64,000 bases of DNA from Candidatus Omnitrophota bacterium (GTDB taxonomy: Bacteria; Omnitrophota; Gorgyraeia; Zapsychrales; Aceulaceae). Below the pieces are notes generated by a model, which worked only from the letters and a program-made list of their open reading frames with translations, did not search any database and was not told the origin of the DNA. The stretch is taken from the NCBI GenBank assembly GCA_029564765.1, contig JAKQPK010000050.1, positions 82,977 through 146,976 of the forward strand, read 5' to 3'. Shown here one piece after another: positions 1 to 64,000 of the stretch. Positions within the stretch are counted from its first letter, which is position 1, and each line of letters opens with the position of its first letter. The position numbers and the translations under genes were made by a program.

Positions 1-859
1 TTTTCTGACGAATACCGTCTCTTAAAATGTTCTTGAATTCCCTCAACCGCTTAGCTTCCGGTATCATCTCTTGCGCGCGCATTTCGATCGCGATGCCAAG
101 GCCGATAATTCCCAGCGTATTTTCCGTCCCCGCTCGGCGGCCACGTTCTTGATGCCCTCCGCGGATAAACGGACAGAAAGGGATCCCTTTTTTAGAATAT
201 AATGCCGCGATCCCCTTGGGCCCGTAAATTTTGTGGGCGGAAAGGGTCAAAAAATCAACATTCAAGTCTTTCACATCAATGGGGATCTTGCCAACAGCTT
301 GCACAGCATCCGTATGAAAGAATGCGCCAACCTTATGCGCCATCTGAGAGATCGTTCTAACATCCTGGATCGTGCCGATCTCGTTATTAGCCATCATGAC
401 CGAAACGATCGAAACCCCAGGCACGATGGCATGCGACAACTCATCCATCTTGACCTTGCCCTGGTCATCAACACCGATAAAAATAACATCAACGCCTCTG
501 TCCTTAAGGCACTTGGAAGACTCCAGAACGCAAGGATGTTCGATCTGGGTCGTAACGATCCGCGTTTTTCCATCTTTTTTAAAAGGACAGCAATGCTTTG
601 ACGAACAAGCGACCATGTTCAAAACAGTGTTATTCGCTTCAGACCCGCTACCGGCAAAAACGATCTCTTCCGCCTTGGCGCCGATAAAGGACGCGACATT
701 CTCCCTTGCCTGCTCAACAAGCGAAGCGGCTTCGCGCCCAAAGACATGCAAGCTGGATGGATTCCCAAAAGATTCCATCGCCTTTTGCATCGCTTTCTTG
801 ACTTGCGGATGCAGAGGGGTCGTGGCGTTATGATCAAGATAGACTTTTTGTTTCTTCAT
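1..859 (-). CDS. cysteine desulfurase, NifS/IscS family. Partial: the C-terminus lies beyond the window start
   Basis: The minus-strand frame from the ATG at 857-859 reads MKKQKVSLDHNATTPLHPQVKKAMQKA. The conserved PLP-lysine motif SAHKIYGPKGIAALY lies in the same frame, encoded at about 200-247. The gene is missing from the ORF track because it has no stop codon inside the window. The plus-strand ORFs 233..601 and 372..833 are shadows of this gene. Confidence 0.8.
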   Translation of the reverse strand, partial: MKKQKVYLDHNATTPLHPQVKKAMQKAMESFGNPSSLHVFGREAASLVEQARENVASFIGAKAEEIVFAGSGSEANNTVLNMVACSSKHCCPFKKDGKTRIVTTQIEHPCVLESSKCLKDRGVDVIFIGVDDQGKVKMDELSHAIVPGVSIVSVMMANNEIGTIQDVRTISQMAHKVGAFFHTDAVQAVGKIPIDVKDLNVDFLTLSAHKIYGPKGIAALYSKKGIPFCPFIRGGHQERGRRAGTENTLGIIGLGIAIEMRAQEMIPEAKRLREFKNILRDGIRQK

Positions 860-1793
860 GTTCTTTCTGCGTTAGTTGCGCATCCTTACGAAAGCGTATC
901 ATATTTCCGATAGATCTTTTGGCCCGGTTTATAGTGTCTTGTGGCAAAAGAACTTCATGGACCATATTCTCAAGCGATGTCGCCACCTTAGCCAGTGTTG
1001 TTTTCTTCATATTAGGACAGGAGGCTAAAGATGTCGCTTCATAAAATCTTTTTCCAGGATTTTCAATTTTTAAAGGATAGATCATGCCGACTTCCGTAGC
1101 TACGATAAATTCTTGCGCCTGCGATTCTCGAGCGTAACGCAGCATCCCCGATGTAGACAAAACCGCATCCGCGAGTTTTAGAACAGCCGCGTTGCATTCA
1201 GGATGCGCCATGACACGCGCAGCCGGATGCTCCTTTTTGAGGGCCACAATATGTTCTGGCAAGATCCGTGCGTGCGAGGGGCAATATCCCTGCCAGATAA
1301 TGACATTGCGCCCCGTCTTATGCGCTGCGTAAGATCCCAAATGCTTATCCGGCAAAAAGATAATTTTATCTTGATCGCTAAAAGCGTTCTGGAGCATTTC
1401 AACGGCATTCGCGGACGTACAGCAGTAATCGCACTCAGCCTTGACATCCGCCGAAGTATTAACATAGCAAATGATCTTTGCGTCCGGATGTTGAACGCGC
1501 AGGTCCCTGACCTGCTGCGCGCTGATCATGTCAGCCAAAGGGCAACCCGCGGATGGCTCTGGGATCAGGACTGTTTTTTGAGGAGAAAGGATCTTCGCGG
1601 TCTCTGCCATAAAATAAACCCCGCAAAAAACGATCACATCAGCCTTTGTCTTAGAGGCTTCAATACTTAGGCCTAGAGAATCACCGGTAAAATCCGCAAT
1701 ATCCTGGACCTCTGGCAGCTGATAATTGTGGACCAAAATGACAGCATTGCGCTTCTTTTTGAGCTCTTGTATCTTTCCAACGAAATCATTCAC
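834..1793 (-). CDS. nadA: quinolinate synthase NadA
   Basis: 319 aa with a GTG start. It has a typical NadA fold sequence including conserved Cys residues, and it overlaps the downstream cysteine desulfurase start by 26 nt. Confidence 0.85.
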   Translation of the reverse strand: MNDFVGKIQELKKKRNAVILVHNYQLPEVQDIADFTGDSLGLSIEASKTKADVIVFCGVYFMAETAKILSPQKTVLIPEPSAGCPLADMISAQQVRDLRVQHPDAKIICYVNTSADVKAECDYCCTSANAVEMLQNAFSDQDKIIFLPDKHLGSYAAHKTGRNVIIWQGYCPSHARILPEHIVALKKEHPAARVMAHPECNAAVLKLADAVLSTSGMLRYARESQAQEFIVATEVGMIYPLKIENPGKRFYEATSLASCPNMKKTTLAKVATSLENMVHEVLLPQDTINRAKRSIGNMIRFRKDAQLTQKEHEETKSLS

Positions 1794-1853
1794 TCAACAC
1801 ATCCTTTAGTATCTATTCATTATCTATATATTAAAATAAATGACAAGGATTTT

Positions 1854-1886
1854 CCTTGCTCCCGCAAGGTCATTTTCTTTTTTTCC
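1854..1886. terminator. candidate intrinsic terminator hairpin (CCTTGC-tccc-GCAAGG) with a flanking T-tract
   Basis: A 6-bp GC stem lies directly after the stop of ORF 1870..2502. The T-rich run is strongest on the plus strand and weaker on the minus strand, so this may be a bidirectional terminator or insulator. Confidence 0.35.
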
Positions 1887-2502
1887 AAAGAAAATCCTTG
1901 AGATATGACGCCCACTGATCTAAGGCAGCGGAAAGTTTTTCTAAATCCTCCGCGTTCTCAAATGGCGTATCGCTAAGATCCACAATATCCTTTGTGTCCT
2001 CGAAAGTAGCCAGGGCCTTATCTGTGGCCCCGTCCACAACGCTCCCCTCGAACGTAAGCGCCAGCGAAGGTTTTGCGCTACCTTTGATCACCTTCATAAG
2101 AAGCCGCTCCTCTTCCACGACATAGGTCCCTGAAACCTTAAGATCAATAACGAGCAAGTTCTTTTCTTTGAGATCCTTGGCTTTCAGCTCTTCCATATTA
2201 ACATCAATAATACCATCCAAAGGATCAGCAAAGCTGCGGAATATGGCAAAGGCGATCTGCTGCATCGCATCCGCGGAGAATCGGTCTTTGACCAACTCCC
2301 CATCAATGTCATGAACCTTCAGGTGAAGATCTCTTAGGTCAATGTTGCGAAAGAAGACCTCCTCGTACGCTTTCAGATCTGCCTTCGCCTCAACCCAAGA
2401 ACGCTCAAAACCAAAGATCACTGTCTGTTGCGCATAAGCGATGCAAGAAAGCAGCAATCCTGTGGAAAAAGCCGCGTACGCGACTATTCTTGGCCAACGC
2501 AT
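1870..2502 (-). CDS. hypothetical secreted protein
   Basis: N-terminal signal peptide (MRWPRIVAYAAFSTGLLLSCIAYAQQ). No recognisable domain. Confidence 0.5.
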   Translation of the reverse strand: MRWPRIVAYAAFSTGLLLSCIAYAQQTVIFGFERSWVEAKADLKAYEEVFFRNIDLRDLHLKVHDIDGELVKDRFSADAMQQIAFAIFRSFADPLDGIIDVNMEELKAKDLKEKNLLVIDLKVSGTYVVEEERLLMKVIKGSAKPSLALTFEGSVVDGATDKALATFEDTKDIVDLSDTPFENAEDLEKLSAALDQWASYLKDFLWKKRK

Positions 2503-2526
2503 AATGAACTCCTAAGTTTAATAATG

Positions 2527-2901
2527 TTATGAAAGCTGTTTCTGAACTTTCTCAAGAAGTGCGGAAAACTCAAAGGGTTTCACGATATAATCATTCGCGC
2601 CGTAAAATTCATGCGCTTTATCGATCAAATGTTTTTCCATCGGCTGCGCTGTAAAAACGATCACGGGAATATGTTTCGTTTCATCGTCACAGCGTAGCTC
2701 ATCACAAACTTGATAACCATCCTTATATGGCATCGAAATATCCAGCAAAATAAGGTCTGGTTTTTCTCTTCTTATATCTTCCAGAGAATTTTTTGGGGAT
2801 TGAAAAGTGACAACGGAAAAACCACTTTGCTCAAGCTTCTTTTGCGTGACTTTAAGGATATCCTCTTCATCATCAAAAATAACGATCTTTTTTTTCACCA
2901 T
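2527..2901 (-). CDS. stand-alone response regulator receiver domain (CheY-like)
   Basis: 124 aa. The acidic pocket (DDEED, LLDISMP) and conserved Lys are typical of REC domains. There is no output domain. Confidence 0.8.
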   Translation of the reverse strand: MVKKKIVIFDDEEDILKVTQKKLEQSGFSVVTFQSPKNSLEDIRREKPDLILLDISMPYKDGYQVCDELRCDDETKHIPVIVFTAQPMEKHLIDKAHEFYGANDYIVKPFEFSALLEKVQKQLS

Positions 2902-2971
2902 ATCATTCCCCTTTTTCTTTTATCCTAAAATAACACGCGTCCTCTATGATGGCAATAAAAATAAGCCTTTG

Positions 2972-5884
2972 TTATATCGAAGAAGTTTGCGCCTTGGGGC
3001 AGATCTGATTATACGCGCAATATTGACACGCCAGATAATCCGGCCGCGCCTCAAAAGAGCCTTGGCGTATGCCTCGCGACGCTTTATCAATGGACTCCAT
3101 GACCCTATCAATATCCTTCTCTGTGACAGCCGCCCGCCCCACAATACCCGTCTCAAGAAAATGCAGCTCCTTTAGATCAGGCAATTTTCCTGTTGCCTTC
3201 TCGTAAGCCACGCTATAGAGGCTTAGCTGTAGATTATCCTTGGTTTTTTTATCTGCATCAGCTTGCTTGCGGATCTCTGATGACTTAAAATCAACGATCG
3301 TTGTAACCCCGTCAATAATATCGATGCGATCCCAGCGTCCTTTGATGCGGCAGGAACCGACCACAAACGAAAATTCTTGCTCGACGAACGCGGGAATGAT
3401 ATTGCGCGCTTCTTGCTGCATAAAAAAATCCTTCAATCCCGTCCGTGCGGCAGCCAGACGAAGTTGGATGTGTTCTTGTGACATGAATCCTTCCTTGCGA
3501 AACGCATTTTCAAAGACCTTGATCACATCTTCGCCTGTCACAGGCCTCAACTGCATCTTGCACTGATGATAATACTGCACCGCGTCATGCAACGCCTTGC
3601 CGTATACAACCGTATGATGCGTCATGATCGGCACGTGAAGAACGTGGACATATTTATATTTCAATGGACATGTTAAATAGTCATCGATCTGATAGTAGCT
3701 CAAAGAAATGATCTTTTCATCAGCGATCTTGCCAGCAACTGGCAATGGCGCCGAAACCGGTGGCGCATTTCGCTCGATCGCTTGCAGCGCGGAAGCTTTC
3801 AACACCTCTTGCGTGCGTTGTTCCGCCACCGCCTCTTTAACGAAGCGGCTGACCTTGCGAGGCTGCTTTGTCCCATAATCGACAGCGGAGGTTAGGTACA
3901 ATTCTTTTTTTGCGCGTGTCATCGCCACATAAAAAAGCCTTCGCTCTTCCTGTAAATGAAAATCTCCTAACGGCAAAACATCCTTGATCAACGCCTCCGC
4001 AAGCTCAATGGGTTCGCTGCGCCTAGGCCATGGAAATTTTGTCTCCACCAGGCTCACCAGGAAAACAACCGCAAATTCCAACCCCTTAGCTTTATGGATG
4101 GTCATGACGTTCACGGCAGGCGTATCAAGTTCGGCTTGCGCAACAGCAGGGTCATCACCTGCGTCCATGAGCATTTCAAGATAATGAATGAAATAAAGCA
4201 CTCGGTCTTCATTCGTCGCATATTCAAAATTGCGAACTATATCGAAGAATTTTGCTAAATTACACAAGGTGGCCTCATTAGCTGCTGTTTGATCCTGGGC
4301 AAGGCGTGCCAGCCATCCGCTCTCCGCTAAAAAGGCATACAGCAATCGCCCGGTCGCATAATCCTTGGCCCAGGTAACATATTTGAGGATGTCCGCGATC
4401 AGCTTATCTTTTGCAGCGATAAAACTTTCAGAAAAATTCTGCTCCTCCAAGGCCTGCGCGTTCTGCAGCGTAAAAAACAGATCCCACTGTTTGCGTTTGG
4501 CTAAATGTAAAAGTTGCGTCAGCTCAACAACAGGAAGATCGTATAACGATGATGTGGCCAGGTAAAAAAGACTTAAGGAATCCGAAGGATCTGCACTCAC
4601 GCGCAAAAACGAAATGCACAATCGAACCTCCGCGCGCGTATAAAGCCCTTGGTTGCCGCTAAATTGCCATGGGATCCCGCGCATATTAAGCGCCCGGATA
4701 AAAGGATCCGCGCTCGAATTTGACCGGACAAGGATCGCAAAATCTTTATAGGTATAAGCTCCCTCTTGCACCTTATTCTGTATAAACTCCGCCACCCAAT
4801 CGCTTTCCGATGCCAACGTATCAAAATGTACATGCTCCGGGCTTTTACCATCTTTTTCGAGCGCGACAAGACGCTTGTTGATCTTAGCGCGGACCTCAAA
4901 TCGGTCTGGATTATTATTTTGGATCAGCTGGTAAGCCGCGTCCAAGATTGGTTGGGCTGACCGATAATTACGCGTTAACGCGATCTTTTCAGTGTGTGGA
5001 TAGCGCTCCATAAAATTTAAAATATTGCTAATAGCCGCTCCTCGCCACTTGTAGATCGACTGGTCATCATCCGCGACCACTGTAAGATTAGAATGTTGCC
5101 CTGCCAATAAGGTCACAAGCTCAAATTGCGCATAATTGGTATCTTGAAATTCATCGACCAAGATATACTGGAATTGCTGCTGGTAACGCTTTAAAACTGC
5201 CGGATGTTCACGCAAAAGCTTTAATGCCAAGAAAAATTGATTGGCAAAATCGATCTTTCCCTCTTTAAGCAAAAGCTCTTGATAGCGCAAATAACATTGT
5301 GCTAACTCATGATGACGCTGAGCCTCTTCGGATAAAGCGGCATCAGATGGATCTTGGCTCGCTTGCTGCTTGAGGGTTTGCGCGTAAGCAATGTATTCCT
5401 GCGGTGAAACATCTTCATCACGGGCACGGGAAAAAAGACCGATCATCGCATCCACGAATTTGGTAGGGTTGCTTAACGGCCTGTAATGCTGTAATGAAAA
5501 TTTAAAAAGATTTTCCCGAAAGAAAACAGCTGCCTGCGGGCGTGTCAACACCTTAAAGCTTGGATCGATCCCCATTTCCAGCGCGTTCTCGCGCAAGATA
5601 CGGTCCCCAAAAGAATGAAAGGTCGAGATCCAGGTGTCGGTAAAGCCGTAAGGCACCAGGATGTCAACTTTTTCTTGCATTTGATAAGCAGCTTTATCCG
5701 TGAAAGTCAAAGCCAGGATCCTGCTTGGCTGTACATGGCGCTCAACGATCAAATGAGCGATCCTTTGCGTAATGACCGTGGTCTTTCCTGTACCGGCACC
5801 GGCAATGATCAGCAAGGGACCCTGCTCGTGCAAAACAGCTTTTTGCTGCTCAGGGTTGAGGGGTAACGATGAAAGGTTTGACAA
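2972..5884 (-). CDS. UvrD/PcrA-family SF1 helicase fused to a C-terminal PD-(D/E)XK Cas4/AddB-like nuclease with a 4-Cys cluster
   Basis: 970 aa. It has a Walker A motif (GAGTGKTT) and UvrD helicase motifs. The C-terminal roughly 250 aa contain a YxQ…D…EL/K nuclease core and the CQYCAYNQICP cysteine cluster. Confidence 0.85.
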   Translation of the reverse strand: MSNLSSLPLNPEQQKAVLHEQGPLLIIAGAGTGKTTVITQRIAHLIVERHVQPSRILALTFTDKAAYQMQEKVDILVPYGFTDTWISTFHSFGDRILRENALEMGIDPSFKVLTRPQAAVFFRENLFKFSLQHYRPLSNPTKFVDAMIGLFSRARDEDVSPQEYIAYAQTLKQQASQDPSDAALSEEAQRHHELAQCYLRYQELLLKEGKIDFANQFFLALKLLREHPAVLKRYQQQFQYILVDEFQDTNYAQFELVTLLAGQHSNLTVVADDDQSIYKWRGAAISNILNFMERYPHTEKIALTRNYRSAQPILDAAYQLIQNNNPDRFEVRAKINKRLVALEKDGKSPEHVHFDTLASESDWVAEFIQNKVQEGAYTYKDFAILVRSNSSADPFIRALNMRGIPWQFSGNQGLYTRAEVRLCISFLRVSADPSDSLSLFYLATSSLYDLPVVELTQLLHLAKRKQWDLFFTLQNAQALEEQNFSESFIAAKDKLIADILKYVTWAKDYATGRLLYAFLAESGWLARLAQDQTAANEATLCNLAKFFDIVRNFEYATNEDRVLYFIHYLEMLMDAGDDPAVAQAELDTPAVNVMTIHKAKGLEFAVVFLVSLVETKFPWPRRSEPIELAEALIKDVLPLGDFHLQEERRLFYVAMTRAKKELYLTSAVDYGTKQPRKVSRFVKEAVAEQRTQEVLKASALQAIERNAPPVSAPLPVAGKIADEKIISLSYYQIDDYLTCPLKYKYVHVLHVPIMTHHTVVYGKALHDAVQYYHQCKMQLRPVTGEDVIKVFENAFRKEGFMSQEHIQLRLAAARTGLKDFFMQQEARNIIPAFVEQEFSFVVGSCRIKGRWDRIDIIDGVTTIVDFKSSEIRKQADADKKTKDNLQLSLYSVAYEKATGKLPDLKELHFLETGIVGRAAVTEKDIDRVMESIDKASRGIRQGSFEARPDYLACQYCAYNQICPKAQTSSI

Positions 5885-5886
5885 TC

Positions 5887-6075
5887 TTACGGCCGTTTTA
5901 CAGGTTTCTTGAATTTATTTAAGATCCCGCATTCGTATTTGCACGCGATCTCTGGATACGCCCCCTGAAAAGACGCGGTGCATTGGCTCATGCATTCTTG
6001 ACGCATCGCGATCAGCTTGATGAGCGCCGTTAAAACGATCACAATAATGAGAGCCCATAATAATTTTCGCTTCAT
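5887..6075 (-). CDS. small membrane protein (one TM helix, four Cys)
   Basis: 62-aa ORF that abuts the helicase start. Its hydrophobic N-terminus suggests a membrane location. Confidence 0.35.
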   Translation of the reverse strand: MKRKLLWALIIVIVLTALIKLIAMRQECMSQCTASFQGAYPEIACKYECGILNKFKKPVKRP

Positions 6076-6247
6076 GTTGCGACTCCGTTTCTATTATAAT
6101 TTTAAATTTAGTTCCTATTATACCAAAATCATAAATTCTTTATCGAAAAATCATTGGACGACAGAAATTTAAGCAAATGATCCTGCTTAATAATAAATAC
6201 TTATTACCTACGCTTCTCGCACCTGCAAGATGCCAAGGAATTCCTTG

Positions 6248-6275
6248 CTTGACAAAGCATGGATTTTTAGTATAC
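6248..6275 (+). promoter_or_regulatory. sigma70-like promoter for rpmB
   Basis: A TTGACA box at 6248-6253, a 16-nt spacer and a TATACT box at 6270-6275. A GGAGA ribosome-binding site lies 5 nt before the ATG at 6301. Confidence 0.45.
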
Positions 6276-6300
6276 TTCTTTTCATCATTTGGAGACATTT

Positions 6301-6525
6301 ATGAAAGTATGCGAAATTTGCGGAAAATCCGCAGCCCCGGGAATTAAATACAAAAGACGTGGTATGGCTGTCCGAAAAGGCGGCGCTGGTCAGAAGATCG
6401 TCGGAAAAACGTTCCGAAGATTCTTGCCCAATCTTCAAAAGATCCGCATCGTTGTAAAAGGACGGATCAAAAGAGCCAATGTCTGTGTCGGCTGTATTAA
6501 ATCCGGTAAGATCACAAAAGCCTAG
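6301..6525 (+). CDS. rpmB: 50S ribosomal protein L28
   Basis: MKVCEICGK…FLPNLQK…CVGCIKSGK matches the L28 zinc-ribbon pattern. The tracked ORF starts upstream at TTG, but the ATG at 6301 with a GGAGA SD is more plausible. Confidence 0.8.
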   Translation: MKVCEICGKSAAPGIKYKRRGMAVRKGGAGQKIVGKTFRRFLPNLQKIRIVVKGRIKRANVCVGCIKSGKITKA

Positions 6526-8215
6526 ATCATCTCTCCCGGCTTAATATCCTTTAGCTCTAATTGCACGGTGGGTTCTTTATTCCAATCGTCGATCGATATC
6601 GTATACGCGATGTCGATCGGTTTACCTTGTGCTACGAGCGGCTGATAAGCCCCCATACCAAAACCTACAGCGGAAATAACAGTTTTCTTGTCCGTGACCC
6701 AAAACTTTAGTGTATCCCTGCCCAAAACGACCGGTGGACTTTTGACGATCAAGTTGCGCGAACAAAACAACGGTTCAGGGTTACCTTCCCCAAAAGGATA
6801 AAGACGATTAACGATCTTGACCAAGTCCAGACTGACGCTGTGCAAAGGGATCTCGCAATCGATAGATAAGCTTGGCTTAAGGTCTTCGTCACTTAACTCA
6901 TCACACGCGATCTGGTTCATTTTCTGGCGAAACGCCTCAATATTCTGTTCGCGGATCGTCAGGCCTGCTGCATGCTCATGCCCACCAAAATCCTCTAACA
7001 AATGCGCGCATCGTGACAACGCGTCAAAAAGATGAAAACCCTCAATGGAGCGAGCTGACCCCGTAGCTATACCATCTTCGATCGACAAGACGATGGACGG
7101 CCGATAATAGGTGTCCATCAGACGTGATGCCACGATCCCTACGACCCCTCTATGCCAGCCGCAAGCCCCCACAACGATCACTCGATCTTTCTTAAAGTTA
7201 ACCTCTTGCTCAACCTTGTGCAAGGCCTCATCAATGATCGCGCTTTGTGTTTCTTGTCTTTGGCGATTATGGGCTTCAAGGGTTGCGGCGATCTCCTCGG
7301 CCTCAGCCTGGTCCTGTGCCATTAAGAGGCGTAAAGATTTTTCCGCGGAATCAATACGCCCCATCGCGTTGATGCGAGGGCCTAAAATAAAACCTACATG
7401 TTTAGGTGTTAATTTCTTCCCCTTGATCCGCGCGGTCTTGATCAAAGCCTGAAGGCCAAAATTCTTTGTTTTTTCGATCCGTGGCAAGCCTTCTTTGACC
7501 AAGATCCGATTCTCCCCATGCAAAGGCACAACATCCGCAATGGTTCCAAGGGCAACAAGATCTAAATCCTGCTGATAATCCTTACCCAAAAGGGCTTGCG
7601 CTAATTTAAAAGCAAGCGCGACAGCCGCTAAACTGCCAAAAGGATACAGGCAGTCTTTGCGCTTGGGGTCGATCACGGCAACGGCTTGGGGGGTCTTCTC
7701 TGATAAGGGCTCGTGATGATCAACAACGATCACATCAATCCCCTCCTGGCGTAATGTTTCGACCTCAGATACCGCGCTGATGCCGCAATCAACCGCCACA
7801 AGAAGACGAACGCCCTGTTCTTTAGCTTCTTTGGCGATCGTATGATTTAAGCCGTAACCGTCCTTGAGCCGATGCGGGATATGATTGACAACATCCAGGC
7901 CAAATTGCTGAAAGGCTCGTGCCAGAACAGCGGATGAGGTCACGCCATCCACATCATAATCTCCAAAGATCATGACCTTTTCTTTGTTCACGCGCGCAAC
8001 TTTAAGCCGCGCAACAGCCTTGTCCATGTCTTTGAGCAAAAATGGGTCATGCAAAGAAGCAAAATTCCCATCAAGAAAATCACGAGCCTCATCAGCCGTC
8101 GAGACTTGCCGATTTACCAGAAGCTGGGCAACGATCGGATGGATCTTCAGTTCATTACTTAAAGCGACTTGAAGCTGCGGGTGCGGGGTCTTGATGATCC
8201 ACTTGCGGGAAACCA
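6522..8215 (-). CDS. recJ: single-stranded-DNA-specific exonuclease RecJ
   Basis: It has DHH and DHHA1 motifs. The start is placed at MVSRKWIIK, directly after the argS stop. The tracked ORF 6522..8420 includes an N-terminal extension that overlaps argS. Confidence 0.9.
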
Positions 8216-9892
8216 TTACATTCTTTCGGGAACGGTAACGCCAAGCAGGGTCAGACCATTGGCAAAAACGATCTTGGCGGCCGCGACAAGGGCTAATCGC
8301 TGGGAAGAAAGCCCTGCATCCTCGCTGATGACTTTGTGCGCGTCGTAAAAACGATGGAACGACGCCGCCAGATCCGTCAAGTAAGCCAATAACGCGTAAG
8401 GGTCGATCTGATGCAAGCACATCGATAGCGCGTCCTCAAAAGAAGCCATTTTTTTGATCAGATCCATTTCTTCCTCTTGGGTCAATAAGCTAAAATTCTC
8501 AACAGCGGATACGATCTTGGCTTCTTTCGCCTTAACAAAAATGCTGTTGATGCGGGCGTGGGCGTATTGAATATAGAAAACAGGATTTTCCGGGCTTTGT
8601 TCTTTGGCCAACTCCAGATCAAAATCTAAATGCGCGTCTGTGTGCCGCATCAAGAAAAAAACACGGGCCGCGTCTGATCCTACTTCGTCAATGACCTCGC
8701 GCAGGCTGACAAATTCCCCTTTACGCGTGGACATTGAGACCGGTTCGCCCTTGCGATACAAAGTCGCCAACTGAACGATAATAACATCCAATTGTTTAGG
8801 GTCATATCCTAAGGCCTGAACAGCGGCCTTCAGGCGCGAAATATACCCATGATGATCCGGGCCTAAAATATCAATGACCCAGTCAAATTTTCGGTCAAAT
8901 TTATTCTTATGATAAGCAATATCCGGGGCGAGATAAGTATAATGACCATCAGATTTCTTAACAACACGATCTTTGTCGTCTCCTAACGCGGTTGTCTTAA
9001 ACCACATCGCGCCATCCTGCGGATAAATATACCCCCGATCGGAAATGACCTTCAGTGCCGCATCGATCGTTTCATTGGTCGCGACCTTAGCTTGTGAGGT
9101 CCAGATGTCAAACTGAACACCAAAATCTTTTAAGTCCTGACGGATCAGCCCCATTAAATATTCTACGGAGAAACTCTCAAATGATCTATCGGCCAGCACA
9201 CTTAAGGCGTCCATATCCGTGATCTTGTTATCCGCGAGAAAGCTTTTGGCCATCTCTTTGATGTATCCACCCTGATAATGATCCTCTGGAAATTCGATAG
9301 TCGCGCCCAATATTTCTTGGGCGCGCAGCTTGACCGAGCGTCCCAAAATACGGATCTGATTGCCTTCATCGTTGATGTAGTATTCCTTGGTGACCTGAAA
9401 ACCTAGAAAGGCGAGGATATTGCCTAGGGCATCACCAACAGCCGCCTGGCGGGCATGCGCCACTGTTAATGGTCCCGTAGGGTTCGCAGAGACAAACTCA
9501 ATGACGACTTTTTTCTTTTGGCTGTCAGAACCCCGGCCAAAATCTTCTTTTGTTTCCAAGATCTCTTTGACAACAGAGAAAAAAGCACCTGAGGCAAGAT
9601 AAAAATTGATAAATCCAGGATTTTTAATCTCTATCTTCTCAACGCAAGCGCCGATCATGGATCGCGCGAGTTGACGGTCGATAGAGACACGTATATCCTC
9701 TGCGATCTGCATCGGGTTTTTTTTAAGCACGCGCGCCAAACGCAGCGCAAGGCTGCAAGAAAAATCACCGTGGGATCTCTCTTTGGTCTTTTCAAGTTCT
9801 GCTGGGGGAATTTCTGAGCAAACATCCTGTAGGAGCTCCTGAACGGATGCTTGGACTGCTTCTTCGAGTTGACGTCTTAGAATGGACAGCAT
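8216..9892 (-). CDS. argS: arginine--tRNA ligase
   Basis: 558 aa. It has a class I HIGH-like motif (PTGPLTVAHAR) and the MSTRKG motif. Confidence 0.9.
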   Translation of the reverse strand: MLSILRRQLEEAVQASVQELLQDVCSEIPPAELEKTKERSHGDFSCSLALRLARVLKKNPMQIAEDIRVSIDRQLARSMIGACVEKIEIKNPGFINFYLASGAFFSVVKEILETKEDFGRGSDSQKKKVVIEFVSANPTGPLTVAHARQAAVGDALGNILAFLGFQVTKEYYINDEGNQIRILGRSVKLRAQEILGATIEFPEDHYQGGYIKEMAKSFLADNKITDMDALSVLADRSFESFSVEYLMGLIRQDLKDFGVQFDIWTSQAKVATNETIDAALKVISDRGYIYPQDGAMWFKTTALGDDKDRVVKKSDGHYTYLAPDIAYHKNKFDRKFDWVIDILGPDHHGYISRLKAAVQALGYDPKQLDVIIVQLATLYRKGEPVSMSTRKGEFVSLREVIDEVGSDAARVFFLMRHTDAHLDFDLELAKEQSPENPVFYIQYAHARINSIFVKAKEAKIVSAVENFSLLTQEEEMDLIKKMASFEDALSMCLHQIDPYALLAYLTDLAASFHRFYDAHKVISEDAGLSSQRLALVAAAKIVFANGLTLLGVTVPERM

Positions 9893-9901
9893 GATCAGAG
9901 A

Positions 9902-10285
9902 TTATGTTGCTACGTTAACGACTTTGCCGCCCTGCCAGAGATATTCCAGGCCGTAAAACTCTCGACATGACTTCTCAAATGTGTGGATCACAATATCACC
10001 GGTATCCACAATGACCCACTTGCCTTCACGGTATCCTTGAACATTGCCAGGACTTAAGCCTGCATCGCGCAAGCCGTCCTGGACACCGTCAGCGATCGCC
10101 CGGACCTGGCGGTCAGACGTTCCAGAGCAAATAACAAAATAATCGCAGAAATTCGCAAGCTTGCGAATATCAAGAACGACAAGATTTTCGGCCTTCTTGT
10201 CCAGAACGAGTTTTGCAATAAGCTTAATTGTTTTCTTTGCAGTTTGTTGGGATTGCTGCGCAATAGAAGATGATGTCTTAGCCAA
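9902..10285 (-). CDS. rsfS: ribosomal silencing factor RsfS (Iojap)
   Basis: 127 aa with typical Iojap/DUF143 sequence. Confidence 0.85.
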   Translation of the reverse strand: MAKTSSSIAQQSQQTAKKTIKLIAKLVLDKKAENLVVLDIRKLANFCDYFVICSGTSDRQVRAIADGVQDGLRDAGLSPGNVQGYREGKWVIVDTGDIVIHTFEKSCREFYGLEYLWQGGKVVNVAT

Positions 10286-10346
10286 TTTCTCTAGTTATCT
10301 TTCGCTGAGAATGGTTGTTAGGTCAACGTTAAGGTCTTTGGGGCCG

Positions 10347-10517
10347 TTACTTCTTGAGCTTTGCGGCTTGGTCCTTGGAAAGGACTCTCCAGCACTCGTG
10401 GCCGCCCTTGGGCGATTTGGTGACGGCAAAGAAGCGTCCGCTTTTTTCTCTGACTTCATAATCTGAGGTGCTAAACTTACCCTTTGTCTTCACATCGTAA
10501 AATGACAGCTCTTCCAT
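10347..10517 (-). CDS. small hypothetical protein, 56 aa. Below the ORF-track length cut-off
   Basis: Hand-translated as MEELSFYDVKTKGKFSTSDYEVREKSGRFFAVTKSPKGGHECWRVLSKDQAAKLKK. An AGGAG SD lies 5 nt upstream. It has the same orientation as rsfS and sits 60 nt upstream of it. Confidence 0.4.
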   Translation of the reverse strand: MEELSFYDVKTKGKFSTSDYEVREKSGRFFAVTKSPKGGHECWRVLSKDQAAKLKK

Positions 10518-10653
10518 CTAAAACTCCTTTCGCTATGAACAAAAATATAAATGCGTTATTGAAATTAAGTCTATCGGATATTCTTCCCTTTGTCAAATCA
10601 AAATCTTCCAAAAATTTCCTAAAATCCATGAGAAATGAAATGTTGGATCCTCT

Positions 10654-10680
10654 TTACTTTTTAAAAGAGAGTAGTATGAT
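10654..10680 (+). promoter_or_regulatory. possible sigma70-like promoter for the Cys-rich protein gene
   Basis: A TTTACT box, a 15-nt spacer and a TATGAT box, about 40 nt upstream of the ATG at 10718. Confidence 0.3.
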
Positions 10681-10717
10681 AAAAATAAATTACTAACCTT
10701 TTTGATAAGAACACGCA

Positions 10718-11287
10718 ATGAAAAAATTAGGAATTATTTTATTGGTTTTAGGGGCTGCGGTGCTTGCTCAAGCCCAAGCTTTTGCTGAGACAGAAGAAGT
10801 AATTCTTGAGGACACAATCCTAAAACTAGAGCAGATTTATTCAGGGCAAATCGGGTATTACGGTGGGAGTGGATTTATCTACCCGACACCAGGGATGAGT
10901 TGCCCAAAAAATGTTTGCTGGCAAGGTCAAATGCTCTCTTCGTTAAACGATCCTGGTAGCTCCAATCAAGACCTTATCGACGTTTTAAGATTCACAAATC
11001 CGGAAAATTGCCCCAACGATTTATCTATTGATACCGAAGGTAACGGCGATGTTCGTTTCCGCTGCCGCAGACAAGGAGCAAACCCTGCTGATGTCTGGTG
11101 TTTTGCTTATCGATGTGAACAAACTTCTCCTGCAGGATGCAAACAATTATGGAGGCTACGTTTTAAGGTCAAGCTTTATCCTCCCTGGCCGCCCATCTCG
11201 TCTCTAGACTGTTTTGATATTCAAAACACAGGAGTTTGTGATGATGCACCGTCGACCATACAAATATGGATGAGCAGCTGCTACTAA
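10718..11287 (+). CDS. secreted cysteine-rich protein (signal peptide, 10 Cys)
   Basis: MKKLGIILLVLGAAVLAQAQA is a signal peptide, and the mature part is rich in Cys and Pro. No known domain. Confidence 0.6.
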   Translation: MKKLGIILLVLGAAVLAQAQAFAETEEVILEDTILKLEQIYSGQIGYYGGSGFIYPTPGMSCPKNVCWQGQMLSSLNDPGSSNQDLIDVLRFTNPENCPNDLSIDTEGNGDVRFRCRRQGANPADVWCFAYRCEQTSPAGCKQLWRLRFKVKLYPPWPPISSLDCFDIQNTGVCDDAPSTIQIWMSSCY

Positions 11288-11420
11288 TAAATTCTAATAT
11301 TCCTCCTAAACGACTAAACAACAAGCTTCATCGCCTTTTTCTTACCCTACCATTTGTTTCTAGCAAACTTAAACTCATCAGGTCTCTGAGATCAAAAAGA
11401 TTGCGCATCAAGGATGCTTG

Positions 11421-12728
11421 CTAGAGGAAAAACTTACGTATCCGGCCTTCCTGCTCTTGGGTCACGGGGCCGACTAACGCGAAGTTATATCTTTGGATCT
11501 GAAAAAAATCTCGGGCCACTTTTTGCACATCGGTAAGCGTGACCTGCTCGATTTTCTTGATCATTGCGCGAAATGTCTCGACCTTATCCGTCGCCACGAT
11601 CGACTCCCCGATCCAAAACATATGTTCTGCCGTATCTTCTAAGCCCAACAAGGTCTGGCCGATCACATAATCCTTGGCACGTGTCAATTCGCTTGACGAA
11701 ACTGCTGTCCGGCTGATCCTGGCAAGCTCCTTAAGAATAACGTCCACGGCTTCGACGACTTTTTCATTATGAACACCGCCACGGACCACAAAAGCCCCTG
11801 TATCCTTGAACAACTTCATCCCTGAAGATATCGAGTAAGCTAATCCTCTTTTTTCTCTTACTTCATTAAAAAGACGACTCGACATGTTGCCGCCTAAAAT
11901 AACATTCAAAACTCCTGCCGCGTAACGATCCGGATGCTGACGATGAAGCCCCAAGGACCCCAAGGCGATATGCATCTGCTCGATCGCTTTTGGGAAGATC
12001 TTTATTTTTGGTTTTTGCTGCTGATTCGTTGCCGGGGCGCATGCAATATCACGCTCTTGCGTAAGAGGGCTGAATTTTTTGCTTGTCAACCGCCGTAATT
12101 TTTCATGCGAAATATTTCCACAAGCGGATACCACGATATTTGAAGGCACATAAAAATAGCGATGAAACTGACGCAGATCATGATAGCTCATCTGGCCCAC
12201 AGATTCCAAATTCCCAGCGATGTTCTGCCCCAGAGGATGCTGCGTCCACAGCAACCCTTCCAAGAAATCCATGACCAAATGCTGCGGCAGATCATGATAC
12301 ATCTTGATCTCTTCTAAAATGACACCACGCTCTTTGTTGACATCTTTTTTGCTGATCACAGGCTGTAAGATCATGTCCGACAAGATGTCAAATGTTTTCT
12401 GGGCGTGCCGGGTTGGCACTTTCGCAAAATAACAGGTGCATTCTTCAGAGGTAAAAGCATTAAGAGACCCGCCAACGCCCTCGATCTCTTCTTTGATCGC
12501 GCGGCAAGAATAATTCTTTGTACCCTTAAAAACAATATGCTCTAAAAAATGAGCCGCGCCTTTGATCCTGGCCTCCTCATACCGACCGCCCACGCCAGCC
12601 CAAACGCCGATCGCCACACTATCCCGATCTTTCATCGTATGGCTGATAATACGCAATTTATTGTTCAGTTCTGATCGTTCATACATAGCGCGATAGACTC
12701 CTAACGAATTTTGCCACACAAGCGACAA
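11421..12728 (-). CDS. M16-family zinc peptidase (insulinase-like)
   Basis: Inverted HxxEH zinc motif (AAHFLEHIVFKG). 435 aa. Confidence 0.85.
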   Translation of the reverse strand: MSLVWQNSLGVYRAMYERSELNNKLRIISHTMKDRDSVAIGVWAGVGGRYEEARIKGAAHFLEHIVFKGTKNYSCRAIKEEIEGVGGSLNAFTSEECTCYFAKVPTRHAQKTFDILSDMILQPVISKKDVNKERGVILEEIKMYHDLPQHLVMDFLEGLLWTQHPLGQNIAGNLESVGQMSYHDLRQFHRYFYVPSNIVVSACGNISHEKLRRLTSKKFSPLTQERDIACAPATNQQQKPKIKIFPKAIEQMHIALGSLGLHRQHPDRYAAGVLNVILGGNMSSRLFNEVREKRGLAYSISSGMKLFKDTGAFVVRGGVHNEKVVEAVDVILKELARISRTAVSSSELTRAKDYVIGQTLLGLEDTAEHMFWIGESIVATDKVETFRAMIKKIEQVTLTDVQKVARDFFQIQRYNFALVGPVTQEQEGRIRKFFL

Positions 12729-13470
12729 GATTCTTTTTGTTTTTATTTTTTAGAATCTCTTTCACGATCGCGCTACCAACGATCACGCCGTCGGCGTACC
12801 GCGCGATTTCCCTTACTTGTGCCGGCGTGGAAATACCAAAACCGACACATATTGGCTTTGTGCTTTTGCGCTGAAACGCTTTTAACGCTGCCCTTAAAGC
12901 CTTAGGTAATGCAGTCCGTGCCCCGGTAACTCCCGCAACCGAAACGTAATAAATAAAACCTGTTGAACTTTTGTTAATCAAGGCAACGCGTGTGAAATCG
13001 GTTGTCGGTGCTAAAAAGAAAATGGTTGCTAAATTCACGCGGCGCGCTTGCGCGATCAGGGTCTTGGCTTCTTCCGGTGGTAAATCCGGAATAATGAGAC
13101 CATCCACACCCGCGCGAACAGCTTGCGCAACAAACTCCTTTTCCCCAAAATGAAAAACCGGATTATAGTAGGTCATCAGGCAAATCGGGAGTTCGGTCGT
13201 CGCGCGTAAACGCTTAACGAGCGCGAGGATCTTTTTTAAAGTCACACCCTGAGCTATCGCACGCTGCGACGCTGCCTGGATCGTCGGGCCATCGGCTAAA
13301 GGATCCGAGAACGGAACGCCCAGCTCCACGATATCCACGCCAGATCTTTCAAAAGCCAGGACCAATTTTTCTGTTGTTGTCAGGTCCGGATCACCGGCTG
13401 TGATAAAGGCAATGAAGGCCTTCTTTTTGTTTCTTTTAAGTTGAGAAAATTTTTGATCGATACGGTTCAT
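12679..13470 (-). CDS. trpA: tryptophan synthase alpha chain
   Basis: 263 aa with typical TrpA sequence (…GVDIVELGVPFSDPLADGP…). Confidence 0.9.
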   Translation of the reverse strand: MNRIDQKFSQLKRNKKKAFIAFITAGDPDLTTTEKLVLAFERSGVDIVELGVPFSDPLADGPTIQAASQRAIAQGVTLKKILALVKRLRATTELPICLMTYYNPVFHFGEKEFVAQAVRAGVDGLIIPDLPPEEAKTLIAQARRVNLATIFFLAPTTDFTRVALINKSSTGFIYYVSVAGVTGARTALPKALRAALKAFQRKSTKPICVGFGISTPAQVREIARYADGVIVGSAIVKEILKNKNKKNLVACVAKFVRSLSRYV

Positions 13471-13477
13471 AAATTTA

Positions 13478-13694
13478 ATTCAAAAGTCAAAATTCAAAAG
13501 TCAAAACGAAAAGATTTCAGAAGCTAAAATTCAAAAGTATGAAGATTTTTTGAGCTTAAAAACGCAACGAATGCAATGGGCTCAATGAACTAAAATTATA
13601 TCTCATTCTACGCTTTAATACACAATGTTTTGATTTTTGGTTTAATAAATCAACCTTCTGCTTTGAATTTTTATTTTTGAATCTTGACTTTAAA
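13478..13694. repeat. MITE-like intercistronic palindromic element, family 1, copy A
   Basis: The terminal inverted repeats are built from tandem units: the left end reads AAGTCAAAATTCAAAAGTCAAAA and the right end TTTTGAATCTTGACTT. The right end is identical to that of copy C. It fills the trpB-trpA gap. Confidence 0.55.
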
Positions 13695-14868
13695 TAATGT
13701 CCTTTATTGACTGCACATCCTTGTCCCCTCGCCCGGAAAGACACACGATCACGGTCGAATTCTTTTTAGCACGCTTAGCAAGTTTTTCCAAATAACCGAT
13801 CGCGTGCGAGGATTCCATCGCGGGGATAATCCCTTCGGTCTTGCACAAAAGCTTCATCCCGGCAATAGCTTCCTTGTCATCGACAGCAACATATTCCGCA
13901 CGCTTGATCTTTTTGTAATAAGAATGTTCTGGCCCAACGCCTGGATAATCCAGCCCCGCGGCGATCGAATGCGCCACCCGCACCTGGCCGTCACTATCTT
14001 GTAACAGATCGCTCTTGCTGCCATGAAGGACACCGGCTGTCCCACGATTCAACGGCGCGGAATGCTTGAGCGTATCAAGCCCTAGACCTGCCGCTTCCAC
14101 ACCGATCATCTTTACGTTCTTATCCGAGAAAAACGCGTGAAAAAGCCCCATCGAATTACTGCCGCCGCCAACGCACGCCAAAAGATAGTCCGGCAAACGT
14201 TTTTCTGCCTGCGCAAACTGCCTCTTGGCTTCTTGTCCGATCACAGATTGGAATTCACGCACCATCACGGGATAAGGATGTGGCCCAGCCACAGAACCGA
14301 TCACATAAAATGTGTTCGCCACATTCGTTACCCAATCACGGATCGCTTCGTTCATTGCGTCTTTTAAGGTCTTTGAACCGCTTGTGACAGGAACAACCCT
14401 GGCTCCTAAGAGTTTCATACGGTAAACATTCAACGATTGACGCTCAATATCTTCCGCGCCCATATAAATATCGCAGCGAAGCCCAAAAAGCGCTGCCACT
14501 GTCGCGGTCGCCACGCCATGCTGGCCGGCACCGGTCTCCGCGATGATCCGCGTCTTGCCCATACGCTTGGCGATCAGGATCTGACCTAAGGTATTGTTGA
14601 TCTTGTGGGATCCGGTATGCAAAAGATCTTCACGTTTAAGATAAACCTTGAGTGTCTTCAGTTGCGCGCTTAAGCGCTTGGCCAGATAAAGATTGGTCGG
14701 CCTGCCGGCGTATTCCTGCAAATAAAAGCGAAATTCTCGCTGGAATGCTGCGTCTTTGCGCAGGCGAACGAACACGCGCTCAAGATCCGCCAAAAGCGTC
14801 ATGAGCGTTTCTGGTACATAACGCCCGCCGAACTCATCAAAATGGCCAAATTTATCGGGTTTTGTCAT
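13690..14868 (-). CDS. trpB: tryptophan synthase beta chain
   Basis: 392 aa. PLP-Lys context (HTGSHKINN) and GGGSN motif. Confidence 0.9.
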
Positions 14869-14880
14869 ATATAGTTTAAA

Positions 14881-14954
14881 GGGTTAAAGGATTTGAGGAT
14901 TTGAGGATTAAAGGGCTCTCCCTTTTCCCCTATAATCCTTTACCCCTCTACCCC
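14881..14954. repeat. long imperfect hairpin built from tandem AAAGGATT/TGAGGATT units, family 2, minimal copy
   Basis: Left arm GGGTTAAAGGATTTGAGGATTTGAGGATTAAAGGG, loop CTCTC, and a right arm that is its reverse complement. It lies between the stop of ORF 14954..15745 and the trpB start. Confidence 0.5.
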
Positions 14955-15745
14955 TACTTTTTCTTATATTCCGTCATGATCATACTTGTGCCGCCGATCA
15001 TCGCAGGCTTGTCAATGCGCAACGGTAATCGATCTGGGCTGTCGTCGAACCAAAGCCGATATTGCGAAGGCACGGTTTCAAGAAAAAAGGTTTGAAAATC
15101 TTTACCAGCCACGGATAGTGGCATCTTTTTAGCGATCCTGACCGACACATCCTTTGTCGGTAGATTCATCCGCAAAGATGATCCTAAGCGAAAACTGCCT
15201 TTCAACCGATACCGATAAATAAAACAATAGATATTATCAATCTTATCTTCTTTGGTCAATACAAGAACCTGCGGTTGCGGCTTGGCCTTTGTTGTTTTCG
15301 TAATTGTCACCGTATGCTGATCCTGATCGTAAACTTCAACGATCTTTTCGATCGACCCAAAAATATTCAGATCTCTTTCGATGCGCAACGGAAAGAACTC
15401 CTCATGATCCGCGTAGATCTTTTCGGCGTCTAGAAAGTTCGATCCTTGAGCCTGAAAAAGGATCAGATAAGCTTCCCGCCCATCGATCGTAGTCCGGCCC
15501 TGCAATGTCATAGTCGCATCGGCCTGCTTAACGCCAAGGCCGCGCACATCATAGCGGATCGTTTCGCCGATAAAACGGCCATAGCCTGCGTCCTGGGCAA
15601 AGGCAAAACTTGGGCTAAAAAAAACCAAAAAGCAAGATATAAGGCACAAGCAGGCCAGAAAATACAACCTCCAAAGACCAAAGACTTCTCTTGGCTTGGT
15701 CATTGCTTGGTTGTTGCCTACTGTATCTTGATCATTCATTTCCAT
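14954..15745 (-). CDS. hypothetical membrane or secreted protein
   Basis: 263 aa with an N-terminal hydrophobic segment. No confident family assignment. Confidence 0.5.
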   Translation of the reverse strand: MEMNDQDTVGNNQAMTKPREVFGLWRLYFLACLCLISCFLVFFSPSFAFAQDAGYGRFIGETIRYDVRGLGVKQADATMTLQGRTTIDGREAYLILFQAQGSNFLDAEKIYADHEEFFPLRIERDLNIFGSIEKIVEVYDQDQHTVTITKTTKAKPQPQVLVLTKEDKIDNIYCFIYRYRLKGSFRLGSSLRMNLPTKDVSVRIAKKMPLSVAGKDFQTFFLETVPSQYRLWFDDSPDRLPLRIDKPAMIGGTSMIMTEYKKK

Positions 15746-16866
15746 TCTTTCACAAATCTCTCCAACACCTTTGCGCCCTTATACAGCTTCTCAACATGCG
15801 CGTATTCATCGGTCGCATGCGCGGTTTTGCGGCTGCCATAGCCTGTGGCGATCGCCGGGATCTTTTTCTTCTGGAAAAATGTGATCACAGTAGCGCCCTG
15901 ACTGCCCTTAAGCTCCACAGGACATTTGAGCGCGCGGCAGGCGTTGACATAGGTCGAAACCAGCGGATGCTGTTTATCGATCTCATAGGGGTATTGCAGG
16001 TCATCTATGATAATTTTAAAACGTTTCGCGTGTTTTCGTACCAAAGCCTTGATGGCGACCAAAAGTTTCTGCGGGTCCATACCCGGTAAAAATCTCAGGT
16101 CAAAGGAAAGCTCACAGAAATCCGCGACCATATTTACCTTGTCCCCGCCCTTGATCGTCCCAATGTTGATCGTTGGCGGACGTAAAAGCGCATGAGGGTG
16201 ATAAACAAATTTAAAGTTCTTTAATTCTTCAATAATGCCTGTGGCTGCTTCGATCGCGTTTACGCCGTACCACTTGTAAGCGCCGTGCGCTTTCTTGCCA
16301 AAAACTTGAACTCGGGCGTGCATCAAGCCTTTTTGGGCGATGATCGTTGAAAATTCATCAGAATCCAAGATCAAAGCGGCCTTCGGCTTCAGCATCCCTT
16401 TATTGAGCAACGGAACGATCCCCTGTTTGCTGCCAGTCTCCTCATCTACCGTCGCGGCCAAGACCACATCATGCGAAAGTCGAACACCGTCCTCGACTAA
16501 GCTGCGCATCGCCTCCATCGCGCAGGCGAGATTTCCTTTATCGTCCGTGGCCCCTCGACCATAAATACGGCCATTTTTAATTTGCCCGCCAAAAGGATTC
16601 ATGGACCATCCTGTACCTGCGGGAACGGTATCAATGTGCGGTGTCAACAAAAGCGCGTTCTTTGCTGACGCTTTAGATGTCCCTTTTAAAGTCGCGATAA
16701 TGTTGGGACGATCCTTCGCGAAGGTCACGACCTTGACTGCAAGGCCCAAGGAGCGCATATCACGCTCGATAAAACGTGCAAGTGCAAGTTCATTGCCCGG
16801 CGGATTCTCTGAATTAAACCGCAGAACTTTTTGGGTCAACTTAATAAGGCGAGATTTGTTGATCAT
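15736..16866 (-). CDS. M20-family metallopeptidase (ArgE/DapE-like deacylase)
   Basis: 376 aa. It has conserved metal-binding His and Asp residues and the GRGATDDKG motif typical of M20 peptidases. Confidence 0.8.
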   Translation of the reverse strand: MINKSRLIKLTQKVLRFNSENPPGNELALARFIERDMRSLGLAVKVVTFAKDRPNIIATLKGTSKASAKNALLLTPHIDTVPAGTGWSMNPFGGQIKNGRIYGRGATDDKGNLACAMEAMRSLVEDGVRLSHDVVLAATVDEETGSKQGIVPLLNKGMLKPKAALILDSDEFSTIIAQKGLMHARVQVFGKKAHGAYKWYGVNAIEAATGIIEELKNFKFVYHPHALLRPPTINIGTIKGGDKVNMVADFCELSFDLRFLPGMDPQKLLVAIKALVRKHAKRFKIIIDDLQYPYEIDKQHPLVSTYVNACRALKCPVELKGSQGATVITFFQKKKIPAIATGYGSRKTAHATDEYAHVEKLYKGAKVLERFVKEWK

Positions 16867-16867
16867 G

Positions 16868-17138
16868 ATAAGTCAAAATTCAAAAGTCAAAAGTTTAGGA
16901 TTGAACAACAAAAATCAAAACTCAAAAATTTAAGATTAAAATCAGAATGCAAAAACTAAAACAACGGTACCAGAATTCATGCTGATAGCTAAAAAATTTT
17001 TTATAGGATTTCTTGAATATACTTGCCTGATTCTTTTTATTTCAGGGTTCTTGATATGCTGTACTTTTAATTTTTGACTTTAAAAAATCAGCCCTGTGGT
17101 CTTTAATTTTGACCTTTGAATTTTGAATCTTGACTTAT
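16868..17138. repeat. MITE-like intercistronic palindromic element, family 1, copy C
   Basis: About 26-bp TIRs: ATAAGTCAAAATTCAAAAGTCAAAAGT on the left and the reverse complement of ATAAGTCAAGATTCAAAATTCAAAGG on the right. It exactly fills the gap between the stop codon of ORF 17139..17444 and the start codon of the M20 gene. Confidence 0.6.
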
Positions 17139-17444
17139 CTAGTCCTTAAATAAATCCTCAGCCCGCAAAGCGCCCGTGGCTTTCTTATAGTCATCATAAT
17201 CTAGAACGCACATGCCTGGATTTTGCTCAATGATCCTGATGATCTTTGGCATATTACCTATCAAGCTGCGAAAGGTGATATATTTAAACGGTGTTTTACA
17301 TTCCGGGCAGACGGTAGAATCAAGCTTTAAGCCCATAGCATTACACTTAGAGCAATTGGCGGTCAGATCGCCGCACAAAAGCGCGTGGCTTTTGACCTCT
17401 TCCACATAAAATTTTTTATAAATTCTAATCACTTTATCGTTCAT
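17139..17444 (-). CDS. small zinc-ribbon protein (two CxxC pairs)
   Basis: 101 aa with CSKC…CPEC. No known family. Confidence 0.5.
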   Translation of the reverse strand: MNDKVIRIYKKFYVEEVKSHALLCGDLTANCSKCNAMGLKLDSTVCPECKTPFKYITFRSLIGNMPKIIRIIEQNPGMCVLDYDDYKKATGALRAEDLFKD

Positions 17445-17476
17445 AGATGAAAAATTATAACATAAAATATATTAAG

Positions 17477-17612
17477 TTGTAAGCTGTAAGTTATAAGTTG
17501 TCCGTTGCCAGCAAAAAGGGCCCCGCAGAAATCCTGCGGGGCCCTTCTCACACCCCTATCATTGACATCTTACATCTGACACCTTACATCTTATGCCTTC
17601 TATATCTTACAA
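17477..17612. repeat. palindromic element built from tandem GTAAG/CTTAC units that flank a central terminator hairpin
   Basis: Left arm TTGTAAGCTGTAAGTTATAAGTTGT. Right arm CATCTTACATCTGACACCTTACATCTTA…CTTACAAC, which overlaps the stop of the giant gene. Confidence 0.45.
17511..17544 (-). terminator. rho-independent terminator of the giant gene
   Basis: On the minus strand an 11-bp GC-rich stem (GGGCCCCGCAG/CTGCGGGGCCC) with a 5-nt loop is followed by TTTTTGC. It lies about 65 nt after the stop at 17607. Confidence 0.7.
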
Positions 17613-20600
17613 CAAGCCCACCTGCGCGTACTCCTCGGCAGGCAAAGCAGGTTCTGCGGGCCGGCCGATAAGTTCTCGATTATCAGAGCCTCTCACCTTG
17701 TTGCTGGGCGTTCCCGCATCCAAGCCGGAGAGCAAAAACAAACTCGCCACAGGCGTGATACCCATGATCTCAAAGGTAAAGCCTTGAATATTCATCAGCT
17801 CTGGCGGCTGCTGCGATATCGGCAAAGGAATTCCGTTTCCGTCACGCTTGATCTGCAGATCCAGCGTCTTAGAATCCATGCTGATACCGCCGAGGTTGGA
17901 GGAAGATTTTCTTTGTTTTTCCAAAACAAAATTATAAATATCCCCAATATTAACCTCATCATACTCTTGTATCTCCATGGACTCCTTAGGAATGATCTGA
18001 GCATGGTTCGGAAGAAGCCGCGAATTAATATCCACGATCATGCGAGCGATCTCGACTGAAGTCATCTTTAAATCATCTCTTAGCTTTGTCGCCAACGTGA
18101 CATTATCTGTTTTTACAACAGAGAATTGTTTTATGATACTAATAACATTTTCAAGCATCTTATCGCTCGTGGTTATAGTTTTTAAAAGAAAATCTAAGCT
18201 TGTTATGCTTCGATGCTGATTCAATCCTGCGATCCGAAATTCTTTTCGTATTGAATTAGGGTGGCTCACACGAACTGTCATTAGGCCAGAGATGTTCTGA
18301 TAAAATAAAACATGGGCCTGCTCGTGATCATCCTGCTTACTATTATAGAACACCAAAAGAACACCATTGACATCCTTGTTGATGTTATCTTCATCTGTGA
18401 TCTGTGTTAACTCGTCTTTAAATGAATCGAGGTCGGCATACTCGTCAATGACGTTCTCATTCTTGTCTGGAACCAATTTTACCAACTCATACCCTTCTTC
18501 CCTCGCAAGGTCAACCATATGATCAATAACGGCAAAAAAGTCTTTCCTGGTCAAGCTCGACGACACAACTTCAAGCTTTTCTTTGATCTTAACTTCAACA
18601 TCTTCTTGCCGCTCCCCTCTGTTTCGAACCAAAAAGCCTTTGTCGCCTTCGCCTTGCTCTGTTTTTCTAACGGCTATCGAAACACCTTTTTCGGTATCAG
18701 TCAAGATAACGACATTCAGCTCTTTTCCCTCTTGCGCATCAAAGGTAAACAAAAGAGAATTGTCCATAGGAGAGTCCGTATCCACCAAATTTTGATGAAA
18801 GATATCCGAACCGTCAAGATCGTAATCCAACCCGTTCCACAAAAAAGACTCGACTTTTTCGCCCATTACATCCTCAACTGCCATGACAGCATCGAGAATG
18901 CTTGCCGTGGGCAAAGACTTGATGATCGTCGACTGAACTCCGTCAAAAGCGAAAGGACTTGTACTTTTCTCGCTCGACCCTGAAGACGTTGTGACTGCGT
19001 CCATAGCCTTAAGCACGGAAAGAGCCTGGGCCAAAAATTTCTGATCGGGAATATTGAGCTCGTCGCCTAAATCCATAGCCTGGTATGCGTCAACGACCAC
19101 AGAACCATTTTCAAGCTTAAATCTAAGGACATCGCCCCAAACGCGATCATTATAGTGAAATTGCAGGCTTATCTGACGCGTCTTAGGATTTCTAAACGTC
19201 ACACGCTGCGCGTCCATAGCGCTGAGGTTGCCCGACGATCCGCCATCAATATCAACATAATTAAAGCTGACTCTGTCAGCACTAATCTCTTTTTGCAAAG
19301 TATTGGCAAGCTCTTCAATTGAGAAATTCTCCGGAAGAACAGCCTTGACGCCCGATGAAGCACCGATAGGGGCTTTCTTGCTCAGGCTAGAGGAACTTGC
19401 TGTTTTCAAAAAGTTGTCCTCTGAGAGCTCAGAAAGAACAGCCGCCACCTGATCCTTAAGCCTGAGGTCTATGGTCTCGATTTTGACGACCTTTCCCTGC
19501 TGAACTAAAAAATGAATATTGCCCATATTTTTATTCAGTTCGCTAGAAATGGAAAAATCAACAGCTTCAGGATCACTGGTCCTGGAAGCAGCATAATCAA
19601 ATTGTCGAGCAACGGCATAATAGCCGATCTTAAAATCAAGCGTTCGCAGGCCAATCTTTTCGCCTAATTTCTCAAGGAATACGCGCAAATCATTACTGAT
19701 CTCTGTTAATTTAAAATCCTTGATGTTTCTTTTTCCTGTGCTCGATTCGCTTTTGACAATTTCTTCGTTATTCTCTATCTTCACCGTTGATGAGAAATTC
19801 TCCGATAAAAACCTCCCGAGATCCGGGACAATTGTTTGCTTAGCGAGCTCCAGAAGTTCAAGATCTTCATTCGGCGTTGCGCCATAAACAGGGGCTGACT
19901 TTGCCCTGATCTCAACACTGCCATCTGGCTGACGCTCAAAGCTTACGACCCAATAAGGTTTAAATCGTTCATATGTCTTCGTAAACTTTATTGTTATTAA
20001 CCCGTTAAAACCACCAAAATTACCCTCGCCTAGTCGTGGGCTGTATATAATCTCGTCTGTTCCCAGATAGTTCTCAATAGTATTAGAAAAATCTCTAAAT
20101 AAATCTTCGATAACGTCCGAAGCCTTCTGACTCATGGCGGTTGGTGTTTCATCAAGCGGCTCGCTCCTTGCCATTGACAAAAAATGTCCCGCAGGAAGAT
20201 TTTGGCGGATCCGGTCGATATCCTCTTGACCTGCGCCAAGAGTTGCAAATCCAGGCCGGACGCCAACAACTTCCCCTCTCTCAAGATCAATCACGACTCT
20301 ATTGGCTGTCCACAAGATTTCAATAGATTGCATGTCTGATTTCTCCTGAACCAAGCCATCTAAAGCATGAGCAACTTCTTCTCTGCTTTCACGGATCTGT
20401 TTGGTGGAGTAAAAATAATAAAAGCTTACCCCATCAAAAATATTTACTGCGCGCAACTCCCTGACACCCAGCTGATCAAGAAATTCAAGGAGCTGATGTC
20501 TGAATTCTCCTGGCATTAATTCGCTTAATTTAGCCGGCGCTGTCGCCTGCGGCGCATCAACAACCCCAGGCTCCTGACTCATGGACTTTAAGATATCTGT

Positions 20601-23600
20601 TGCCAGACGTAACAAGCCTTCGTCATGATTCATTTCACCAGCGGAATTCTGAAATTCTGCTTCTATCTCAATCATCTCGTCCTCAACCTGACGAAGCACG
20701 ATCATATAAGATACATTCTTCGCAGGTTTATGCATAGCCCTATAATCCATCTTATTTTGAGATGAAAAGGAAAATATCACATTTTTTCTCCAGTCAAAAT
20801 CGAGACCGGTGTCGATCAAAAGCTTGCCCTTTGTAGCATCTAGGATTCGCTTAGAAAATTCCTGAACATCAAATTTTGCCCCTTTGAAGCTCACCCTTTC
20901 TTTACGCGAAACGATATCCGCATCATACGGGATCTCTGTCTCGGGCTTAGACGTTTCGGATTTAACTTCTGCCCTCTTTTCTTCTGGAGCGGTGGACAAA
21001 AAGTTTTCGGCTGACAATATATATCGCTGCAGAACCGCTTTCTCATGTTCACGAAATTTTTTATCAAACACCGAAACTTCAGTGACTTTCCGCGTAAATT
21101 CCTCAAAGCTGACAATGATTCTAAAATCCTCTATCTCGAATTGCATAGTGCTTATCGTATCTCCAAAACGCTCCCGAAACGCATCTACAGCATCCGCTAT
21201 CTGAGCTCCGAGCAAAGCATTGTAAGAACGAAAACTATTATTGAAATTACGAATTTCTATAGTTTGCAGCTTTGCATTCCGGTCGAATACCGAAAGAAGC
21301 TCTTTGACATCGCGCTGAATCTTTGCGGAACCTGATGGCAAAAATCCTCTTTTTGCTGACGCTGTTTTGCTCACCTCCGAAACAACAGGTTTTTCCTCCA
21401 GATACCTTTCTAACCCTAAAGTTCGCTGTGCCGGTTCCCCAGAAGGAACACCATCAATATACGTTACAGCTGGCACCTCTTTTTTCTCCAGCGCGGTAGA
21501 AAAAACATTTTCTGATGATAATTTTGAACGGTCAAATCCCGGCAGGCGCATTCCCTGCTTATCTTTTACATGAACATGAATAATTTGTTGCGTGCTCTTG
21601 CTTACAGAGATCTCGATCGAATAAGTCCTAAAAGTAAGCACGATCCCTTCAAGCTTTTGAGTAACAAGCATGCTAAATTTTTCTTTAAATCGATCTATGG
21701 CATCTTTTAGTTTCAACTTGTTGGCATCATAAAGCATGGCAGGGTTAAAAATCTTTATAGTTTCCATCTTTTCTTCGCGCCCGATGATCGAGATGATCTC
21801 CTCAACATCTCGCTGGATCTTTGCAGAATCTGACGGCCAATATCCTCTTTTTTCTGAAACTACCGATTTAACTTCCGCAGCTTTCGGTGTCACGCTAACA
21901 ACAGGATCGCGATAAGAAAGATCCTTGCTCACCAGATAAATATAACTTCCATCTTGAAACCTGATCTGATACGCGAGAGGCTTGCCAGGCCTAGAAAGCC
22001 ACTGATCGATCTTATCTTTCTCAAGAATAGAATGTTGTTCGATATCGATAAAAACTGCCTTTTCTCTGGCAGATAGATCCTTGATCTTTTGTACAGCTCT
22101 TTCTTTTGAGAAATTAGCAGAGATCTGGTCAACGGCTTGCCAATTTTTTTCTTGAGATCCTGACACGACCTTAAGGTAGCTTTCTCGGTCACGCGATGAA
22201 CCCAGGCGAAAATTTCTTTTATCCATAAGGATCGGCGCTATGCGCGCGGCAACTGTTTCTGTTTGCGAAAAAGTCGTTCGCACTTTGTTCGCATCAATGA
22301 TCGCGCGCTTACCCTCATAGCGGACGTTGAGATAATAAGAAGTGCCATTTCCCAATTCTAACCTGATTGATGCTACTGGTTCACGAAGATCAAGGTCTTG
22401 CCATGGGGCTTTTGGATTTGTCACACTGACTCTTTGATATCCGCCAGAACGCAATTTAACGCCCATCGTGCCAACGTCTGATCTTTCATCCTGCATAATA
22501 CGCGTGATCGGGCTGATCAGCTGCTGGCGTGTGATCACACTTGAAGACGCGCTAGAAGTAGGCATCTTTTCAATGATCTCTTTCGCTTTGCGCGCGATAT
22601 TATCCTCTGAAACAGCATCAAAATTCTGCTTTTTGTCATTCCATACAAAGCGTAATGCTGTGATCGATAAGAAAAGGTCATATTGATCGATCATAATTTG
22701 AGTTAAAGGTGAATTTCTGTTTTGTTCCCAGAATTTTACAATCAACCTCTGTCCTGATCCCAAATTCTTTTCACTAAAGAATTCGGTAAACCCAGGCTCA
22801 TGCTCAAGATAAGAACTATCGTTCCATTCCACAGACCATGTCTTGTGTGGGATCCCCTTCCTGAGCGCCATGATCGCTTCATGCGCGTTCAGCGTTCCCG
22901 CAGCACGTTTGATTACTGCAAGGGATGAGGACATTCTCTTATGCTTAGATTTTTGATCATAAGATCGATACATTTTTCCATTCTCGCTTAAGCGCAAGAA
23001 AATCTGTCCATTCTGATCGAATGCATGCATCGTAACCGGCAACTCTGTTTCTGACCATCCATAATAATAATCCCGAAAGTCTAAGCCGTAGTACTCTTTC
23101 TCGCTTTCAGACAGTTGCTGTGATTCTGCATGCCAAACCGCGGTAATAAACGGTTTGATGTTTCCATCCTGGTCAGTTCCGGAGATAAAATAAGGATCCG
23201 CCTGATACTCTTTGATAAGCACAGCGGCAACTTCTCGACCAGTGGTAGCTGGGATCGAAGCCAGCGTAGAAGAAACCGACTGAGTCGGGGCTACCAACAA
23301 ATCTGTCCCGCTTCCGTCAATATCAACTCCTACATAAACAATCGTCACATTATCAAGGATCAAATGCCCATCGCTGCCACGCTTGAGAATACCTTTGTCA
23401 AAATAATGCTGATATTTCGCCTTTGATAGAAGCTCATCCAGGTTAATTTCTTGATCCGTATCGTTACGCAACTCAACCGTTCCAATGTATTCTGGTTTGT
23501 TCAGAGTCCACTTCCCTGCCACATAAAGAAGATCCAGATCCAGCGTTTTTGAACCCAGCGGGAGAATTTTGTAAGCGTTCACCTTGTTTTTCTGATAGTA

Positions 23601-26600
23601 ATCTTCGTAATTTTTGGAAAATTCGAATCGCGCCAAGTGGCCTGGCTTATTATTTTTCATAGCCCATTCTTTAGTATCCATGGCAAAATGCTCGGATAAA
23701 TAATAATTCCAATCCAAAGCAAACTTAACTGGCGTAAAGCATAGCTCACGATACTCAGGTGTAAAATTCACGATGTGCAGCAAGCGCGTCCATCCATACT
23801 TTTTCATCAGGTCTTTTACCTTCTGATTTTCTGTATAGCGCACATGATAATCGAGATTCTGAAGAACATGGCCCAAGGCGCCTTCGATCTGATAGATCGT
23901 CCCGCCCTCTTTTGGATTATCAATGAAGGTTGGCGATGTCCACTGTACATACTGTTCATGTCCAATGATCTTTTCCAGTTCACGCAAAAATGGCTGAAGC
24001 ACAGTTTCGTTAATGCCCATAATGTTGGTATTAAAGAACTGTTCACCTTCCTGGCCTGCTTCCTCGATCGCGCCAGCAGTGAGGCCGATCTTTTGAAAGA
24101 GCTCGCCCTGGCCAACCTTGCCAGCCTGGACAGTTTCCATCATATTGATACGGGTATTCTCAGCAGTAAGATCCTGCAGCAAAAGGCCATCCTCGACAGG
24201 CTGAGCACCAACCTTCCCACCTTTTTTATCTAATTCCATGGTTGTCGATGATAAAAGAACCATGGGGATCTTGTTGGACGCCATCCAGCCTAAAACAACA
24301 GATGGGATTTGATTGTTTGGACCGTCCCCATTAGTAATATCGCGGATCACCACTTTGTCTTCTGGTAAAATGTCAGTAAGAACTTCTTCAAAAGCCATTC
24401 GTCCAAAAACACCGTGTCCGCCTGGAGAAGTTTTGCGATCGGTCAACTCTCCGGTTACCACATCCACAACAGGCTGGATCGCCTGAACGACCATATCTTC
24501 ATCGAATCTAATGCCTTGCAACCCTCTGACGTATTGAGCATAAGTGCGCTTTTGGCCTTCGGGGATACGATCATCGATCTTATCAAGAAGGCAAATGTGT
24601 TGATTGCGAAAATCTGAAATAGGACCGACCGTATCTTTACTGACAAGCTCACGAATGCTGGCGTGCGCAACACGGCCTTCTTGAGCGGTAATGATGTTGT
24701 GGACATATTTCACATCTAAAATACTGAACTCCACATCCTTGAAAACCTTAGGGTTGCCATCCTTATCAAACCCTTGAAGTTCTTGGACAAACGTCAAGGC
24801 CATGGATTTCGCCCCGACTCCTCCCACAGAAGTCCCTGCTCCGCCGTTCATAAAATCAATGCGATGGTCAACATTCTTAGCAGCCTCAAGATACTTCTTC
24901 TCCTGCGATAAGATCTCTGTTGCGAAATCCGTCGCGTTCATGATCTCTTTCATTTTTGACTTAGGGATCATAGAATTTGGGAAGAAATTCTGGCCGATCA
25001 CCAGATCATTCACGATCCCTTTTTGCTTATCGACCATTTGCTGATTATATTGAGAAACGAGACTTGCGAAATAATCTCTGTTAAAAGTGCTGCCAGGATT
25101 ATCCATGCCTAATTTTTTGACAAACGGATCGATCTCTTCTTTTGAAATGGTACGAATGCTCGAAGACACAGCTTCTTCTTTGTCTTCTGCCAGCGGCATC
25201 CCCTGTGACACGAACTCCCAGAAATCCGCTTTTTTGGCTCGATGAAGAACAACATAGCCATCACGGATAAACATCTTTACCGTCAAAGGTTCTCTGGCGT
25301 CTTGCGGTATAGAAGCAATCTTTTCAGCCATGAGACTTTTACTGTTAGGCCTATAAAACTCTGTTTGCTTGATATCGTCGCTTGTTAACCTTAGAGCCAT
25401 ATTTTCCGCGACGATCTCTGTTGCCATTTCTTTTAAATCCACATTGGCGCGAAACTTAGGGACATTGATGGAACCGCCCAGCTCATTCCATCTGGCTCCT
25501 TCATCCTTAAAATTAAATCCTTGACCGTAAAACTGCGTTATCTTCCATCGGCTATTTGCTGTGTCTTTGGCAAAGATCAAAGAAGTTCTGTCTTTAAAGA
25601 ACATCGTAACCTTCTTGGCTTTTGGCAAAATAACGCTTAGACGGCCTGAAGCCTGCGGGTCGCTCAAAGAAAATCCGTAGGAATATCCTTCCTCTGTGAG
25701 AATATTGAAACTTAAAAGCACTTTCCCTGTCAACTCGAGCTTGGACGTGATCTCGCGTAAAAGAACAGATGCTGGCTCTAAAGACGATACCCTTGAGATG
25801 ATCGCCGAGGCGGAAACGCCTGTTCCCCACTTTACCTCTATATTCCATCTATTACGGTCGATGCGCGTAAGTACTATTTGTTTATTCCCGTTTTCATCAT
25901 AATAAACTTTAATTCTCGCAACTTTCCTTTCTGGCTTATCATCTAAGAAAGTGCTCTGCATCTCAGACCTGTGTCTGCCACTCCACCCCCCAGTATCGTA
26001 TTCTGCATAAACATAAACATAATCACCGCCATATTGTCGAGCGATTGCTTCCAATGCACTCCATCCTGCATCATGCCCGGGAGCTTCTATCGCCGAGGCG
26101 GAGGATCTGTTATCATCTTCACTTTTCAATAGCTTAGCATCAAATCTCGTTGCACTTCCCTTTGTTTGCAATTTATCTGCGGATGGAGTGACCTTTTCTA
26201 GAGCCTGACGCAAAGGGGTCCCGTCAGGAGTAGTTGGCGTGAAACCGCCAGAAAAATACTTGCGGGGAATGTTCTTTCCCGTATGCTGATCCCTCTCAAC
26301 CTTGATAAAATCATAGATGCCTTTTTGAAAAGCATTCAAATAATCCTCGTAGATCTTTTGCTTTTCAGAGCTATCCACAAGATCAATGCCTTTTATCTTA
26401 TTCTGATCCATGTAGATCTTGCCAAGCAAGCTTTCCTTTAGATTGTTCTTATACCAAGTGGCCAGGATCATCGCGTAATAGACCTGCCTTAGGCTCGCAA
26501 AATGCTTTCCGAAGTTCACTTCTTTTTCGATGGCCGGAAGAACAATTTCACGGACGATCTGAGAAGAAAGAGAACTGGTCGTTAGTATTTGGTCGCTAGT

Positions 26601-27326
26601 ATTTAGTGGTTGGTTTTTACTAGATACTACATACTCTCGACTATCGACTCGTTGCTTTGCTTGCAAAGCAACGTAATCTTCTTCCATCACGACGGCCAAT
26701 TCGCTGTCAACAACAAAAACCCTATTGTTGTTCTCGTAAACTGTTGCTTTTTTAGGAAGGATCCAGATCTTGTTGAACGTGTCGATCGGGATGTCGGTAG
26801 TTCCGTATTTCTCGTAAGCTGCCTTGTAAACCTTTTCCCAGAACTTTTTGCCAAGCTCGTCTTCCGGGTATATTAAGGAAGCAGTAAGCTGCTTTAAGAT
26901 ATAATCCTGAGCTAAAAGATCTCGACCCATCTGGGTCTGACCAAAGCCTTCCGGGATAATACGATCTTTTTCATAAGGCGAAAGGTTGACCCACATGTCT
27001 TTTTCAGGAGTTGTCAAGGAGGCTAAAAAGTAGCGGATCAGCTTCTTGGCTTCTTCGGTCAAGGCCTCGCCTTCCATGGCTGTATCACCGCTATCTACGA
27101 TAAACCCAAAATGAAAAGGATTACCGGGGTCAATCTCGATCGCTCGTAACAAAACAGGATAAAAACTTGCTGTTGGCGCAAGCATCGTGCTTGGCGCCGA
27201 AAGCCCTGCAGATAGGCCCTGGGCGTAGCTGGGAGCAATAGAGGTAAAAAGAAAGCTGAGAGTGATAAGAACAGAGATGATCTTTGACGCGAATCTTCTT
27301 TGGGCTTTGTTACCGCAGGCGATCAT
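17607..27326 (-). CDS. giant secreted multidomain protein (3239 aa) with an internal UDPGP-family nucleotidyltransferase domain
   Basis: One uninterrupted ORF with an AAGGAG SD 8 nt upstream. The N-terminus is a Sec signal peptide (…SFLFTSIAPSYA/QG). The internal motifs MNGGAGTSVG, SPGGHG and ITNGDGPNN match UDP-glucose pyrophosphorylase hallmarks. The rest has no assignable domains. Confidence 0.85.
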   Translation of the reverse strand: MIACGNKAQRRFASKIISVLITLSFLFTSIAPSYAQGLSAGLSAPSTMLAPTASFYPVLLRAIEIDPGNPFHFGFIVDSGDTAMEGEALTEEAKKLIRYFLASLTTPEKDMWVNLSPYEKDRIIPEGFGQTQMGRDLLAQDYILKQLTASLIYPEDELGKKFWEKVYKAAYEKYGTTDIPIDTFNKIWILPKKATVYENNNRVFVVDSELAVVMEEDYVALQAKQRVDSREYVVSSKNQPLNTSDQILTTSSLSSQIVREIVLPAIEKEVNFGKHFASLRQVYYAMILATWYKNNLKESLLGKIYMDQNKIKGIDLVDSSEKQKIYEDYLNAFQKGIYDFIKVERDQHTGKNIPRKYFSGGFTPTTPDGTPLRQALEKVTPSADKLQTKGSATRFDAKLLKSEDDNRSSASAIEAPGHDAGWSALEAIARQYGGDYVYVYAEYDTGGWSGRHRSEMQSTFLDDKPERKVARIKVYYDENGNKQIVLTRIDRNRWNIEVKWGTGVSASAIISRVSSLEPASVLLREITSKLELTGKVLLSFNILTEEGYSYGFSLSDPQASGRLSVILPKAKKVTMFFKDRTSLIFAKDTANSRWKITQFYGQGFNFKDEGARWNELGGSINVPKFRANVDLKEMATEIVAENMALRLTSDDIKQTEFYRPNSKSLMAEKIASIPQDAREPLTVKMFIRDGYVVLHRAKKADFWEFVSQGMPLAEDKEEAVSSSIRTISKEEIDPFVKKLGMDNPGSTFNRDYFASLVSQYNQQMVDKQKGIVNDLVIGQNFFPNSMIPKSKMKEIMNATDFATEILSQEKKYLEAAKNVDHRIDFMNGGAGTSVGGVGAKSMALTFVQELQGFDKDGNPKVFKDVEFSILDVKYVHNIITAQEGRVAHASIRELVSKDTVGPISDFRNQHICLLDKIDDRIPEGQKRTYAQYVRGLQGIRFDEDMVVQAIQPVVDVVTGELTDRKTSPGGHGVFGRMAFEEVLTDILPEDKVVIRDITNGDGPNNQIPSVVLGWMASNKIPMVLLSSTTMELDKKGGKVGAQPVEDGLLLQDLTAENTRINMMETVQAGKVGQGELFQKIGLTAGAIEEAGQEGEQFFNTNIMGINETVLQPFLRELEKIIGHEQYVQWTSPTFIDNPKEGGTIYQIEGALGHVLQNLDYHVRYTENQKVKDLMKKYGWTRLLHIVNFTPEYRELCFTPVKFALDWNYYLSEHFAMDTKEWAMKNNKPGHLARFEFSKNYEDYYQKNKVNAYKILPLGSKTLDLDLLYVAGKWTLNKPEYIGTVELRNDTDQEINLDELLSKAKYQHYFDKGILKRGSDGHLILDNVTIVYVGVDIDGSGTDLLVAPTQSVSSTLASIPATTGREVAAVLIKEYQADPYFISGTDQDGNIKPFITAVWHAESQQLSESEKEYYGLDFRDYYYGWSETELPVTMHAFDQNGQIFLRLSENGKMYRSYDQKSKHKRMSSSLAVIKRAAGTLNAHEAIMALRKGIPHKTWSVEWNDSSYLEHEPGFTEFFSEKNLGSGQRLIVKFWEQNRNSPLTQIMIDQYDLFLSITALRFVWNDKKQNFDAVSEDNIARKAKEIIEKMPTSSASSSVITRQQLISPITRIMQDERSDVGTMGVKLRSGGYQRVSVTNPKAPWQDLDLREPVASIRLELGNGTSYYLNVRYEGKRAIIDANKVRTTFSQTETVAARIAPILMDKRNFRLGSSRDRESYLKVVSGSQEKNWQAVDQISANFSKERAVQKIKDLSAREKAVFIDIEQHSILEKDKIDQWLSRPGKPLAYQIRFQDGSYIYLVSKDLSYRDPVVSVTPKAAEVKSVVSEKRGYWPSDSAKIQRDVEEIISIIGREEKMETIKIFNPAMLYDANKLKLKDAIDRFKEKFSMLVTQKLEGIVLTFRTYSIEISVSKSTQQIIHVHVKDKQGMRLPGFDRSKLSSENVFSTALEKKEVPAVTYIDGVPSGEPAQRTLGLERYLEEKPVVSEVSKTASAKRGFLPSGSAKIQRDVKELLSVFDRNAKLQTIEIRNFNNSFRSYNALLGAQIADAVDAFRERFGDTISTMQFEIEDFRIIVSFEEFTRKVTEVSVFDKKFREHEKAVLQRYILSAENFLSTAPEEKRAEVKSETSKPETEIPYDADIVSRKERVSFKGAKFDVQEFSKRILDATKGKLLIDTGLDFDWRKNVIFSFSSQNKMDYRAMHKPAKNVSYMIVLRQVEDEMIEIEAEFQNSAGEMNHDEGLLRLATDILKSMSQEPGVVDAPQATAPAKLSELMPGEFRHQLLEFLDQLGVRELRAVNIFDGVSFYYFYSTKQIRESREEVAHALDGLVQEKSDMQSIEILWTANRVVIDLERGEVVGVRPGFATLGAGQEDIDRIRQNLPAGHFLSMARSEPLDETPTAMSQKASDVIEDLFRDFSNTIENYLGTDEIIYSPRLGEGNFGGFNGLITIKFTKTYERFKPYWVVSFERQPDGSVEIRAKSAPVYGATPNEDLELLELAKQTIVPDLGRFLSENFSSTVKIENNEEIVKSESSTGKRNIKDFKLTEISNDLRVFLEKLGEKIGLRTLDFKIGYYAVARQFDYAASRTSDPEAVDFSISSELNKNMGNIHFLVQQGKVVKIETIDLRLKDQVAAVLSELSEDNFLKTASSSSLSKKAPIGASSGVKAVLPENFSIEELANTLQKEISADRVSFNYVDIDGGSSGNLSAMDAQRVTFRNPKTRQISLQFHYNDRVWGDVLRFKLENGSVVVDAYQAMDLGDELNIPDQKFLAQALSVLKAMDAVTTSSGSSEKSTSPFAFDGVQSTIIKSLPTASILDAVMAVEDVMGEKVESFLWNGLDYDLDGSDIFHQNLVDTDSPMDNSLLFTFDAQEGKELNVVILTDTEKGVSIAVRKTEQGEGDKGFLVRNRGERQEDVEVKIKEKLEVVSSSLTRKDFFAVIDHMVDLAREEGYELVKLVPDKNENVIDEYADLDSFKDELTQITDEDNINKDVNGVLLVFYNSKQDDHEQAHVLFYQNISGLMTVRVSHPNSIRKEFRIAGLNQHRSITSLDFLLKTITTSDKMLENVISIIKQFSVVKTDNVTLATKLRDDLKMTSVEIARMIVDINSRLLPNHAQIIPKESMEIQEYDEVNIGDIYNFVLEKQRKSSSNLGGISMDSKTLDLQIKRDGNGIPLPISQQPPELMNIQGFTFEIMGITPVASLFLLSGLDAGTPSNKVRGSDNRELIGRPAEPALPAEEYAQVGLL
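20900..21860 (-). repeat. two tandem ~160-aa intragenic repeats inside the giant gene
   Basis: Repeat 1 reads …KRGYWPSDSAKIQRDVEEIISII… and repeat 2 reads …KRGFLPSGSAKIQRDVKELLSVF…. The DNA copies are about 480 nt apart. Confidence 0.6.
23400..24880 (-). other. UDP-sugar pyrophosphorylase-like (UDPGP, PF01704-type) domain inside the giant protein
   Basis: These motifs correspond to the LNGGLGTSMG, PPGHGD and NIDNLGA motifs of eukaryotic-type UGPase. The domain is encoded at roughly aa 810-1300 of the giant protein. Confidence 0.6.
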
Positions 27327-27480
27327 GAAACTTCTCCTTTTTTAACAACTTGTTAGGATAAAAATTGGTCAATATACGTACTCAAAGGCTAAAAGAGCAA
27401 GCCTTAAACCTTTTTTCCGTGGCAGGAATTTAGAACAAAATTAGATAAGAAAGCGGTTTCTTTTGGGAAAATATAGCACA

Positions 27481-27921
27481 TTTTTATAAATTTTCAAGGT
27501 CAGCTTATGTACGGGAGGGCTTGCGGACCTCTATCAAAGAAAGGAGTGCTTTTAAATGATCACGACTTACGAAGGCCTTGGCCGAGATCAAATCAGCCCA
27601 CGCGAATTTATTCCGCCAAAAGCGGAGGCACGAAATCAGGATAATCGTATTAGTATTTTTGGACTCCTCACAAAAAGATTGCTCGGAGTGTTTTTTCTTG
27701 GCTAAGTTAAAATAAGAAGGAAGAAAAAATAAGAAAGAGCCGACAAAGTATGTCCACTTCGGCAACCCAGCCACCGTCTTGTCATCCACTGCGGCCCAAC
27801 CGGCCCTTGAGGTAGCCCCAGCACCACTCCGGGTGCGGGACGCAAGCTGCTTCAGACAACTTAGGTCTGTGGTTTTGCGCCCCCGGGTTTCCCCGGGTTT
27901 GCCTTTATCGGCTCATTTGAG
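27481..27921. other. unexplained structured non-coding segment flanked by 11-bp direct repeats (AATATAGCACA); candidate ncRNA, long leader or small insertion
   Basis: The direct repeats lie at 27469-27479 and 27922-27932. A second repeat, GAAAGCGGTTTC, occurs at 27450 and 27970. The segment contains GC-rich hairpins (CCCGGGTTTCCCCGGG, GGCCCAACCGGCC). The only in-frame material is a 49-codon plus-strand ORF (27555-27701) preceded by an AAGGAG motif and a spurious 94-aa minus-strand ORF. Confidence 0.25.
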
Positions 27922-27990
27922 AATATAGCACAGAAAAGATCGATAACAAGGGGTGAAAAGGGGCTTCGGGAAAGCGGTTTCAAAATATGA

Positions 27991-28191
27991 AAAAAGGATT
28001 AAAGGATTAGAGGGCTAAAGAGTTAGAAAGGTAAAAACTTTAAGGAGAAACCAAAATACGAAAATTATAAAAACAAAGTTTCCGCTTAAAGTTTAAGCCG
28101 ATGATTCTCAATTCTTTTTTTCTTGCTATTTTCAAATCTCCTAAAGCCCTTTAACCCTTCAATCCTCTAACCCTTTAATCCTAAAACTTTA
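27991..28191. repeat. palindromic element, family 2, long copy (arms of AAAGGATT/AGAGGGCT units flanking a ~90-nt core)
   Basis: Left arm AAAAAGGATTAAAGGATTAGAGGGCTAAAGAGTTAGAAAGG. Right arm CCTAAAGCCCTTTAACCCTTCAATCCTCTAACCCTTTAATCCT, which is its reverse complement. The right arm overlaps the last codons of the exonuclease gene. Confidence 0.5.
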
Positions 28192-28849
28192 AATAATTCT
28201 CCCAATACAAGTACAGCTCTTTGGTTGCCTGTAGGTCACGCGCGCAATACCTCGCAATGTCATGGAATGCGCCTTTGAGAAAAAACTCTTTAACTTGCAG
28301 TCCTGTGATCCCCTCTTCTTTGGGGCTTTTGATACCGAAGGCTTTGCACCACATGTCCAAGCTGAAGCGGCGACGCATCGCATCATAAAAGGTCAACTGA
28401 TCGCAAAGGTCAACATGCAGCTTCGCGTCATAGCGATACGGCACAAGATTCTTGGTCGCGCGAACATTGTTGATGGCTGAGCGCAACATGATAAAAGGAC
28501 AATCGAAGGTTCGTCCATTAAAAGTGATAAAAACATTGGCCTTTTCGATCAATTTCCAAAAATGCATCAGGATCTCTTTTTCATCCCCGGAAACATAAGT
28601 GATGTCCCCTTCCTGGAATTTTTCTTTCTTGCCATCATTCTGGAAGAAGACAAAACTCTTATTCGTCTCCACGTCCAGCATGCCGATCGTGATCACTTGG
28701 GCTGTCACAGGGTAGAAGCTCATACTATTTTTTACATCCTCGATCTTCTGCTCGCTGTCAGCGAACTTCAAGAAATATTCTTTTGAGACCTCATCCAAGC
28801 TGTCAAAATCCTGCCCTGCAGTTTCAATGTCAAAAACGATCTTAGACAT
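28181..28849 (-). CDS. RNase H-like superfamily 3'-5' exonuclease (DEDD/PolB-exonuclease-like, YprB-type)
   Basis: 222 aa. The N-terminal IVFDIETAG motif is an Exo I-like motif, and …YCARD… near the C-terminus looks like an Exo III motif. Confidence 0.65.
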   Translation of the reverse strand: MSKIVFDIETAGQDFDSLDEVSKEYFLKFADSEQKIEDVKNSMSFYPVTAQVITIGMLDVETNKSFVFFQNDGKKEKFQEGDITYVSGDEKEILMHFWKLIEKANVFITFNGRTFDCPFIMLRSAINNVRATKNLVPYRYDAKLHVDLCDQLTFYDAMRRRFSLDMWCKAFGIKSPKEEGITGLQVKEFFLKGAFHDIARYCARDLQATKELYLYWENYLKF

Positions 28850-28876
28850 AAAAGCTCCTTAATAAAGATTTGGAAT

Positions 28877-29003
28877 GCAAATAAAATGACTCAATGACCA
28901 AGCTCGAATGTCGAATCAATATCTCAAATCCTAATATTTCAATTGGGCATTGAATCATTGGGGTTTCATTCGTCATTAGGATTTCGTCATTGGTCATTGC
29001 GCT
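28877..29003. repeat. palindromic element, family 3 (arms of AATGAC/CAATGA units)
   Basis: Left arm AATGACTCAATGACCAAGCTCGAATGTCGAATCAAT. Right arm CATTCGTCATTAGGATTTCGTCATTGGTCATTG. It lies between the trpF stop and the exonuclease start. Confidence 0.45.
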
Positions 29004-29617
29004 TCACCTTTTTGCTTCTTTAAAAATTTTCTCATTAAGCGCAGACATTTCTTTCCCGGACGCCGCTCTACTCCGCTGGAAACATCATAGGCATAAATAT
29101 TCTTAAGTTTTACAGCTTCAACAATGTTCTCTGGATTCAAGCCGCCGGACAAGATGATCTTCTGTTTCTTAAGTGCAGATTCTTGCAAGATGTCCCAATC
29201 AAAAACTTTCCCTGTTCCCCCGTGCACGCCTTTAAGATACGTATCGAACAACAAAAATGAAGTCTTATACCGCAAAGCTCTTGCAACATCCTGCTTGTGC
29301 TTGACACAGATCGCTTTGATCGTGATGACCTTCTTTATCTTAGAACAAAAAGCGGGTGTCTCATTGCCATGTAACTGAACTACTCTTAGACCACATTGCG
29401 CGACAATGGCTTGGATGTTCTTGAGCGATTCATTAACAAAAACGCCTACCGGCAGAACGGATCGAGGAAGGGACGCGATAATTCTTTTGGCAGTATTCGG
29501 ATCAATATATCGAGGACTTTTACGATAAAAAATAAAACCCAGCGCCCAAGCGCCAAGACGGTGCGCCCTGTGCGCGTCTTCCTTGTTTGTAATACCGCAA
29601 ATCTTAATTCTCGCCAT
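28994..29617 (-). CDS. trpF: phosphoribosylanthranilate isomerase
   Basis: 207 aa with a typical PRAI sequence (ARIKICGIT…). Confidence 0.85.
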   Translation of the reverse strand: MARIKICGITNKEDAHRAHRLGAWALGFIFYRKSPRYIDPNTAKRIIASLPRSVLPVGVFVNESLKNIQAIVAQCGLRVVQLHGNETPAFCSKIKKVITIKAICVKHKQDVARALRYKTSFLLFDTYLKGVHGGTGKVFDWDILQESALKKQKIILSGGLNPENIVEAVKLKNIYAYDVSSGVERRPGKKCLRLMRKFLKKQKGEAQ

Positions 29618-30395
29618 ACATTACTTCCCTTACCTTGGCGCCAACATCATGTGCGCGCAAAAAAGTCTCGCCGATCAACACCGCGTGAGCGCCCAACTGC
29701 TGAAGTTTCCGAATCTGTGTCTGATCCTTGATCCCGCTTTCAGCGACGATCGTGATCCCTTGTGGGATAGACGGAATCAGCTTTTCGCAGGTTGCAAAAT
29801 CAACGTCCAAAGTTCTTAAATTTCGATTATTGACCCCGATGATCTTGGCTCCGCTATTGATGGCGCGCTGAAGTTCTTTCTCGTCATGGACCTCGACTAA
29901 AGCATCCATGCCTAAGCCGTGAGCGGTCTCAAGAAGCTGTTGTAGATTTTTATCCGTAAGGATGGCAACGATCAACAGCACCGCGCTACTGCCGAACGAA
30001 AAGGTTTCAAAGATCTGCACCTCGTCAATGATAAAATCCTTGGTCAAAACAGGCAAGCTTACATGCTCAGCCACCTCACGCACATACGGCGGCTTACCTA
30101 AAAAATACTTATCTTCGGTCAAAACAGAAATGGCAGCTGCGCCAGCTTTCTGATAGGCATACGCTAGATCCAACACGCTAAAATCACCACGTATAACCCC
30201 TTGAGATGGTGAAGCCTTTTTGATCTCAGCGATAAGATTTAGCTGGCCCGGTTTTGATATGGCTTTCTGGAATACGTGATACGCTGTATGCTTGTCATTC
30301 TTATTCTTTGCCTTAAGCTCCTGTAGGAAGACTTTCTTCTTTTCGATCAGGCCTTGTTTGTAAACGATGATATCTTTTAGGAAATCTTTTGTCAT
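29604..30395 (-). CDS. trpC: indole-3-glycerol phosphate synthase
   Basis: 263 aa with a TIM-barrel IGPS sequence. It overlaps trpF by 14 nt and trpD by 4 nt. Confidence 0.9.
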   Translation of the reverse strand: MTKDFLKDIIVYKQGLIEKKKVFLQELKAKNKNDKHTAYHVFQKAISKPGQLNLIAEIKKASPSQGVIRGDFSVLDLAYAYQKAGAAAISVLTEDKYFLGKPPYVREVAEHVSLPVLTKDFIIDEVQIFETFSFGSSAVLLIVAILTDKNLQQLLETAHGLGMDALVEVHDEKELQRAINSGAKIIGVNNRNLRTLDVDFATCEKLIPSIPQGITIVAESGIKDQTQIRKLQQLGAHAVLIGETFLRAHDVGAKVREVMYGEN

Positions 30396-31399
30396 TGATT
30401 AGTGAACGCGATCAAGGAATCAAGTTTTTCTTTGGCTTTTTTTGTATCGACCGATTGGCAGGCTGCCTCTATGCCCTTATGAACTGTTGGAGTTCTGCCA
30501 GCAATATACAACGCGTAAGCGGCATTTAAAATAACGATATCTCTTTGGGCGCCAGTCTGACCGCTTAGAACATCAGAAATGATCTGCGCGTTGGTTTCAG
30601 CGCTTCCCCCCTTAAGGTCTTGAGGAAGAGCTCTTGGAATACCGTAAAAAGATGGATCGATCTCATATGAAATGATGTCTTGGCCATTATATTCGCTAGC
30701 AAATGTCTTGGCAGTGGTCGTGATCTCATCTAAGCCATCCTCTCCATGCACCACCAAGGCTTTCTTTAATCCCAGGTTCTGCAAGACATGCGCCATGGGC
30801 TCAACCAATTCCTTGTTGTAAACGCCCATCATCTGATGCGTAGCTTTAGACGGATTCGTCAGAGGCCCCAAAACATTAAAGATCGTCTCAACCCCTAGTT
30901 CTTTGCGAACCGCGGCCGCGTAACGCATCGCCGGATGTAAATTTTGCGCGAATAAGAAAGCGATGCCCACCTGATGCAGGCAATCCGATAAACGCTCGAC
31001 TTTCATGCCAACGTTGACACCCAGATACTCAAGCACATCCGCGCTACCACATTTACTGGAAACGGAACGGTTACCATGCTTGGCCACTACGCAGCCAGCG
31101 CCAGCGACCACGAAAGCGACGGCGGTCGATATATTGAACGTGCCGGCCCTGTCACCTCCAGTGCCACAGGTGTCAAGAACGACATCCTTATCTGTATCCA
31201 CTGCGATCGCGAACTCTCGCATGATACGCGCTGCGCCGGTGATCTCATTGACCGCGGCCCCTTTCTTACGCAACGCTAAAAGAAACGCGCTAAGCTCCTC
31301 TTTCGGCACTGTTCCGGTCATGATACGTCGCATTACATCAGACATCTCTTGGGCGGTGAGGTCATGATGTTGCTGGATCTTGTCGATATACTCTTGCAT
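30392..31399 (-). CDS. trpD: anthranilate phosphoribosyltransferase
   Basis: 335 aa with the GTGGD motif. Confidence 0.9.
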   Translation of the reverse strand: MQEYIDKIQQHHDLTAQEMSDVMRRIMTGTVPKEELSAFLLALRKKGAAVNEITGAARIMREFAIAVDTDKDVVLDTCGTGGDRAGTFNISTAVAFVVAGAGCVVAKHGNRSVSSKCGSADVLEYLGVNVGMKVERLSDCLHQVGIAFLFAQNLHPAMRYAAAVRKELGVETIFNVLGPLTNPSKATHQMMGVYNKELVEPMAHVLQNLGLKKALVVHGEDGLDEITTTAKTFASEYNGQDIISYEIDPSFYGIPRALPQDLKGGSAETNAQIISDVLSGQTGAQRDIVILNAAYALYIAGRTPTVHKGIEAACQSVDTKKAKEKLDSLIAFTNQ

Positions 31400-31412
31400 A
31401 CAGATAGAAAAT

Positions 31413-31985
31413 TTATTTAGGGTTTAAGATTAAAAAATTCTGGAGCAACTTTTTGCCTTCTTTGGTCAAAATAGACTCCGGATGAAATTGAACACCCCAA
31501 AGCGGATATTGCTTGTGGCGAACGCCCATGATCTCTTTGTCTTGGGTCCAGGCGATGATCTCTAAGCAATCCGGTAATGTCTTCTGTTCGATCACTAGGG
31601 AATGATAGCGTGTCGCTTCAAAAGGATTGGAGAGGCCTTTGAAAATTTCTTTTTTATTGTGATAGATCAAGGAGGTTTTTCCGTGCATAAGTTTTTTCGC
31701 GCCGATGATGCTCCCGCCATAGGCATAGCCAATGGCCTGATGGCCTAAGCAAACCCCTAAGATCGGGATCTGACCGGCAAATTCTCGTATTAACGCAACA
31801 GATATACCTGCATCCTCTGGCCGTCCCGGCCCAGGAGAGACAACGATACGTTCCGGCCGCATGCTTTTGATATCATCGATCGTGATGGCATCGTTGCGAA
31901 AAACCTCAACATCCGCTTTCAATTCAGCCAGGTACTGGACGAGATTATAGGTAAAGGAATCATAATTATCCAGCATGAGGATCAT
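31413..31985 (-). CDS. trpG: anthranilate synthase component II / glutamine amidotransferase (TrpG/PabA)
   Basis: Class I GATase with catalytic Cys in GVCLGHQ. The likely start is MILMLDNYD, so the tracked ORF 31413..32018 is trimmed to avoid an overlap with murA. Confidence 0.85.
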
Positions 31986-31986
31986 G

Positions 31987-33249
31987 TCACACTTTTTTCC
32001 TTGAGATCTTTGCGCCAATGTTCAAAAGTTTTTTCTCGAGGTCCTCATACCCACGCTCCAGATGATAGATGCGGTGGATCTCCGTCAGGCCTTTCGCGGT
32101 CAAACCAGCAATGACAAGAGCGGCCGATGCTCTGAGATCTGAAGCCATAACCGGGGCTCCGTGTAAGGTTTTGACACCCTGAACGATCGCATGTAAGCCT
32201 TCCCGGCGGATATTAGCCCCCATACGGTCAAGCTCAGCAATATGCATGAACCGATCAGGATAGACACGGTCTGTGATAACGCTCACGCCGGGTGTCGTTG
32301 CCATCAAAGCCATGAATTGGGCTTGGAGGTCTGTTGGAAATCCTGGATAAGGATACGTATTGATACTGGCCGGGGTTATGGTCCGGCGATTGATCACGCG
32401 GATCACATCATCAGTATACTCAAAGCGGACCCCTATGGACTCTAAGACATCGATCAATGACAACAAATGCCCATGATACGCGTCACGGATCGTCAAGTCG
32501 CTGCGCGTGGCTACGGACATCAGTATGAAGGTCCCTGCTTCGATACGATCCGCAATAATGCTATGATCTGCCCCTAAAAGTTCCTTAACCCCGCGGATAA
32601 TAATGCGCGGTGTTCCATGCCCGATCACATGAGCACCCATGCGCACTAAAAAATTTCCTAGATCCTCGATCTCAGGCTCGCAGGCTGCTGATTCGATGAT
32701 CGTCTCACCATTGGCCAGAACAGCCGCCATCATTACATTGGCCGTTGCCAGGACTGATGACCCAAAGACCCCTCCTAAATAAATACGCGCTCCCCGCAGG
32801 CGCTTAGCTTTAGCGACAATATATCCCGCGTCCGTTGTCATCTCAGCGCCTAAAGCCTTTAAGCCTTTGACATGAAGGTCAACAGGGCGAATACCGATCA
32901 CGCAGCCTCCGGGCAAAGAAACACGGGCCCGGCGAAGTTTACCTAAAAGAGGCCCTAAGACACAAAACGATCCTCGCATGGTGGACACTAGATCATACGG
33001 CGCAGTATCTTTGATCGGCCCTTTCCCCAAGACAACAAGTTTTCCTTTTTCATAACGCGTGACCTTACCTAAAGACTCCAGAAGCTTGATCATGGTCAAT
33101 GTGTCACGCAATTTGGGCACATTATGGATCGTGCACGGCTGATCCGTTAAAAGGGTGGCCGCCATAATAGGCAGAGCCGAATTCTTTGCCCCGCTGATAC
33201 GAACTTCCCCAGATAAACGTCTTCCCCCTTCGATCACAAGCTTATCCAT
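31987..33249 (-). CDS. murA: UDP-N-acetylglucosamine 1-carboxyvinyltransferase
   Basis: 420 aa with a typical MurA/EPT fold sequence. Confidence 0.9.
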
Positions 33250-33252
33250 AGA

Positions 33253-34041
33253 CTATATCCTTTGCGCTATAACAACACGTTCGATATGTGAATAATCGTT
33301 CAGACATCCTTGGACGACCAGATGGCCTGTCTGCTCTAAAATATCTTGAACATCTTTCGCCTGACCTTGCCCTACCTCAAGAAAAAGAAAACCATTGCGG
33401 GATAAGGCATGCTTTGTGAATTGCGCGATCCGGCGATAAAAACGCAATCCATCCTCTCCTCCATCCAAAGCGCCATGGGGCTCTTGGAGGACTTCCGGCT
33501 GAAGATCCGCGATGTCTCCACTTGGAATATACGGCGGGTTTGAAATAACGATATCGCATAACGGTATCTTGCGGATACATGTATCGCTAAAAATATCATC
33601 CTCTAGAAATGTGATCCGCGAAAAGACATCATGTGTCCGCGCGTTCTGCCTGGCAACCTCAAGCGCCTCTTTAGAAATATCCAAAGCCAGAAAATGATGT
33701 TGGGAGAAATTCTTTGCGAGACTAACAATAATATTACCGCTTCCTGTTCCTATGTCCAGGACGCTTAAAGGCTTGCCTGCCTTTTGCAAAAAGGTTGCCG
33801 CGGCCTCTACCAACAATTCTGTTTCCGGACGCGGGATCAATACACGCTGATCAACATAAAGATCAAGCCCCATGAATTCACAGGTACGCAAGATGTATTG
33901 CGCGGGTTCGCGCGAAGAACGCCTGCTGCAGATATCATCAAGCTGTTGCTTCTGATCTGCGGTCACTTCAACGGTACCTGTATAAAGATCAACTCTGCGG
34001 CATTGCAAAACAGATGTAAGGATCAGTTCTTGCTCGTTCAT
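33253..34041 (-). CDS. prmC: release factor glutamine methyltransferase PrmC/HemK
   Basis: NPPY motif ([11 protein letters not shown]) and a SAM-binding GTGSG motif. Confidence 0.85.
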
Positions 34042-35102
34042 GCTTGCGCCTCTGCCTTAAGCTCAGCTTCGATCAGAGCGTCTGCAAGCTCATCCATTTC
34101 GCCATCTAAAATACTGGGAAGTTGATGACTTGTAAAACCAATACGGTGATCCGTGACGCGTCGATCCGGGAAGTTATAGGTACGGATCTTTTCGCTACGG
34201 TCCCCTGTGCCCACTTTCGCCTTGCGCTCTTGGGATTCTTTGGCAAGATTGTCTTCTTGCATCTTGTCCAGGATGCGCGCACGCAACACGCGCATAGCTT
34301 TCAATCGATTCTTCAGCTGTGAGCGTTCGTCTTGACAGACAACAACGGTCCCTGTTGGTAAATGCGTGATGCGTATCGCCGAATCGGTCGTGTTAACGCT
34401 CTGCCCTCCAGGGCCAGACGAACGAAAAACATCGATCTTAAGATCTTTGGGGTCGATCACGAGCTCTACTTCTTCAGGTTCTGCCATAACAACAACTGTC
34501 GCTGCAGATGTATGGATGCGTCCAGAGGCTTCAGTCGCTGGAACACGCTGAACACGATGCGCTCCGCTTTCCCATTTTAGACGATCCCAGGCTCCTTTTC
34601 CGCTGACACCGAACACGATCTCTTTAAAGCCTCCGCCTTCTGCTGGATGACTGCTCATAGCGTCCACACGCCAGTTTTTTTGAGCCGCATACTTGACATA
34701 CATGCGGTACAGATCACCGGCGAATAACGATGCCTCAGCCCCACCGGTGCCGGCACGGATCTCAATGATGATATCTTTTTCTTGCTCTTGTCGTTTGGGG
34801 TTCAGCAGTTCGTTGATCTGAAGCTCAAGGGCTTCTTGGCGGGTTTGCAACTCAGCGATCTCGCAATGCGCGAGATCGACAAAATCCTTATCATGCTTTT
34901 CCTTCAAAAGATGCTCAAGATCCTGTTTTTCTTTAAGAAGATTCTGGTGTTCGCGGTAAGCGCTGACAAGCGGCATCAATTCTGCCATCTCTTTGGCAAA
35001 AGATTGATATCGTTTATTATCAGCGATCACTTGCGGATCAGCCAAAAGCATCTCCAGCTCACCACAACGCGCTTGGGCCTTCTGAAGTTTATCAATGTTC
35101 AT
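34038..35102 (-). CDS. prfA: peptide chain release factor 1
   Basis: GGQ motif (SGPGGQSVN) and an RF1-type PAT tripeptide. Confidence 0.9.
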
Positions 35103-35218
35103 CGTCTGTCATCTCCTCGCGCAATTGCTCGGAGTGCCTCAACACATTTCGCGCTGAGCAATTTCTTTGCCCCTCGCCTATTCGCTCAGGACAACTCAGC
35201 GCATTTTGCGACAAGTCG

Positions 35219-35425
35219 TTATTTATCTTTCTTGGCGTAACGCTTTTTGAAACGATCAATGCGACCGGCAGTATCGACGAACTTTTTATCGCCCGTGAAA
35301 AACGGATGGCATTTAGAACAAATTTCCACATGGATGCCTTTGCGGGTCGAGCGCGTCTGAATGATCTCCCCACAAGAGCATGTGATCGCAGCTTCTTCGT
35401 ACTTAGGATGAATTTCTTTTTTCAT
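35219..35425 (-). CDS. rpmE: 50S ribosomal protein L31
   Basis: MKKEIHPKY… with CxxC…CxxC. 68 aa. Confidence 0.9.
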
Positions 35426-35449
35426 ACGTCATTGTCCTCCTTTATAAGC

Positions 35450-36787
35450 TTAGTCAGCTCTGTTCATGTTGCTTAAAAAATCCTTATTGGTCTTATATTT
35501 CGCGAGTTTCGCCAACAAAAGTTCCATTGACTCTGACAGATTGAGATCATTAAGCGCCTTGCGTAAAAGCCAAATGCGCTGCAGATCACCTTCGGGGATC
35601 AATAGCTCTTCATGGCGCGTATTCGACCTTTTAATGTCAATCGCGGGATATATTCTCCTCTGAAAAAGCGTTCTGTCAAGCTGTAATTCCATGTTGCCGG
35701 TTCCCTTGAATTCCTCAAAGATAACCTCATCCATGCGGCTTCCGGTGTCCACCAGCCCTGTCGCGATGATTGTTAAACTACCACCCTCTTCAATGCATCG
35801 GGCAGCGCCAAAAAATCTTTTTGGCTTATGAAGCGCATTAGAGTCCACACCTCCCGACAGGATCTTACCGCTATGCGGCACGACCGTGTTGTACGCGCGG
35901 GCTAAACGCGTAATGCTGTCTAAAAGGATCACAACATCTCTTTTATGTTCCACAAGCCTTTTAGCTTTTTCTAGGACGATCTCTGCCACCTGGACATGGC
36001 GTTCCGCCGGCTCATCAAATGTTGAAGAGATAACCTCTCCTTTAACGCTACGCTGCATATCTGTGACCTCTTCTGGGCGCTCATCGATCAAAAGAACGAT
36101 CAGGATCGCATCCGGATGGTTGCGCGTGATGGAATTAGCGATCTTTTGCAGCAAAACTGTCTTACCACTGTACGGCGGCGCCACGATCAATGCGCGCTGC
36201 CCTTTTCCTAACGGCGACAGAAGGTCCATGACACGCGTGGACAACTCTTCAGGGCTTGTCTCCAAAAGAAACCGTTCTTGAGGATAAAGTGGTGTGAGCT
36301 GATCGAACAGGATCTTTTCTTTACATTTCTCTGGATTCTCAAAATTAACCGCTTCCACCTTAAGAAGCGCAAAATATTTCTCACCTTCTTTAGGAGGCCG
36401 GATCTGCCCGCTCACATTATCACCAGTTTTAAGATCAAACTTTCTGATCTGGGATGGGGAAACATAGATGTCATCTGGGCATGGAAGATAATTGTAATTG
36501 GCATTTCGCAAGAAACCAAATCCTTCCGACAGAACCTCTAGTGTCCCGGCACCGAACATAACGCCTTCTTTTTCAGCTTGGGCTTGAAGGATCTTTAGGA
36601 TCAGATCCTGTTTCTTGATACCACTAAGGCCATCGATCTTCATATCTTTGGCGATTTGCGTCAGATCCGACATTTTTTTATCTTTTAAACTATCGATAAA
36701 AAGCTTATCGGCATTTGTCATAGGGACCTGATCAGTCTTTTCACTTGCGCTACCATTTACAACATCTTTTTCTTTAGTTCTTGGCAT
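35450..36787 (-). CDS. rho: transcription termination factor Rho
   Basis: 445 aa with an N-terminal RNA-binding region, Walker A (PPYSGKT) and the Rho ATPase core. Confidence 0.9.
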
Positions 36788-37359
36788 AATTCCTCTACTT
36801 GTTTTTTTGTTTTCTGGATACTATCTTGGTTATAAATAACGAAATCCGCCTTAGCGGCCTTGAGGGCTATCGGCATTTGCGCGTTAATGCGCCGCAGGAT
36901 TTCTGATTGAGAAAAATGGTTCCTTTTCTGTAAACGCGCGATCTGTACGCGGATGGTCGATCGCACAACGACAACGTAATCGCACAATCCTTCCAGCTTT
37001 GCTTCAAATAATAACGGGACATCAAGAACAAATAAGCCCGGCGTTCGCATGCTACGGTACCGGCCAACCTCCTTTTTTATCTGCTGGATGATCAACGGAT
37101 GCGTGAGATGGCAAAGCTTTTTTAGGGCTTGCGGGTTGCCAAAAACGATCTTCGCAAGCCTGCGACGATCGATACGGCCACCTACCAGGATCTCTCGGCC
37201 AAAAAGAGATACTACTTTTTTAAAGCATGGATGTTTAGGCAGAAAAAGCGCGTGGGCAGCCTTATCGGCGTCAAAAACCTTCGCCCCCCTCTCGCGCAAT
37301 AAACGCGCGACAGTGGTTTTCCCTGAACCAAAGCTTCCTGTGATCCCTACGATATGCAT
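36757..37359 (-). CDS. coaE: dephospho-CoA kinase
   Basis: [17 protein letters not shown]-loop. 200 aa. Confidence 0.85.
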
Positions 37360-38750
37360 GCCTGATAAAGTTTTCTATATTCGACGGCAGAGGTCATCCA
37401 TGAAAAATCATAACGCATCACACGTGTTGAAAGATCCAAGAAAAGATCACGATCCTCAAAGACCTTGACCGCTGTTTCAAAGGTCTTAAGCAATGACTCT
37501 TTATCAAAACGGGTGAATACGAATCCATCACCCTGATTATTCGTGAGCTTAAAGGGCATGACCGTGTCTACAAGTCCTCCGGTATGATGGACCAACGGGA
37601 TCGTGCCATAACGAAACGCGATTAGCTGGCTTAGACCGCATGGCTCATAGACTGATGGCATCAGCAACAGATCGCTTCCTGCGTAGATACGGTGTGCCAT
37701 CGTTTCATCAAATTGAATATGAACAGCGATCTTCTCCGGAAAACGCCGTTGAAAACTACGCAGCAGATCTTCAAAACGCTGCTCCCCAACCCCTTGAAAA
37801 ATAAGCTGAACAGGATATTGCATCATCTCTTCGATCCCCTGAGCGATCACATCTATCCCCTTCTGCTCTGATAGGCGTCCGACAAAACCAAAGACAGGAA
37901 TGTATTCGCATACCGGCAAGCCGCTTTCTTTCTGGAGAATGACCTTATTTTTAGCTTTTCCGCTCATGTCGTTCATGCTATAGGGGTGAGCGATCAAAGT
38001 ATCTTTTTCGGGGTTCCAGTACTCTGCATCGATCCCGTTCAGGATGCCGGACAAGCGATCTGAACGAAAACGAATGACGCCCTCCATCCCTCTTCCGGAT
38101 TCTCGATGCTGAATCTCTTTGGCGTATTGAGGACTTACAGTTGTAATATAATCGCTAAAAAGTAACCCACCTTTTAAAAGGCTAAGCTGGCCGTAATATT
38201 CCACCCCGTTGATCGAGTTCAATTCATGCGGTAGGCCTAGCACAAAGAACTTATCCCTAGGGAAAATGCCTTGATATGCTAAATTATGGATCGTAAAAAA
38301 TGTTTTTGTCTTCTCAAACAAGGAATCTCCCTGATAATAAAACTTTAAATAAGCAGGGATCAATGCTGTCTGCCAATCATGGCAATGAATGATGTCCGGC
38401 GCGAGACGGATATCCTTTAATAGCTGCAAGACGCGCTTGTTAAAGAAAGCAAAACGCTCGAGATTATCTCCATAATCACCATGCGGCGTGCCATAAAGTC
38501 CATCGCGATTAAAAAATACTTCATTCTTGATAAAAAAGACATCCAGACCCTGGTAGTTCGCCACAGCAACATCATGGTCGAGCATTTTAAAAGGAATATT
38601 TCTTTGCTGGACTTCACGGTAAAACGGCATAACAACGCAAACGTCCACCTCTTCTTTCATCAATGCTAAAGGCAAAGCACCGCAAACATCTGCGAGCCCT
38701 CCCGTCTTAGCAAAAGGAGCCATTTCCGAACAACAAAAAACAACCTTCAT
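37347..38750 (-). CDS. glgA: glycogen synthase (ADP-glucose type, GT5)
   Basis: 467 aa with the N-terminal KTGGLADV motif. Confidence 0.85.
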   Translation of the reverse strand: MKVVFCCSEMAPFAKTGGLADVCGALPLALMKEEVDVCVVMPFYREVQQRNIPFKMLDHDVAVANYQGLDVFFIKNEVFFNRDGLYGTPHGDYGDNLERFAFFNKRVLQLLKDIRLAPDIIHCHDWQTALIPAYLKFYYQGDSLFEKTKTFFTIHNLAYQGIFPRDKFFVLGLPHELNSINGVEYYGQLSLLKGGLLFSDYITTVSPQYAKEIQHRESGRGMEGVIRFRSDRLSGILNGIDAEYWNPEKDTLIAHPYSMNDMSGKAKNKVILQKESGLPVCEYIPVFGFVGRLSEQKGIDVIAQGIEEMMQYPVQLIFQGVGEQRFEDLLRSFQRRFPEKIAVHIQFDETMAHRIYAGSDLLLMPSVYEPCGLSQLIAFRYGTIPLVHHTGGLVDTVMPFKLTNNQGDGFVFTRFDKESLLKTFETAVKVFEDRDLFLDLSTRVMRYDFSWMTSAVEYRKLYQACIS

Positions 38751-41320
38751 CGTGAAACCTCCTGCATCTCAAGCCAATTATTTCCCACCTTGATACTCAC
38801 CCGGATCGGCACCGAAAGGCTTAAGGGCCCCTCCATCTGCTGACGTACCAGATCGACAAGGTCATCCTGCTCTTTTCTGAGCACATCAAACACAAGCTCA
38901 TCATGGACCGTGATCGTCATTTTTGACCTGAATTGTCCTTCGTCTAATTTTTTCTGCACATGGATCATGCCCACCTTGATCAGATCCGCTGCTGTGCCCT
39001 GAACAGGCGTATTGAATGCCTGACGCTGGGCAAATTGGCGTAACGCCATATTGTCGCTATGGATCTCTGGAATATATCGCCGACGATTAAGCAGTGTTGT
39101 CACAAAACCGTCTTTTTCCGCTTTGCGGATCTGCTCCTGCATAAAACGCGGAACACCAGGATACTGTAAAAAATATTTATCAATGAACTCCTGCGCCTCT
39201 TTCTGCGTGACATTCAGATCTTTCGAAAGACCAAACGCGCTCATTCCATACACAATACCAAAATTGATACGCTTAGCGGCGACCCTCATATCCTGCGTGA
39301 CGCTCTTTTCGCTAACATTAAAAATAGTAGCGGCTGTCATTGTGTGGATATCTGCCCCACGCGCGAACGCTTCGATCAAATTCATATCTTGCGACAAATG
39401 CGCGAGGATCCGCAGCTCGATCTGCGAATAATCCGCCGAAACCAATATGTGGTCCTTCCCTCCTGCGATAAAGGCTTTGCGGATCTGGCGTCCAAGTTCG
39501 GTCCGGATCGGAATGTTCTGCAGGTTAGGATTACGCGAGCTTAAGCGTCCGGTCTCTGTCCCTGCTTGGTCGAAGACCGCATGGATGCGATGCGTCTTAG
39601 CATCCACCATTTTTGGTAACGCATCGATATAAGTCGTTGTCAGCTTGGTCAACTGACGATAATTCAGTATCTCTTGCGGCAGCTCATGTTTTGGCGCCAA
39701 ACGCCTTAAAACGTCTTCATCGGTCGAATATCCCGTCTTAGTCTTCTTCATGACCGGAAGTTTCAGTTTTTCAAAAAGAATATGCGCAAGCTGCTTGGGC
39801 GAATTAAGATTAAATTCCTCGCCTGCCAACTGATAAAGTTTCTTTGCGATCGTCTGGATCTGCTGATTCGTACGCAAAGAAAGATCCTTTAAGAACGCAA
39901 TATCAAGTCCGACACCCTGCTTTTCCATGCCAAAGAGCACCCTTGCCAAAGGCATCTCCACTTCCCTAAAAAGATTCTCTAGCGCTTTTGTCTTCAGTTC
40001 ATCCGCTAAAACCTTGTGCAGCTTCAAAAACTGCGACACTGCAAGAGCAAAACCACCTTGCTGCGGAACCGTGATCTTTAAATATTTCCAACATAGTGAC
40101 TCGACATCCTTGCCGGCCTGTGCCGGCTCCAGCAAATATCCTGCCAGCATCACATCAAAAACTTTGTTGTGAAAAGAAACCCCTTGATCGTCAAAGGCCT
40201 TCAGACACGCCTTAAAATCGCTACAGACCATCAGCACGTCTTCAGCATCAAACACTTTTTGCATCTGTCCAAGCTTGTTCAGCGGAAGATGGAACATCAT
40301 GTCATCCTTCAGAACAAGGCCAACGCGAACATCATCGGTTTTATCTTCTTGTGTCTGAGCATCAATTGCCAGGCCAAATCGCTTAACGCTTAAGGCTTCT
40401 TTAACAAATGCGTCGATATCTTTGTGAGTCGTAAGCACAGACTCAGAGCACGTGACCTGCGTTTGACCGCCGCTCAATTCTTGCACAAATTTACGAAACT
40501 CTAATTTCTCAAAGAATGGGGCAAGGCGTGCCTCATCCGCAGGAATGAAGCGAACAGATTTGAGATCAAAATCGATCGGGACCTGGCTATCTAAAAGCGC
40601 GAGATCCCTGCTAAGCATCGCCATTTCTTTCTGCTCTTCAAGCTTCTGACGGGTCTTTTCTGATCTTACAACTGATAAATGCGCATAGATGTCTTCCACG
40701 CTTCCATGCTCAACGATCAAATCCGTTGCTGTAACCTTACCGATACCATGAACCCCAGGAATATTATCGGTGGCGTCACCAGCTAAGGCAAGAAAATCAA
40801 CCATTTGTCGCGCATGAAAACCATATTTTTCAAAGATCTTTTTCTCATCTAGGATCTCATCGCTACGATAATCGTAGATCTTTACCGTTTTGTTAACCAA
40901 CTGCGCCATATCCTTATCACCGCTGACGATCAAGACTTCAATATCCTTTCCAGAAACCTTATGCGCAATGGTAGCGATCACATCATCCGCTTCGAACCCC
41001 TCAAGCTCAAAGACTGGAATGTTGTACGCCAGGACAAGCTCCTTGATCAAAGGGATCTGGCTGATCAAGTCATCCGGCATGGACGGACGATGGATCTTAT
41101 ATTGCGCAAAACGCTCTTGGCGATGTGTCTTTTTCCCTACATCAAAACAAGCGACCACATAATCGGGATGACAGTCCCGAAGGATCTTGCGCAATGTGTT
41201 GACGAATCCAAAGACCGCGTTTGTCGGCTGGCCCTGGCTCGTCCTTAGCTCGCGAACCGCAAAGAAAGATCGATAGCATAACGCATGCGCATCAATAAGA
41301 ACAAGTCTGGATTTTGACAT
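38747..41320 (-). CDS. polA: DNA polymerase I
   Basis: 857 aa with 5'-3' exonuclease, 3'-5' exonuclease-like and polymerase motifs (…RRxAKxxNFGxxYG…). Confidence 0.9.
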   Translation of the reverse strand: MSKSRLVLIDAHALCYRSFFAVRELRTSQGQPTNAVFGFVNTLRKILRDCHPDYVVACFDVGKKTHRQERFAQYKIHRPSMPDDLISQIPLIKELVLAYNIPVFELEGFEADDVIATIAHKVSGKDIEVLIVSGDKDMAQLVNKTVKIYDYRSDEILDEKKIFEKYGFHARQMVDFLALAGDATDNIPGVHGIGKVTATDLIVEHGSVEDIYAHLSVVRSEKTRQKLEEQKEMAMLSRDLALLDSQVPIDFDLKSVRFIPADEARLAPFFEKLEFRKFVQELSGGQTQVTCSESVLTTHKDIDAFVKEALSVKRFGLAIDAQTQEDKTDDVRVGLVLKDDMMFHLPLNKLGQMQKVFDAEDVLMVCSDFKACLKAFDDQGVSFHNKVFDVMLAGYLLEPAQAGKDVESLCWKYLKITVPQQGGFALAVSQFLKLHKVLADELKTKALENLFREVEMPLARVLFGMEKQGVGLDIAFLKDLSLRTNQQIQTIAKKLYQLAGEEFNLNSPKQLAHILFEKLKLPVMKKTKTGYSTDEDVLRRLAPKHELPQEILNYRQLTKLTTTYIDALPKMVDAKTHRIHAVFDQAGTETGRLSSRNPNLQNIPIRTELGRQIRKAFIAGGKDHILVSADYSQIELRILAHLSQDMNLIEAFARGADIHTMTAATIFNVSEKSVTQDMRVAAKRINFGIVYGMSAFGLSKDLNVTQKEAQEFIDKYFLQYPGVPRFMQEQIRKAEKDGFVTTLLNRRRYIPEIHSDNMALRQFAQRQAFNTPVQGTAADLIKVGMIHVQKKLDEGQFRSKMTITVHDELVFDVLRKEQDDLVDLVRQQMEGPLSLSVPIRVSIKVGNNWLEMQEVSR

Positions 41321-41355
41321 TTTTTGGGATCAGAAAGAATCGTGAATACTAAAAT

Positions 41356-42195
41356 CTATCTTTTGATTTCTTCGTCAGGAATTATGGTAAGTATTTGACG
41401 AATATCTTCCTTCGAGGAACCTGTCTGCCCTGCCTGGAACTTTTCAAGTGCAGAGTCCATCAGTTTTTTCATATCGCGTTCTTTGAGCTTCATTGCGGCG
41501 AGCCGCCGATATTCTATGATCCGAGGGCTGTCAGGGGTTCTTGACAAAGCCTTGTCATATTCTGCCAAGGCCTGCTCATACATCTGTTGCTCTTCATAAA
41601 GTTTTGCCTGCTGCACACAAAACTCAGATTGTTTGAGGTTTTCAGCGTTGATCCTCTCTTCTTGAGCTTTAAGCTGTTTGTCCAAGACAGAAGCACGATA
41701 CGCCAAGAAACTTGCCTCGTATTCTTGCATCCACCGCTTGAGATCTGGAAAAATAGGAATAAACGCCTTAAGCTCCTCTAAAGACCGCTGAACCCATGGA
41801 TCTTCCGGATGGCTGCGTTCAACGCGCTCCTTGAAATACTGGGCCGCCCTTGCCAGATCACCCTGGCGCTTATAATAAAAAGCTAGATTAAAATATGTTG
41901 CTAAATAATTCTTATCGACACGCAGAGCGTCTAGATAATAATTCCTTGCTTCATAAAAATTCCCCATCATCTCGCAAAGAACGCCAAGATCGTTATAAAT
42001 TTCTGCCCGCTCCAGATCCAGACTGAGCGCTTTTTGATAATAGGCAAAGGCATCATCGTAAAGGCCTTCTTTCTGCGCTTCAACCCCTTTAGCTCGATAA
42101 TCCTCAATAATTTGCGACTTTGTTTGAGCTTTAGCTGGTTCTGAAAAAAGGCAGAAAAAAAGGAATAAGACAAGGATTCGCGAGAAGAATTTCAT
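41356..42195 (-). CDS. TPR-repeat protein with a signal peptide
   Basis: The start is placed at MKFFSRILVLFLFFCLF. Multiple TPR motifs follow. The tracked ORF extends to 42273. Confidence 0.6.
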   Translation of the reverse strand: MKFFSRILVLFLFFCLFSEPAKAQTKSQIIEDYRAKGVEAQKEGLYDDAFAYYQKALSLDLERAEIYNDLGVLCEMMGNFYEARNYYLDALRVDKNYLATYFNLAFYYKRQGDLARAAQYFKERVERSHPEDPWVQRSLEELKAFIPIFPDLKRWMQEYEASFLAYRASVLDKQLKAQEERINAENLKQSEFCVQQAKLYEEQQMYEQALAEYDKALSRTPDSPRIIEYRRLAAMKLKERDMKKLMDSALEKFQAGQTGSSKEDIRQILTIIPDEEIKR

Positions 42196-42269
42196 TAACA
42201 ATTTTTCCTTAAAAATAGAATAATACATGCTACTCTTTTTTACAAGAAGTTTCTTAGATGCATCAGACA

Positions 42270-43448
42270 TCAACCCTGATAGTCAACGATGGACCCAGAA
42301 ACAGAGCTGATCGTGGCAGCCTCCCTCACCAAATTCGCCACGGCAGCCTCGCTCGCCTGATCATTGATCAAGACAGCCCCTTTGACCACGTTTTCTTCGG
42401 TCAATATCTTTTTGTAAAGATTCGTCTTATAATCAGCTTTCATATAGGCGACCCGATTATCATCTTTCTTGCAGGAACCCAAAAGGCTGATCAATAGATC
42501 ATCCGCCTGAACGGAACGGACAGCTGGAGCAGGGATCGTTAAAAAAGGTTGCTTCGTAAGGCCCGCGACAAGGCAAGCCGCGTGTCCAGCAACTGCGTAC
42601 TGACTGATAAACGATTCTTCCCAGACGGTCTTATCAAGAAAGCGTGCCAGATCTTTAGCGCAATACACATCTTCGTATTGCGTATAATAATCGTTTTCTT
42701 GATGAAAAAGCTCCTCTGTGTTGAACAAATTTTGCTGACGATCAGCGTGGCCAAAAACAACGATCTCGCTTTCGAGGACTTTCCCTGTTTTTAAGCGGAT
42801 CGCTTTTGCTTCCGCGTCACCGAGGACTTCCGTAATGGCGTTATTAAAAATAAATCTTAGTCCTTTTTTCTGACATTGCTCAACAATATAATCCGCCACA
42901 TCCTTATCTAGAAGGTCGGCAAGCAGATGATTGCCTGGAACGACAGCGATGACCTCCTGCTCGATCTTGCGCAAATGGCAGGCGACCTGAAGGCCAAGGA
43001 AGCTATGAACCTCGACGATCGCGGTGTCCGTCAAGCCGACACAGTCAACCATTTTCTTGGTGTCTTCAAACGTCTTCAGATGGAAGACACCCTGCTTTTG
43101 AACACCTTTAAAATCCGGCAGAACAAAAGGCCCGGTCCCTTCGATGATAAGAACGTCGAATGGTATCTGCTCTTTATCCTCTGTCAAAAGACGCTTTCGC
43201 TTCGGCTGGACGCGAACGATCTTTTTATCCATCACAAGGTTAATATGCTGCTGCGCATAAATATCATTTGGTGCGCAAACCATCTGGTCATCCGCCATCC
43301 CTAAGATCAAAGATGGTAAGGCATGACGATAGTAAGGCAAAACTCCCTCAGGGCAAAAAAGCGATACCTCGCTAGCCTGATCAACGTGGCGTATTCCTTG
43401 CGCGACCTCAAATGAAAACGAAGAATTACCAATAATTACATAATGCAT
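42270..43448 (-). CDS. pyridine-nucleotide-disulfide oxidoreductase-family homologue with degenerate dinucleotide-binding motifs
   Basis: Overall similarity to the NADH oxidase / CoA-disulfide reductase fold, but both GxGxxG positions are non-canonical (YVIIGNSSFSFEVA and HSFLGLQVA). Confidence 0.5.
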   Translation of the reverse strand: MHYVIIGNSSFSFEVAQGIRHVDQASEVSLFCPEGVLPYYRHALPSLILGMADDQMVCAPNDIYAQQHINLVMDKKIVRVQPKRKRLLTEDKEQIPFDVLIIEGTGPFVLPDFKGVQKQGVFHLKTFEDTKKMVDCVGLTDTAIVEVHSFLGLQVACHLRKIEQEVIAVVPGNHLLADLLDKDVADYIVEQCQKKGLRFIFNNAITEVLGDAEAKAIRLKTGKVLESEIVVFGHADRQQNLFNTEELFHQENDYYTQYEDVYCAKDLARFLDKTVWEESFISQYAVAGHAACLVAGLTKQPFLTIPAPAVRSVQADDLLISLLGSCKKDDNRVAYMKADYKTNLYKKILTEENVVKGAVLINDQASEAAVANLVREAATISSVSGSIVDYQG

Positions 43449-43452
43449 AGCT

Positions 43453-44319
43453 TTATCTTTGCCCCATTTGCGAAGAAAAGGCTTCAATAGCGTTCTTCAT
43501 CAGCATTACAACCGTGACCGGCCCAACGCCTCCGGGGACAGGCGTTAGATATGCGGCTTTTTCTTGCGCTGCATAAAATTCAACATCCCCTACGATACGT
43601 GACCCTACTTGATTGATCCCCACATCAATAACGATCGCGTCTTTTTTGATCCACTGCCCCTTGATCAACTCAGGCTTCCCGACAGCGACAACAAGGACAT
43701 CCGCGCGCGATACATGGTCAATGAGCTTCCCTGCTTCGCTTGTAGCGAGATGACAAACGGTCACCGTTGCCATGCGCTGCAGCAACAAGAGGCTTAGTGG
43801 CTTACCAACGATCTCGCTATGACCGACGATCACTACCTCTTTTCCTCTCAAGGGAACACCCGTAGAGTCGATGTGCGCCATCACAGCTGCTGGCGTGCAT
43901 GGAATGATACTGGTTTTACCCAGCATCATTTTGCCAATATTGACAACATTCACACCTTCAAGGTCCTTAATAACATCTATTTGATTGGCAACCGCGTGAT
44001 GATCAATATGGGCAGGCACAGGCTTATGCACCATGATACCGTTAACCCCAGGGTCAAGGTTGAGCTTACGGACATGATCGATCAACTTGCCCTGCGGGAT
44101 ATCAGCAGGTAAAACATCAAGCTTGTAATCAATGCCGATCTCTTCAGCAACGCGGATCTGAGCGTTCGCATAAGCACAAGCTGAGTGATGGTCACCAACC
44201 GCAATGTTAATGACGCGCGGCACTCGCCGCTTTTCCTTTAAGATCTCAGAAATTTGCATCTTGAGTTTTTCTTTGATCTTTCCAGCAAGGACCTTACCGT
44301 CTAATAGTTGAGCGCTCAT
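43453..44319 (-). CDS. folD: bifunctional methylene-THF dehydrogenase/cyclohydrolase
   Basis: 288 aa with a typical FolD sequence. Confidence 0.9.
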   Translation of the reverse strand: MSAQLLDGKVLAGKIKEKLKMQISEILKEKRRVPRVINIAVGDHHSACAYANAQIRVAEEIGIDYKLDVLPADIPQGKLIDHVRKLNLDPGVNGIMVHKPVPAHIDHHAVANQIDVIKDLEGVNVVNIGKMMLGKTSIIPCTPAAVMAHIDSTGVPLRGKEVVIVGHSEIVGKPLSLLLLQRMATVTVCHLATSEAGKLIDHVSRADVLVVAVGKPELIKGQWIKKDAIVIDVGINQVGSRIVGDVEFYAAQEKAAYLTPVPGGVGPVTVVMLMKNAIEAFSSQMGQR

Positions 44320-44321
44320 GA

Positions 44322-44813
44322 TCAGGATACCTGATTTGCTTTTACATTCGCCGTTGCCGCGTGAAAAGCCGCCGATAGCATCTCAGCCGCGCATTCCGCG
44401 TCGCTTAATAAATATGGATTGCCATGTTGCACCAAAAACGGTATCAGCTGAAGTGCGGTGTAGGAGAGACGACAGACCTCAAGCGGAACCTTTTGGGCAT
44501 TCTTCAAGGCTTGATGTTTATCACGTGCGGCTAATTTACGCGCCTTAACGACCTGAAGATAGACCTTGGCATCTAAGTCGACCAACAGCAAGAGACGCTT
44601 GCGAATATTGTCGGCCTTACGCACGGCCTTATTCATTTTAGATTCAATAGACCTAGACTTTTGACGCTTGAGAGAATACCGCGCGACCATAGAGATCAAG
44701 GCAACGCCTGTTGCCGCAACCAAGGCCGCCGCAGAACCGCCTCCCGGAGTTGGATCACGTGAAGCAAGGCGGTCCAAATACATCGTAAGTGTCTGATGGC
44801 GAAACGGTTTCAT
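44322..44813 (-). CDS. cyclodeaminase/cyclohydrolase-family protein (FTCD C-terminal domain-like; methenyl-THF cyclohydrolase FchA-like)
   Basis: It carries the hallmark motif LASRDPTPGGGSAAALVAATGVAL. 163 aa. It lies adjacent to folD. Confidence 0.7.
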   Translation of the reverse strand: MKPFRHQTLTMYLDRLASRDPTPGGGSAAALVAATGVALISMVARYSLKRQKSRSIESKMNKAVRKADNIRKRLLLLVDLDAKVYLQVVKARKLAARDKHQALKNAQKVPLEVCRLSYTALQLIPFLVQHGNPYLLSDAECAAEMLSAAFHAATANVKANQVS

Positions 44814-44936
44814 GTTTTGATGATTAGATCATGTGATATGTTTTGATGCGAAACGAAAAGAAATGCCTTCTTAATGCGTGTCTATCATATCCTAATTTTA
44901 AAATATTTTCAAACAACTTCTATTTTTTTATAAATA

Positions 44937-45314
44937 TTAATATAAATAGGGTTGCGCGAGGTCAAAAGCGTCCTGGATCAAGTCAAGATCCACGCTCCCT
45001 TGCGCATCTTTTGTAACGGTCACAACATCGAAACGGGCGTGAGAATCTAGCCTGTTGACATTTTTCAGATAACTAAGTGCCACCTGAGAGATCTTTCGCT
45101 GTTTTGATCTGGTCACAGCTTCCAACGCGAATTCTTGCGCGTTACCTTTTCTCATTTTTACCTCAACAAAACAGATCACATCATGGTCTTGTGCGATAAT
45201 ATCTATTTCCCCAAGCTGATTGCGATAATTACGCTCCAGGATCACATATCCTTGCTTTTGCAAGAAACGCGCTGCCGCGTCTTCTCCTAGATCGCCTGCC
45301 TGCCGGGTGTTCAT
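44937..45314 (-). CDS. yraN: YraN-family (UPF0102) endonuclease-like protein
   Basis: GEDAAARFLQKQGY…GEIDIIA…VEVK. The start is trimmed to the MNTRQAG methionine. Confidence 0.75.
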   Translation of the reverse strand: MNTRQAGDLGEDAAARFLQKQGYVILERNYRNQLGEIDIIAQDHDVICFVEVKMRKGNAQEFALEAVTRSKQRKISQVALSYLKNVNRLDSHARFDVVTVTKDAQGSVDLDLIQDAFDLAQPYLY

Positions 45315-45316
45315 GA

Positions 45317-45943
45317 TCAAACCCCGCAATGAAATGTTTTTCGATGGATCGCGCAAAACCCCAGATGCCTGATCTGCTGCCTATGCGCAAGCGTGGGATA
45401 CCCTTTGTGCCTTCGAAATCCGTACTGCGGATACATCTTATCGTAGCGATCCATGATAGCATCCCGCGTGACCTTCGCAACGATCGACGCGCACGCAATC
45501 GATAGGCTGTGAGAATCCCCTGCGATGATCGTTTGATAAGCAAAAGGTAAGGATGTTTCAAAGCGGTTACCATCGACAAGAAGAAAAACCTTCTTCTGGA
45601 AATCCAAAGAACGCGTCTTATTCTCAGGGATCTTTTCTACAAGATCACAAACCGCTTTAGCCATCGCCTGAAAAGTTGCTTGCAAGATATTGACCCGATC
45701 AATGGTCTTAGCATCGATCATGCCGATTCCAACATGGGCATGGCCCAAGATCTCATGATAGGCCTTTTGACGTTGCTGTGGTGTCATTTGCTTTGAATCT
45801 TTGATAACACAAGGAAAGCGATCGCGTGTAAGCCATACAGCAGAAGCGACCACAGGCCCTGCGAGAGGACCTCGGCCAGCTTCATCAATACCAATAATTA
45901 CTTCAAAACCTTTTTTCTTGGCTTGACGCTCAAAGGAAAGCAT
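45317..45943 (-). CDS. rnhB: ribonuclease HII
   Basis: GIDEAGRGPLAGPVV motif. 208 aa. Confidence 0.9.
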   Translation of the reverse strand: MLSFERQAKKKGFEVIIGIDEAGRGPLAGPVVASAVWLTRDRFPCVIKDSKQMTPQQRQKAYHEILGHAHVGIGMIDAKTIDRVNILQATFQAMAKAVCDLVEKIPENKTRSLDFQKKVFLLVDGNRFETSLPFAYQTIIAGDSHSLSIACASIVAKVTRDAIMDRYDKMYPQYGFRRHKGYPTLAHRQQIRHLGFCAIHRKTFHCGV

Positions 45944-45954
45944 TCAGAGGAAGA

Positions 45955-46338
45955 TCAGCTAGATGATGGCGCAGCGGTCACAGCGACATCTTCTTTTTCC
46001 ATGCGGGCACTCTTGCCGGTGCGCGCCCTTAAGTAATAAAGGCGGCTTCGTTTGGCAACGCCCTTGGCAACAACTTTTAGACTATCCACAACCGGTGAAC
46101 ACAAGGGAAAGGTTCGCTCAACACCCTCTCCGAAGGAAACTTTACGGATGGTAAAAATACCTCTGAGCCCACGCCCGGTCTTGCGAACGACAGTCCCCTC
46201 AAAAGGATGGAGGCGAACCTTGTCGCCTTCTGCAACCTTGACAAACATCTTTACTTGGTCCCCAACCTTGAACGGAGGCAATTCTTTCTGGTATTTATTC
46301 TCAATGTTTTTAATGGTTTCTCCAATGTTGATCGCCAT
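45955..46338 (-). CDS. rplS: 50S ribosomal protein L19
   Basis: Typical L19 sequence (…FEGTVVRKTGRGL…). Confidence 0.9.
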   Translation of the reverse strand: MAINIGETIKNIENKYQKELPPFKVGDQVKMFVKVAEGDKVRLHPFEGTVVRKTGRGLRGIFTIRKVSFGEGVERTFPLCSPVVDSLKVVAKGVAKRSRLYYLRARTGKSARMEKEDVAVTAAPSSS

Positions 46339-46367
46339 ACAAAAAACTCCTTTTTGCTTCGGTGGTA

Positions 46368-47045
46368 TTATTTTCTTAATAAATCCGGACGGATCTTCTT
46401 AGTTCGAAGAATGGATTGCTTCAAACGCCACTCTTTAATGCCTTGATGATTTCCAGATAATAGCACATTTGGTACTTTCATGCCAATAAAATTTGCAGGC
46501 CTTGTATACTGAGGATACTCTAGCAAGTTTGTCGAAAATGATTCGTCCAAAAGCGAACTTTCCCGCCCTAAAACACCTGGAACAAGACGCGTGACGGCAT
46601 CAACAATGATCATGGCAGGGATCTCTCCCCCGGTCAGAACATAATCTCCGACCGAAATGCTCTCATCGGCCAGATGATCGCGCACGCGCTCATCGATCCC
46701 CTCGTAATGGCCACAAACTAAGATCAAATGTTTTTCCTTGGCCCATTGCCGAGCTTTTTTCTGATCGAACACTTTTCCAGAAGGCGTTAGAAGTATCACT
46801 TTCGCCTTTGACCTGCCCTTAACAGCCTTGACCGCATCAAAGATGGGTTGCGGCTGCATGACCATGCCCGGCCCTCCACCAAAAGGCTTATCATCAACCT
46901 TGCGATGCTTGTCAGTGGTGTAATGGCGCAGATCACGGACGCAGATCTTGACCTTTTTCTTTTCCTGGGCACGCTTGATGATGGATTCCGTAAGAATACC
47001 ATCAAAGGACCTAGGAAAAACCGTTATAATGTCGAACCGTAACAT
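46368..47045 (-). CDS. trmD: tRNA (guanine37-N1)-methyltransferase
   Basis: The start is placed at [11 protein letters not shown]. It has the SPOUT knot motifs. Confidence 0.85.
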
Positions 47046-48148
47046 GAGAGGAATTCCTTTTGAAATTCTGAAAATTTGTTCGCTTCGATAGCCGCGCGGA
47101 TCTGCGCCATCAACTTGATATAAAAATAAAGATTGTGATACGATGTCATCCTTAATCCTGTAAGTTCTTCGATCGTGAATAAATGCCGGATATAACTGCG
47201 CGAATACCGTTTGCACACAAAACAATCGCATGTTTCATCTAACGGGCGTATGTCTTTAGCAAATTCTAAATTTCTTACAATGATCCGGCCCTGACGGGTA
47301 AAGGCCGACCCATAGCGGCCATAGCGCGTCGGCACGCAGGTGTCGAACATGTCAACACCTTCCCCTACAGCTCTCACGATCTGATCTGGCATACCGATCC
47401 CCATCACATACCGCGGTTTATCTGTTGGTAGAAATGGTGTGACATGAGAGATCGCTTCAAACATCAGATCGATCGGCTCCCCGACACTCACTCCGCCAAT
47501 GGCATAACCATCAAAACCGATCCCAACGATCTCTTCGGCGGACATACGGCGTAAGCTTTCATAGTGCGAGCCCTGGACAATGCCAAACAAAAATTGACGC
47601 TCATGATAAGGGCTTTTGAGGAAATGCTCCCGCGATCGCCGTGCCCAAAGCCCTGTGCGCTTTACAGCTTCCTTGGCTTGTTTTTCATCGCAAGGATAGG
47701 GTGCGCATTCATCTAAAGGCATCATGATATCCGATCCCAAAATTCCTTGCGCGTCAACGATATCCTCTGGCGTAAAAAAATGCAAGGATCCGTCAATATG
47801 CGAACGGAATTCCACGCCCTTATCCGTGAGCTTGCGGAACTTTGCCAGACTAAAGATCTGATAGCCGCCGCTATCGGTTAGGATCGGCTTATCCCATTTC
47901 ATGAACTGATGGAGTCCGCCAGAATTCTTAATGAGCTCAAGGCCGGGACGCAAATAAAGATGATAGGTGTTCGATAAGACGATCTGAGCACCCATCTCCT
48001 CTAAGTCTTCATTCGTTAAAGACTTAACGGTCGCGTTCGTGCCAACCGACATGAAAAACGGCGTCTGGATCTCGCCATGCGCGGTTTTGAGAACCCCCCG
48101 ACGGGCTTTGGTCGACAAATCTTGAAGTGTCAGATTAAATGATTTCAT
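47024..48148 (-). CDS. tgt: queuine tRNA-ribosyltransferase
   Basis: The start is placed at [11 protein letters not shown] zinc site (CxCxxC…H) lies near the C-terminus. Confidence 0.9.
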
Positions 48149-48150
48149 GA

Positions 48151-49161
48151 TCAAACAATTAACATGCAGTCGCCATAACTGTAAAACCGGTATTTTTCTT
48201 TCATCGCTTCGTGGTAGGCCTTCATCACAAAATCTGCTGAAGCAAAAGCGCAAACCAACATCAAAAGCGTGCTCTTAGGAAGGTGGAAATTCGTCAAGAG
48301 AGCATCCACCATTTTAAACGAAAAACCTGGATACACAAACAAATTTGTACTCCCCTGAAGTTTGCCGGTCTGCCCATAGGACTCCAAAACCCTGCAGCTG
48401 GTAGTCCCTACCGCGACGATCTTCTGACCCTTGGCCTTTGCTTTTTTCATCCGCTGTATGATCGCGCTCGAGACATCATAATCTTCAGAATGCATCTGGT
48501 GTCGCGTAATATCCTCTTCTTGAACAGGTCGAAAGGTGCCATAACCAACATGCAGTGTCACCTTAGCCAATTGATGCCCGGCTCTTTGAAGATCATTTAG
48601 GATCTTGTGTGTAAAATGCAATCCCGCTGTGGGTGCGGCCACCGAGCCTGGATGCCTCGCGTAAACGGTTTGATAATCCTTTTTATCGGAGCTCTCATCG
48701 CTGCGATGGATATAAGGCGGCAGAGGCATATGGCCAATCTTTTTAAGGTACGCCATGACATTCTTTTTGTTAAACTGAACGATCTTCTGCTCGTGATCGA
48801 TCATTTTGGCGCAAAGGTCCGTGCCATCGAAAATGATCGAATCATCATATCTGATCTTCTTTAAAGGCCGCAAAAGTGCATGGTAGCGTCCTGCACCCTC
48901 AAGGGGATCCAAAAGAAAGATCTCGACCTCTCTTCCTGTTCTCTGTAGGCGGCCTAAAAGCCGCGCAGCAACGACCTTGCTATCGTTAGCGACCAGCAAA
49001 GACCTTAAAGGAAGATAACGACCGATATTAAGAAAATGATCGTGTGTGATCGTTTGATGTACGCGGTCAAGGATCATCAGCCGCGCATGATCGCGTTTTT
49101 TTAAAGGATATTGAGCAATGAGCTCGCAAGGGAGATGATAATCAAAATCAGAGAGTTTCAT
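48151..49161 (-). CDS. queA: S-adenosylmethionine:tRNA ribosyltransferase-isomerase
   Basis: 336 aa with a typical QueA sequence. Confidence 0.9.
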   Translation of the reverse strand: MKLSDFDYHLPCELIAQYPLKKRDHARLMILDRVHQTITHDHFLNIGRYLPLRSLLVANDSKVVAARLLGRLQRTGREVEIFLLDPLEGAGRYHALLRPLKKIRYDDSIIFDGTDLCAKMIDHEQKIVQFNKKNVMAYLKKIGHMPLPPYIHRSDESSDKKDYQTVYARHPGSVAAPTAGLHFTHKILNDLQRAGHQLAKVTLHVGYGTFRPVQEEDITRHQMHSEDYDVSSAIIQRMKKAKAKGQKIVAVGTTSCRVLESYGQTGKLQGSTNLFVYPGFSFKMVDALLTNFHLPKSTLLMLVCAFASADFVMKAYHEAMKEKYRFYSYGDCMLIV

Positions 49162-50342
49162 CGTGCTTTTCGCTCAAGACTCTGATAATGAACGATCTTG
49201 GCACCCGGATAATAATACCTTAAGATATCTTCGAAGCGATATTGCTGCTGAGCCATCGCGCGCGCGCCCCACTGGCAAAGGCCAACGCCGTGTCCCCATC
49301 CTCTTCCAAAGAAATCAACATAATAACCTTTCATCTCAATATCATAGCTATTGCTTTTGAGGATGTTGGGTCCGAGAATATTGCGAAAATCCTTACCAGA
49401 TATCAAAACTTCTTTCCCGTCGCGAGCGATGATCTTGAGCGCTTTAATACGCTGGCTGCGATTGCGCTCCACAACTTGGATCTCTCTTATCAGGCCCAGG
49501 CGATAATCATGCTCATTTAGTTTGTCCTGGATATCCTTCAGCCGCATATTCTTTTTCCATGATGCGTGAGGTGAATCTTTGCAGAAAATACACGGCTGTC
49601 CCGCTAGGGCGCCGATTTCTTGGTTCCAAAGCTCACGGACATTTTCTGTGTGACCCGCGCAGGTGGAATGGTAATAAGATGGAAGGAACTTATTATCATA
49701 AGCCAGCACAAGCCCCTTGGTCCAATCAACAGCTAAATTCGTTCGGTACTTTTCCCTGCTATGGCCACCATAAACCTGCGAAAAGATATCGTTAGTAAGA
49801 TCGTAGAGTGCGTGCCGCTTACCTTGCTTCACATAAAAAGCATACGTCCGAGCAGCGATTGCTTGAGCCTTCAATGTTTCCATTGGCCAACGATCAGGAA
49901 CTTCGCTAGGAAGGACTCCCTTAATATACTTTTCAAGTTCAACAACGTTCACAACGGTCAACTTGCTGTTATCTGTCTTAAAGATATCGATCTCGCCGCG
50001 AAAACTCTTGTTATTGACAAAGATGGATGCGTCACGATTCGCAAAAACCTTAAGAGCGCTAACAGGGAGATCTGTTCCGGCGATATGGATCCCAGATCCT
50101 GATACGCTGACACGAGACTCTTTGAGCACCGAGCCTTCTAAAAGGATCTGGTCCGTTCCGTGATCATAGAGGACATACGGCCCCTGAATATGGATCATAA
50201 AAATATCGGCTTCCCGCAAGATCGCCACGCGGATCGTCTCTACTGCAGGCTGATCAGTAGTTAGAAAAAGATTTGTAAAGCTGCAGCTTGGCAGAAGAAA
50301 GACCGACAAAATTAAAATGATAAAATATTTTTTCATCATCAA
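49158..50342 (-). CDS. SpoIID/LytB-domain protein
   Basis: 394 aa with a signal peptide. It has the SpoIID family sequence. Confidence 0.75.
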   Translation of the reverse strand: MMMKKYFIILILSVFLLPSCSFTNLFLTTDQPAVETIRVAILREADIFMIHIQGPYVLYDHGTDQILLEGSVLKESRVSVSGSGIHIAGTDLPVSALKVFANRDASIFVNNKSFRGEIDIFKTDNSKLTVVNVVELEKYIKGVLPSEVPDRWPMETLKAQAIAARTYAFYVKQGKRHALYDLTNDIFSQVYGGHSREKYRTNLAVDWTKGLVLAYDNKFLPSYYHSTCAGHTENVRELWNQEIGALAGQPCIFCKDSPHASWKKNMRLKDIQDKLNEHDYRLGLIREIQVVERNRSQRIKALKIIARDGKEVLISGKDFRNILGPNILKSNSYDIEMKGYYVDFFGRGWGHGVGLCQWGARAMAQQQYRFEDILRYYYPGAKIVHYQSLERKAR

Positions 50343-50554
50343 CGTTTATTAAAAAGAAATAAAAGAAAACTAATGACAGCACTCAACAAGATGGAGGTCA
50401 TGAGGGGAAAATAAAAAGTAAGATTTCCTTTGCGGATCACAATATCTCCTGGAAGTCGGCCTGCGCCAGGAATGCGTTCTGCTAGCAAGATAATGATCCC
50501 AAGAAGAATCAGGATAATGCCTGCCGCAATGCATATTTTTCCGGATCCCAACAT
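50339..50554 (-). CDS. DUF2905-family small membrane protein
   Basis: 71 aa with two TM segments and the conserved LPGD motif. Confidence 0.6.
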   Translation of the reverse strand: MLGSGKICIAAGIILILLGIIILLAERIPGAGRLPGDIVIRKGNLTFYFPLMTSILLSAVISFLLFLFNKR

Positions 50555-50557
50555 AAA

Positions 50558-51595
50558 TTATTTGAATAATTGCTGCTGATTGTTGCGTGAAACAAAATCT
50601 GACCCAATATGCTTAAAGCCCTGATCGGTCAATTCCCGGCCGCGCTGCGTCCTCTTTAAGAATCCTCTCTTCAGCAGAAATGGCTCGACAACATCCGTGA
50701 TCGTGTCCACTTCCTCGTTTAGCGTTGCCGCCAACGACTCCACGCCGACAGGGCCACCATTATATTGATCGCGAATAACCATCAAAAGTTTTCGGTCAGA
50801 TTCATCAAGCCCTTCAGTATCAATACCTAAGGTTGCCATGGCCTTAAGAACAACATCGATCGTCACAGCGCCTGCGGAAGTCTTGACTTGCGCATAATCA
50901 CGCACGCGACGTAACAAACGGTTGGCAATACGAGGAGTCCCGCGCGCGCGCTTAGCGATCTCCGCTGCGGCCTGCTCGTCGATCGCAACGGAAAGCTTTT
51001 TGGAAGAATTCAAAACGATCTGCTGCAGATCTTCAAGGCGATAAAAATCAAGGTGATGGAAGATCCCGAATCGATCTCGTAGGGGTGATGCCAAAAGCCC
51101 ACTGCGTGTTGTCGCGCCGATCAAGGTGAAAGGCTTTAAATTAAACTTGATCGTCTTCGCGTAAGGCCCTTTATCCACGATAAAATCGATCTGAAAGTTT
51201 TCCATTGCCGGATACAAAAATTCTTCCACGGCCTTAGAAAGGCGATGGATTTCATCGATAAAAAGGACGTCTCCTTTTTCTAAATTTGTCAGGATTCCAA
51301 TGAAGTCACCAGCCCGATCGATCGCCGGCCCGGATGTGACCGTAATGCGCGTGTTCATCTCATGGGCAATAATATATGCCAAAGATGTTTTTCCTAGTCC
51401 AGGCGGACCGGAAAAAAGCATATGTTCAACAGGCTCGCCGCGCTGGGTAGCAGCCTGCAAAGAGACCTTTAAATTCTCAACGAGGTCTTTTTGGCCAATA
51501 AAATCATCAAGCTTCATCGGACGCAAAGACAAACTGACAATTGCGTCCTCTTCTGTTTCTGTATTTAAAACAAGTCGTTGTCGTTCCTGTGACAT
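50558..51595 (-). CDS. ruvB: Holliday junction helicase RuvB
   Basis: AAA+ Walker A (GPPGLGKT). The start is trimmed to the MSQERQ methionine. Confidence 0.9.
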   Translation of the reverse strand: MSQERQRLVLNTETEEDAIVSLSLRPMKLDDFIGQKDLVENLKVSLQAATQRGEPVEHMLFSGPPGLGKTSLAYIIAHEMNTRITVTSGPAIDRAGDFIGILTNLEKGDVLFIDEIHRLSKAVEEFLYPAMENFQIDFIVDKGPYAKTIKFNLKPFTLIGATTRSGLLASPLRDRFGIFHHLDFYRLEDLQQIVLNSSKKLSVAIDEQAAAEIAKRARGTPRIANRLLRRVRDYAQVKTSAGAVTIDVVLKAMATLGIDTEGLDESDRKLLMVIRDQYNGGPVGVESLAATLNEEVDTITDVVEPFLLKRGFLKRTQRGRELTDQGFKHIGSDFVSRNNQQQLFK

Positions 51596-51596
51596 A

Positions 51597-52433
51597 TCAA
51601 CTCGCTGGTCCTGTTGCCTCTTGAGAGTCCACATCATCCGATGCCGGCTCTTCAGGCTGGGGTTGTGATCCAGGCCCCTCAGGCTCTTGATCGTTGTGTG
51701 ACAATTCTAGGTTCTCTTTGTTGCGAACAACTTCTATCTCGCCAAAAATACCCTTTTGCACCGCTACGACCTCACGCAGACGGATCAACTCTAAGATGGC
51801 CATGAAGGTCACGATCACCTCGTCCTTGCTGCGTGCCTTCATGAATAGTTCCGTCAAAACCACCGTATTCTGGTGTAGGAACAAATGAAGGATGTCGTGG
51901 ATCTTTTGCTCAACGGTAAATTCTTCCTTAATAACCTCATAAAAAACATCCTTTGGAACATTCTTTAAGGCGTTCGCGAAAGCCGAAATAAGATCAAAAA
52001 GGCTCGCCTCAAAATAAACCTCGGTCGCGTCCTCTTTTAATGCTTTGATCTTTTCTTCATCGATCTTACGATTGAAAAAGTCTTGACGAGTGAGCTCTTT
52101 TTGTCGAAGATCCTCTGCGGCTTCCTTGAATTTCTTGTACTCCAAAAGACGCTGAACAAGTTCATCGCGTGGATCTATTTCTTCAGTCGCCTGTTCGGAT
52201 GGGTCCGGCGGAAGCAACATCTTAGACTTGATCTGCATAAGCGTAGCCGCCATGACCAGAAAATCACCTACAACATCCAGATCGAGAAGCTTCATCATAT
52301 CAAGATATTCCATGTACTGATCCGTGATCTGCGATATAGGAATATCGTAAATATTCAACTCATCTTTCTTGATAAGGTACAAGAGAAGATCTAGGGGGCC
52401 TTCAAAAACTTCAAGTTTGATCTTATAGTTCAT
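51597..52433 (-). CDS. scpA: segregation and condensation protein A
   Basis: 278 aa with typical ScpA sequence and an acidic C-terminus. Confidence 0.8.
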   Translation of the reverse strand: MNYKIKLEVFEGPLDLLLYLIKKDELNIYDIPISQITDQYMEYLDMMKLLDLDVVGDFLVMAATLMQIKSKMLLPPDPSEQATEEIDPRDELVQRLLEYKKFKEAAEDLRQKELTRQDFFNRKIDEEKIKALKEDATEVYFEASLFDLISAFANALKNVPKDVFYEVIKEEFTVEQKIHDILHLFLHQNTVVLTELFMKARSKDEVIVTFMAILELIRLREVVAVQKGIFGEIEVVRNKENLELSHNDQEPEGPGSQPQPEEPASDDVDSQEATGPAS

Positions 52434-52435
52434 AT

Positions 52436-53419
52436 CTATCGAAAAATTTGTTGGCGGACTTCTTGCATGGTCTTTTCCGCGATCGCCTTCGCCTTTTTAG
52501 CGCCAAGAGCTAAGACCGCCTGAACCTTATCCGGATTAGCGGCGATCTCTTGACGTTTCTGCTGTATGGGCTCAAGCTCCCTAATAATTGCCCGCGCGAG
52601 TATCTTCTTGCATTCCGTACACCCTTTTTGGGCCTTTGTACACCAAGCGCAAACATCCTGTACCTGCGATGGGTCAAAAACTTTGTAATAACTAAAAACA
52701 TTACACACATCCGGATGGCCAGGATCGCTGAGCTTTATCCGCTGAGGATCTGTGATCATGGACGATATCTTCTTTTCAATAACAGGCAAAGGATCGGAAA
52801 GATTGATCGCGTTATCATAACTTTTGCTCATCTTGCGGCCATCGAGCCCTAAAAGACGCGGGGTCTGAGTAAGGATTGCCTGGCAATCCTCGAACACTTC
52901 CTTTTTGTACAAATGATTGAACTTACGGGCGATCTCGCGGGTCAATTCGATGTGAGGAAGTTGATCTTCCCCGATGGGAACAGCGTTGGCCTTATACAGC
53001 AAGATGTCCGCGGCTTGCAGGACAGGATATCCGAGAAAACCATAAGTGTGCAGGTCCCTTGTCTGGATCTCGCGCAACTGCTCTTTATATGTTGGGTTGC
53101 GCTCGAGCCATCCTAAGGGCGTAAAACACGAGAACGTCATATACAGCTCAAGATGCTCGGGAACATCGGATTGCACGAACACGATCGATCTTTCGGGGTC
53201 GATCCCGCAGGCCATCCAATCCACAGCCATCTCAAAGATATTTTCTTTGATATGCGAACTGTCTTCATACTCTCCCATCAGTGCATGCCAATCAACAATA
53301 CTGAAAATACAGCGATATTCTTTCTGCAGCGCGACCCAATTTTGCAGGGCCCCAACAAGATGACCCAAATGCAGCTTGCCAGTAGGCCGCATACCGCTAA
53401 AAATGGTCTTTAAGCTCAT
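52436..53419 (-). CDS. trpS: tryptophan--tRNA ligase
   Basis: HIGH-type motif (GKLHLGHLVG) and the KMSKS motif. Confidence 0.9.
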   Translation of the reverse strand: MSLKTIFSGMRPTGKLHLGHLVGALQNWVALQKEYRCIFSIVDWHALMGEYEDSSHIKENIFEMAVDWMACGIDPERSIVFVQSDVPEHLELYMTFSCFTPLGWLERNPTYKEQLREIQTRDLHTYGFLGYPVLQAADILLYKANAVPIGEDQLPHIELTREIARKFNHLYKKEVFEDCQAILTQTPRLLGLDGRKMSKSYDNAINLSDPLPVIEKKISSMITDPQRIKLSDPGHPDVCNVFSYYKVFDPSQVQDVCAWCTKAQKGCTECKKILARAIIRELEPIQQKRQEIAANPDKVQAVLALGAKKAKAIAEKTMQEVRQQIFR

Positions 53420-53431
53420 CGGATCCCCGCC

Positions 53432-55879
53432 TTATAGTTCCCGCTGAATAGTTTCAAGTTCATACGCCTCGATGACATCGCCAACCTCGATCCCTGTGAA
53501 ACCTCTCAAGGTAATACCGCACTCAAAACCTTCCTTGACCTCACGGACATCATCCTTAAAGCGCTTAAGAGAGTCGATCTCTCCAGTAAAGATCTCTTGT
53601 CCGTTGCGCATGATCGCTATCTTTGCCTTACGATCGATGCGTCCTTTCTGCACAAAGCATCCGGCGACAACACCTGATTTGCTCAATTTGAAAACTTGAC
53701 GGATATCCACCCGGCCCGTGAACTTCTTTCGGATCTTTGGCTCTAAAAGGCCGGACAACGCTTTTTTAATATCATCGACCGCATCGTAAATAATACGATA
53801 GGTCCTGATGTCCACGCTCTGTTTAGCAAGCTCTTCCTTGGCTTTCACATCAGCTTCCACCTGGAACCCAACAATGATCGCGTTGGAAACTTGAGCCAAG
53901 ATCACATCGGCCGCGTTGATCTCCCCGATGCCGGTATGCAAGAATTTAATTTGCACCTCATCATTAGAAAGCTTTATCAAAGAATCCTTTAGCGCTTCGA
54001 GCGAGCCTTGGACATCGGTTTTCAGAATAATATTCAGATCTTTGACCTTCCCTTGCTGGATCTGAGAATACAGATCCTCCAAGGTAATGCGCTGGGCTGA
54101 TTGAAGACGTTTATTTTTGATCTGCTCGGAACGCATTTCGCAGATCTCTCTAGCTTTCTTTTCATCAGAAACCACATAAAATAGTTCTCCCGCTTCCGGA
54201 ACTCCCCCAAGGCCTAAGATCTCCAGCGGAACAGCTGGCGTGGCAACCTTGAGCGCGCGACCATGATCATCCAGCATGGCCTTGATGCGACCTGAATAAG
54301 GGCCAGCGACAACAATATCCCCATCCTTTAAGGTTCCCGCCTGAACGATAACCGAAGCCACAGATCCTCTGCCGTGGCTGAGATGCGCCTCAACAACGAT
54401 GCCCGTTGCAGGCCTATCATAATTGGCCTTAAGCTCTAATATTTCGGCCTCCAAAAGGATCATTTCCAAAAGCTTGTCAACGCCTTCCCCTGTCGTTGCT
54501 GAAACACCTACTGTGATCGTTTTTCCTCCCCAATCCTCAGGCATAAGATCTTTTTCGGAAAGCTGTTTCTTCACACGGTCTAAATTAATGTTACGTTTAT
54601 CGATCTTGTTGATCGCGACAACGATCGGAACATTCGCTGCGCGTGCATGGTCAATGGCCTCTTCCGTCTGGGGCATAACGCCCTCATCTGCGGCAACCAC
54701 AAGAATGACGATATCAGTGATATGCGCACCTCGGGCACGCATGGCGGTAAATGCCGCGTGTCCTGGCGTATCCAAGAATGTGATCTTCCCTCGAGCGGTT
54801 TCAACAGAATATGCCGCCATGTGCTGCGTAATGCCTCCATGCTCTTGATCAACAACATTACTTTTACGAATACGGTCCAGCAAAGATGTCTTACCATGGT
54901 CAACATGTCCCATGAACGTAATGACCGGGGGACGAGGCTTCAACAAGGAAGGATCATCATTCTCTGTATGCAAAGCAAAAAGCTGTTCTTCTTCTGTTTT
55001 CGCCACGCGGTGTGTAAAGCTCAGATCTTCCTGGATCTTTAAAATAACTTCTTCTGTTAAATTTTGGTTAATCGTCGCCAAGACACCTTTTTGCATCAAA
55101 ACTTTCAGAATAGCGCTTGGTTTCTGCTGGATCTTGACCGACAGGTCCTTAACGTTAATAGGAAAACTGAGCTCAACCTCTCGGGAAGGCCTCTGGCTAA
55201 CGATCACTTCTGCAAGCTGCGGACGATGATGTTCCGAGCGAAACGGCCGATGGGACTCAGAATGTCTTGGTCGTCGATGGTCAGAATACTTTGGAATGAC
55301 GATCTCCACCTGCGAAGGCACGGGTTTAACGACCGGGCTGGCTGGTTGCGCAACCGCTGGCTGAGGTCGTGCGGTCACAGATTCGACTGGCTTTTCAGGG
55401 GCTGCGACGGTCGCGATAGGAACAACTGGCTTCTTTTGAACTTTTTCTTTCGCAGAAACCTGAACCTTTTCCTTGGAAGCAACAGGAGCCTTTGCTTGCT
55501 TCGCTTTTTTTGGGTCGCCTGCAGGCTTTTTCTCGGTCGCGGGGCTTTTTTTCTCGATAGCCTTCTTAGGAGCCTTCACTGATTTTTCTTTTTTTTCAGA
55601 AGTTTTTTTAGCTTTTGAGGTCTTGGATGTTTTCTTCTCTTCAGGCTCCTTAACATCAATATGGGCCCATTTAGGCTTAGGCGCCATGGGGCGGCCTTCC
55701 TCTTTTTTCAAAGGGATAGCTTTCTTGCCCTTAGCGTCCAAGGAGCGGCGCACGATCGCCATACCCGCAACGCTTAACTCCTGCTGAGCATTCACCGCTT
55801 TCATCTTGAATGATTTTAACTCTGCGAGAATGTCTTCACTCTTTAAACCATATTCTTTTGCGAGATCAGAAACTTTCAT
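53432..55879 (-). CDS. infB: translation initiation factor IF-2
   Basis: 815 aa with a G domain (GHVDHGKTS) and a Lys/Ala/Pro-rich N-terminal region. Confidence 0.95.
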   Translation of the reverse strand: MKVSDLAKEYGLKSEDILAELKSFKMKAVNAQQELSVAGMAIVRRSLDAKGKKAIPLKKEEGRPMAPKPKWAHIDVKEPEEKKTSKTSKAKKTSEKKEKSVKAPKKAIEKKSPATEKKPAGDPKKAKQAKAPVASKEKVQVSAKEKVQKKPVVPIATVAAPEKPVESVTARPQPAVAQPASPVVKPVPSQVEIVIPKYSDHRRPRHSESHRPFRSEHHRPQLAEVIVSQRPSREVELSFPINVKDLSVKIQQKPSAILKVLMQKGVLATINQNLTEEVILKIQEDLSFTHRVAKTEEEQLFALHTENDDPSLLKPRPPVITFMGHVDHGKTSLLDRIRKSNVVDQEHGGITQHMAAYSVETARGKITFLDTPGHAAFTAMRARGAHITDIVILVVAADEGVMPQTEEAIDHARAANVPIVVAINKIDKRNINLDRVKKQLSEKDLMPEDWGGKTITVGVSATTGEGVDKLLEMILLEAEILELKANYDRPATGIVVEAHLSHGRGSVASVIVQAGTLKDGDIVVAGPYSGRIKAMLDDHGRALKVATPAVPLEILGLGGVPEAGELFYVVSDEKKAREICEMRSEQIKNKRLQSAQRITLEDLYSQIQQGKVKDLNIILKTDVQGSLEALKDSLIKLSNDEVQIKFLHTGIGEINAADVILAQVSNAIIVGFQVEADVKAKEELAKQSVDIRTYRIIYDAVDDIKKALSGLLEPKIRKKFTGRVDIRQVFKLSKSGVVAGCFVQKGRIDRKAKIAIMRNGQEIFTGEIDSLKRFKDDVREVKEGFECGITLRGFTGIEVGDVIEAYELETIQREL

Positions 55880-55897
55880 GGATATCCTTCTTGGCTA

Positions 55898-57094
55898 CTA
55901 TTTTTTTGAAGAAAGGGATTTGGCTTCTTTAATGATCTTTGCCGCTTTTACTTTTCCCAATCCCTTGATCTGGGACAATTCATCAACTGAGCTTTCCGCG
56001 ATCGACTCAAGGGTTGTAAATCCTTTTTCTTGCAATAATGTGACAAGTTTATCCCCCACACCGCTTAACTGAGCCAGCGCAGAGGGCTCCGTCGATTGCT
56101 CTGTAGGTGTAACGATCTCTGAAGACTTTTCTGGAAGCTTCTCTGCGTGCTCTTTCCATTGCGTCAAGGAGAAAACCTCCAACTGCCATCCAACAAGTTG
56201 ACTTGCAAGGCGGATATTCTGGCCATGCTTGCCGATAGCGATCGATAACTGGTCATCTGCCACGACGATATCCGCACGCCTCTCAGCAGCATAAAGATGC
56301 ATTTGCGCGATCTCAGCCGGTGACATGGCCGCCTGAATATATGTTTTTTTGTCTTCGCTGTAGCGAACAATATCGATCTTCTCTCCGTGAAGTTCGGTCA
56401 CAATGCTCTTGACGCGTGACCCGCGCATACCCACGCACGCGCCAACACAGTCGATCTTTTCTTCTTTAGAATAGACCGCGATCTTTGTGCGCTCTCCCGG
56501 GTCACGGGCAATTGACTTAACCTCTACGATACCGTCGTAGATCTCAGGGACTTCCAGCTCAAATAAACGCTTGACAAAATGTGGATGCGCCCGCGAAAGG
56601 ACGATCTGAGGGCCTTTTGTCTCTCGTCGGACATCCAAGACATAAGCGCGGATACGATCTCCCTGTTTGAATTCTTCCTTGCCGGATTGCTCACTGCGGG
56701 GGATGAATGCTTCTGTCTTGCTCAAGTCAACAATGATATTCCCTTTATCGATGCGGTACACGCTGCCTGTAACGATCTGGCCGATACGCGCCTGATATTC
56801 GCTAAATACAACATCTTTTTCTGCTTCCCGGATCTTCTGAATAACAACCTGCTTAGCGGTTTGAGCAGCAATACGACCAAAATCTTTTGATTTGATCTCC
56901 TCGCCATCCGCATAAGCCATCAGCTTACCTGTCTTTCGATCAAGAACAACCTGGATCTCTTGCTCTTTGCCAACCGTCCAGATCTTCTTAGCGGCTGAAG
57001 CCACAGCTGTTTCCACAGCTTGGATCAAGATCTCCTTATCAACGCCTTTATCGCGTTCAATTTGGTCTAAAATCATCAACAATTCACTGTCCAT
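55898..57094 (-). CDS. nusA: transcription termination/antitermination factor NusA
   Basis: 398 aa with S1, KH and C-terminal HhH regions. Confidence 0.9.
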   Translation of the reverse strand: MDSELLMILDQIERDKGVDKEILIQAVETAVASAAKKIWTVGKEQEIQVVLDRKTGKLMAYADGEEIKSKDFGRIAAQTAKQVVIQKIREAEKDVVFSEYQARIGQIVTGSVYRIDKGNIIVDLSKTEAFIPRSEQSGKEEFKQGDRIRAYVLDVRRETKGPQIVLSRAHPHFVKRLFELEVPEIYDGIVEVKSIARDPGERTKIAVYSKEEKIDCVGACVGMRGSRVKSIVTELHGEKIDIVRYSEDKKTYIQAAMSPAEIAQMHLYAAERRADIVVADDQLSIAIGKHGQNIRLASQLVGWQLEVFSLTQWKEHAEKLPEKSSEIVTPTEQSTEPSALAQLSGVGDKLVTLLQEKGFTTLESIAESSVDELSQIKGLGKVKAAKIIKEAKSLSSKK

Positions 57095-57108
57095 ACAACA
57101 TCCTTCCT

Positions 57109-57561
57109 TTAAAATACATGTTGTGCTTTATTGATCAACTGAAAAGAAATATCCACCTCAACACCCCTGCTCTGAATGATCACGTTTGTTTCATCCGAAC
57201 GCAAAATAATGCCTTGCCATTCTAAGCGTCCCTGGACAGGTTCTTTCAGGTAAAAAACGACCTCTTTTCCTGTTGCCCTAGAAAAATCTTTATCGCTGAC
57301 AAGCGGCCGGTCGATACCCGGTGAAGAAACTTCCAGCGTATAGCTCCCTGAAAAAATATTCTCTTTCTCAAGAATGGTATCGATCTGTCGACTAAGATCG
57401 GCGCATTCATCGACCGTGATCCCCCCTCGCGGTCTGTCAGCTAAAATTTGTACCGCGTCCGCGCCTCTGCGATGAGGACAATAAACATCCACCAGATCAA
57501 ACCCTTGCTCAACCAAGAAAGGCCCTACCAGACTTGAGATCTTATCTTTAAGATCCTGCAT
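57109..57561 (-). CDS. rimP: ribosome maturation factor RimP
   Basis: 150 aa. It keeps the conserved position upstream of nusA. Confidence 0.8.
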   Translation of the reverse strand: MQDLKDKISSLVGPFLVEQGFDLVDVYCPHRRGADAVQILADRPRGGITVDECADLSRQIDTILEKENIFSGSYTLEVSSPGIDRPLVSDKDFSRATGKEVVFYLKEPVQGRLEWQGIILRSDETNVIIQSRGVEVDISFQLINKAQHVF

Positions 57562-58815
57562 CTAACGTAAAACCTCTTTCAGTTTTTCTGCTACACGAGC
57601 GAGCTCGACAGCAAATACCGTTCCACTACGGCGGTCCTTGATCTCAGCCTTCCCCTCTGCTAACATGCGCTTACCGAGCGTTATGCGATAAGGGATCCCG
57701 ATCAGATCCGCATCATTAAATTTCTTTCCAGGGCTTTCATCACGGTCATCCATAAAAACATCGACTCCATGCCTGACCAGGCCATCATACAGCTCATCGG
57801 CTTGACGCATCATATCACCATCACCAACCTGAAGAGGAAGGATCTCAACCTCAAAAGGTGCTACTTCTTTTGGCCAAACAATGCCAGCAGCATCGTTATT
57901 CTTTTCAATGATCGTTGCGATCAAGCGACTAACGCCGATCCCGTAACAACCCATGACAACGGTCTTCTTCTGCCCTTTTTCATCTAAAAAGCTTACGTCC
58001 AAGGCCTTGCTGTATTTTGTTCCTAGCTGAAAAATATGCCCTATCTCGATCGCGGACTTTTTGGTCAATGTTCCTTTCTGGCAGGCCGGACAACCACTCC
58101 CATCTTTGCCCTTATTGATACCGCAAGCATGGCCACAAGCGTCGCAGCAAAGAACTTCGTCTTCGCCGATCTCTGCTGGCACCATATACTCATGTGAAAT
58201 ATCGCCTCCCATTGCACCCGAATCAGCCTCGACGATCACAATCTTTAGCCCGCAACGCGAGAAAATCTTCTGATAAGCTGTGTACATAAGCTCATAATTC
58301 TTTCTCAAGCCTTGCTCATCCTGATCAAAACTATATGCGTCTTTCATGATAAACTCACAAGCGCGGACAATGCCAAAACGTGGACGCATTTCATCTCGAA
58401 ATTTTGTTTGGATCTGATAAAGGACCACCGGCAACTGCTTATAAGATCGTACATGGTTCTTGACCAAGTCCGTGATCACTTCTTCATGTGTTGGCCCCAA
58501 GCACATGGCCCGGCCTTTTTTATCTTTGAATTGGATCATGACATCTTTTAGTGTTTCGTCGCGCCCAGTTCTTTTCCACAATTCCATCGGCTGCAGTGAC
58601 GGCAAAAGAAGCTCGCGAGCGCCAATAGCGTTCATCTCTTCATTGATGATCCCCTCGATCTTACGTAACACGCGAAGCCCAAGCGGAAGGTAAGAATAAA
58701 CCCCAGAGGTAAGCATCTGAACTAATCCTGAGCGTAACAAAAGCTGATGACTTACAGCCTCTGTCCCGATGGGGATCTCTTTGATCGTTGGGATATAAAA
58801 TTGGCTCCAGCGCAT
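57562..58815 (-). CDS. proS: proline--tRNA ligase, short form without an INS editing domain and with an inserted Cys cluster
   Basis: 417 aa with class II motifs. The motif CCDACGHAC…CPAC, encoded at about 58070-58160, sits where the INS domain would be. Confidence 0.85.
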   Translation of the reverse strand: MRWSQFYIPTIKEIPIGTEAVSHQLLLRSGLVQMLTSGVYSYLPLGLRVLRKIEGIINEEMNAIGARELLLPSLQPMELWKRTGRDETLKDVMIQFKDKKGRAMCLGPTHEEVITDLVKNHVRSYKQLPVVLYQIQTKFRDEMRPRFGIVRACEFIMKDAYSFDQDEQGLRKNYELMYTAYQKIFSRCGLKIVIVEADSGAMGGDISHEYMVPAEIGEDEVLCCDACGHACGINKGKDGSGCPACQKGTLTKKSAIEIGHIFQLGTKYSKALDVSFLDEKGQKKTVVMGCYGIGVSRLIATIIEKNNDAAGIVWPKEVAPFEVEILPLQVGDGDMMRQADELYDGLVRHGVDVFMDDRDESPGKKFNDADLIGIPYRITLGKRMLAEGKAEIKDRRSGTVFAVELARVAEKLKEVLR

Positions 58816-58818
58816 CGA

Positions 58819-60081
58819 TCAACCTTGTGTTGGTAATGAAATCTTAATATTACGTCTGATGAATTTCTCCAGACAAGAAGGATTGTGACCTGTCGCAACC
58901 CACTTTCCGATCGTGTGTCCATCAGTCGTGACTTGTTCTTCTTTAAAATAAAAAATATCTTGTAGCGATATCGCATTCGCGTTTTCATTGTAAACGAGGT
59001 CCGTGATATGCGTGATGCGGCGTTTACCATCAATAAAGATCTCCGTATGCACGATCATATCGATCGCACCAGCGATCTGACGCCTGATCTCATCAACACT
59101 TAGCGGAATGCCCGTGGACAATAGCATTGTGACAAGGCGGTTGTAACAATCTTTAGGTGAATCACCATGCACAATAGCCAACGAACCAGAATGCCCGCTG
59201 CTGATCGACTGGATAAGGTCCAGCGCTTCATTGCTTCGGATCTCACCGATAATGATACGGTCAGGGCGCATACGTAGCGAATTAACAAAAAGATCACGGA
59301 TGCTAATAGTTCCCTTGCCTTCTACGTTGGCCGCCTTTGCCTGAAGACTGACAACATGCTCCTGTTTAAGTCGCAACTCTGCTGTGTCTTCGATCGTTAC
59401 AATTCGCTCTCTTTCGGGCAAATACCGCGAGAGGACGTTGAGCGTTGTTGTTTTACCTGTTCCCGTTGCCCCAGAAAAGATGATATTCAGTTTCGCATGG
59501 ATCGCGGCGATCAGAAAATCCGCCATCGGCTTGCTAAGCATTTCCAGCTTTAAAAGATCTTCGATCGTCTCTATCTCTGAAGAGAACTTGCGGATAGTTA
59601 CCACCGGCCCGACCAAGGACACTGGCGGCAAGATCACGTTAACGCGTGATCCATCAGGCAAAGAAAAATCAACATACGGCGATGATTCATCCACGCGCCG
59701 TCCAGATGAAGACTCAGCCAAGATCTTTTGGATCGTATGCATGAGCTCCTTAGAATCCTGAAATCGGATCGGGCTAAGCTCGATCTTGCCGTGACGCTGA
59801 ATATAGATCCGGTGAGGGCCATTGATCATGATCTCCGATATGCTCCTGTCCTCCATCAGAGGGCGTATGGGCCCTAGGCTGATCACAGAAGCGACGAATT
59901 GCTTGATCAGGCGTCCACGCTCCTCTTCAGACAAAAGCAATTCGTTATCCTTGCAAGTCTGATCGATCGCATTTTTAGCGTAAACGCGGATCTGATCCTC
60001 GGTCAACGATTCCTTGACCTTTAGGAAATCCGTCTTAGTAATTAAATGTTTCTGCATCAGATTGCGGACTTGCTCTAACAT
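58819..60081 (-). CDS. CpaF/TadA-family secretion ATPase (type II/IV secretion NTPase)
   Basis: 420 aa with a Walker A motif (GATGTGKTTTLN) and CpaF-like N-terminal and C-terminal regions. Confidence 0.8.
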   Translation of the reverse strand: MLEQVRNLMQKHLITKTDFLKVKESLTEDQIRVYAKNAIDQTCKDNELLLSEEERGRLIKQFVASVISLGPIRPLMEDRSISEIMINGPHRIYIQRHGKIELSPIRFQDSKELMHTIQKILAESSSGRRVDESSPYVDFSLPDGSRVNVILPPVSLVGPVVTIRKFSSEIETIEDLLKLEMLSKPMADFLIAAIHAKLNIIFSGATGTGKTTTLNVLSRYLPERERIVTIEDTAELRLKQEHVVSLQAKAANVEGKGTISIRDLFVNSLRMRPDRIIIGEIRSNEALDLIQSISSGHSGSLAIVHGDSPKDCYNRLVTMLLSTGIPLSVDEIRRQIAGAIDMIVHTEIFIDGKRRITHITDLVYNENANAISLQDIFYFKEEQVTTDGHTIGKWVATGHNPSCLEKFIRRNIKISLPTQG

Positions 60082-60096
60082 GAGATCCTCTCTTTA

Positions 60097-61185
60097 CTAA
60101 AAACCCAATCGATCTTTTATTGTAAATATTTTATCAAAAACACCATAGCGAACAAAATCATTATAAAAAATAAAGACCGCCAAGCAAATGATCAAGCTTA
60201 ACCCGATCTTGTAAACGATCTCCTCTGTCTTAGCAGGCAACGGCTTTCCTTTTATCTTCTCGATGCCGAATAACAACAAATGACCTCCGTCTAAGACAGG
60301 TAGCGGTAAAAGATTAAAGATCGCTAAGCTCGCGGAAATGACAGCCATAATATAAAGAACGTAGGTAAATCCTAGCTCTGCCGCTTTCTTGATAATAAAA
60401 AAGATCCCGATCGGGCCTGTCATCCCGTCCTTCGTGGACATTGCCCCTGTGATCATCAAATAAAGCGCTTTATATGTTGTCCATGTGATATCAACAAGTT
60501 TCTCAGCCGCGTAAACGATGCTTTGCAAAAAATGATATCGTAATAAAACGATCTCTTCCTGAGGCTTAATACCAACGACGCGTGCCCTGATCTTTTGTCC
60601 AAAAACATTCTCTACTTCGTCTTGTGTCGATTGCACGACCAGAGTCTTTTGCTCTCCTTTGCGGTCAACAAGAAACGAAATATTATCATCCAAAGAGCGA
60701 CTAATGAACTTTTGAACATCTTCCCAGCTATGAACCTGAGCGTCATTGATCGCGAGGATCTTATCCTCAGCAAGAAAACCCGCCTTCTGCGCCGGATAAC
60801 CAGCAACAGCCTCTTTAATATTTGTCCCTAGGGCTGGATAGCCGATCATAAAAACTAGGCAAAAGCAAATAAAGGCAAAGAGATAATTGACGACCGGCCC
60901 AAATAAAACGATCAACGCCCGATGACCAACAGGCTTGGAGAAGAACTCTTCCTTGCCTCCCTTATAGTCAGCGCGTTCATCGCCGGCCATTTTAACATAT
61001 CCCCCCAAAGGAATAAGGCAAACCGCGTAATCAGTATCCTTTTTCTTAAAACTAAAGATCTTTGGTCCGAATCCAATGGCAAAGCGCTCAACCCGCACAC
61101 CTAACGCCTTCGCCATGGCTAAATGGCCATACTCATGAACGATCACTAAAATGCTCAAAACAAGAATAAAAACTAACGTTCCCAT
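60097..61185 (-). CDS. rseP: RIP metalloprotease RseP (site-2 protease, M50)
   Basis: HEYGH motif, a PDZ region and an LDGG motif. Confidence 0.9.
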   Translation of the reverse strand: MGTLVFILVLSILVIVHEYGHLAMAKALGVRVERFAIGFGPKIFSFKKKDTDYAVCLIPLGGYVKMAGDERADYKGGKEEFFSKPVGHRALIVLFGPVVNYLFAFICFCLVFMIGYPALGTNIKEAVAGYPAQKAGFLAEDKILAINDAQVHSWEDVQKFISRSLDDNISFLVDRKGEQKTLVVQSTQDEVENVFGQKIRARVVGIKPQEEIVLLRYHFLQSIVYAAEKLVDITWTTYKALYLMITGAMSTKDGMTGPIGIFFIIKKAAELGFTYVLYIMAVISASLAIFNLLPLPVLDGGHLLLFGIEKIKGKPLPAKTEEIVYKIGLSLIICLAVFIFYNDFVRYGVFDKIFTIKDRLGF

Positions 61186-61191
61186 ACGATC

Positions 61192-62346
61192 CTATCTGCT
61201 GATCAATCCCCGGGCTTCCTCTCGCGCCCAGGCATCAGCATTCAATATACTTTTTAATGTGACCGACGAAGAGGGTCGATGTTTTGCAACCACTTTCTCA
61301 GCGATCTCTGCGACTTTAAGAAAAGGGATCTTTTCTCTTAAGAACGCGCTTACGGCTTCTTCGTTAGCGGCGTTCAGAACGCTGCCAAATGTTTTTCCCT
61401 TTTTTGCGACATCATAGCAGAGTTTCAATGCCGGAAATTTCTTAACATCAGGCTTTAAGAACGTTAAGGTTTTCTGACGAATAAAATCCATCGCCGGCAA
61501 CGGGGCAACGGAACGCTTCGGATACGTCAAGGCATATTGAATAGGAATGCGCATATCCGTTACACCCAACTGCGCCATGACCGCGCCATCCTGAAATTCA
61601 ACCATTGAATGTATGATAGATTCAGGGTGGATCAAAACCTCGATATGAGATGCCGCCAGATCAAAAAGCCACATCGCCTCAATGACCTCTAAGCCCTTAT
61701 TCATCAAGGTCGCAGAATCAACCGTTATTTTCCGGCCCATACGCCAACGCGGATGTTTTAGCACATCAGCAACAGAAACACGCTTGAGTTGATCACGAGA
61801 TACGCAACGCAAGGGCCCTCCGGAAGCGGTCAGATAAACTCTTTTCAATCCTTGACGATCCTGGCCTTGAAGGCACTGAAAGATCGCGCTCTGCTCGCTA
61901 TCCACCGGAACGATAGAGGCTTTGTATTTTTTCGCCTCGGCCATCAGAACGCTTCCAGCCATGACAAGCGCTTCTTTGTTTGCAGGTGCAATATGTTTTC
62001 CTGAGCGTATCGCAGCCAAAAATGGACTAAGCGCCGCACTGCCTTCAATACCTAAAACAACAATATCTGCCTGTGGCAAACTTGCCAAATGGTCGATCTC
62101 ACTTCTTGTGTCAAATAACGATACCTTGGAACCAGAAATCTTTCGGCGCAGATCACAAATATGCTTCGCATCAATAGCAGCATATCGAGGCTTAAATTGA
62201 CGGATCTGCCTTGCCAATAAGTCCGTGTTATTCAAAGCGCTTAAAGCGACAACACTAAACTGCTGCGGAAAGCGCTCAACAACTTTGAGCACATTGATGC
62301 CAATGGATCCTGTTGAACCTAAAACAACGATCTTCTTCATTGCCAT
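61192..62346 (-). CDS. dxr: 1-deoxy-D-xylulose 5-phosphate reductoisomerase
   Basis: GSTGSIG NADPH-binding motif. 384 aa. Confidence 0.9.
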   Translation of the reverse strand: MAMKKIVVLGSTGSIGINVLKVVERFPQQFSVVALSALNNTDLLARQIRQFKPRYAAIDAKHICDLRRKISGSKVSLFDTRSEIDHLASLPQADIVVLGIEGSAALSPFLAAIRSGKHIAPANKEALVMAGSVLMAEAKKYKASIVPVDSEQSAIFQCLQGQDRQGLKRVYLTASGGPLRCVSRDQLKRVSVADVLKHPRWRMGRKITVDSATLMNKGLEVIEAMWLFDLAASHIEVLIHPESIIHSMVEFQDGAVMAQLGVTDMRIPIQYALTYPKRSVAPLPAMDFIRQKTLTFLKPDVKKFPALKLCYDVAKKGKTFGSVLNAANEEAVSAFLREKIPFLKVAEIAEKVVAKHRPSSSVTLKSILNADAWAREEARGLISR

Positions 62347-62347
62347 A

Positions 62348-63169
62348 TTAAAGCGTACTTAACGCAGAGCTCATATATAAATAAAAAGCTGGTGCCGCAA
62401 ACAACAAGCTATCGATAACATCTAAAACGCCGCCTAATCCGGGCAGAAACTTTCCAGAATCCTTGACATTGCAATCCCTTTTGATCATAGACTCCGAGAG
62501 ATCCCCCAGCTGGCCAATGCCCCCAAAAAAAGCACCAAGTAGCAATACCTGTAAAAATGTATAATTAAGCGCTTTTGGCAAACAAAACCAGCACAACCAT
62601 GCAGCAATGGCCGCAAAGGCTAATCCTGCGATCCACCCCTCCACGGTTTTATTTGGACTTACCTTAGCCAATAAGGCATGCTTACCATATTTCTTTCCAA
62701 TTAAAAGAGCGCCAATATCACCCGCCTTCGTGACAGCAATGATAAAGATCAAAAGCTTCATTCCCCCGTCACCCGGGATCAACGAACGGATCTTGACTAA
62801 AAAGCTAAAAAACCATGACACATAAAGAACCCCAAAAAGTGTTGTCGATATTCCAACGATCGCATTATGATTATCTTCACGCAAAAACTGCAAAAGTAGC
62901 AACAATAAAAACCCGATCACTATGAACAACAACTCCCAATTCTTTGTCAGCTCAAACCGCGTAAAGATCGACAAAGGGATCGCTGTCCCTATAAAGATCC
63001 CAACATAGCTGTAGATAGGGATCCCTTTCTTGCGTACAAGGTAAAAGAACTCATAAAGGCCAGCCATGGTCAACGCGACAACAAAAACAATAAAGAACCA
63101 CTTGTTCAAAATCGCGAAGATCGTTAACAAGACCATGAGCGTTGAGCTTAATACTCTCTGAGATAGCAT
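62348..63169 (-). CDS. cdsA: phosphatidate cytidylyltransferase
   Basis: Multi-TM protein. The start is trimmed to the MLSQRV methionine so that it does not overlap uppS. Confidence 0.8.
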   Translation of the reverse strand: MLSQRVLSSTLMVLLTIFAILNKWFFIVFVVALTMAGLYEFFYLVRKKGIPIYSYVGIFIGTAIPLSIFTRFELTKNWELLFIVIGFLLLLLLQFLREDNHNAIVGISTTLFGVLYVSWFFSFLVKIRSLIPGDGGMKLLIFIIAVTKAGDIGALLIGKKYGKHALLAKVSPNKTVEGWIAGLAFAAIAAWLCWFCLPKALNYTFLQVLLLGAFFGGIGQLGDLSESMIKRDCNVKDSGKFLPGLGGVLDVIDSLLFAAPAFYLYMSSALSTL

Positions 63170-63173
63170 CACT

Positions 63174-63890
63174 TTAAGGCTCCGAGACCTTTCCGTAGCG
63201 TCGCTCTCGCTTTTGATAATCCGCAAGGGCTTTTTCAAACTCTTTTTTTGTGAAATCCGGCCAATATTTTGGCGTAAAATAAAGCTCACTATAAGATAGC
63301 TGCCATAATAAAAAATTGCTGATCCGCTGCTCTCCAGAGGTGCGGATCAACAGGTCCGGGTCTGGCATTCCTTGCGTATACAAAGCAGCGCTGATGCTTT
63401 GCTCACTAAGCGAATCAGGATCTATGCGCCCATCCTTGGCCTCTCTGCAGAATTTCTTTACGGCATCCAAGATTTCCTGCCGTGCTCCATAATTAAAGGC
63501 GAGATTGAGCGTCATCCCCGTATTATTCTTGGTTTGTTCCTGAGCCCTGCTCAAGGCCGCAACAACCTTTTCAGGAGCACCATCCAAGCAACCCAAAACT
63601 TGAAATTTAATATCCGCTTTATGCAGCTCCTTGGCCTTTTCGTCTAAATTCTTAGCCAACGTGCTCATCAACATATCAACTTCTTGCTTTGGGCGATTCC
63701 AATTTTCTGCTGAAAAAGCAAATAAAGTTAGAAACTGTATGCCCGCTATTCTGGCAGCAGCAACAATATCATCTACGCGCCGCACACCCTGCAAATGCCC
63801 ATAGGTCCGTGGCATGTGGCGCTTTTTCGCCCATCGACCATTGCCGTCCATGATGATCGCGACATGCTTTGGGATTCTAGTACCGATCAT
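63174..63890 (-). CDS. uppS: undecaprenyl diphosphate synthase
   Basis: HVAIIMDGNGRWA motif. The start is trimmed to the MIGTRIPKH methionine. Confidence 0.85.
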   Translation of the reverse strand: MIGTRIPKHVAIIMDGNGRWAKKRHMPRTYGHLQGVRRVDDIVAAARIAGIQFLTLFAFSAENWNRPKQEVDMLMSTLAKNLDEKAKELHKADIKFQVLGCLDGAPEKVVAALSRAQEQTKNNTGMTLNLAFNYGARQEILDAVKKFCREAKDGRIDPDSLSEQSISAALYTQGMPDPDLLIRTSGEQRISNFLLWQLSYSELYFTPKYWPDFTKKEFEKALADYQKRERRYGKVSEP

Positions 63891-64000
63891 TGTTTTCTTG
63901 ACACCAATTAAAATGGGGGATATATATCCCCCATCGCGATGCCACCCATTCTTACTCAGCAAGCTAATAGCGCTATTCTGTCATATTCATGGTGTACATC

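Follow-up and report, generated by a model that had tools for sequence, protein, structure and literature searches.

A divided trp gene cluster enclosing a c-di-GMP-I riboswitch in one clade of Omnitrophota

In this Omnitrophota genome the tryptophan genes are interrupted by a long stretch that includes a giant gene, which raises the question of whether this stretch is a recently acquired block or an old feature of the locus. In the window (the whole 64-kb stretch of DNA analysed here), the order on the minus strand is prfA-prmC-murA-trpG-trpD-trpC-trpF, followed by exo222 (exonuclease-like), the giant gene, Znr101, M20, DUF3108 and trpB-trpA-M16 (Table 1). The gene identities along the trp locus, assigned by NCBIfam profile matches, bear out the gene order given in a first-pass annotation and confirm that the trp genes are truly divided into trpGDCF and trpBA. 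The non-trp stretch from the trpF stop to the trpB start (14869-28993) is 14,125 bp; the gap of about 15.3 kb given earlier counts trpB itself, the actual distance being 14.1 kb. It is probable that this is a vertically inherited, anciently rearranged trp cluster of one Omnitrophota clade, built in layers, and not a recent island, in which the single his-trp operon of the sister group would have given way to three transcription units plus a small RNA unit.

Table 1. Features of the divided trp locus (window coordinates)
Feature	Position	Strand	Evidence
rho	35450-36787		
prfA	34038-35102	-	NCBIfam NF001859, 485 bits
prmC	33253-34041	-	TIGR03534, 254 bits
murA, UDP-GlcNAc 1-carboxyvinyltransferase	31987-33249	-	TIGR01072, 535 bits
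trpG/pabA-type glutamine amidotransferase, 190 aa	31413-31985	-	TIGR00566, 264 bits; NF005799, 289 bits
trpD	30392-31399	-	TIGR01245, 402 bits
trpC	29604-30395	-	NF001377, 310 bits
trpF	28994-29617	-	NF002298, 237 bits
Intergenic palindrome, AATGAC-type tandem units, trpF/exo222	28850-28993	-	fold MFE -29.0, z -1.3
exo222, PolB-exonuclease-like / RNase H-fold protein	28181-28849	-	PF10108, 74 bits; PF13482
Hairpin of ~190 nt, arms of AAGGRTTW-type 8-nt units	27985-28182	-	fold z -5.3
P1, promoter-like, TTGTTA-16-TATATT with TG, just 5' of riboswitch	27922-27949	-	promoter scan
c-di-GMP-I (GEMM-I) riboswitch aptamer	27751-27919	-	Rfam RF03167, 61.7 bits, E 3.7e-12
T1, terminator-type expression platform, GCCGAAG...UUUGUCGGC + U-rich tail	27724-27763	-	ortholog comparison
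Leader insertion of ~210 nt	27500-27719	-	alignment A5, blastn breakpoints
P2, promoter-like, TTGAAA-16-TATATT with TG	27470-27497	-	promoter scan
P2 and giant-gene 5' UTR of ~145 nt	27327-27497	-	alignment
Giant gene, 3239 aa	17607-27326	-	ORF; N-terminal signal/TM segment
Predicted intrinsic terminator past giant gene, 11-bp GC stem GGGCCCCGCAG/CUGCGGGGCCC + U5	17513-17548	-	folding
P3, promoter-like, CTTACA-18-TATAAT with TG, 5' of Znr101	17454-17483	-	promoter scan
Znr101, 101-aa zinc-ribbon protein, CxxC...CPxC	17139-17444	-	alignment A4
Hairpin, TCAAAAG/TCAAAAT units, Znr101/M20	16867-17138	-	fold z -3.2
M20 ArgE/DapE-family deacylase	15736-16866	-	TIGR01910, 262 bits
DUF3108 protein	14954-15745	-	PF11306, 40.8 bits
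Hairpin, AAGGRTTW units, DUF3108/trpB	14869-14953	-	fold z -6.4
trpB	13690-14868	-	TIGR00263, 622 bits
Hairpin element of 219 nt, trpB/trpA	13471-13689	-	folding
trpA	12679-13470	-	TIGR00262, 293 bits
M16 peptidase gene, after trpA	11421-12728	-	profile search

The left-hand unit and trpE

The trpG-D-C-F genes would ride on the prfA-prmC-murA housekeeping operon, which is headed by prfA and prmC, whose stop and start codons share 4 nt. When the murA-trpG junction is read directly, the murA stop codon (TGA, 31989-31987) and the trpG ATG (31985-31983) are separated by exactly 1 nt, in agreement with the 1-2 nt noted previously, and an AAGGA motif lies within murA, 13-17 nt 5' of this ATG; trpG is also annotated at 190 aa on the source contig. 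The stop and start codons of trpD, trpC and trpF overlap. Rfam gives no match to a T-box or a trp leader at the locus, where it was noted previously that there is no room for a leader or attenuator before trpG. Because of the 1-nt spacer and the lack of an Rfam leader or T-box, it is very likely, judging from the sequence, that trpGDCF is transcribed by read-through from murA, and trpG may be translationally coupled to murA through this spacer. With no tryptophan-specific leader, any Trp control would therefore be exerted elsewhere or in trans. As a separate observation, trpF of the window is only about 64% identical in nucleotides to that of the related locus L162, its flanks being 90-99% identical.

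No TrpE match is found at E < 0.01 in a tblastn search of the 64-kb window with ten ORFs that directly precede trpG at related loci (the MurA of L002 and nine TrpE proteins), and there are no chorismate-binding or his genes in the 10 kb past either window end. The absence of trpE, reported earlier for the locus, is thus seen across about 81 kb of contig; the locus would thus have lost trpE along with the his genes found ahead of it in the sister group.

Relatives and the age of the split

The split order, with conserved exo222, Znr101, M20 and DUF3108, is common to 14 distinct Omnitrophota loci (L002-L005, L082, L083, L085, L086, L089, L162, L163, L167, L168 and the window), with protein identities to the window from 38% to 99%. 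Two NJ trees, one for TrpD+TrpC and one for TrpB+TrpA, both of them simple distance trees that lack support values, place these loci in a single clade, whose sister group consists of Omnitrophota with a contiguous hisD-hisB-hisA-hisI-trpE-G-D-C-F-B-A-M16 arrangement (L008, L016, L038, L042). Since the sister Omnitrophota keep this contiguous operon, the interrupted state would be derived, and since the 14 loci form one clade next to them, the rearrangement appears to be old. The first-pass proposal of an insertion into an ancestral trpGDCFBA therefore stands as far as the derived state is concerned, but not as a recent single block: relatives with the same interrupted order and conserved intervening genes, which that annotation regarded as speaking against insertion, are found. 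Because murA is not upstream of hisD in the outgroup loci, the way in which trpG came to adjoin murA is deduced from one Endomicrobia locus (L064).

A recent, horizontally acquired island of ~15 kb, bounded by the palindromes and inserted into an intact trpGDCFBA, is very improbable and practically refuted. In its favour, the large intergenic spacers and hairpin elements of the window are all concentrated in the block region, two related hairpins (at 14.9 kb and 28.1 kb) enclose 13.2 kb, and the GC3 of the giant gene is slightly lower (0.45 versus about 0.50). However, 13 other loci have the same intervening genes, with protein identities as low as 38-60%, the 28.1-kb hairpin is missing from relatives that already bear the riboswitch and the giant gene, and the window has no tRNA gene, no long direct repeats flanking the block and no integrase-type family among the ORFs scanned against profiles. 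The comparison of the block with its flanks, suggested earlier, also finds host-like composition: the GC of block genes is 0.41-0.49 versus 0.38-0.51 for other window genes, and their codon distance is inside the range of similar-length host genes. The block as one 15-kb unit is rejected in favour of a stack of exo222, the riboswitch unit, the giant-gene cassette and the Znr101-M20-DUF3108 set, the latter fused to trpBA. Orthologs of exo222 (59-97% identical) occupy the same position in the relatives, and none of at least 70 homologs outside the clade adjoins trp genes.

An artefact of assembly or binning, with two genomes joined inside the trp operon of a chimeric contig, is an extremely improbable source of the split. 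The source is a metagenome assembly and the identity between the window and L162 is mosaic, but 13 contigs carry an identical TrpF, 12 of them with mostly the same neighbouring proteins, and the order is repeated in independent assemblies of relatives from ENA, JGI, NCBI and Logan, both of which argue against misassembly; the trees of both halves are also congruent.

Other trp operons are known to be split by non-trp genes (Xie et al. 2003, cited in Kagan et al. 2008, PMC2395257). They share with the window two co-directional trp sub-clusters, unrelated genes between them and a paired trpB-trpA; the usual division is EGDC / FBA, whereas the window has GDCF / BA and its locus is devoid of trpE. 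Unlike the systems described there, the window has an insert of 14 kb that is multi-unit, clade-conserved and equipped with a riboswitch and a giant gene, and each of its halves is fused to another operon, with murA upstream of the one and Znr101-M20-DUF3108 and M16 around trpBA in the other.

The riboswitch unit and the variable slot

The earlier description of the block overlooked the c-di-GMP-I riboswitch, which follows exo222 and, with P1 and T1, would form a self-contained unit. It is kept in 13 of the 14 split loci; L085 has the same right-hand operon without it. The orthologs score 36-71 bits against RF01051, and a covariance model built here (R1) gives 110-164 bits in 13 related loci (the duplicates L084 and L164 counted). 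The match to the c-di-GMP-I (GEMM-I) family RF01051 is seen in scores above the gathering score, in helices with compensatory changes (at seven aptamer pairs), in the conserved core AAAGGYAAACC...ACRCAAARCC...GGGUUGCCGA, in the terminator-type expression platform and in the large secreted or surface protein genes nearby. Unlike RF01051, the aptamer at this locus has an insertion of ~80 nt in its second hairpin and is located amid trp genes. The gene downstream lacks conservation and is preceded by a separate promoter-like box, and in half of the orthologs the first terminator-like hairpin is directly followed by a second one. The window aptamer has an A where the GGC-variant consensus has a G (RF03167 alignment).

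The P1 arrangement (TTGnnn / TGnTATAnT) is kept in 9 of 9 orthologs examined, as are the outer stem of T1 (GCCGA/AUCGGC) and its U-run, the inner stems being different; P1 and T1 are also found in L167 and L168. The 5' arm of T1 is shared with the 3' end of the aptamer, and ON-switch logic is predicted, in which the 3' arm of T1 would compete for aptamer strands required in ligand binding. P1, P2, P3, T1 and the terminators are predictions from motifs, and the promoter scan yields only slightly more sites (38) than shuffled sequences do (29.7 +/- 5.1). A second hairpin with a U-run (T2) lies within ~100 nt past T1 in 7 of the 14 orthologs (L003, L004, L005, L086, L089, L167, L168). A clear T2 is missing in the window, L162 and L163, so that read-through into the giant gene may be possible there.

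The slot 3' of the riboswitch is variable. It holds a giant gene, a gene for an FG-GAP protein or for an M48 peptidase, or is empty (there is no ORF between the riboswitch and Znr101 in L003 and L083, and L083 has an S8 subtilase upstream of the riboswitch instead), and every ortholog has a TGYTATAAT promoter-like box after the riboswitch, ahead of Znr101 or the giant gene. In the window the slot is occupied by the giant gene, whose product would be secreted or membrane-bound and which comes with a promoter-like box, a conserved 5' UTR and a strong predicted terminator of its own. P2 and the 5' UTR are kept in the window, L162 and L163; L167 and L168 have a similar box, TATGCTATATT, and the motif CGCCACGGAAAAA. 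The leader insertion is missing from L162, and L163 has a different ~50 nt there. The terminator hairpin is identical in L162, and analogous ones follow the giants of L163, L089, L167 and L168. Giant genes encode 1,908-3,239 aa across the loci (same-slot orthologs: 2969, 1908, 2641, 2397 and 2769 aa), and that of the window differs from that of L162 by kb-scale indels; this fast-changing gene would evolve through gain and loss of kb-scale modules.

The giant protein of the window has no Pfam match and belongs to a family of Omnitrophota long proteins that have only the first ~350 aa in common: at least 1208 homologs align with 10-15% of its length at 42-64% identity, and for the two closest among the matches listed the coverage is 33% and 13% and the identity 76% and 72%. 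Very long proteins of Omnitrophota, giants of 10-147 kaa, have been described (bioRxiv 10.1101/2023.11.21.568195; bioRxiv 10.64898/2026.06.07.730766). The window protein resembles these in its N-terminal signal/TM segment and in that its homologs embed enzyme domains, of sugar metabolism among others (PGM, UDPGP, PGK, starch synthase), but it is small, at 3.2 kaa. The words riboswitch and c-di-GMP are absent from the text of both papers, neither of which reports a long-protein gene in a trp cluster.

Another possible, though doubtful, reading is that the riboswitch forms a small RNA gene by itself, an orphan aptamer like merRNA that has no cis target among the flanking genes and is retained at this syntenic position, the split of the trp genes being incidental. 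This would agree with the conserved promoter and T1 of its own in all orthologs, the tandem T2-like hairpin in seven of them, a downstream gene that varies and usually has its own promoter-like box, and an aptamer that is 95-97% identical between the window and L162 amid mosaic neighbouring sequence. There is a precedent in merRNA, the orphan c-di-GMP riboswitch RNA of the predator Bdellovibrio bacteriovorus, for which c-di-GMP storage or a sponge function was proposed (PMC3627812); there too, a c-di-GMP aptamer without a conserved downstream ORF occurs in a bacterium for which predation or dependence on a host has been proposed. The likeness is that of aptamer class. The status of merRNA is based on a massive measured expression, whereas the window riboswitch is a prediction from sequence, and a second terminator does not block giant-gene read-through in three close relatives of the window. 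Against a stand-alone RNA are also this possible read-through in the window, L162 and L163, the cost of a competing terminator for an RNA lacking a downstream target, and the chance that the T2-like hairpins are left over from cargo genes that have disappeared.

The right-hand unit and the hairpin elements

Znr101-M20-DUF3108-trpB-trpA-M16 looks like a separate operon, which P3 would drive. The TGYTATAAT box is present 5' of Znr101 in L083, L003, L002, L085, L163, L167 and L168. Znr101 has four invariant cysteines and is 38-90% identical in 7 relatives (alignment A4), M20 and DUF3108 are kept in all relatives whose loci cover that part, and M16 also lies directly past trpA in the four Omnitrophota loci with a contiguous trp operon. 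In the relatives this unit would be a tightly packed operon: Znr101 and M20 overlap or are 1 nt apart in L167, L168, L086, L002 and L085, the hairpin-free DUF3108/trpB junction is a 4-nt overlap in L167, 16 nt in L168 and 0 nt in L086, trpB and trpA abut or overlap in L167 and L086, and from Znr101 to M16 the genes are overlapping in L167 and tightly spaced in L168 and L086. In the window the unit is broken up by hairpin-bearing spacers of 85-272 nt, which could cause termination or processing of the transcript.

GEMM-I riboswitches are commonly found 5' of genes for surface or secreted proteins. This placement fits a functional supraoperon, in which Znr101, M20 and DUF3108 join, or are co-regulated with, the last Trp steps and the riboswitch controls the unit, c-di-GMP-dependent read-through of T1 governing trpBA and also the large secreted protein in those loci that have one. 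Such an arrangement is unlikely. The Znr101-M20-DUF3108-trpB-trpA order is kept in every locus covering it, with translational coupling or close spacing of the genes in L167, L168 and L086, no ORF separates the riboswitch from Znr101 in L003 and L083, and T1 has classical ON-switch logic; but the TGYTATAAT box intervenes in every ortholog, T2 follows T1 in half of them, a strong predicted terminator ends the giant gene, the operon is the same in the riboswitch-free L085, and no family annotation ties the M20 ArgE/DapE, DUF3108 or Zn-ribbon protein to Trp metabolism. Read-through of the trp genes from housekeeping genes, as suggested in the first-pass annotation, is very likely from murA into trpGDCF and unlikely over the whole block, because of the conserved terminator-like hairpins.

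Palindromic elements are indeed present at the junctions noted earlier, but one of them lies between trpB and trpA and is therefore not a block junction. The fold z values of the six intergenics within 13.4-29.0 kb are -2.4, -6.4, -3.2, -6.6, -5.3 and -1.3, the weakest being the trpF/exo222 palindrome, compared with -1.6 to +2.3 for six intergenics elsewhere in the window and +0.3 for the 27327-27756 leader inside the block. That the hairpins are insertion scars is rejected: the 27985-28182 hairpin is specific to the window genome, being missing at the orthologous site in its three nearest block-bearing relatives (L162, L163, L082), and in L167, L168 and L086 the genes at the right-hand junctions overlap and no hairpin separates them. 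In the proposed layered, vertically inherited cluster, the tandem-unit hairpins appear to be secondary, later insertions at intergenic sites of the window lineage. The DUF3108/trpB hairpin is 84% complementary to the 28145-28182 arm, and the Znr101/M20 and trpB/trpA elements have an exact 23-nt segment in common.

Gene content and interruption of the trp genes

The minus strand carries almost all ORFs of the 64-kb window, in which no tRNA gene is found. The trp genes match their NCBIfam families over the full length, with 237-622 bits, and therefore look intact. They are divided over two segments, murA|trpGDCF|exo222 (exo222 being a PolB-exonuclease-like protein) and DUF3108|trpB-trpA|M16, with trpB and trpA still paired, as is also the case in 13 related loci; the contiguity of all seven trp genes that defines a trpEGDCFBA operon is lacking in the window. 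The segment that separates trpF from trpB, referred to as the block, contains no trp gene and measures 14,125 bp, a value that replaces the separation of about 15.3 kb given in the first-pass annotation, whose description of the split itself is correct. The family scans, the junction and the tblastn searches also agree with its statement that trpG lies at murA and that trpE is missing from the locus. The spacer between the murA stop codon and the trpG start codon, for which 1-2 nt had been proposed, is 1 nt, in agreement with the gene caller of the source contig.

Ten ORFs located immediately upstream of trpG in related loci (nine TrpE sequences and the MurA of locus L002) were used as tblastn queries and give no match for TrpE in the window, and trpE is also absent from the 10 kb past either window end, by which about 81 kb of the 293-kb contig is covered. 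There are no his genes in the window. The Rfam search finds no Trp-responsive leader, attenuator or T-box near murA/trpG; apart from the c-di-GMP riboswitch described below, no family attained its gathering score anywhere in the window, or an E-value of at most 1 in 27300-33400. Together with the 1-nt spacer this is in line with the earlier remark that there is no room for a trp leader or attenuator. Transcriptional read-through from murA into trpG is likely, and read-through across the whole block is unlikely. Pfam and NCBIfam have no family for Znr101 (a 101-aa zinc-ribbon protein), for the giant protein of 3239 aa or for the 189-aa plus-strand ORF, which is one of very few ORFs on that strand and is flanked by spacers of 433 nt and 134 nt.

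Concerning the assembly, the window is part of a metagenome contig from ENA, and an identical TrpF is present on 13 contigs, with mostly the same neighbouring proteins on 12 of these 13. Among GTDB species representatives and in metagenomes, the closest relatives are Candidatus Omnitrophota, and NCBI attributes one protein of the syntenic locus L168 to 'Candidatus Aceula lacicola'.

Features of the window and of related loci (handles beginning with L); positions are those of the locus named
Feature	Locus	Position or site	Strand	Basis
rho; ORF between rho and prfA (the source contig has the gene L31 there); prfA; prmC; murA	window		minus	NCBIfam/Pfam scans
murA stop codon; trpG ATG	window	31989-31987; 31985-31983	minus
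trpG/pabA-type amidotransferase, trpD, trpC, trpF	window		minus	NCBIfam/Pfam scans
exo222, 3239-aa ORF (giant), Znr101, ArgE/DapE-type M20 deacylase, DUF3108 protein	window	between trpF and trpB; giant 17607-27326	minus
trpB, trpA, M16 peptidase, then rsfS and argS	window		minus	NCBIfam/Pfam scans
Block	window	14869-28993
189-aa ORF	window	10718-11287	plus
c-di-GMP-I-class aptamer	window	27757-27912	minus	Rfam
Promoter-like box before giant	window	27497-27470
GC hairpin and U-run after giant	window	17548-17513
TGYTATAAT box before Znr101	window	17483-17454
Insertion before giant promoter-like box	window	27500-27719
Hairpin elements	window	27985-28182, 14869-14953, 16867-17138, 13471-13689, 17445-17606, 28850-28993
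trpF; adjoining spacer	window	28994-29617; 28850-28993
Divergent patch in murA	window	32033-32482
prmC-murA-hisDBAI-trpEGDCF	L064	125-6598
his-trp supraoperon	L042	2506-5477
GAF + HD_5/HD protein	L165	12766-14217
Giant gene, 3239 aa	window	after riboswitch
Giant gene, 2969 aa	L162	after riboswitch
Giant gene, 2769 aa	L168	after riboswitch
Giant gene, 2641 aa	L089	after riboswitch
Giant gene, 2397 aa	L167	after riboswitch
Giant gene, 1908 aa	L163	after riboswitch
FG-GAP protein, >1116 aa	L004	after riboswitch
Small Cys-rich ORF	L002	after riboswitch, 11866-12180
Small Cys-rich ORF, then M48 peptidase	L086	after riboswitch; Cys-rich ORF 10934-11329
Znr101, no ORF between	L003, L083	after riboswitch
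Ankyrin gene	L163	between trpG and trpD
Trypsin-TPR gene	L085	between murA and trpG
Unassigned 235-aa gene	L085	between trpC and trpF
Radical-SAM gene (radical SAM/SPASM)	L086	trpF position, 8806-9807
PD40 and DUF4325 genes	L002, L085	upstream of trpB
Long-protein family gene	L167	directly after M16, 18890 onward
Long-protein family genes, tandem	L169	1-12723

Origin of the interrupted gene order

The window proteins were compared by tblastn with 80 genome loci, fetched by TrpF, and 80 metagenome loci, fetched by exo222, and synteny was also examined in further loci, obtained with homologs of the giant protein. The same interrupted order is found in 14 loci (the window, L002-L005, L082, L083, L085, L086, L089, L162, L163, L167 and L168), which have a common backbone. 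On its left side this is (rho-L31-)prfA-prmC-murA-trpG-trpD-trpC-trpF-exo222-riboswitch, followed by a variable slot, and on its right side Znr101-M20-(147 aa)-DUF3108, a further variable stretch and trpB-trpA-M16. Four other Omnitrophota loci (L008, L016, L038 and L042) have the uninterrupted order hisD-hisB-hisA-hisI-trpE-trpG-trpD-trpC-trpF-trpB-trpA-M16, and trpE is directly upstream of trpG in 35 of the fetched loci overall. In neighbour-joining trees of TrpD+TrpC and of TrpB+TrpA, which are simple distance trees without support values, the split loci form one clade, being the sister group of these contiguous Omnitrophota. Judged from these gene orders and trees, three derived traits are common to one clade, namely the split trp genes, a locus that has lost trpE, and the direct junction of murA with trpG, and both trp halves were inherited together within it.

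The first-pass annotation had considered the insertion of an accessory block into an ancestral operon. The derived nature of the order is thereby retained, but a recent insertion of 15 kb is not, as there are relatives with the same interrupted order and conserved intervening genes, which had been named as the argument against insertion; the change is ancient and consists of several steps. The murA|trpG junction could have originated from a deletion, because in the Endomicrobia locus L064 murA directly precedes the his-trp supraoperon; this single locus, from another phylum, suggests that the junction may have been generated by removal of a his-trpE segment. The his-trp supraoperon is also present in the sister Omnitrophota (L042, and likewise L008, L016 and L038). 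Relocation of trpE would be more likely than its loss, since 174-176 of 176 complete Omnitrophota genomes are reported to have trpE, G, D, A and B (bioRxiv 10.64898/2026.06.07.730766).

The block does not have the properties of an island. The scanned ORFs include no integrase-type family, those of the block matching PolB-exo, M20, DUF3108 or nothing, and the block is not bordered by long direct repeats. In GC content, GC3 and synonymous codon choice, exo222, Znr101, M20, DUF3108 and the giant gene are within the spread of the other window genes, when the codon-usage distances of block genes are judged against window genes of similar length; only the GC3 of the giant gene is slightly lower. The comparison with the flanks that had been proposed earlier therefore finds a host-like composition and gives no compositional sign of a horizontal origin of the block. 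All 14 loci of the clade have the block backbone, with variation limited to the cargo after the riboswitch and the hairpin elements, and neither integrase, tRNA gene or long direct repeats, nor deviating composition, nor presence/absence polymorphism marks it as a mobile element.

In several members of the clade lineage-specific genes are found at other junctions (see the table), such that the trp cluster is a backbone that has been repeatedly tolerant of insertions at gene boundaries. In L086, a basal member of the split clade with a radical-SAM gene at the trpF site, trpF is undetectable in the 20-kb locus. When the window is compared with L162, trpF and its adjoining spacer have only ~45-67% nucleotide identity (63% identity for the TrpF protein), whereas the flanking genes have 90-100%, and this looks like replacement of the trpF allele through recombination with a divergent lineage. 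A patch of murA has 79% identity in the same comparison.

Concerning the right-hand half, a TGYTATAAT box precedes Znr101 in the window and in relatives. Znr101, M20, DUF3108, trpB, trpA and M16 overlap or abut in L167, and the gaps among the genes from Znr101 to M16 are 0-40 nt in L168 and L086; because of this tight packing it is most likely that trpBA is expressed within a predicted Znr101-to-M16 operon. The corresponding junctions of the window are occupied by hairpin elements, in spacers of 272, 85 and 219 nt.

These elements are palindromes, and five of the six intergenic regions at 13.4-29.0 kb fold much better than shuffled sequence, compared with none of six elsewhere in the window. 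Their arms consist of degenerate 7-8-nt tandem units, with a unit sequence that differs per element, the elements at 14.9 kb and 28.1 kb, and those at 13.5 kb and 17.0 kb, being related pairs. The presence of the hairpins at the junctions, as noted in the first-pass annotation, is real, but they cannot be read as scars of the block boundaries: one of them sits between trpB and trpA, similar hairpins with other unit sequences are found in relatives both inside and outside the block region, the ~190-nt element after exo222 is missing from L162, L163 and L082, all of which have the riboswitch, and the right-hand junctions are free of spacers in relatives. More generally, caution is needed in reading intergenic palindromes as insertion scars. 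In the ~81 kb covered there are no further copies, and only a 23-nt match exists between two of the six, so that locally they are not a high-copy family. Most have no U-run, the exception being the inner GC hairpin after the giant gene; RNA stabilisation, processing or termination are possible functions.

That trp operons can be split and contain foreign genes is textbook knowledge, and for this reason the split by itself is unremarkable. Passages of PMC2395257 already document such operons with inserted non-trp genes. The window locus differs from the known cases in that the break is at GDCF|BA and trpE is gone, in how large and how layered the insert is, in that each half is fused to another operon, and in that a conserved riboswitch unit lies in the gap. 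The locus provides a dated series of steps, from the contiguous his-trp operon via the GDCF|BA split and variable cargo to hairpin invasion, in which a biosynthetic operon is taken apart and its pieces are joined to adjacent housekeeping operons, within small Omnitrophota genomes whose genes are co-directional.

The c-di-GMP riboswitch

The main interest of the locus is a conserved, possibly orphan c-di-GMP riboswitch and the adjoining variable slot for large secreted proteins. The c-di-GMP-I-class aptamer, which is between exo222 and the giant gene and was not reported in the first-pass annotation, scores 61.7 bits with the best model, the GGC variant RF03167 (gathering score 59), and the orthologous aptamers score 36-71 bits with RF01051 (gathering score 35). 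Of the 14 split loci, 13 have it at this site (all but L085), and a ~80-nt insertion in the second hairpin is common to the orthologs. The aptamer is not found in the contiguous-trp Omnitrophota, nor beside 70+ exo222 homologs outside the clade. Among eight orthologs, 7 of the 24 predicted pairs have compensatory double changes, in what is a small alignment of related sequences. At the diagnostic position the window aptamer has the canonical A where the GGC-variant consensus has G; the variant label is therefore rejected as a statement on specificity, and we infer canonical c-di-GMP specificity for the predicted aptamer.

In every ortholog examined a sigma-70-like promoter motif (TTGnnn, ~17 nt, TGnTATAnT) ends a few nucleotides before the aptamer. 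Directly 3' of the aptamer, all orthologs examined have a hairpin (T1) and then a U-run; the outer stem of the hairpin, GCCGA/AUCGGC, is kept, and its inner stem varies. The 3' strand of the aptamer (GCCGAAG) is at the same time the 5' arm of T1, whose 3' arm also has complementarity to the aptamer 5' strand AGCCGAUAAAG. By inference from these shared and pairing strands, the ligand-bound aptamer and the terminator should be mutually exclusive, which would correspond to the logic of an ON-switch. A second hairpin with a U-run is present within ~100 nt after T1 in 7 of 14 orthologs.

It is possible that the riboswitch is a self-contained, merRNA-like small RNA, or it may confer ligand-dependent read-through onto genes that have their own promoters. 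In the first case the RNA would act as a c-di-GMP buffer or a trans-acting RNA, not as a classical cis switch; in the alternative, c-di-GMP-dependent read-through would be superimposed on constitutive promoters. We tentatively propose, as a possibility more than an expectation, an independent c-di-GMP small RNA gene, having a promoter of its own plus one or two terminators, at a fixed site of the split trp cluster, merRNA-like or with added read-through; the stretch just downstream of it would repeatedly receive large genes for secreted or effector-type proteins, such as the giants of 1.9-3.2 kaa, the FG-GAP protein and the M48 peptidase. The riboswitch may thus be an orphan RNA; to our knowledge, very few examples of orphan c-di-GMP riboswitch RNAs are known. 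As such it would be comparable with merRNA of Bdellovibrio, an orphan c-di-GMP riboswitch RNA (PMC3627812). The words riboswitch and c-di-GMP are absent from two preprints on the long proteins of Omnitrophota (bioRxiv 10.1101/2023.11.21.568195 and 10.64898/2026.06.07.730766).

The contig of the window also encodes, about 2-3.4 kb outside the window start, a GAF + HD_5/HD protein (in the table under L165). Proteins of this type are often HD-GYP c-di-GMP phosphodiesterases, and its presence would fit a functioning c-di-GMP system in the organism.

The variable slot and the giant gene

The content of the slot downstream of the riboswitch varies between the loci, as listed in the table, and in L083 an S8 subtilase gene is upstream of the riboswitch. 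The small Cys-rich ORFs of L002 and L086, two relatives poor in cargo, have, by eye, the motif C..CG.CCG....GD.CEHL, and the ORF of L086 matches no Pfam family. The idea that only the window genome has acquired a giant gene is rejected, as giant genes occupy the same slot in L089, L162, L163, L167 and L168. Only its first ~350 aa are common to at least 1208 proteins, mostly of Omnitrophota and 1.8-5.3 kaa long, the homologs having 42-64% identity over 10-15% of the query (76% and 72% for the two closest). With this N-terminal module and a hydrophobic N-terminus, read from the sequence as a putative signal or TM segment, the giant protein falls among the Omnitrophota long proteins. Many of its homologs hold embedded enzyme domains, glycolytic or sugar-nucleotide, in agreement with published descriptions of Omnitrophota long proteins; in the giant protein itself a UDP-glucose pyrophosphorylase-like motif, FMNGGAGTSVGGVGAKS, is visible by eye, for which Pfam has no match. 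The conserved riboswitch beside genes of this family provides a testable handle on when the long proteins are expressed.

The window and its near relative L162 are 99-100% identical over prfA, prmC and the 5' portion of murA, and several kb-scale insertions and deletions distinguish their giant genes. A promoter-like box and a ~145-nt 5' UTR before the giant gene are conserved in the window, L162 and L163, and a strong GC hairpin with a U-run follows the giant gene in the window, L162, L163, L089, L167 and L168. Between the riboswitch terminator and the promoter-like box the window has a ~210-nt insertion with no strong structure, which is absent in L162 and replaced by ~50 unrelated nt in L163. 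More genes of the long-protein family are found in L167 and, in tandem, in L169, such that these genes cluster near this locus and beside each other.

Follow-up and report, generated by a model that had tools for sequence, protein, structure and literature searches.

The window, a 64,000-nucleotide stretch of DNA from a Candidatus Omnitrophota bacterium, contains an operon in the order 101aa-M20-DUF3108-trpB-trpA-M16, in which two AT-rich inserts are carried in sense orientation. The first, el1, separates the trpB stop codon (13690-13692) from the trpA ATG (13468-13470), while the second, el2, follows the stop codon (17139-17141) of a 101-aa open reading frame and runs up to the ATG (16864-16866) of the gene for an M20 peptidase (Table 1). 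All genes of this region are on the minus strand, in agreement with the gene calls of the source contig (ENA ERZ795025 NODE_16). The element coordinates given in an earlier sequence-only reading are correct to within a few bases. As that reading had proposed, each element takes up the entire space from stop to start codon, exactly filling a zero-length junction; in relatives the same junctions are 1-nt gaps or overlaps between genes. The GC content of the elements is 26-28%, compared with ~45% for the window, which contains no rRNA, and both sit between protein-coding genes. The sequence of el1 is base-identical across three independent assemblies and is therefore no assembly artefact.

Table 1. 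Coordinates of the two inserts, their arms, neighbouring signals and cassettes of the same build in the window.
Feature	Position	Strand	Remarks
el1, whole trpB/trpA intercistronic insert	13471..13689	-	219 nt, 26% GC
el1 5' arm (sense strand), ATTTAA-AGTCAAG-ATTCAAA-AATAAAA-ATTCAAAG	13661..13695	-	stem score 41, reached by 0/200 shuffles
el1 3' arm, (TTTTGAC TTTTGAA)x2 then TTAAAT	13473..13508	-	period 7, 3.9 copies; ends 2 nt before trpA ATG
SD-like AAGGA in last trpB codons	13700..13704	-	4 nt 5' of el1 stem base
DUF3108/trpB gap, same architecture, GGGTA/AAGGATT vs AATCCTC/TTAACCC units	14869..14953	-	0/200 shuffles
el2, whole 101-aa gene/M20 peptidase insert	16867..17138	-	272 nt, 28% GC; encloses a further, nested pair of arrays built from degenerate heptamers
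el2 5' arm, G-ATAAGTCAAGATTCAAAATTCAAAGGTCAAAATTAAAG	17101..17139	-	stem score 48, reached by 0/200 shuffles
el2 3' arm, AAAC-TTTTGAC-TTTTGAA-TTTTGAC-TTATC	16867..16896	-	last base directly before M20 ATG
SD-like AAGGA in last codons of 101-aa gene	17143..17147	-	3 nt 5' of el2 stem base; putative function
Same architecture, TAAGATG-type vs CAACTTA-type arrays	17445..17606	-	0/200 shuffles
Best promoter-like site of region, TG-TATAAT	17454..17483	-	10/12 matches; few bases before 101-aa gene ATG
Same architecture, AGGATTA/AAGGGTT arrays + complement	27982..28182	-	stem score 49, 0/200 shuffles
Same architecture, CAATGAC/GTCATTG arms	28850..28993	-	1/200 shuffles

The termini of both elements, previously taken for TIRs, are tandem heptamers of the form AAGTCAA/AATTCAA paired with their complement at the opposite end, and TRF reports period 7 at 13480-13506 (3.9 copies), 16873-16954 (11.9 copies) and 17105-17133. 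The 5' arm of el1 begins inside the final codons of trpB and its stop codon, and that of el2 takes the last letter of the upstream TAG, G, as its first base. On the minus strand, AAGTCAAGATTCAAAA is found without mismatch at 13675-13690 and 17121-17136, and the 23-nt AAGTCAAAATTCAAAAGTCAAAA is present at both 13484-13506 and 16870-16892, which upholds the earlier statement that the right ends of the two elements are identical. Allowing up to two mismatches, the arm motif has 10 matches, every one within the two gaps (0.33 expected). The inverted termini and stable long hairpin claimed for these elements were likewise recovered: terminal stems of 26-35 bp close both, with scores above those of all 200 shuffles in each case, arm duplex energies of -31.7 (el1) and -40.3 kcal/mol (el2), and closing stems whose bases pair with a mean probability of 0.68-0.77, and the whole-element RNA folds have z = -2.2 and -3.3, respectively. 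The start codons, however, are not embedded in the hairpin as had been suggested, each ATG lying 0-2 nt outside the stem. The description of the interiors as non-homologous holds for the central ~100 nt, which are unrelated, but not for one inner block, TGATTT(A/T)TTAAA..CAAAAAT(C/T)AAAA, which the elements have in common along with their arms (the same G variant in both) and whose score was reached by 0/300 shuffles.

Comparable stems are found elsewhere in the window, where the terminal stems of 6 of 12 gaps were reached by at most 1 of 200 shuffles; the four gaps besides el1 and el2 share their build using other 7-8-mers. One of these cassettes (17445-17606) surrounds with its arms a GC-rich terminator-like hairpin 3' of a giant gene, another (27982..28182) immediately follows the stop codon of the gene at 28181-28849, and the CAATGAC/GTCATTG arm family of a third encloses a four-helix-bundle gene in related Omnitrophota.

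Among these relatives, gene order is kept and it is the contents of the junctions that vary. At trpB/trpA the genes overlap in L212, are 1 nt apart in L126 and L210, and are separated by 91 nt without arrays in L124, by 219 nt in the window and by 307 nt with CAATGAC arms in L128. At 101aa/M20 the genes again overlap in L212, while an insert of 143 nt with CCTAAG arms is present in L124, a cassette with a truncated PF05635 ORF in L128 and one with an intact 132-aa PF05635 gene in L210; in L211 the junction is occupied by a REP/RAYT unit, in which a RAYT-like gene is flanked by the REP CGAATTCAACCTACGAGGTTGAACGCGGTT, unrelated to the heptamer arms. Such presence and absence of inserts among relatives fits a gained element. 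Homologs of the L210 gene (73-81% identity) were found at unrelated junctions (SBP/permease, giant/ABC2 and CNNM/CNNM), and all of these loci have the conserved 3' arm GGACATTCATTCGTCATTGGGATTTGGTAATTG, which is also present in copies without an ORF; judged from these sequences, the cassette travels as a unit.

The enclosed gene encodes the '23S rRNA IVS / four-helix-bundle' protein (PF05635/TIGR02436), of an Avd-like family; no ORF other than this one was found within such cassettes. AAGTCAA/AATTCAA arms also surround PF05635 genes in Bacteroidota, for example at L084 (nuoK/nuoL), L102 and L015. When the 120 nt upstream and downstream of 66 non-redundant metagenomic PF05635 loci were compared, the flanks were complementary (score of at least 30) in 65% of loci, whereas pairs of non-cognate flanks reached this score in 19% and shuffled sequences in 5%. 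Periodicity in the flanks was specific to lag 7. Arms of such loci adjoin a same-strand stop codon in 26/43 and a same-strand start codon in 29/43. A search with a 61-sequence HMM found no PF05635 remnant in el1, el2 or the 64-kb window (E > 0.7; positive control 3e-41), so what ties the elements to these cassettes is their build, the sequence of the arms and a common site, and no homology of the interior.

The sequence-only reading had cast el1 and el2 as MITE-like elements with TIRs, resembling REP/BIME or MITE insertions. As classical MITEs or REPINs they would be non-autonomous DNA transposons, with TIRs recognised in trans by a transposase or a RAYT. This would account for the terminal inverted repeats, for the identical ends of two copies at a distance of 3.4 kb, for presence and absence at orthologous sites, and for arms common to ORF-less and ORF-bearing versions, which mimic a non-autonomous/autonomous pair; the same junction in L211 even houses a RAYT-like gene accompanied by REPs of its own. 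The elements resemble MITEs in being short and AT-rich, with terminal inverted repeats, insertion polymorphism among relatives and ends shared by versions with and without an ORF, and they resemble REP/BIME and REPIN-RAYT systems in being extragenic, hairpin-forming, tolerated inside operons and, putatively, co-transcribed. However, the flanks of el1 (...ATTATTTAA/...ATGAAC) and el2 (...GGACTAG/...ATGATC) contain no direct repeat indicative of a target-site duplication, and no transposase-bearing parent was seen, the product of the ORF-bearing versions being the four-helix-bundle protein and not a transposase. Conservation between copies is partial, arms and sub-terminal blocks being shared and the centres unrelated, which may depart from the MITE pattern, and the termini are far from private, being tandem repeats of variable copy number common to several phyla and found in many other genomes. 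REPs, the targets of a Y1 transposase, are self-palindromic and 20-40 nt long, whereas the cassette arms are non-palindromic 7-mers: the AAGTCAA/AATTCAA arms have no internal dyad and no imperfect palindrome of the REP type (20-40 nt), no RAYT gene lies alongside, no Y1 transposase occurs near el1 or el2 in the source-contig gene calls or the ORFs of the region, and the L211 REP bears no relation to the arms. We therefore consider a MITE or REPIN origin unlikely.

Heptamer arrays also occur more widely. Among the matches listed, more than 120 stretches with an AAGTCAA-type tandem repeat were found in genomes of Bacteroidota, Cyanobacteria, Chlorobi, CPR and others. Outside this organism, most AAGTCAA arrays are unpaired or lie in simple hairpins (loops <60 nt) and not in cassettes. 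Such arrays could be heptanucleotide microsatellites made in place by slippage in AT-rich spacers, neither mobile nor functional, with inverted symmetry arising from template switching within quasi-palindromes. The many unpaired arrays and between-strain indels in 7-nt steps are in keeping with this account, as is the summary of Mrazek 2007 given in PMC4679880, in which heptamers rank first in frequency among the long simple repeats of prokaryotes. The stems also show no sense-strand wobble bias (G-U vs A-C 66:65 in PF05635 cassettes and 17:10 in the window), and fold energies are equal for sense and antisense strands; nothing here points to selection on RNA over a symmetry at the DNA level. 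Slippage, on the other hand, leaves unexplained the 219-272 nt present at junctions that measure 0-1 nt in relatives, the identical arms with the same variant and a shared inner block at two junctions, the far better match of cognate than of non-cognate arms, and the near-identical arm-plus-gene units at unrelated junctions. Nor does it explain the orientation of AAGTCAA-type arrays, which are A-rich after a stop codon or T-rich before an ATG in 92 cases and of the opposite sense in 24. An origin of el1 and el2 by slippage thus appears quite improbable.

The position of the arrays relative to start codons may bear on translation. The absence of a Shine-Dalgarno sequence for trpA and M20, remarked on previously, is real directly before the ATG: neither gene has an SD-like 4-mer at -20..-4, a feature present for 21/48 window genes, and the heptamer arrays of both elements stop 0-8 nt short of the SD-less ATG. 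Cyanobacterial STRR heptamers are likewise intergenic repeats. Repeats of the heptamer TAACTGA, which in Beggiatoaceae, Cyanobacteria and Bacteroidetes are located 1 nt 5' of SD-less starts, have been proposed to act in translation (PMC4679880). By analogy, the arrays might be cis-regulatory sites, the U-rich array before the ATG binding a single-strand RNA-binding protein (S1, Csp or CsrA-like) that drives or controls SD-independent translation, and its A-rich partner serving either as anti-sequence or within a terminator. The cassette arrays resemble the TAACTGA (MacGregor 2015, PMC4679880) and STRR repeats in being intergenic, in having tandem 7-nt units that end a few bases before SD-less starts, in copy numbers that shift in 7-nt steps and in their scatter over phyla (Cyanobacteria, Bacteroidetes and others). 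They differ in unit sequence and in forming complementary pairs that bracket an insert; MacGregor 2015 reports 169 direct-repeat sets and one indirect repeat only, in a text that contains none of the terms 'intervening', 'four helix' and 'S23' (PMC4679880).

A cis-regulatory role would suit the orientation of arrays with respect to genes, and in other genomes arrays flank GC-rich terminator hairpins, as does the 17445-17606 cassette. Yet el1 and el2 contain no terminator-like hairpin (short GC-rich hairpin + U run). Arm composition and stop-codon content are, moreover, symmetric across cassettes, and the enclosed gene, gain and loss are left unexplained. Since the heptamer varies from junction to junction in one genome, a single sequence-specific binder is also hard to reconcile with the data. 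We regard this account as rather improbable.

We favour instead, with a probability of roughly 60%, the reading that el1 and el2 belong, as members without an ORF, to a widespread, IVS-like class of intercistronic cassettes that are gained and lost at junctions. Such a cassette would consist of a 7-nt array starting at the upstream stop codon, a variable AT-rich interior and a complementary array reaching the downstream start codon, with full-length members enclosing a small PF05635/TIGR02436 gene, and it would come and go at operon junctions whose stop and start codons originally overlapped. Transcription along with the operon is likely: promoter- and terminator-like matches over 13300-17700 are no commoner than in shuffles, with zero inside el1. 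The promoter-like site before the 101-aa gene, whose TATAAT is conserved in L124, L128, L210, L211 and L212, is the likely start of an operon transcript carrying el2 and el1. In that transcript the arms are predicted by folding to pair into a stem of ~26-35 bp, looping out the interior and bringing the stop codon next to the start codon, and it is because of this juxtaposition that the insertion may be tolerated, by either or both of two routes. First, RNase III may cut through this long stem in the way known from intervening sequences of rRNA, removing the interior and separating the cistrons. Second, the closed stem may bring the AAGGA of the upstream gene within ~3-6 nt of the AUG, restoring the original geometry. 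The AAGGA in trpB would be the counterpart of the AAGGAG serving trpA in relatives with an empty site; at the position of the AAGGA in the 101-aa gene, relatives have AAAGA. Against the favoured reading stand the lack of a PF05635 remnant in el1 and el2, the absence of sense-strand bias in the stems and the mostly unpaired arrays of other genomes; among cassettes, moreover, SD-like motifs just 5' of the arm show no significant enrichment (29% vs ~16%). Both routes have precedents in phages. In T7 early mRNA, cleavage of intercistronic hairpins by RNase III separates the mRNAs, and in T4 genes 38 and 25 a hairpin bridges a 'split' ribosome-binding site, bringing a distant SD to the AUG. The likeness is one of function only (a stem cut, or sequence looped out), as the phage hairpins are short, local and fixed parts of their genomes, whereas the cassettes are gained inserts of 220-270 nt.

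A close known parallel is provided by the intervening sequences of 23S rRNA. The Coxiella 23S IVS carries an S23p ORF and a 28-bp terminal stem that RNase III cuts at its middle, and the Leptospira 23S IVS and Salmonella IVSs are likewise removed by RNase III (PMC4990558). The cassettes share with the Coxiella burnetii and Leptospira sequences complementary termini with a stem of ~28 bp around an AT-rich interior (PMC4990558), a PF05635 ORF without an obvious RBS (for el1 and el2, in the cassettes of relatives), a sporadic distribution that looks horizontally acquired and, putatively, a stem that makes insertion tolerable by restoring local structure. They differ in lying between protein-coding cistrons and not in 23S helix 9, 25 or 45, in having tandem heptamer arrays as arms and, for el1 and el2, in containing no ORF or detectable remnant; excision by RNase III is, for the cassettes, a proposed step. 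We found no published description of a heptamer-armed class of gene-junction inserts.

More tentatively, cassettes with inverted heptamer arrays may, whether or not they hold a PF05635/Avd-like gene, form one very widespread selfish class specialised in operon junctions, ranging over Omnitrophota, CPR, Bacteroidota, Cyanobacteria and Chlorobi, of which 23S rRNA IVSs would be a special case. The defining trick of this class would be transparency at the RNA level, achieved either by excision with RNase III or by a stem that brings SD, stop and start together; since the arms would re-join the flanks, insertion between translationally coupled cistrons or in an rRNA helix could occur without polarity. 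If so, much of the heptanucleotide-repeat excess that some bacterial phyla show would be a footprint of such elements, and a single explanation would cover the abundance of these repeats, the origin of rRNA intervening sequences and the orphan 'four helix bundle / 23S rRNA IVS protein' genes, thousands of which are scattered over CPR, Omnitrophota, Bacteroidota and Cyanobacteria. It would also provide a way of placing 200-700 nt between overlapping, coupled genes such as trpB and trpA with expression not abolished. Cassettes probably break metagenome assemblies, because most contigs bearing homologs are very short, and the SD-less starts that they create can mislead gene callers.

Two intergenic inserts, el1 in the trpB-trpA gap and el2 in the gap between a 101-aa gene and an M20 peptidase gene, are hairpin-forming junction inserts gained during evolution. 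They lie on the 293 kb contig NODE_16 of a Candidatus Omnitrophota metagenome (ENA ERZ795025), where all genes of the region are on the minus strand and both inserts stand in sense orientation inside the operon, with which they are probably co-transcribed. On the sense strand an A-rich arm runs from the stop codon (TAA-AGTCAAGATTCAAAAATAAAAATTCAAAG in el1 and TAG-ATAAGTCAAGATTCAAAATTCAAAGG in el2) and a complementary U-rich arm runs up to the start codon (...TTTTGACTTTTGAATTTTGACTTTTGAATTAAATTT-ATG and ...TTTTGACTTTTGAATTTTGACTTATC-ATG, respectively), the arms of el2 being double-layered. The feature picked out by the sequence-only reading is real: the arms of el1 match those of el2 exactly along stretches of 16 nt and 23 nt, the terminal stems of both outscore 200 of 200 shuffles, and the el1 sequence is the same in three independent assemblies. 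Matches to the arm motif, all within these two gaps, numbered 10 vs 0.33 expected. The ends had been described as terminal inverted repeats; they are indeed inverted, with the correction that the arms are tandem heptamers. The start codon, previously placed within the hairpin, was found on folding to adjoin the stem from outside (closing-stem pair probability 0.68-0.77), and the interiors, taken to be non-homologous, have an inner block in common.

Features of the el1/el2 region and related sites, in window positions
Feature	Positions	Strand	Remarks
Giant gene, 3239 aa	17607-27326	-	first in transcription order
101-aa ORF	17139-17444	-	second in transcription order
M20 peptidase	15736-16866	-	third in transcription order
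DUF3108	14954-15745	-	fourth in transcription order
trpB	13690-14868	-	fifth in transcription order
trpA	12679-13470	-	sixth in transcription order
M16 peptidase		-	after trpA in transcription order
el1	13471-13689	-	complete gap, 219 nt
el2	16867-17138	-	complete gap, 272 nt
Window gap	14869-14953		AGGATTA/AAGGGTT-type units
Window gap	27982-28182		AGGATTA/AAGGGTT-type units
Window gap	17445-17606		TAAGATG-type units around GC-rich terminator hairpin
Window gap	28850-28993		CAATGAC-type units
AAGGA, end of trpB	13700-13704		3-4 nt before stem base
AAGGA, end of 101-aa gene	17143-17147		3-4 nt before stem base
Extended -10 promoter-like site	17454-17483	-	TG-TATAAT, strong
c-di-GMP-I-GGC riboswitch aptamer	27757-27912	-	RF03167, 61.7 bits (gathering score 59)

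Gene order is kept in relatives with TrpA identities of 81-66%, while the two junctions vary. Between trpB and trpA, the Omnitrophota loci L126 and L210 have a single nucleotide (with AAGGAG within the trpB end in both), the genes overlap in L212, and the gap measures 91 nt in L124, where it is free of arrays, 307 nt in L128, where CAATGAC/GTCATTG arms are present, and 283 nt in L211, where it includes a REP-like palindrome. At the junction of the 101-aa and M20 genes, L212 again has an overlap (ATGATTAA), L124 has 143 nt with CCTAAG/CTTAGG arms, L128 has 671 nt with a truncated ORF of the PF05635 family between CAATGAC-type arrays, L210 has an intact PF05635 gene of 132 aa, and L211 has a RAYT-like Y1 transposase with flanking REPs. 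Because the junctions differ in this way among relatives, the ancestral state is taken to be a compact, overlapping operon, both of whose junctions various small elements have invaded time and again. The RAYT-like gene of L211 scored 68 bits against NCBIfam REP_Tyr_transpos, under the cut-off of 80; the REP-like palindrome (CGAATTCAACCTACGAGGTTGAACGCGGTT) recurs in at least four gaps of this locus (5173-6597; 9718-10000) and flanks the 224-aa Y1_Tnp/RAYT-like gene.

The class to which el1 and el2 belong is a more interesting result than the two elements themselves. The ORF enclosed by some cassettes (arms plus interior) was assigned to PF05635 (23S_rRNA_IVP) and TIGR02436 ('four helix bundle protein'), and the closest solved structure to its product is 2rld. 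In three Bacteroidota loci found via the AAGTCAA motif, a PF05635 gene lies exactly between an A-rich array and its T-rich complement, as in L084 (nuoK-TAA-GTCAAAAGCCAAAATTCAAAATTAAAA-ATG[ORF]TAA-CACTTTTGAATTTTGATTCTTGAATTTTGAATTTGAAAA-ATG-nuoL); at two of the three, L102 and L015, the PF05635 ORF is degraded between the arms. Scanning metagenome contigs for relatives of the four-helix-bundle protein yielded 80 loci, 66 of them non-redundant and used in formal tests. By eye, nearly all of 23 inspected loci had inverted heptamer arrays abutting the stop and start codons of their neighbours, with a unit that varies between loci; AAGTCAA-type arms were again seen by eye at L131. Duplex folding of 160-nt flanks was uninformative, non-cognate controls also being very negative, and was replaced by a pair-scored local alignment, in which a stem score of at least 30 was reached by 65% of cognate flanks vs 19% of non-cognate pairs and 5% of shuffled sequences (66 loci). 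Strong periodicity was present at lag 7 only, with a trace at lag 8, and was confined to the flanks, being absent from the ORF and from distal windows. Of 43 loci, 26 have arms that adjoin a same-strand stop codon and 29 have arms that adjoin a same-strand start codon.

Homologs of the L210 gene (73-81% identity) were found at unrelated junctions in other Omnitrophota with a conserved 3' arm in common; the arm-plus-gene unit therefore moves, or is transferred, in one piece. The same 3' arm is carried by copies that lack an ORF, in the trpB-trpA junction of L128 and in the window at 28850-28993, so that the unit has ORF-less derivatives. Among the matches listed (P0121-P0240), most contigs with a close homolog of the four-helix-bundle gene measure only 0.5-3 kb, which fits multi-copy repeats breaking short-read assemblies. 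At L215 (3924-4676), a CAATGAC/GTCATTG cassette with its four-helix-bundle gene is nested inside outer TATCAG(T/A)/CTGATA(A/T) arrays, reflecting either insertion of cassettes into existing hairpins or layer-wise addition of arrays. At L137 (~1851-1990), a tRNA-like gene (GGGTAGCTCAATGGCAGAGC...) begins at most ~15 nt past the 3' heptamer arm of a cassette with a four-helix-bundle gene; cassettes may therefore also adjoin RNA genes.

Three features connect el1 and el2 to this class: both are built in its characteristic way, arms of their AAGTCAA type enclose PF05635 genes in a different phylum (Bacteroidota), and at the junction of el2 two relatives carry a cassette with a PF05635 ORF (intact in L210, truncated in L128). 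A 61-sequence PF05635 HMM gave only E > 0.7 (positive control 3e-41) against translations in all six frames, both of el1, el2 and the remaining window cassettes and of the window as a whole, and no interior homology of el1 or el2 to the ORF-bearing form was found with it. Because they hold neither an ORF nor a detectable remnant, we place el1 and el2 in the class as putative ORF-less members rather than as copies that have demonstrably decayed. The earlier interpretation is right in part, as regards hairpin-forming junction inserts; MITE family is not the best label, el1 and el2 being without a TSD and no transposase parent having been found. A REP identity was likewise rejected, el1 and el2 having no palindromic unit or RAYT gene. 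Rfam gave no match at E <= 1 in 13400-17700, and a tRNA/tmRNA search found none present.

The architecture extends beyond these elements. Significant terminal stems were present in half of the 12 intergenic gaps of the window, the other 6 being at chance; inspection of all twelve showed that four gaps besides el1 and el2 are built alike from different 7-8-nt units (see table). The el1/el2 arms are accordingly not one private family. A degenerate pattern fitted to all four of their arms matched at least 120 stretches in GTDB species representatives, those listed being mostly from Chitinophagaceae and Sphingobacteriales, with others from filamentous Cyanobacteria, Chlorobi, CPR phyla, Acidobacteriota and another Omnitrophota genome. 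Among the matches listed, 92 arrays are A-rich after a stop or T-rich before an ATG and 24 have the opposite sense; about half have a downstream complementary partner, usually with a loop of <60 nt. In a MAG labelled Citrobacter freundii (S2_003_000_R2_13), AAGTAAA/AAGTCAA-type arrays lie <~130 nt from the start of four contigs (L039, L067, L098, L112); such arrays are unexpected in an enterobacterium, and these contigs may be mis-binned or have chimeric ends.

Intervening sequences of rRNA that carry S23p ORFs and have RNase III stems are already known (PMC4990558), as are TAACTGA heptamers ending just before SD-less starts in Beggiatoaceae, Cyanobacteria and Bacteroidetes, for which the counts are 169 direct sets and a single indirect repeat (PMC4679880). 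The text of the TAACTGA study contains none of 'intervening', 'four helix' or 'S23'. In a full-text search, no paper connected PF05635 genes with heptamer arrays at their flanks or described such cassettes at operon junctions; as the search covered an incomplete literature, the novelty of the class and of the link is probable, not certain.

In the predicted fold the closing stem directly abuts the stop and start codons, and such a stem would make the insert tolerable. One route would be RNase III cleavage of the stem, by analogy with the Coxiella IVS, in which cleavage in the middle of a 28-bp stem has been demonstrated; the Leptospira 23S IVS and Salmonella IVSs are likewise reported to be removed by RNase III (PMC4990558). 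A second, non-exclusive route, particular to the window, is that looping out the cassette would put an upstream AAGGA ~3-6 nt from the AUG: both trpB and the 101-aa gene end with this motif beside the stem base, and AAGGAG occupies the matching place in the trpB end of the empty relatives L126 and L210. A general 'split SD' rule was unconvincing, 29% of cassettes vs 10-19% of control windows having an SD-like motif in the 16 nt that precede the 5' arm, and the looped-out SD is retained for el1 and el2 alone, as a local feature. The 101-aa gene ends in TTT AAG GAC TAG in the window, in TTT AAA GAC TAA in L124 and L210, and in TTT AAA GAT TAA in L128, so that a synonymous AAA to AAG change yields the SD-like motif only in the el2-carrying genome. 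Stops in all three frames before the ATG, provided by the period of 7, are true of el1 and el2 and not general across cassettes (159 stop codons in 5' arms vs 164 in 3' arms). No sense-strand wobble bias was found (G-U vs A-C: 66 to 65 for 43 PF05635 cassettes, 17 to 10 for the window), and sense and antisense MFEs were equal; as SD enrichment is also not general, the inverted symmetry may both arise and be maintained in the DNA, a role in RNA being unproven.

Promoter- and terminator-like matches in 13300-17700 were not above shuffles, and none fell inside el1. A strong TG-TATAAT site ends only ~7-12 nt short of the 101-aa ORF's ATG, and for this reason the operon mRNA may be leaderless or nearly so; the ORF start is without an SD, and the site is kept upstream of the gene in L124, L128, L210, L211 and L212. 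Further upstream, the c-di-GMP-I-GGC riboswitch aptamer is part of the giant gene's 854-nt leader, just downstream of the cassette at 27982-28182, which suggests c-di-GMP control of this Omnitrophota giant protein.

Follow-up and report, generated by a model that had tools for sequence, protein, structure and literature searches.

The six intergenic palindromes found in the 64,000-nucleotide stretch of Omnitrophota DNA analysed here (the window) are probably gene-less members of a class of insertion elements of the intervening sequence (IVS) type. Members of this class most likely end in two inverted, short, degenerate arrays of 7-9-nt tandem units with a variable core between them, and in miniature copies the cargo gene would be missing. 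The finding bears on three old questions that are usually treated apart, namely how rRNA intervening sequences arose, what the large PF05635/TIGR02436 family does, and what bacterial heptamer repeats mean. One layout, tandem-unit inverted ends, joins PF05635 genes lying between ordinary genes, gene-less miniatures, and a published rRNA IVS.

Architecture and significance of the six palindromes

Each of the elements (E1 to E6, all on the minus strand) fills the gap between two minus-strand genes, and all six lie at gene junctions within the accessory block or among the trp genes, where a preliminary description of this DNA had placed them, to within a few bases. E1 (13471..13689), which falls before the first coordinate (14881) given for the observation, is a 219-nt palindrome occupying the whole gap from the trpB stop to the trpA start; its arms (13478-13513 and 13661-13691) consist of TCAAAAG/TCAAAAT units with a period of 7 and contain an inverted repeat of 31 nt (81%). 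The same unit family forms the arms (16867-16894 and 17100-17139) of E3 (16867..17138), which covers the 272 nt between the 101-aa gene's stop codon and the M20 peptidase ATG and contains inverted repeats of 28 nt (89%) and 20 nt (95%). E2 (14869..14953; 85 nt), at the junction of the DUF3108 gene and trpB, has arms (14877-14914 and 14929-14955) of AAAGGRTT units with a period of 8, the first of which includes the TAG stop of the upstream gene. Units of the E2 family recur in the arms (27993-28025 and 28148-28182) of E5 (approximately 27985..28190), a near-continuous hairpin of 206 nt located 3' of the exonuclease gene, with an inverted repeat of 31 nt (84%). At the junction of the giant gene and the 101-aa gene, the heptamers of GTAAG/CTTAC type that form the arms of E4 (17445..17606; arms 17473-17501 and 17563-17593) enclose the GC-rich intrinsic terminator hairpin of the giant gene (approximately 17513-17549). 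E6 (28850..28993), between trpF and the exonuclease gene, is a degenerate palindrome of AATGAC/GTCATT units (arms approximately 28884-28922 and 28946-28999). All six elements are AT-rich (GC 0.26-0.40), and their AT-rich tandem-array arms surround cores of 30-220 nt.

Complementarity was scored by aligning the left half of each element to the reverse complement of its right half, in comparison with 200 dinucleotide shuffles. The resulting z values, from E1 to E6, were 3.9, 3.9, 6.7, 6.4, 6.2, and 3.3, and for every element at most two of the 200 shuffles matched the observed score. No arm complementarity above shuffles was seen in seven further intergenic regions from the window (z -1.3 to 0.7). 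Such arms are thus restricted to these six among the intergenic regions of the window. Chance self-complementarity of AT-rich, low-complexity intergenic DNA would agree with the base composition of the elements and with the weak RNA fold z of E1 and E6; however, the shuffles, the control regions, and a complement-only control, which also fails, led us to reject it as practically inconceivable.

According to TRF and autocorrelation, the arms are composed of two to five imperfect head-to-tail units, with a period of 7 in E1, E3, E4, and E6 and of 8 in E2 and E5. The tandem-unit arms proposed earlier are therefore real, and the unit length first given as 6-10 nt is corrected to 7-8 nt. Self-match within arms was 0.65-0.86, being weakest in E6 (0.57, not above shuffles). 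The earlier grouping into families holds: E1 and E3 have in common an arm string of 23-27 nt and some core similarity, and E2 and E5 are alike in their arms only, which gives two copies per unit family within the ~74 kb of this genome that were read. When folded as RNA of the gene strand, the elements gave z values of -2.0 (E1), -3.5 (E2), -3.5 (E3), -7.1 (E4, largely because of the terminator), -6.7 (E5), and -1.6 (E6). None of them matched an Rfam covariance model at gathering score. E5 resembles generic long-hairpin miRNA precursor models in Rfam, far below threshold.

Turnover and dispersal at gene junctions

In relatives whose TrpA is 70-81% identical, gene order is kept, but the palindromes at matching junctions are not; these junctions are without a spacer, or hold either non-repeat sequence or a palindrome of different units. 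Between trpB and trpA, the 219 nt of the TCAAAAG family present in the window correspond to a non-repeat spacer of 91 nt in locus L123 (TrpA 81%), to 1 nt in L125 (78%), and to an AATGAC-unit palindrome of 307 nt in L127 (72%). The junction of the 101-aa and M20 genes, occupied by the TCAAAAG family in the window, carries a hairpin of CTAAA/TTTAG units in L123 (fold z -3.65) and a cassette with a PF05635 gene and AATGAC arms in L127 and L129. In L125 and L127, trpB and the DUF3108 gene share 17 nt of overlap; in the window and L123 they are separated, with ~10 nt (TATGAAAAAA) on both sides of the split in both of the latter. This repeat is possibly a target duplication. Selection would favour a duplication at this site however the overlapping genes came to be split. 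The contig pairs at hand for strain comparison were 99.99-100% identical.

These comparisons bear on the suggestion, made in the preliminary description, of selection for a long imperfect RNA hairpin. As cis-acting RNAs, the palindromes would serve as operon processing or stabilising sites, attenuators, insulators, or devices for stop-start translational coupling. The elements occupy exactly the interval between one stop codon and the next start codon; a Shine-Dalgarno sequence adjoining the ATG is lacking in trpA, trpB, and the M20 gene but present in other window genes; and in the RNA fold the base of the E3 stem sets AAGGAC-TAG directly against the ATG. In addition, the CTTACA arm unit of E4 doubles as a -35-like box that belongs to the TATAAT promoter of the 101-aa gene. 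ERIC and REP elements, moreover, are known to influence mRNA stability. Against such a role stand the single nucleotide between trpB and trpA in L125, the overlapping genes elsewhere, and the unrelated junction sequences of other relatives. Arm mismatches on the transcribed strand, mostly of transversion type, comprise 18 G·U and 10 A·C in the window and 76 and 94, respectively, in 60 PF05635 cassettes; with no G·U bias in them, no selection for RNA pairing is seen. The inner terminator of E4 still pairs in L127 through compensatory changes, whereas the outer left arm enclosing it has decayed. Together with the Rfam result, these observations run counter to the hairpin hypothesis: the six palindromes are not conserved RNAs, and a selected cis-acting function is quite unlikely.

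Unit families are found at more than one junction. A 16-nt string of the E1/E3 arms (AAGTCAAGATTCAAAA) recurs in L129 between the giant gene and the 101-aa gene, and E6 has strings of 17-31 nt in common with elements at three further L127 junctions and with an arm of the L129 cassette, which indicates dispersal. Under the insertion-element interpretation, elements would be gained by insertion, and unit families would spread within a genome and displace one another over time.

An origin in place, without mobility, would require that polymerase slippage expands heptamer or octamer repeats in AT-rich spacers, that intrastrand template switching (quasipalindrome correction) copies the inverted partner, and that similar units arise again and again, so that families only seem to be shared. 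Heptamers have been described as the over-represented class of long simple-sequence repeats in bacteria (cited in PMC4692102, PMC4679880), and the number of units differs among Coxiella strains (PMC4990558). In many cassettes the unit variants follow one another in a different order in each arm, and a single ancestral DUF3108/trpB split seems to be common to the window and L123, with spacer sequences that differ. Moreover, ~80% of TCAAAAK arrays in other genomes are direct repeats that lack an inverted partner, which shows that a tandem array does not need the palindrome. The local process nevertheless appears unlikely in view of identical arm strings of 16-27 nt at different junctions, even across genomes 70% identical in TrpA, of the specificity of the arms for one protein gene described below, and of the inner non-repeat arm segment of gene-bearing copies that is kept in miniatures.

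Association with PF05635 genes and comparison with known elements

In L127, a PF05635 gene ('23S rRNA intervening sequence protein'; 5924-6187) is now a pseudogene in two pieces, and L129 carries an intact copy of 132 aa (TIGR02436, E 1e-19); both are enclosed by arms whose AATGAC units resemble those of E6. Inverted arms with z>3 flank 61 of 70 metagenomic PF05635 genes, with a median alignment score of 39, compared with 18 for shuffles and 20 for the complement-only control. For other ORFs in these loci the median is 18, and a score of 30 is reached by 8% of them, compared with 78% of PF05635 genes. The arms have a period of 7 or 9, and 39 of 42 upstream neighbours of PF05635 genes, as well as 40 of 46 downstream ones, are co-directional with them. 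Beside gene-bearing copies, the same loci contain gene-less miniatures with the same arms and loops of 33-84 nt. Tandem-unit inverted arms also flank PF05635 in Bacteroidales (L022), Flavobacterium (L080), and Chitinophagales (L033). Of 119 TCAAAAK arrays in GTDB genomes, about 22 have an inverted partner within 600 nt (control, 1). One class of tandem-unit inverted repeats thus occurs in the window, around PF05635 genes, and in other phyla, which bears out the common generating mechanism offered in the preliminary description. No PF05635 gene or remnant is present in any frame of the window, and E6 is the only window element that shares unit sequences with the cassettes; therefore, the link of E1-E5 rests on shared architecture.

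The closest counterparts are the 23S rRNA IVS of Coxiella, Leptospira, Salmonella, and CPR bacteria, whose terminal inverted repeats likewise form a long closing stem. The Coxiella IVS has a 28-bp terminal stem with two to four tandem GACAGAT heptamers in the 5' arm, varying in number among strains, and an S23p gene in the loop, and its stem is cut by RNase III (PMC4990558). A period of 7 or 8 is found in all six window elements, weakly in E6. In CPR rRNA genes, both inserts encoding 23S_rRNA_IVP and short gene-less inserts occur (PMC11270868). The distribution of IVS is sporadic and has been attributed to horizontal transfer; the PF05635/S23p gene in the loop is optional and tends to decay (PMC4990558, PMC11270868). 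The window elements have no gene, yet L127 and L129 carry PF05635 at the orthologous junction. An IVS is by definition an insert in an rRNA helix, whereas the six elements lie between protein-coding genes, with no rRNA in the window.

Cyanobacterial STRR and the repeats of Xanthomonas are similarly intergenic head-to-tail arrays of 7-nt units, often two inverted ones, with lengths that differ among related species; Xanthomonas GGGAATC repeats form 70-75 convergent (inverted) pairs per genome (PMC4692102). Paired inverted heptamer arrays have therefore already been noted in that genus. Nostocales make up many of the matches of the TCAAAAK scan. These repeats were reported as simple-sequence or G-quadruplex motifs without a link to gene cargo or IVS (PMC4692102), and the AT-rich, degenerate units of the window are unlike their heptamers. 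The TAACTGA heptamers of Beggiatoaceae, Cyanobacteria, and Bacteroidetes resemble the window elements in ending a few bases before start codons and in being patchy across phyla; however, they form 169 direct sets and one inverted set (PMC4679880), whereas the arrays described here are inverted pairs.

MITEs, ERICs, and REPINs are also small non-coding palindromes in transcribed intergenic regions, with several families per genome, and derive from or are moved by a larger partner, as proposed here. The window elements could accordingly be MITEs or REPINs of the ordinary kind, on which a DDE or RAYT/Y1 transposase encoded elsewhere in the genome acts in trans, the PF05635 gene being no more than a frequent passenger. 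They have the terminal inverted repeats and the small size without a transposase gene that characterise MITEs, gene-less derivatives occur, and GTAG in an arm of E2 recalls GTAG-tagged REPs (PMC3733652). The ends of the window elements, in contrast, are unit arrays instead of a single defined terminal repeat. No transposase-bearing autonomous IS that ends in such arrays was found, nor was a transposase domain detected in the window proteins scanned or a transposase gene among the Pfam-scanned or database-annotated genes of the ~74 kb read, a set that lacks roughly twelve ORFs in the part of the window beginning at 49 kb. A recombinase and a clear target-site duplication were likewise not found for these elements; apart from the ~10 nt at the DUF3108/trpB junction, nothing consistent was seen at PF05635 cassettes or at the remaining copies. 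Dozens of independent loci show PF05635 as the only gene inside such arms, and this sole cargo, a four-helix-bundle protein without known enzymatic activity, is unlike the partners of MITEs, ERICs, and REPINs. We consider this explanation improbable.

Three established classes do not fit the elements. REP/REPIN elements consist of a 20-40-nt GC-rich unit with a GTAG/CGTC tag and a RAYT, whereas the arms here are AT-rich arrays, GTAG occurs only in E2, and no RAYT was seen in the sequence read. Integron attC sites are likewise imperfect palindromes at cassette boundaries, conserved in structure rather than sequence, and bound co-directional, promoterless cassettes; however, the ends AGTCAAG.., ATAAGTC.., and GGGTAGA.. 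fit no RYYYAAC/GTTRRRY core, the proteins scanned contained no integrase domain, and the arms here are tandem-unit arrays on both sides of a gene. CRISPR arrays, which have direct repeats of 23-50 nt and unique spacers of about the same length, had already been excluded in the preliminary description, in agreement with the contiguous 7-8-nt units in inverted arms.

Proposed behaviour of the elements

As IVS-type insertions, the elements would settle in the few bases separating co-directional genes, would often provide or abut the upstream stop codon, and would end just before the next start codon. Since they lie inside operons, they are presumably transcribed; the RNA would fold into a long stem. 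Comparison with 23S rRNA intervening sequences suggests that RNase III probably recognises such a stem, in which case polycistronic mRNA would be cleaved where the elements lie. Any part played by the PF05635 protein is likewise something we infer. A broader and tentative proposal, possible though on balance doubtful, is that PF05635 cassettes, gene-less miniatures, and classical rRNA intervening sequences make up one widespread, unnamed class of selfish elements colonising any transcribed site that tolerates a hairpin (operon junctions, tips of rRNA helices) in Omnitrophota, CPR, Bacteroidota, Cyanobacteria, and Proteobacteria. In this proposal, the pentameric four-helix-bundle protein would recognise three to five tandem end units and act as a mobility or processing factor, and many STRR-type heptamer arrays would be its footprints. 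The shared layout makes binding of the protein to unit arrays, cutting of transcripts at stems, and movement of the elements testable.

For annotation, the elements account for recurrent 80-300-nt 'junk' spacers in the otherwise compact operons of Omnitrophota and CPR bacteria, and stop codons, start codons, and N-termini adjoining them may be element-derived.

At the junction of the M20 and DUF3108 genes, where relatives have AATGA arrays of 60-170 nt, the window contains a possible remnant of a one-armed AATGA array (15700..15745, minus strand), as read from the sequence; it is now the annotated 5' end of the DUF3108 ORF.

Six palindromes with tandem-unit arms at gene junctions

Six intergenic gaps of the window are each occupied by two inverted arms around a core: E1 (13471-13689, trpB/trpA), E2 (14869-14953, DUF3108 gene/trpB), E3 (16867-17138, 101-aa ORF/M20 peptidase gene), E4 (17445-17606, giant gene/101-aa ORF), E5 (~27985-28190, downstream of the exonuclease gene), and E6 (28850-28993, trpF/exonuclease gene). 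Alignment of each left half to the reverse complement of the right half gave z values of 3.3-6.7, with at most 2 of 200 dinucleotide shuffles reaching the observed score, compared with -1.3 to 0.7 in seven other intergenic regions of the window. The arm period is 7 in E1, E3, E4, and E6 and 8 in E2 and E5; the arms of E6 are degenerate. These data confirm the six inverted-arm elements of the preliminary description and, through the shuffles, reduce chance to a negligible probability. E1 and E3 have a 23-27-nt arm string in common and are somewhat similar in their cores, and the similarity of E2 to E5 is confined to the arms. The elements begin at the upstream stop codon, the first unit of E2 containing the TAG stop of the upstream gene, and finish 0-14 nt before the next start. 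RNA fold z values on the gene strand range from -1.6 (E6) and -2.0 (E1) to -6.7 (E5) and -7.1 (E4), the last owing mostly to a terminator. No Rfam match to the elements was obtained, either with the whole window at gathering thresholds or with both element regions at permissive thresholds, and no further element was found in the 10 kb past the low end of the window.

Nearly all window genes lie on the minus strand, and the order around the elements is aroA, trpG-like, trpD, trpC, trpF, a 3'-5' exonuclease-like gene, a c-di-GMP-I-GGC riboswitch, a 3239-aa ORF (the giant gene), the 101-aa ORF, the M20 peptidase gene, the DUF3108 gene, trpB, and trpA. This order, including the accessory block within the trp genes, is kept in relatives with TrpA 72-81% identical. 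The ORF upstream of the trpG-like gene (31987-33249) encodes EPSP synthase (AroA) and not TrpE, and trpE is absent among the trp genes of the window. The exonuclease gene (28181-28849) is located between trpF and the riboswitch with E6 and E5 on its sides. Its product consists of a standalone PolB-type 3'-5' exonuclease domain (PF10108), and the gene itself may have been inserted into the operon recently. The riboswitch (27757-27912, minus strand; 61.7 bits against a gathering score of 59) precedes the 3239-aa ORF (17607-27326) by ~430 nt; this ORF contains no Pfam domain, is kept in relatives, and probably encodes a giant surface or adhesion protein controlled by c-di-GMP. The promoter of the 101-aa gene (17454-17483, minus strand) comprises a TG-extended TATAAT box, kept in three related loci (L123, L127, and L129), and a -35-like CTTACA provided by an E4 arm unit; since the TATAAT box ends 9 nt before the ATG and a Shine-Dalgarno sequence is lacking, this gene may be nearly leaderless. 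A scan of the window detected no tRNA or tmRNA.

Turnover of elements at the same junctions in relatives

Four related loci were compared with the window: L123, L125, L127, and L129, with TrpA identities of 81, 78, 72, and 70%, respectively. The trpB-trpA junction comprises 219 nt of the TCAAAAG family in the window, 91 nt of non-repeat sequence in L123, 1 nt in L125, and a 307-nt palindrome of AATGAC units in L127. The junction between the 101-aa gene and the M20 gene holds 272 nt of the TCAAAAG family in the window, a 143-nt hairpin of CTAAA/TTTAG units in L123 (fold z -3.65), and a PF05635 gene inside AATGAC arms in both L127 and L129; the L125 contig stops at this junction. Between the giant gene and the 101-aa gene, E4 with its GTAAG/CTTAC arms has an ortholog in L127, L129 carries a TCAAAAK-family element containing AAGTCAAGATTCAAAA, identical to the E1/E3 arm, and L123, which begins at the terminator, continues with a CTAAA-family palindrome. 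E6 has strings of 17-31 nt in common with the arm of the L129 PF05635 gene and with elements of L127 located at three other junctions. Unit families are thus common to different junctions in one genome and unlike at one junction across genomes, a pattern that marks dispersal and replacement rather than a conserved RNA. At the M20-DUF3108 junction, L123 (1831-2000) and L127 (7704-7763) contain a one-armed array of AATGA units, and the first ~14 annotated DUF3108 codons of the window (15700-15745, MNDQDTVGNNQAMT) resemble arm-derived sequence.

In L125 (1560-1650) and L127 (8470-8560), the DUF3108 gene and trpB have a 17-nt overlap; these genes are split in the window (14850-14960) and L123, with ~10 nt (TATGAAAAAA) on either side (left copy TATAAGAAAAAG, right copy TATGACAAAAC) and a shortened DUF3108 C-terminus ending in EYKKK. 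This duplication is consistent with insertion accompanied by target duplication, though selection would favor it whatever the mechanism; nothing consistent was found in the search for target-site duplications. The contig pairs compared were 99.99-100% identical and therefore uninformative on strain-level micro-variation.

The preliminary description had also proposed selection for a long imperfect RNA hairpin, and regulatory hairpins would suit both the stop-to-start placement of the elements and the lack of a Shine-Dalgarno sequence adjoining the ATG of trpA, trpB, and the M20 gene. This proposal is contradicted by the non-conservation of the elements at the same junctions and by the wobble test, in which sense-strand arm mismatches comprised 18 G·U against 10 A·C in the window and 76 against 94 in 60 PF05635 loci, most mismatches being neither and no G·U bias being evident. 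Given this lack of G·U bias, the inverted symmetry seems to be a feature of the element ends at the DNA level and not a maintained RNA structure, and we consider selected regulatory hairpins improbable. Covariation, suggested earlier as a check on the arms, was found in the E4 ortholog of L127 only for the terminator hairpin, which is kept via compensatory changes; the outer left arm of this ortholog is divergent, and its pairing is poor. A split Shine-Dalgarno arrangement, with the stem bringing a Shine-Dalgarno sequence of the upstream gene back to its proper distance from the ATG, is plausible for E3; E1 leaves ~24 nt outside the stem, and the arrangement was therefore abandoned as a general explanation.

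PF05635 cassettes and gene-less miniatures

The arms at the 101-aa gene-M20 junction of L127 surround an 87-aa PF05635 ORF ('23S_rRNA_IVP'), a pseudogene split by a stop codon into two fragments and followed by ~180 nt of seemingly structured, GC-rich sequence with no Rfam match. The pseudogene and this sequence are at 5837-6301 and 6390-6572. The L129 gene is intact (132 aa; TIGR02436 'four helix bundle protein', E 1e-19; PDB 2RLD, E 2e-14), and its first codons (MSNDLMSNEN) are encoded by AATGA units, inside which PF05635 gene starts lie. Among 80 metagenomic loci encoding L129-type relatives (61-92% identity), 70 had enough flank, and inverted arms across the PF05635 gene reached z>3 in 61 and z>5 in 53 of these. 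The median arm score was 39, compared with 18 for shuffles, 20 for the complement-only control, and 18 for the remaining ORFs (120 aa or longer) of these loci, 8% of which attained a score of 30 as against 78% of PF05635 genes. The upstream arm has a period of 7 (27 loci) or 9 (26 loci), with units including TTTCTAA, AATTGACCT, and AATGACG. Neighboring genes lie on the same strand upstream in 39/42 and downstream in 40/46 cases, and the arms occupy the gaps beside the PF05635 genes (medians 46 and 78 nt). The same loci contain gene-less miniatures that have the arms of the cassettes and 33-84-nt loops; some of these miniatures retain the inner, non-repeat part of the arm that is present in the copies with a gene. 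In the window, a six-frame search with an HMM built from ~73 proteins, filters off, found no PF05635 remnants. In unrelated phyla, PF05635 genes of Flavobacterium (L080) and Chitinophagales (L033) are also flanked by inverted tandem-unit arms, the units differing between them and from those of a Bacteroidales locus (L022), in which the gene lies exactly between TTTTGAA x3 and TTCAAAA x5. In two further loci (L155 and L156), another small GC-rich palindrome (CCTGCCTGCCGGCAGGCAGG and variants) occurs within or beside the tandem-unit arms of PF05635 cassettes, which suggests a second, REP-like element targeting the arm regions.

PF05635 is the family of 23S rRNA intervening sequence (IVS) proteins. 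The Coxiella burnetii 23S rRNA IVS forms a 28-bp stem from terminal inverted repeats, its 5' arm consists of two to four tandem GACAGAT heptamers depending on the strain, its loop carries a decaying S23p (PF05635) gene, and the stem is cut by RNase III; past or present IVS mobility has long been proposed (PMC4990558 and work cited therein). At IVS sites, the rRNA genes of CPR bacteria carry inserts encoding 23S_rRNA_IVP as well as numerous short ones that lack a gene (PMC11270868). We consider it rather likely that an IVS-type class of insertion elements, with ends formed by inverted arrays of 7-9-nt units and a full-length form bearing a promoterless PF05635 gene, includes the six palindromes as gene-less members. 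Such elements occupy operon junctions and have been gained, lost, and replaced over the divergence time of these Omnitrophota species. Their gain would be by insertion, with a possible role for the PF05635 protein; where transcribed, they would fold as long stems that, by analogy with the rRNA IVS, may be RNase III substrates. The single layout, the dispersal and turnover of the unit families, and the PF05635 cassettes with their miniatures are demonstrated by these comparisons, and the common generating mechanism raised in the preliminary description is supported.

Related arrays in other genomes

Paired heptamer arrays are, like the rRNA IVS, an already known kind of which the window elements are a variant: Xanthomonas genomes contain 70-75 convergent pairs of intergenic GGGAATC arrays, their length depending on the species (PMC4692102), and TAACTGA arrays stopping immediately ahead of start codons are known from Beggiatoaceae, Cyanobacteria, and Bacteroidetes (PMC4679880). 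Our literature search, which was not exhaustive and may have missed an earlier description, returned no account of PF05635 genes that lie outside rRNA between inverted tandem-unit arms and no paper uniting the IVS, heptamer array, and PF05635 observations. A single element class joining gene-less palindromes, operon-junction PF05635 cassettes, and the rRNA IVS may be new. Judged on defining features, CRISPR, integron attC, and REP identities were rejected, in agreement with the earlier statement that these are not CRISPR arrays.

A GTDB genome scan for TCAAAAK x3 gave at least 120 loci, and the matches listed are chiefly from Nostocales and other Cyanobacteria, Bacteroidota, and Patescibacteria. 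A reverse-complement partner (at least 17/20 bases, within 600 nt) accompanies ~22 of the 119 listed arrays, compared with 1 for the complement-only control, and the majority are unpaired. Among the paired arrays are 65-nt hairpins located after genes, and others are nested, with several types of unit. Only five PF05635 genes occur near these arrays in ~840 kb, one of them (that of L022) exactly between arms, and no enrichment is claimed. Local slippage with template switching accounts for unpaired arrays and for period 7; it leaves unexplained both the long strings common to different junctions and the specific PF05635 cargo, and we regard it as unlikely.

Nested multi-unit palindromes far more elaborate than the window elements were observed in Chitinophagaceae (L004, 6470-7010), Aerosakkonema (L008, 4820-5050), and Oscillatoria (L066, 5390-5690), their forms including TCAAAAG arms around ~18 TACTTTT copies and layers of GGGGACA, TCAAAAG, and CCAATGC. 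A conventional MITE or REPIN mobilized by an unseen transposase is a doubtful explanation of the window elements. In Stigonema, two near-identical 173-nt TCAAAAG-armed elements (L073, 119-291; L074, 1552-1724) lie in opposite orientation on one 2.7-Mb contig, a two-copy pattern that is MITE-like.
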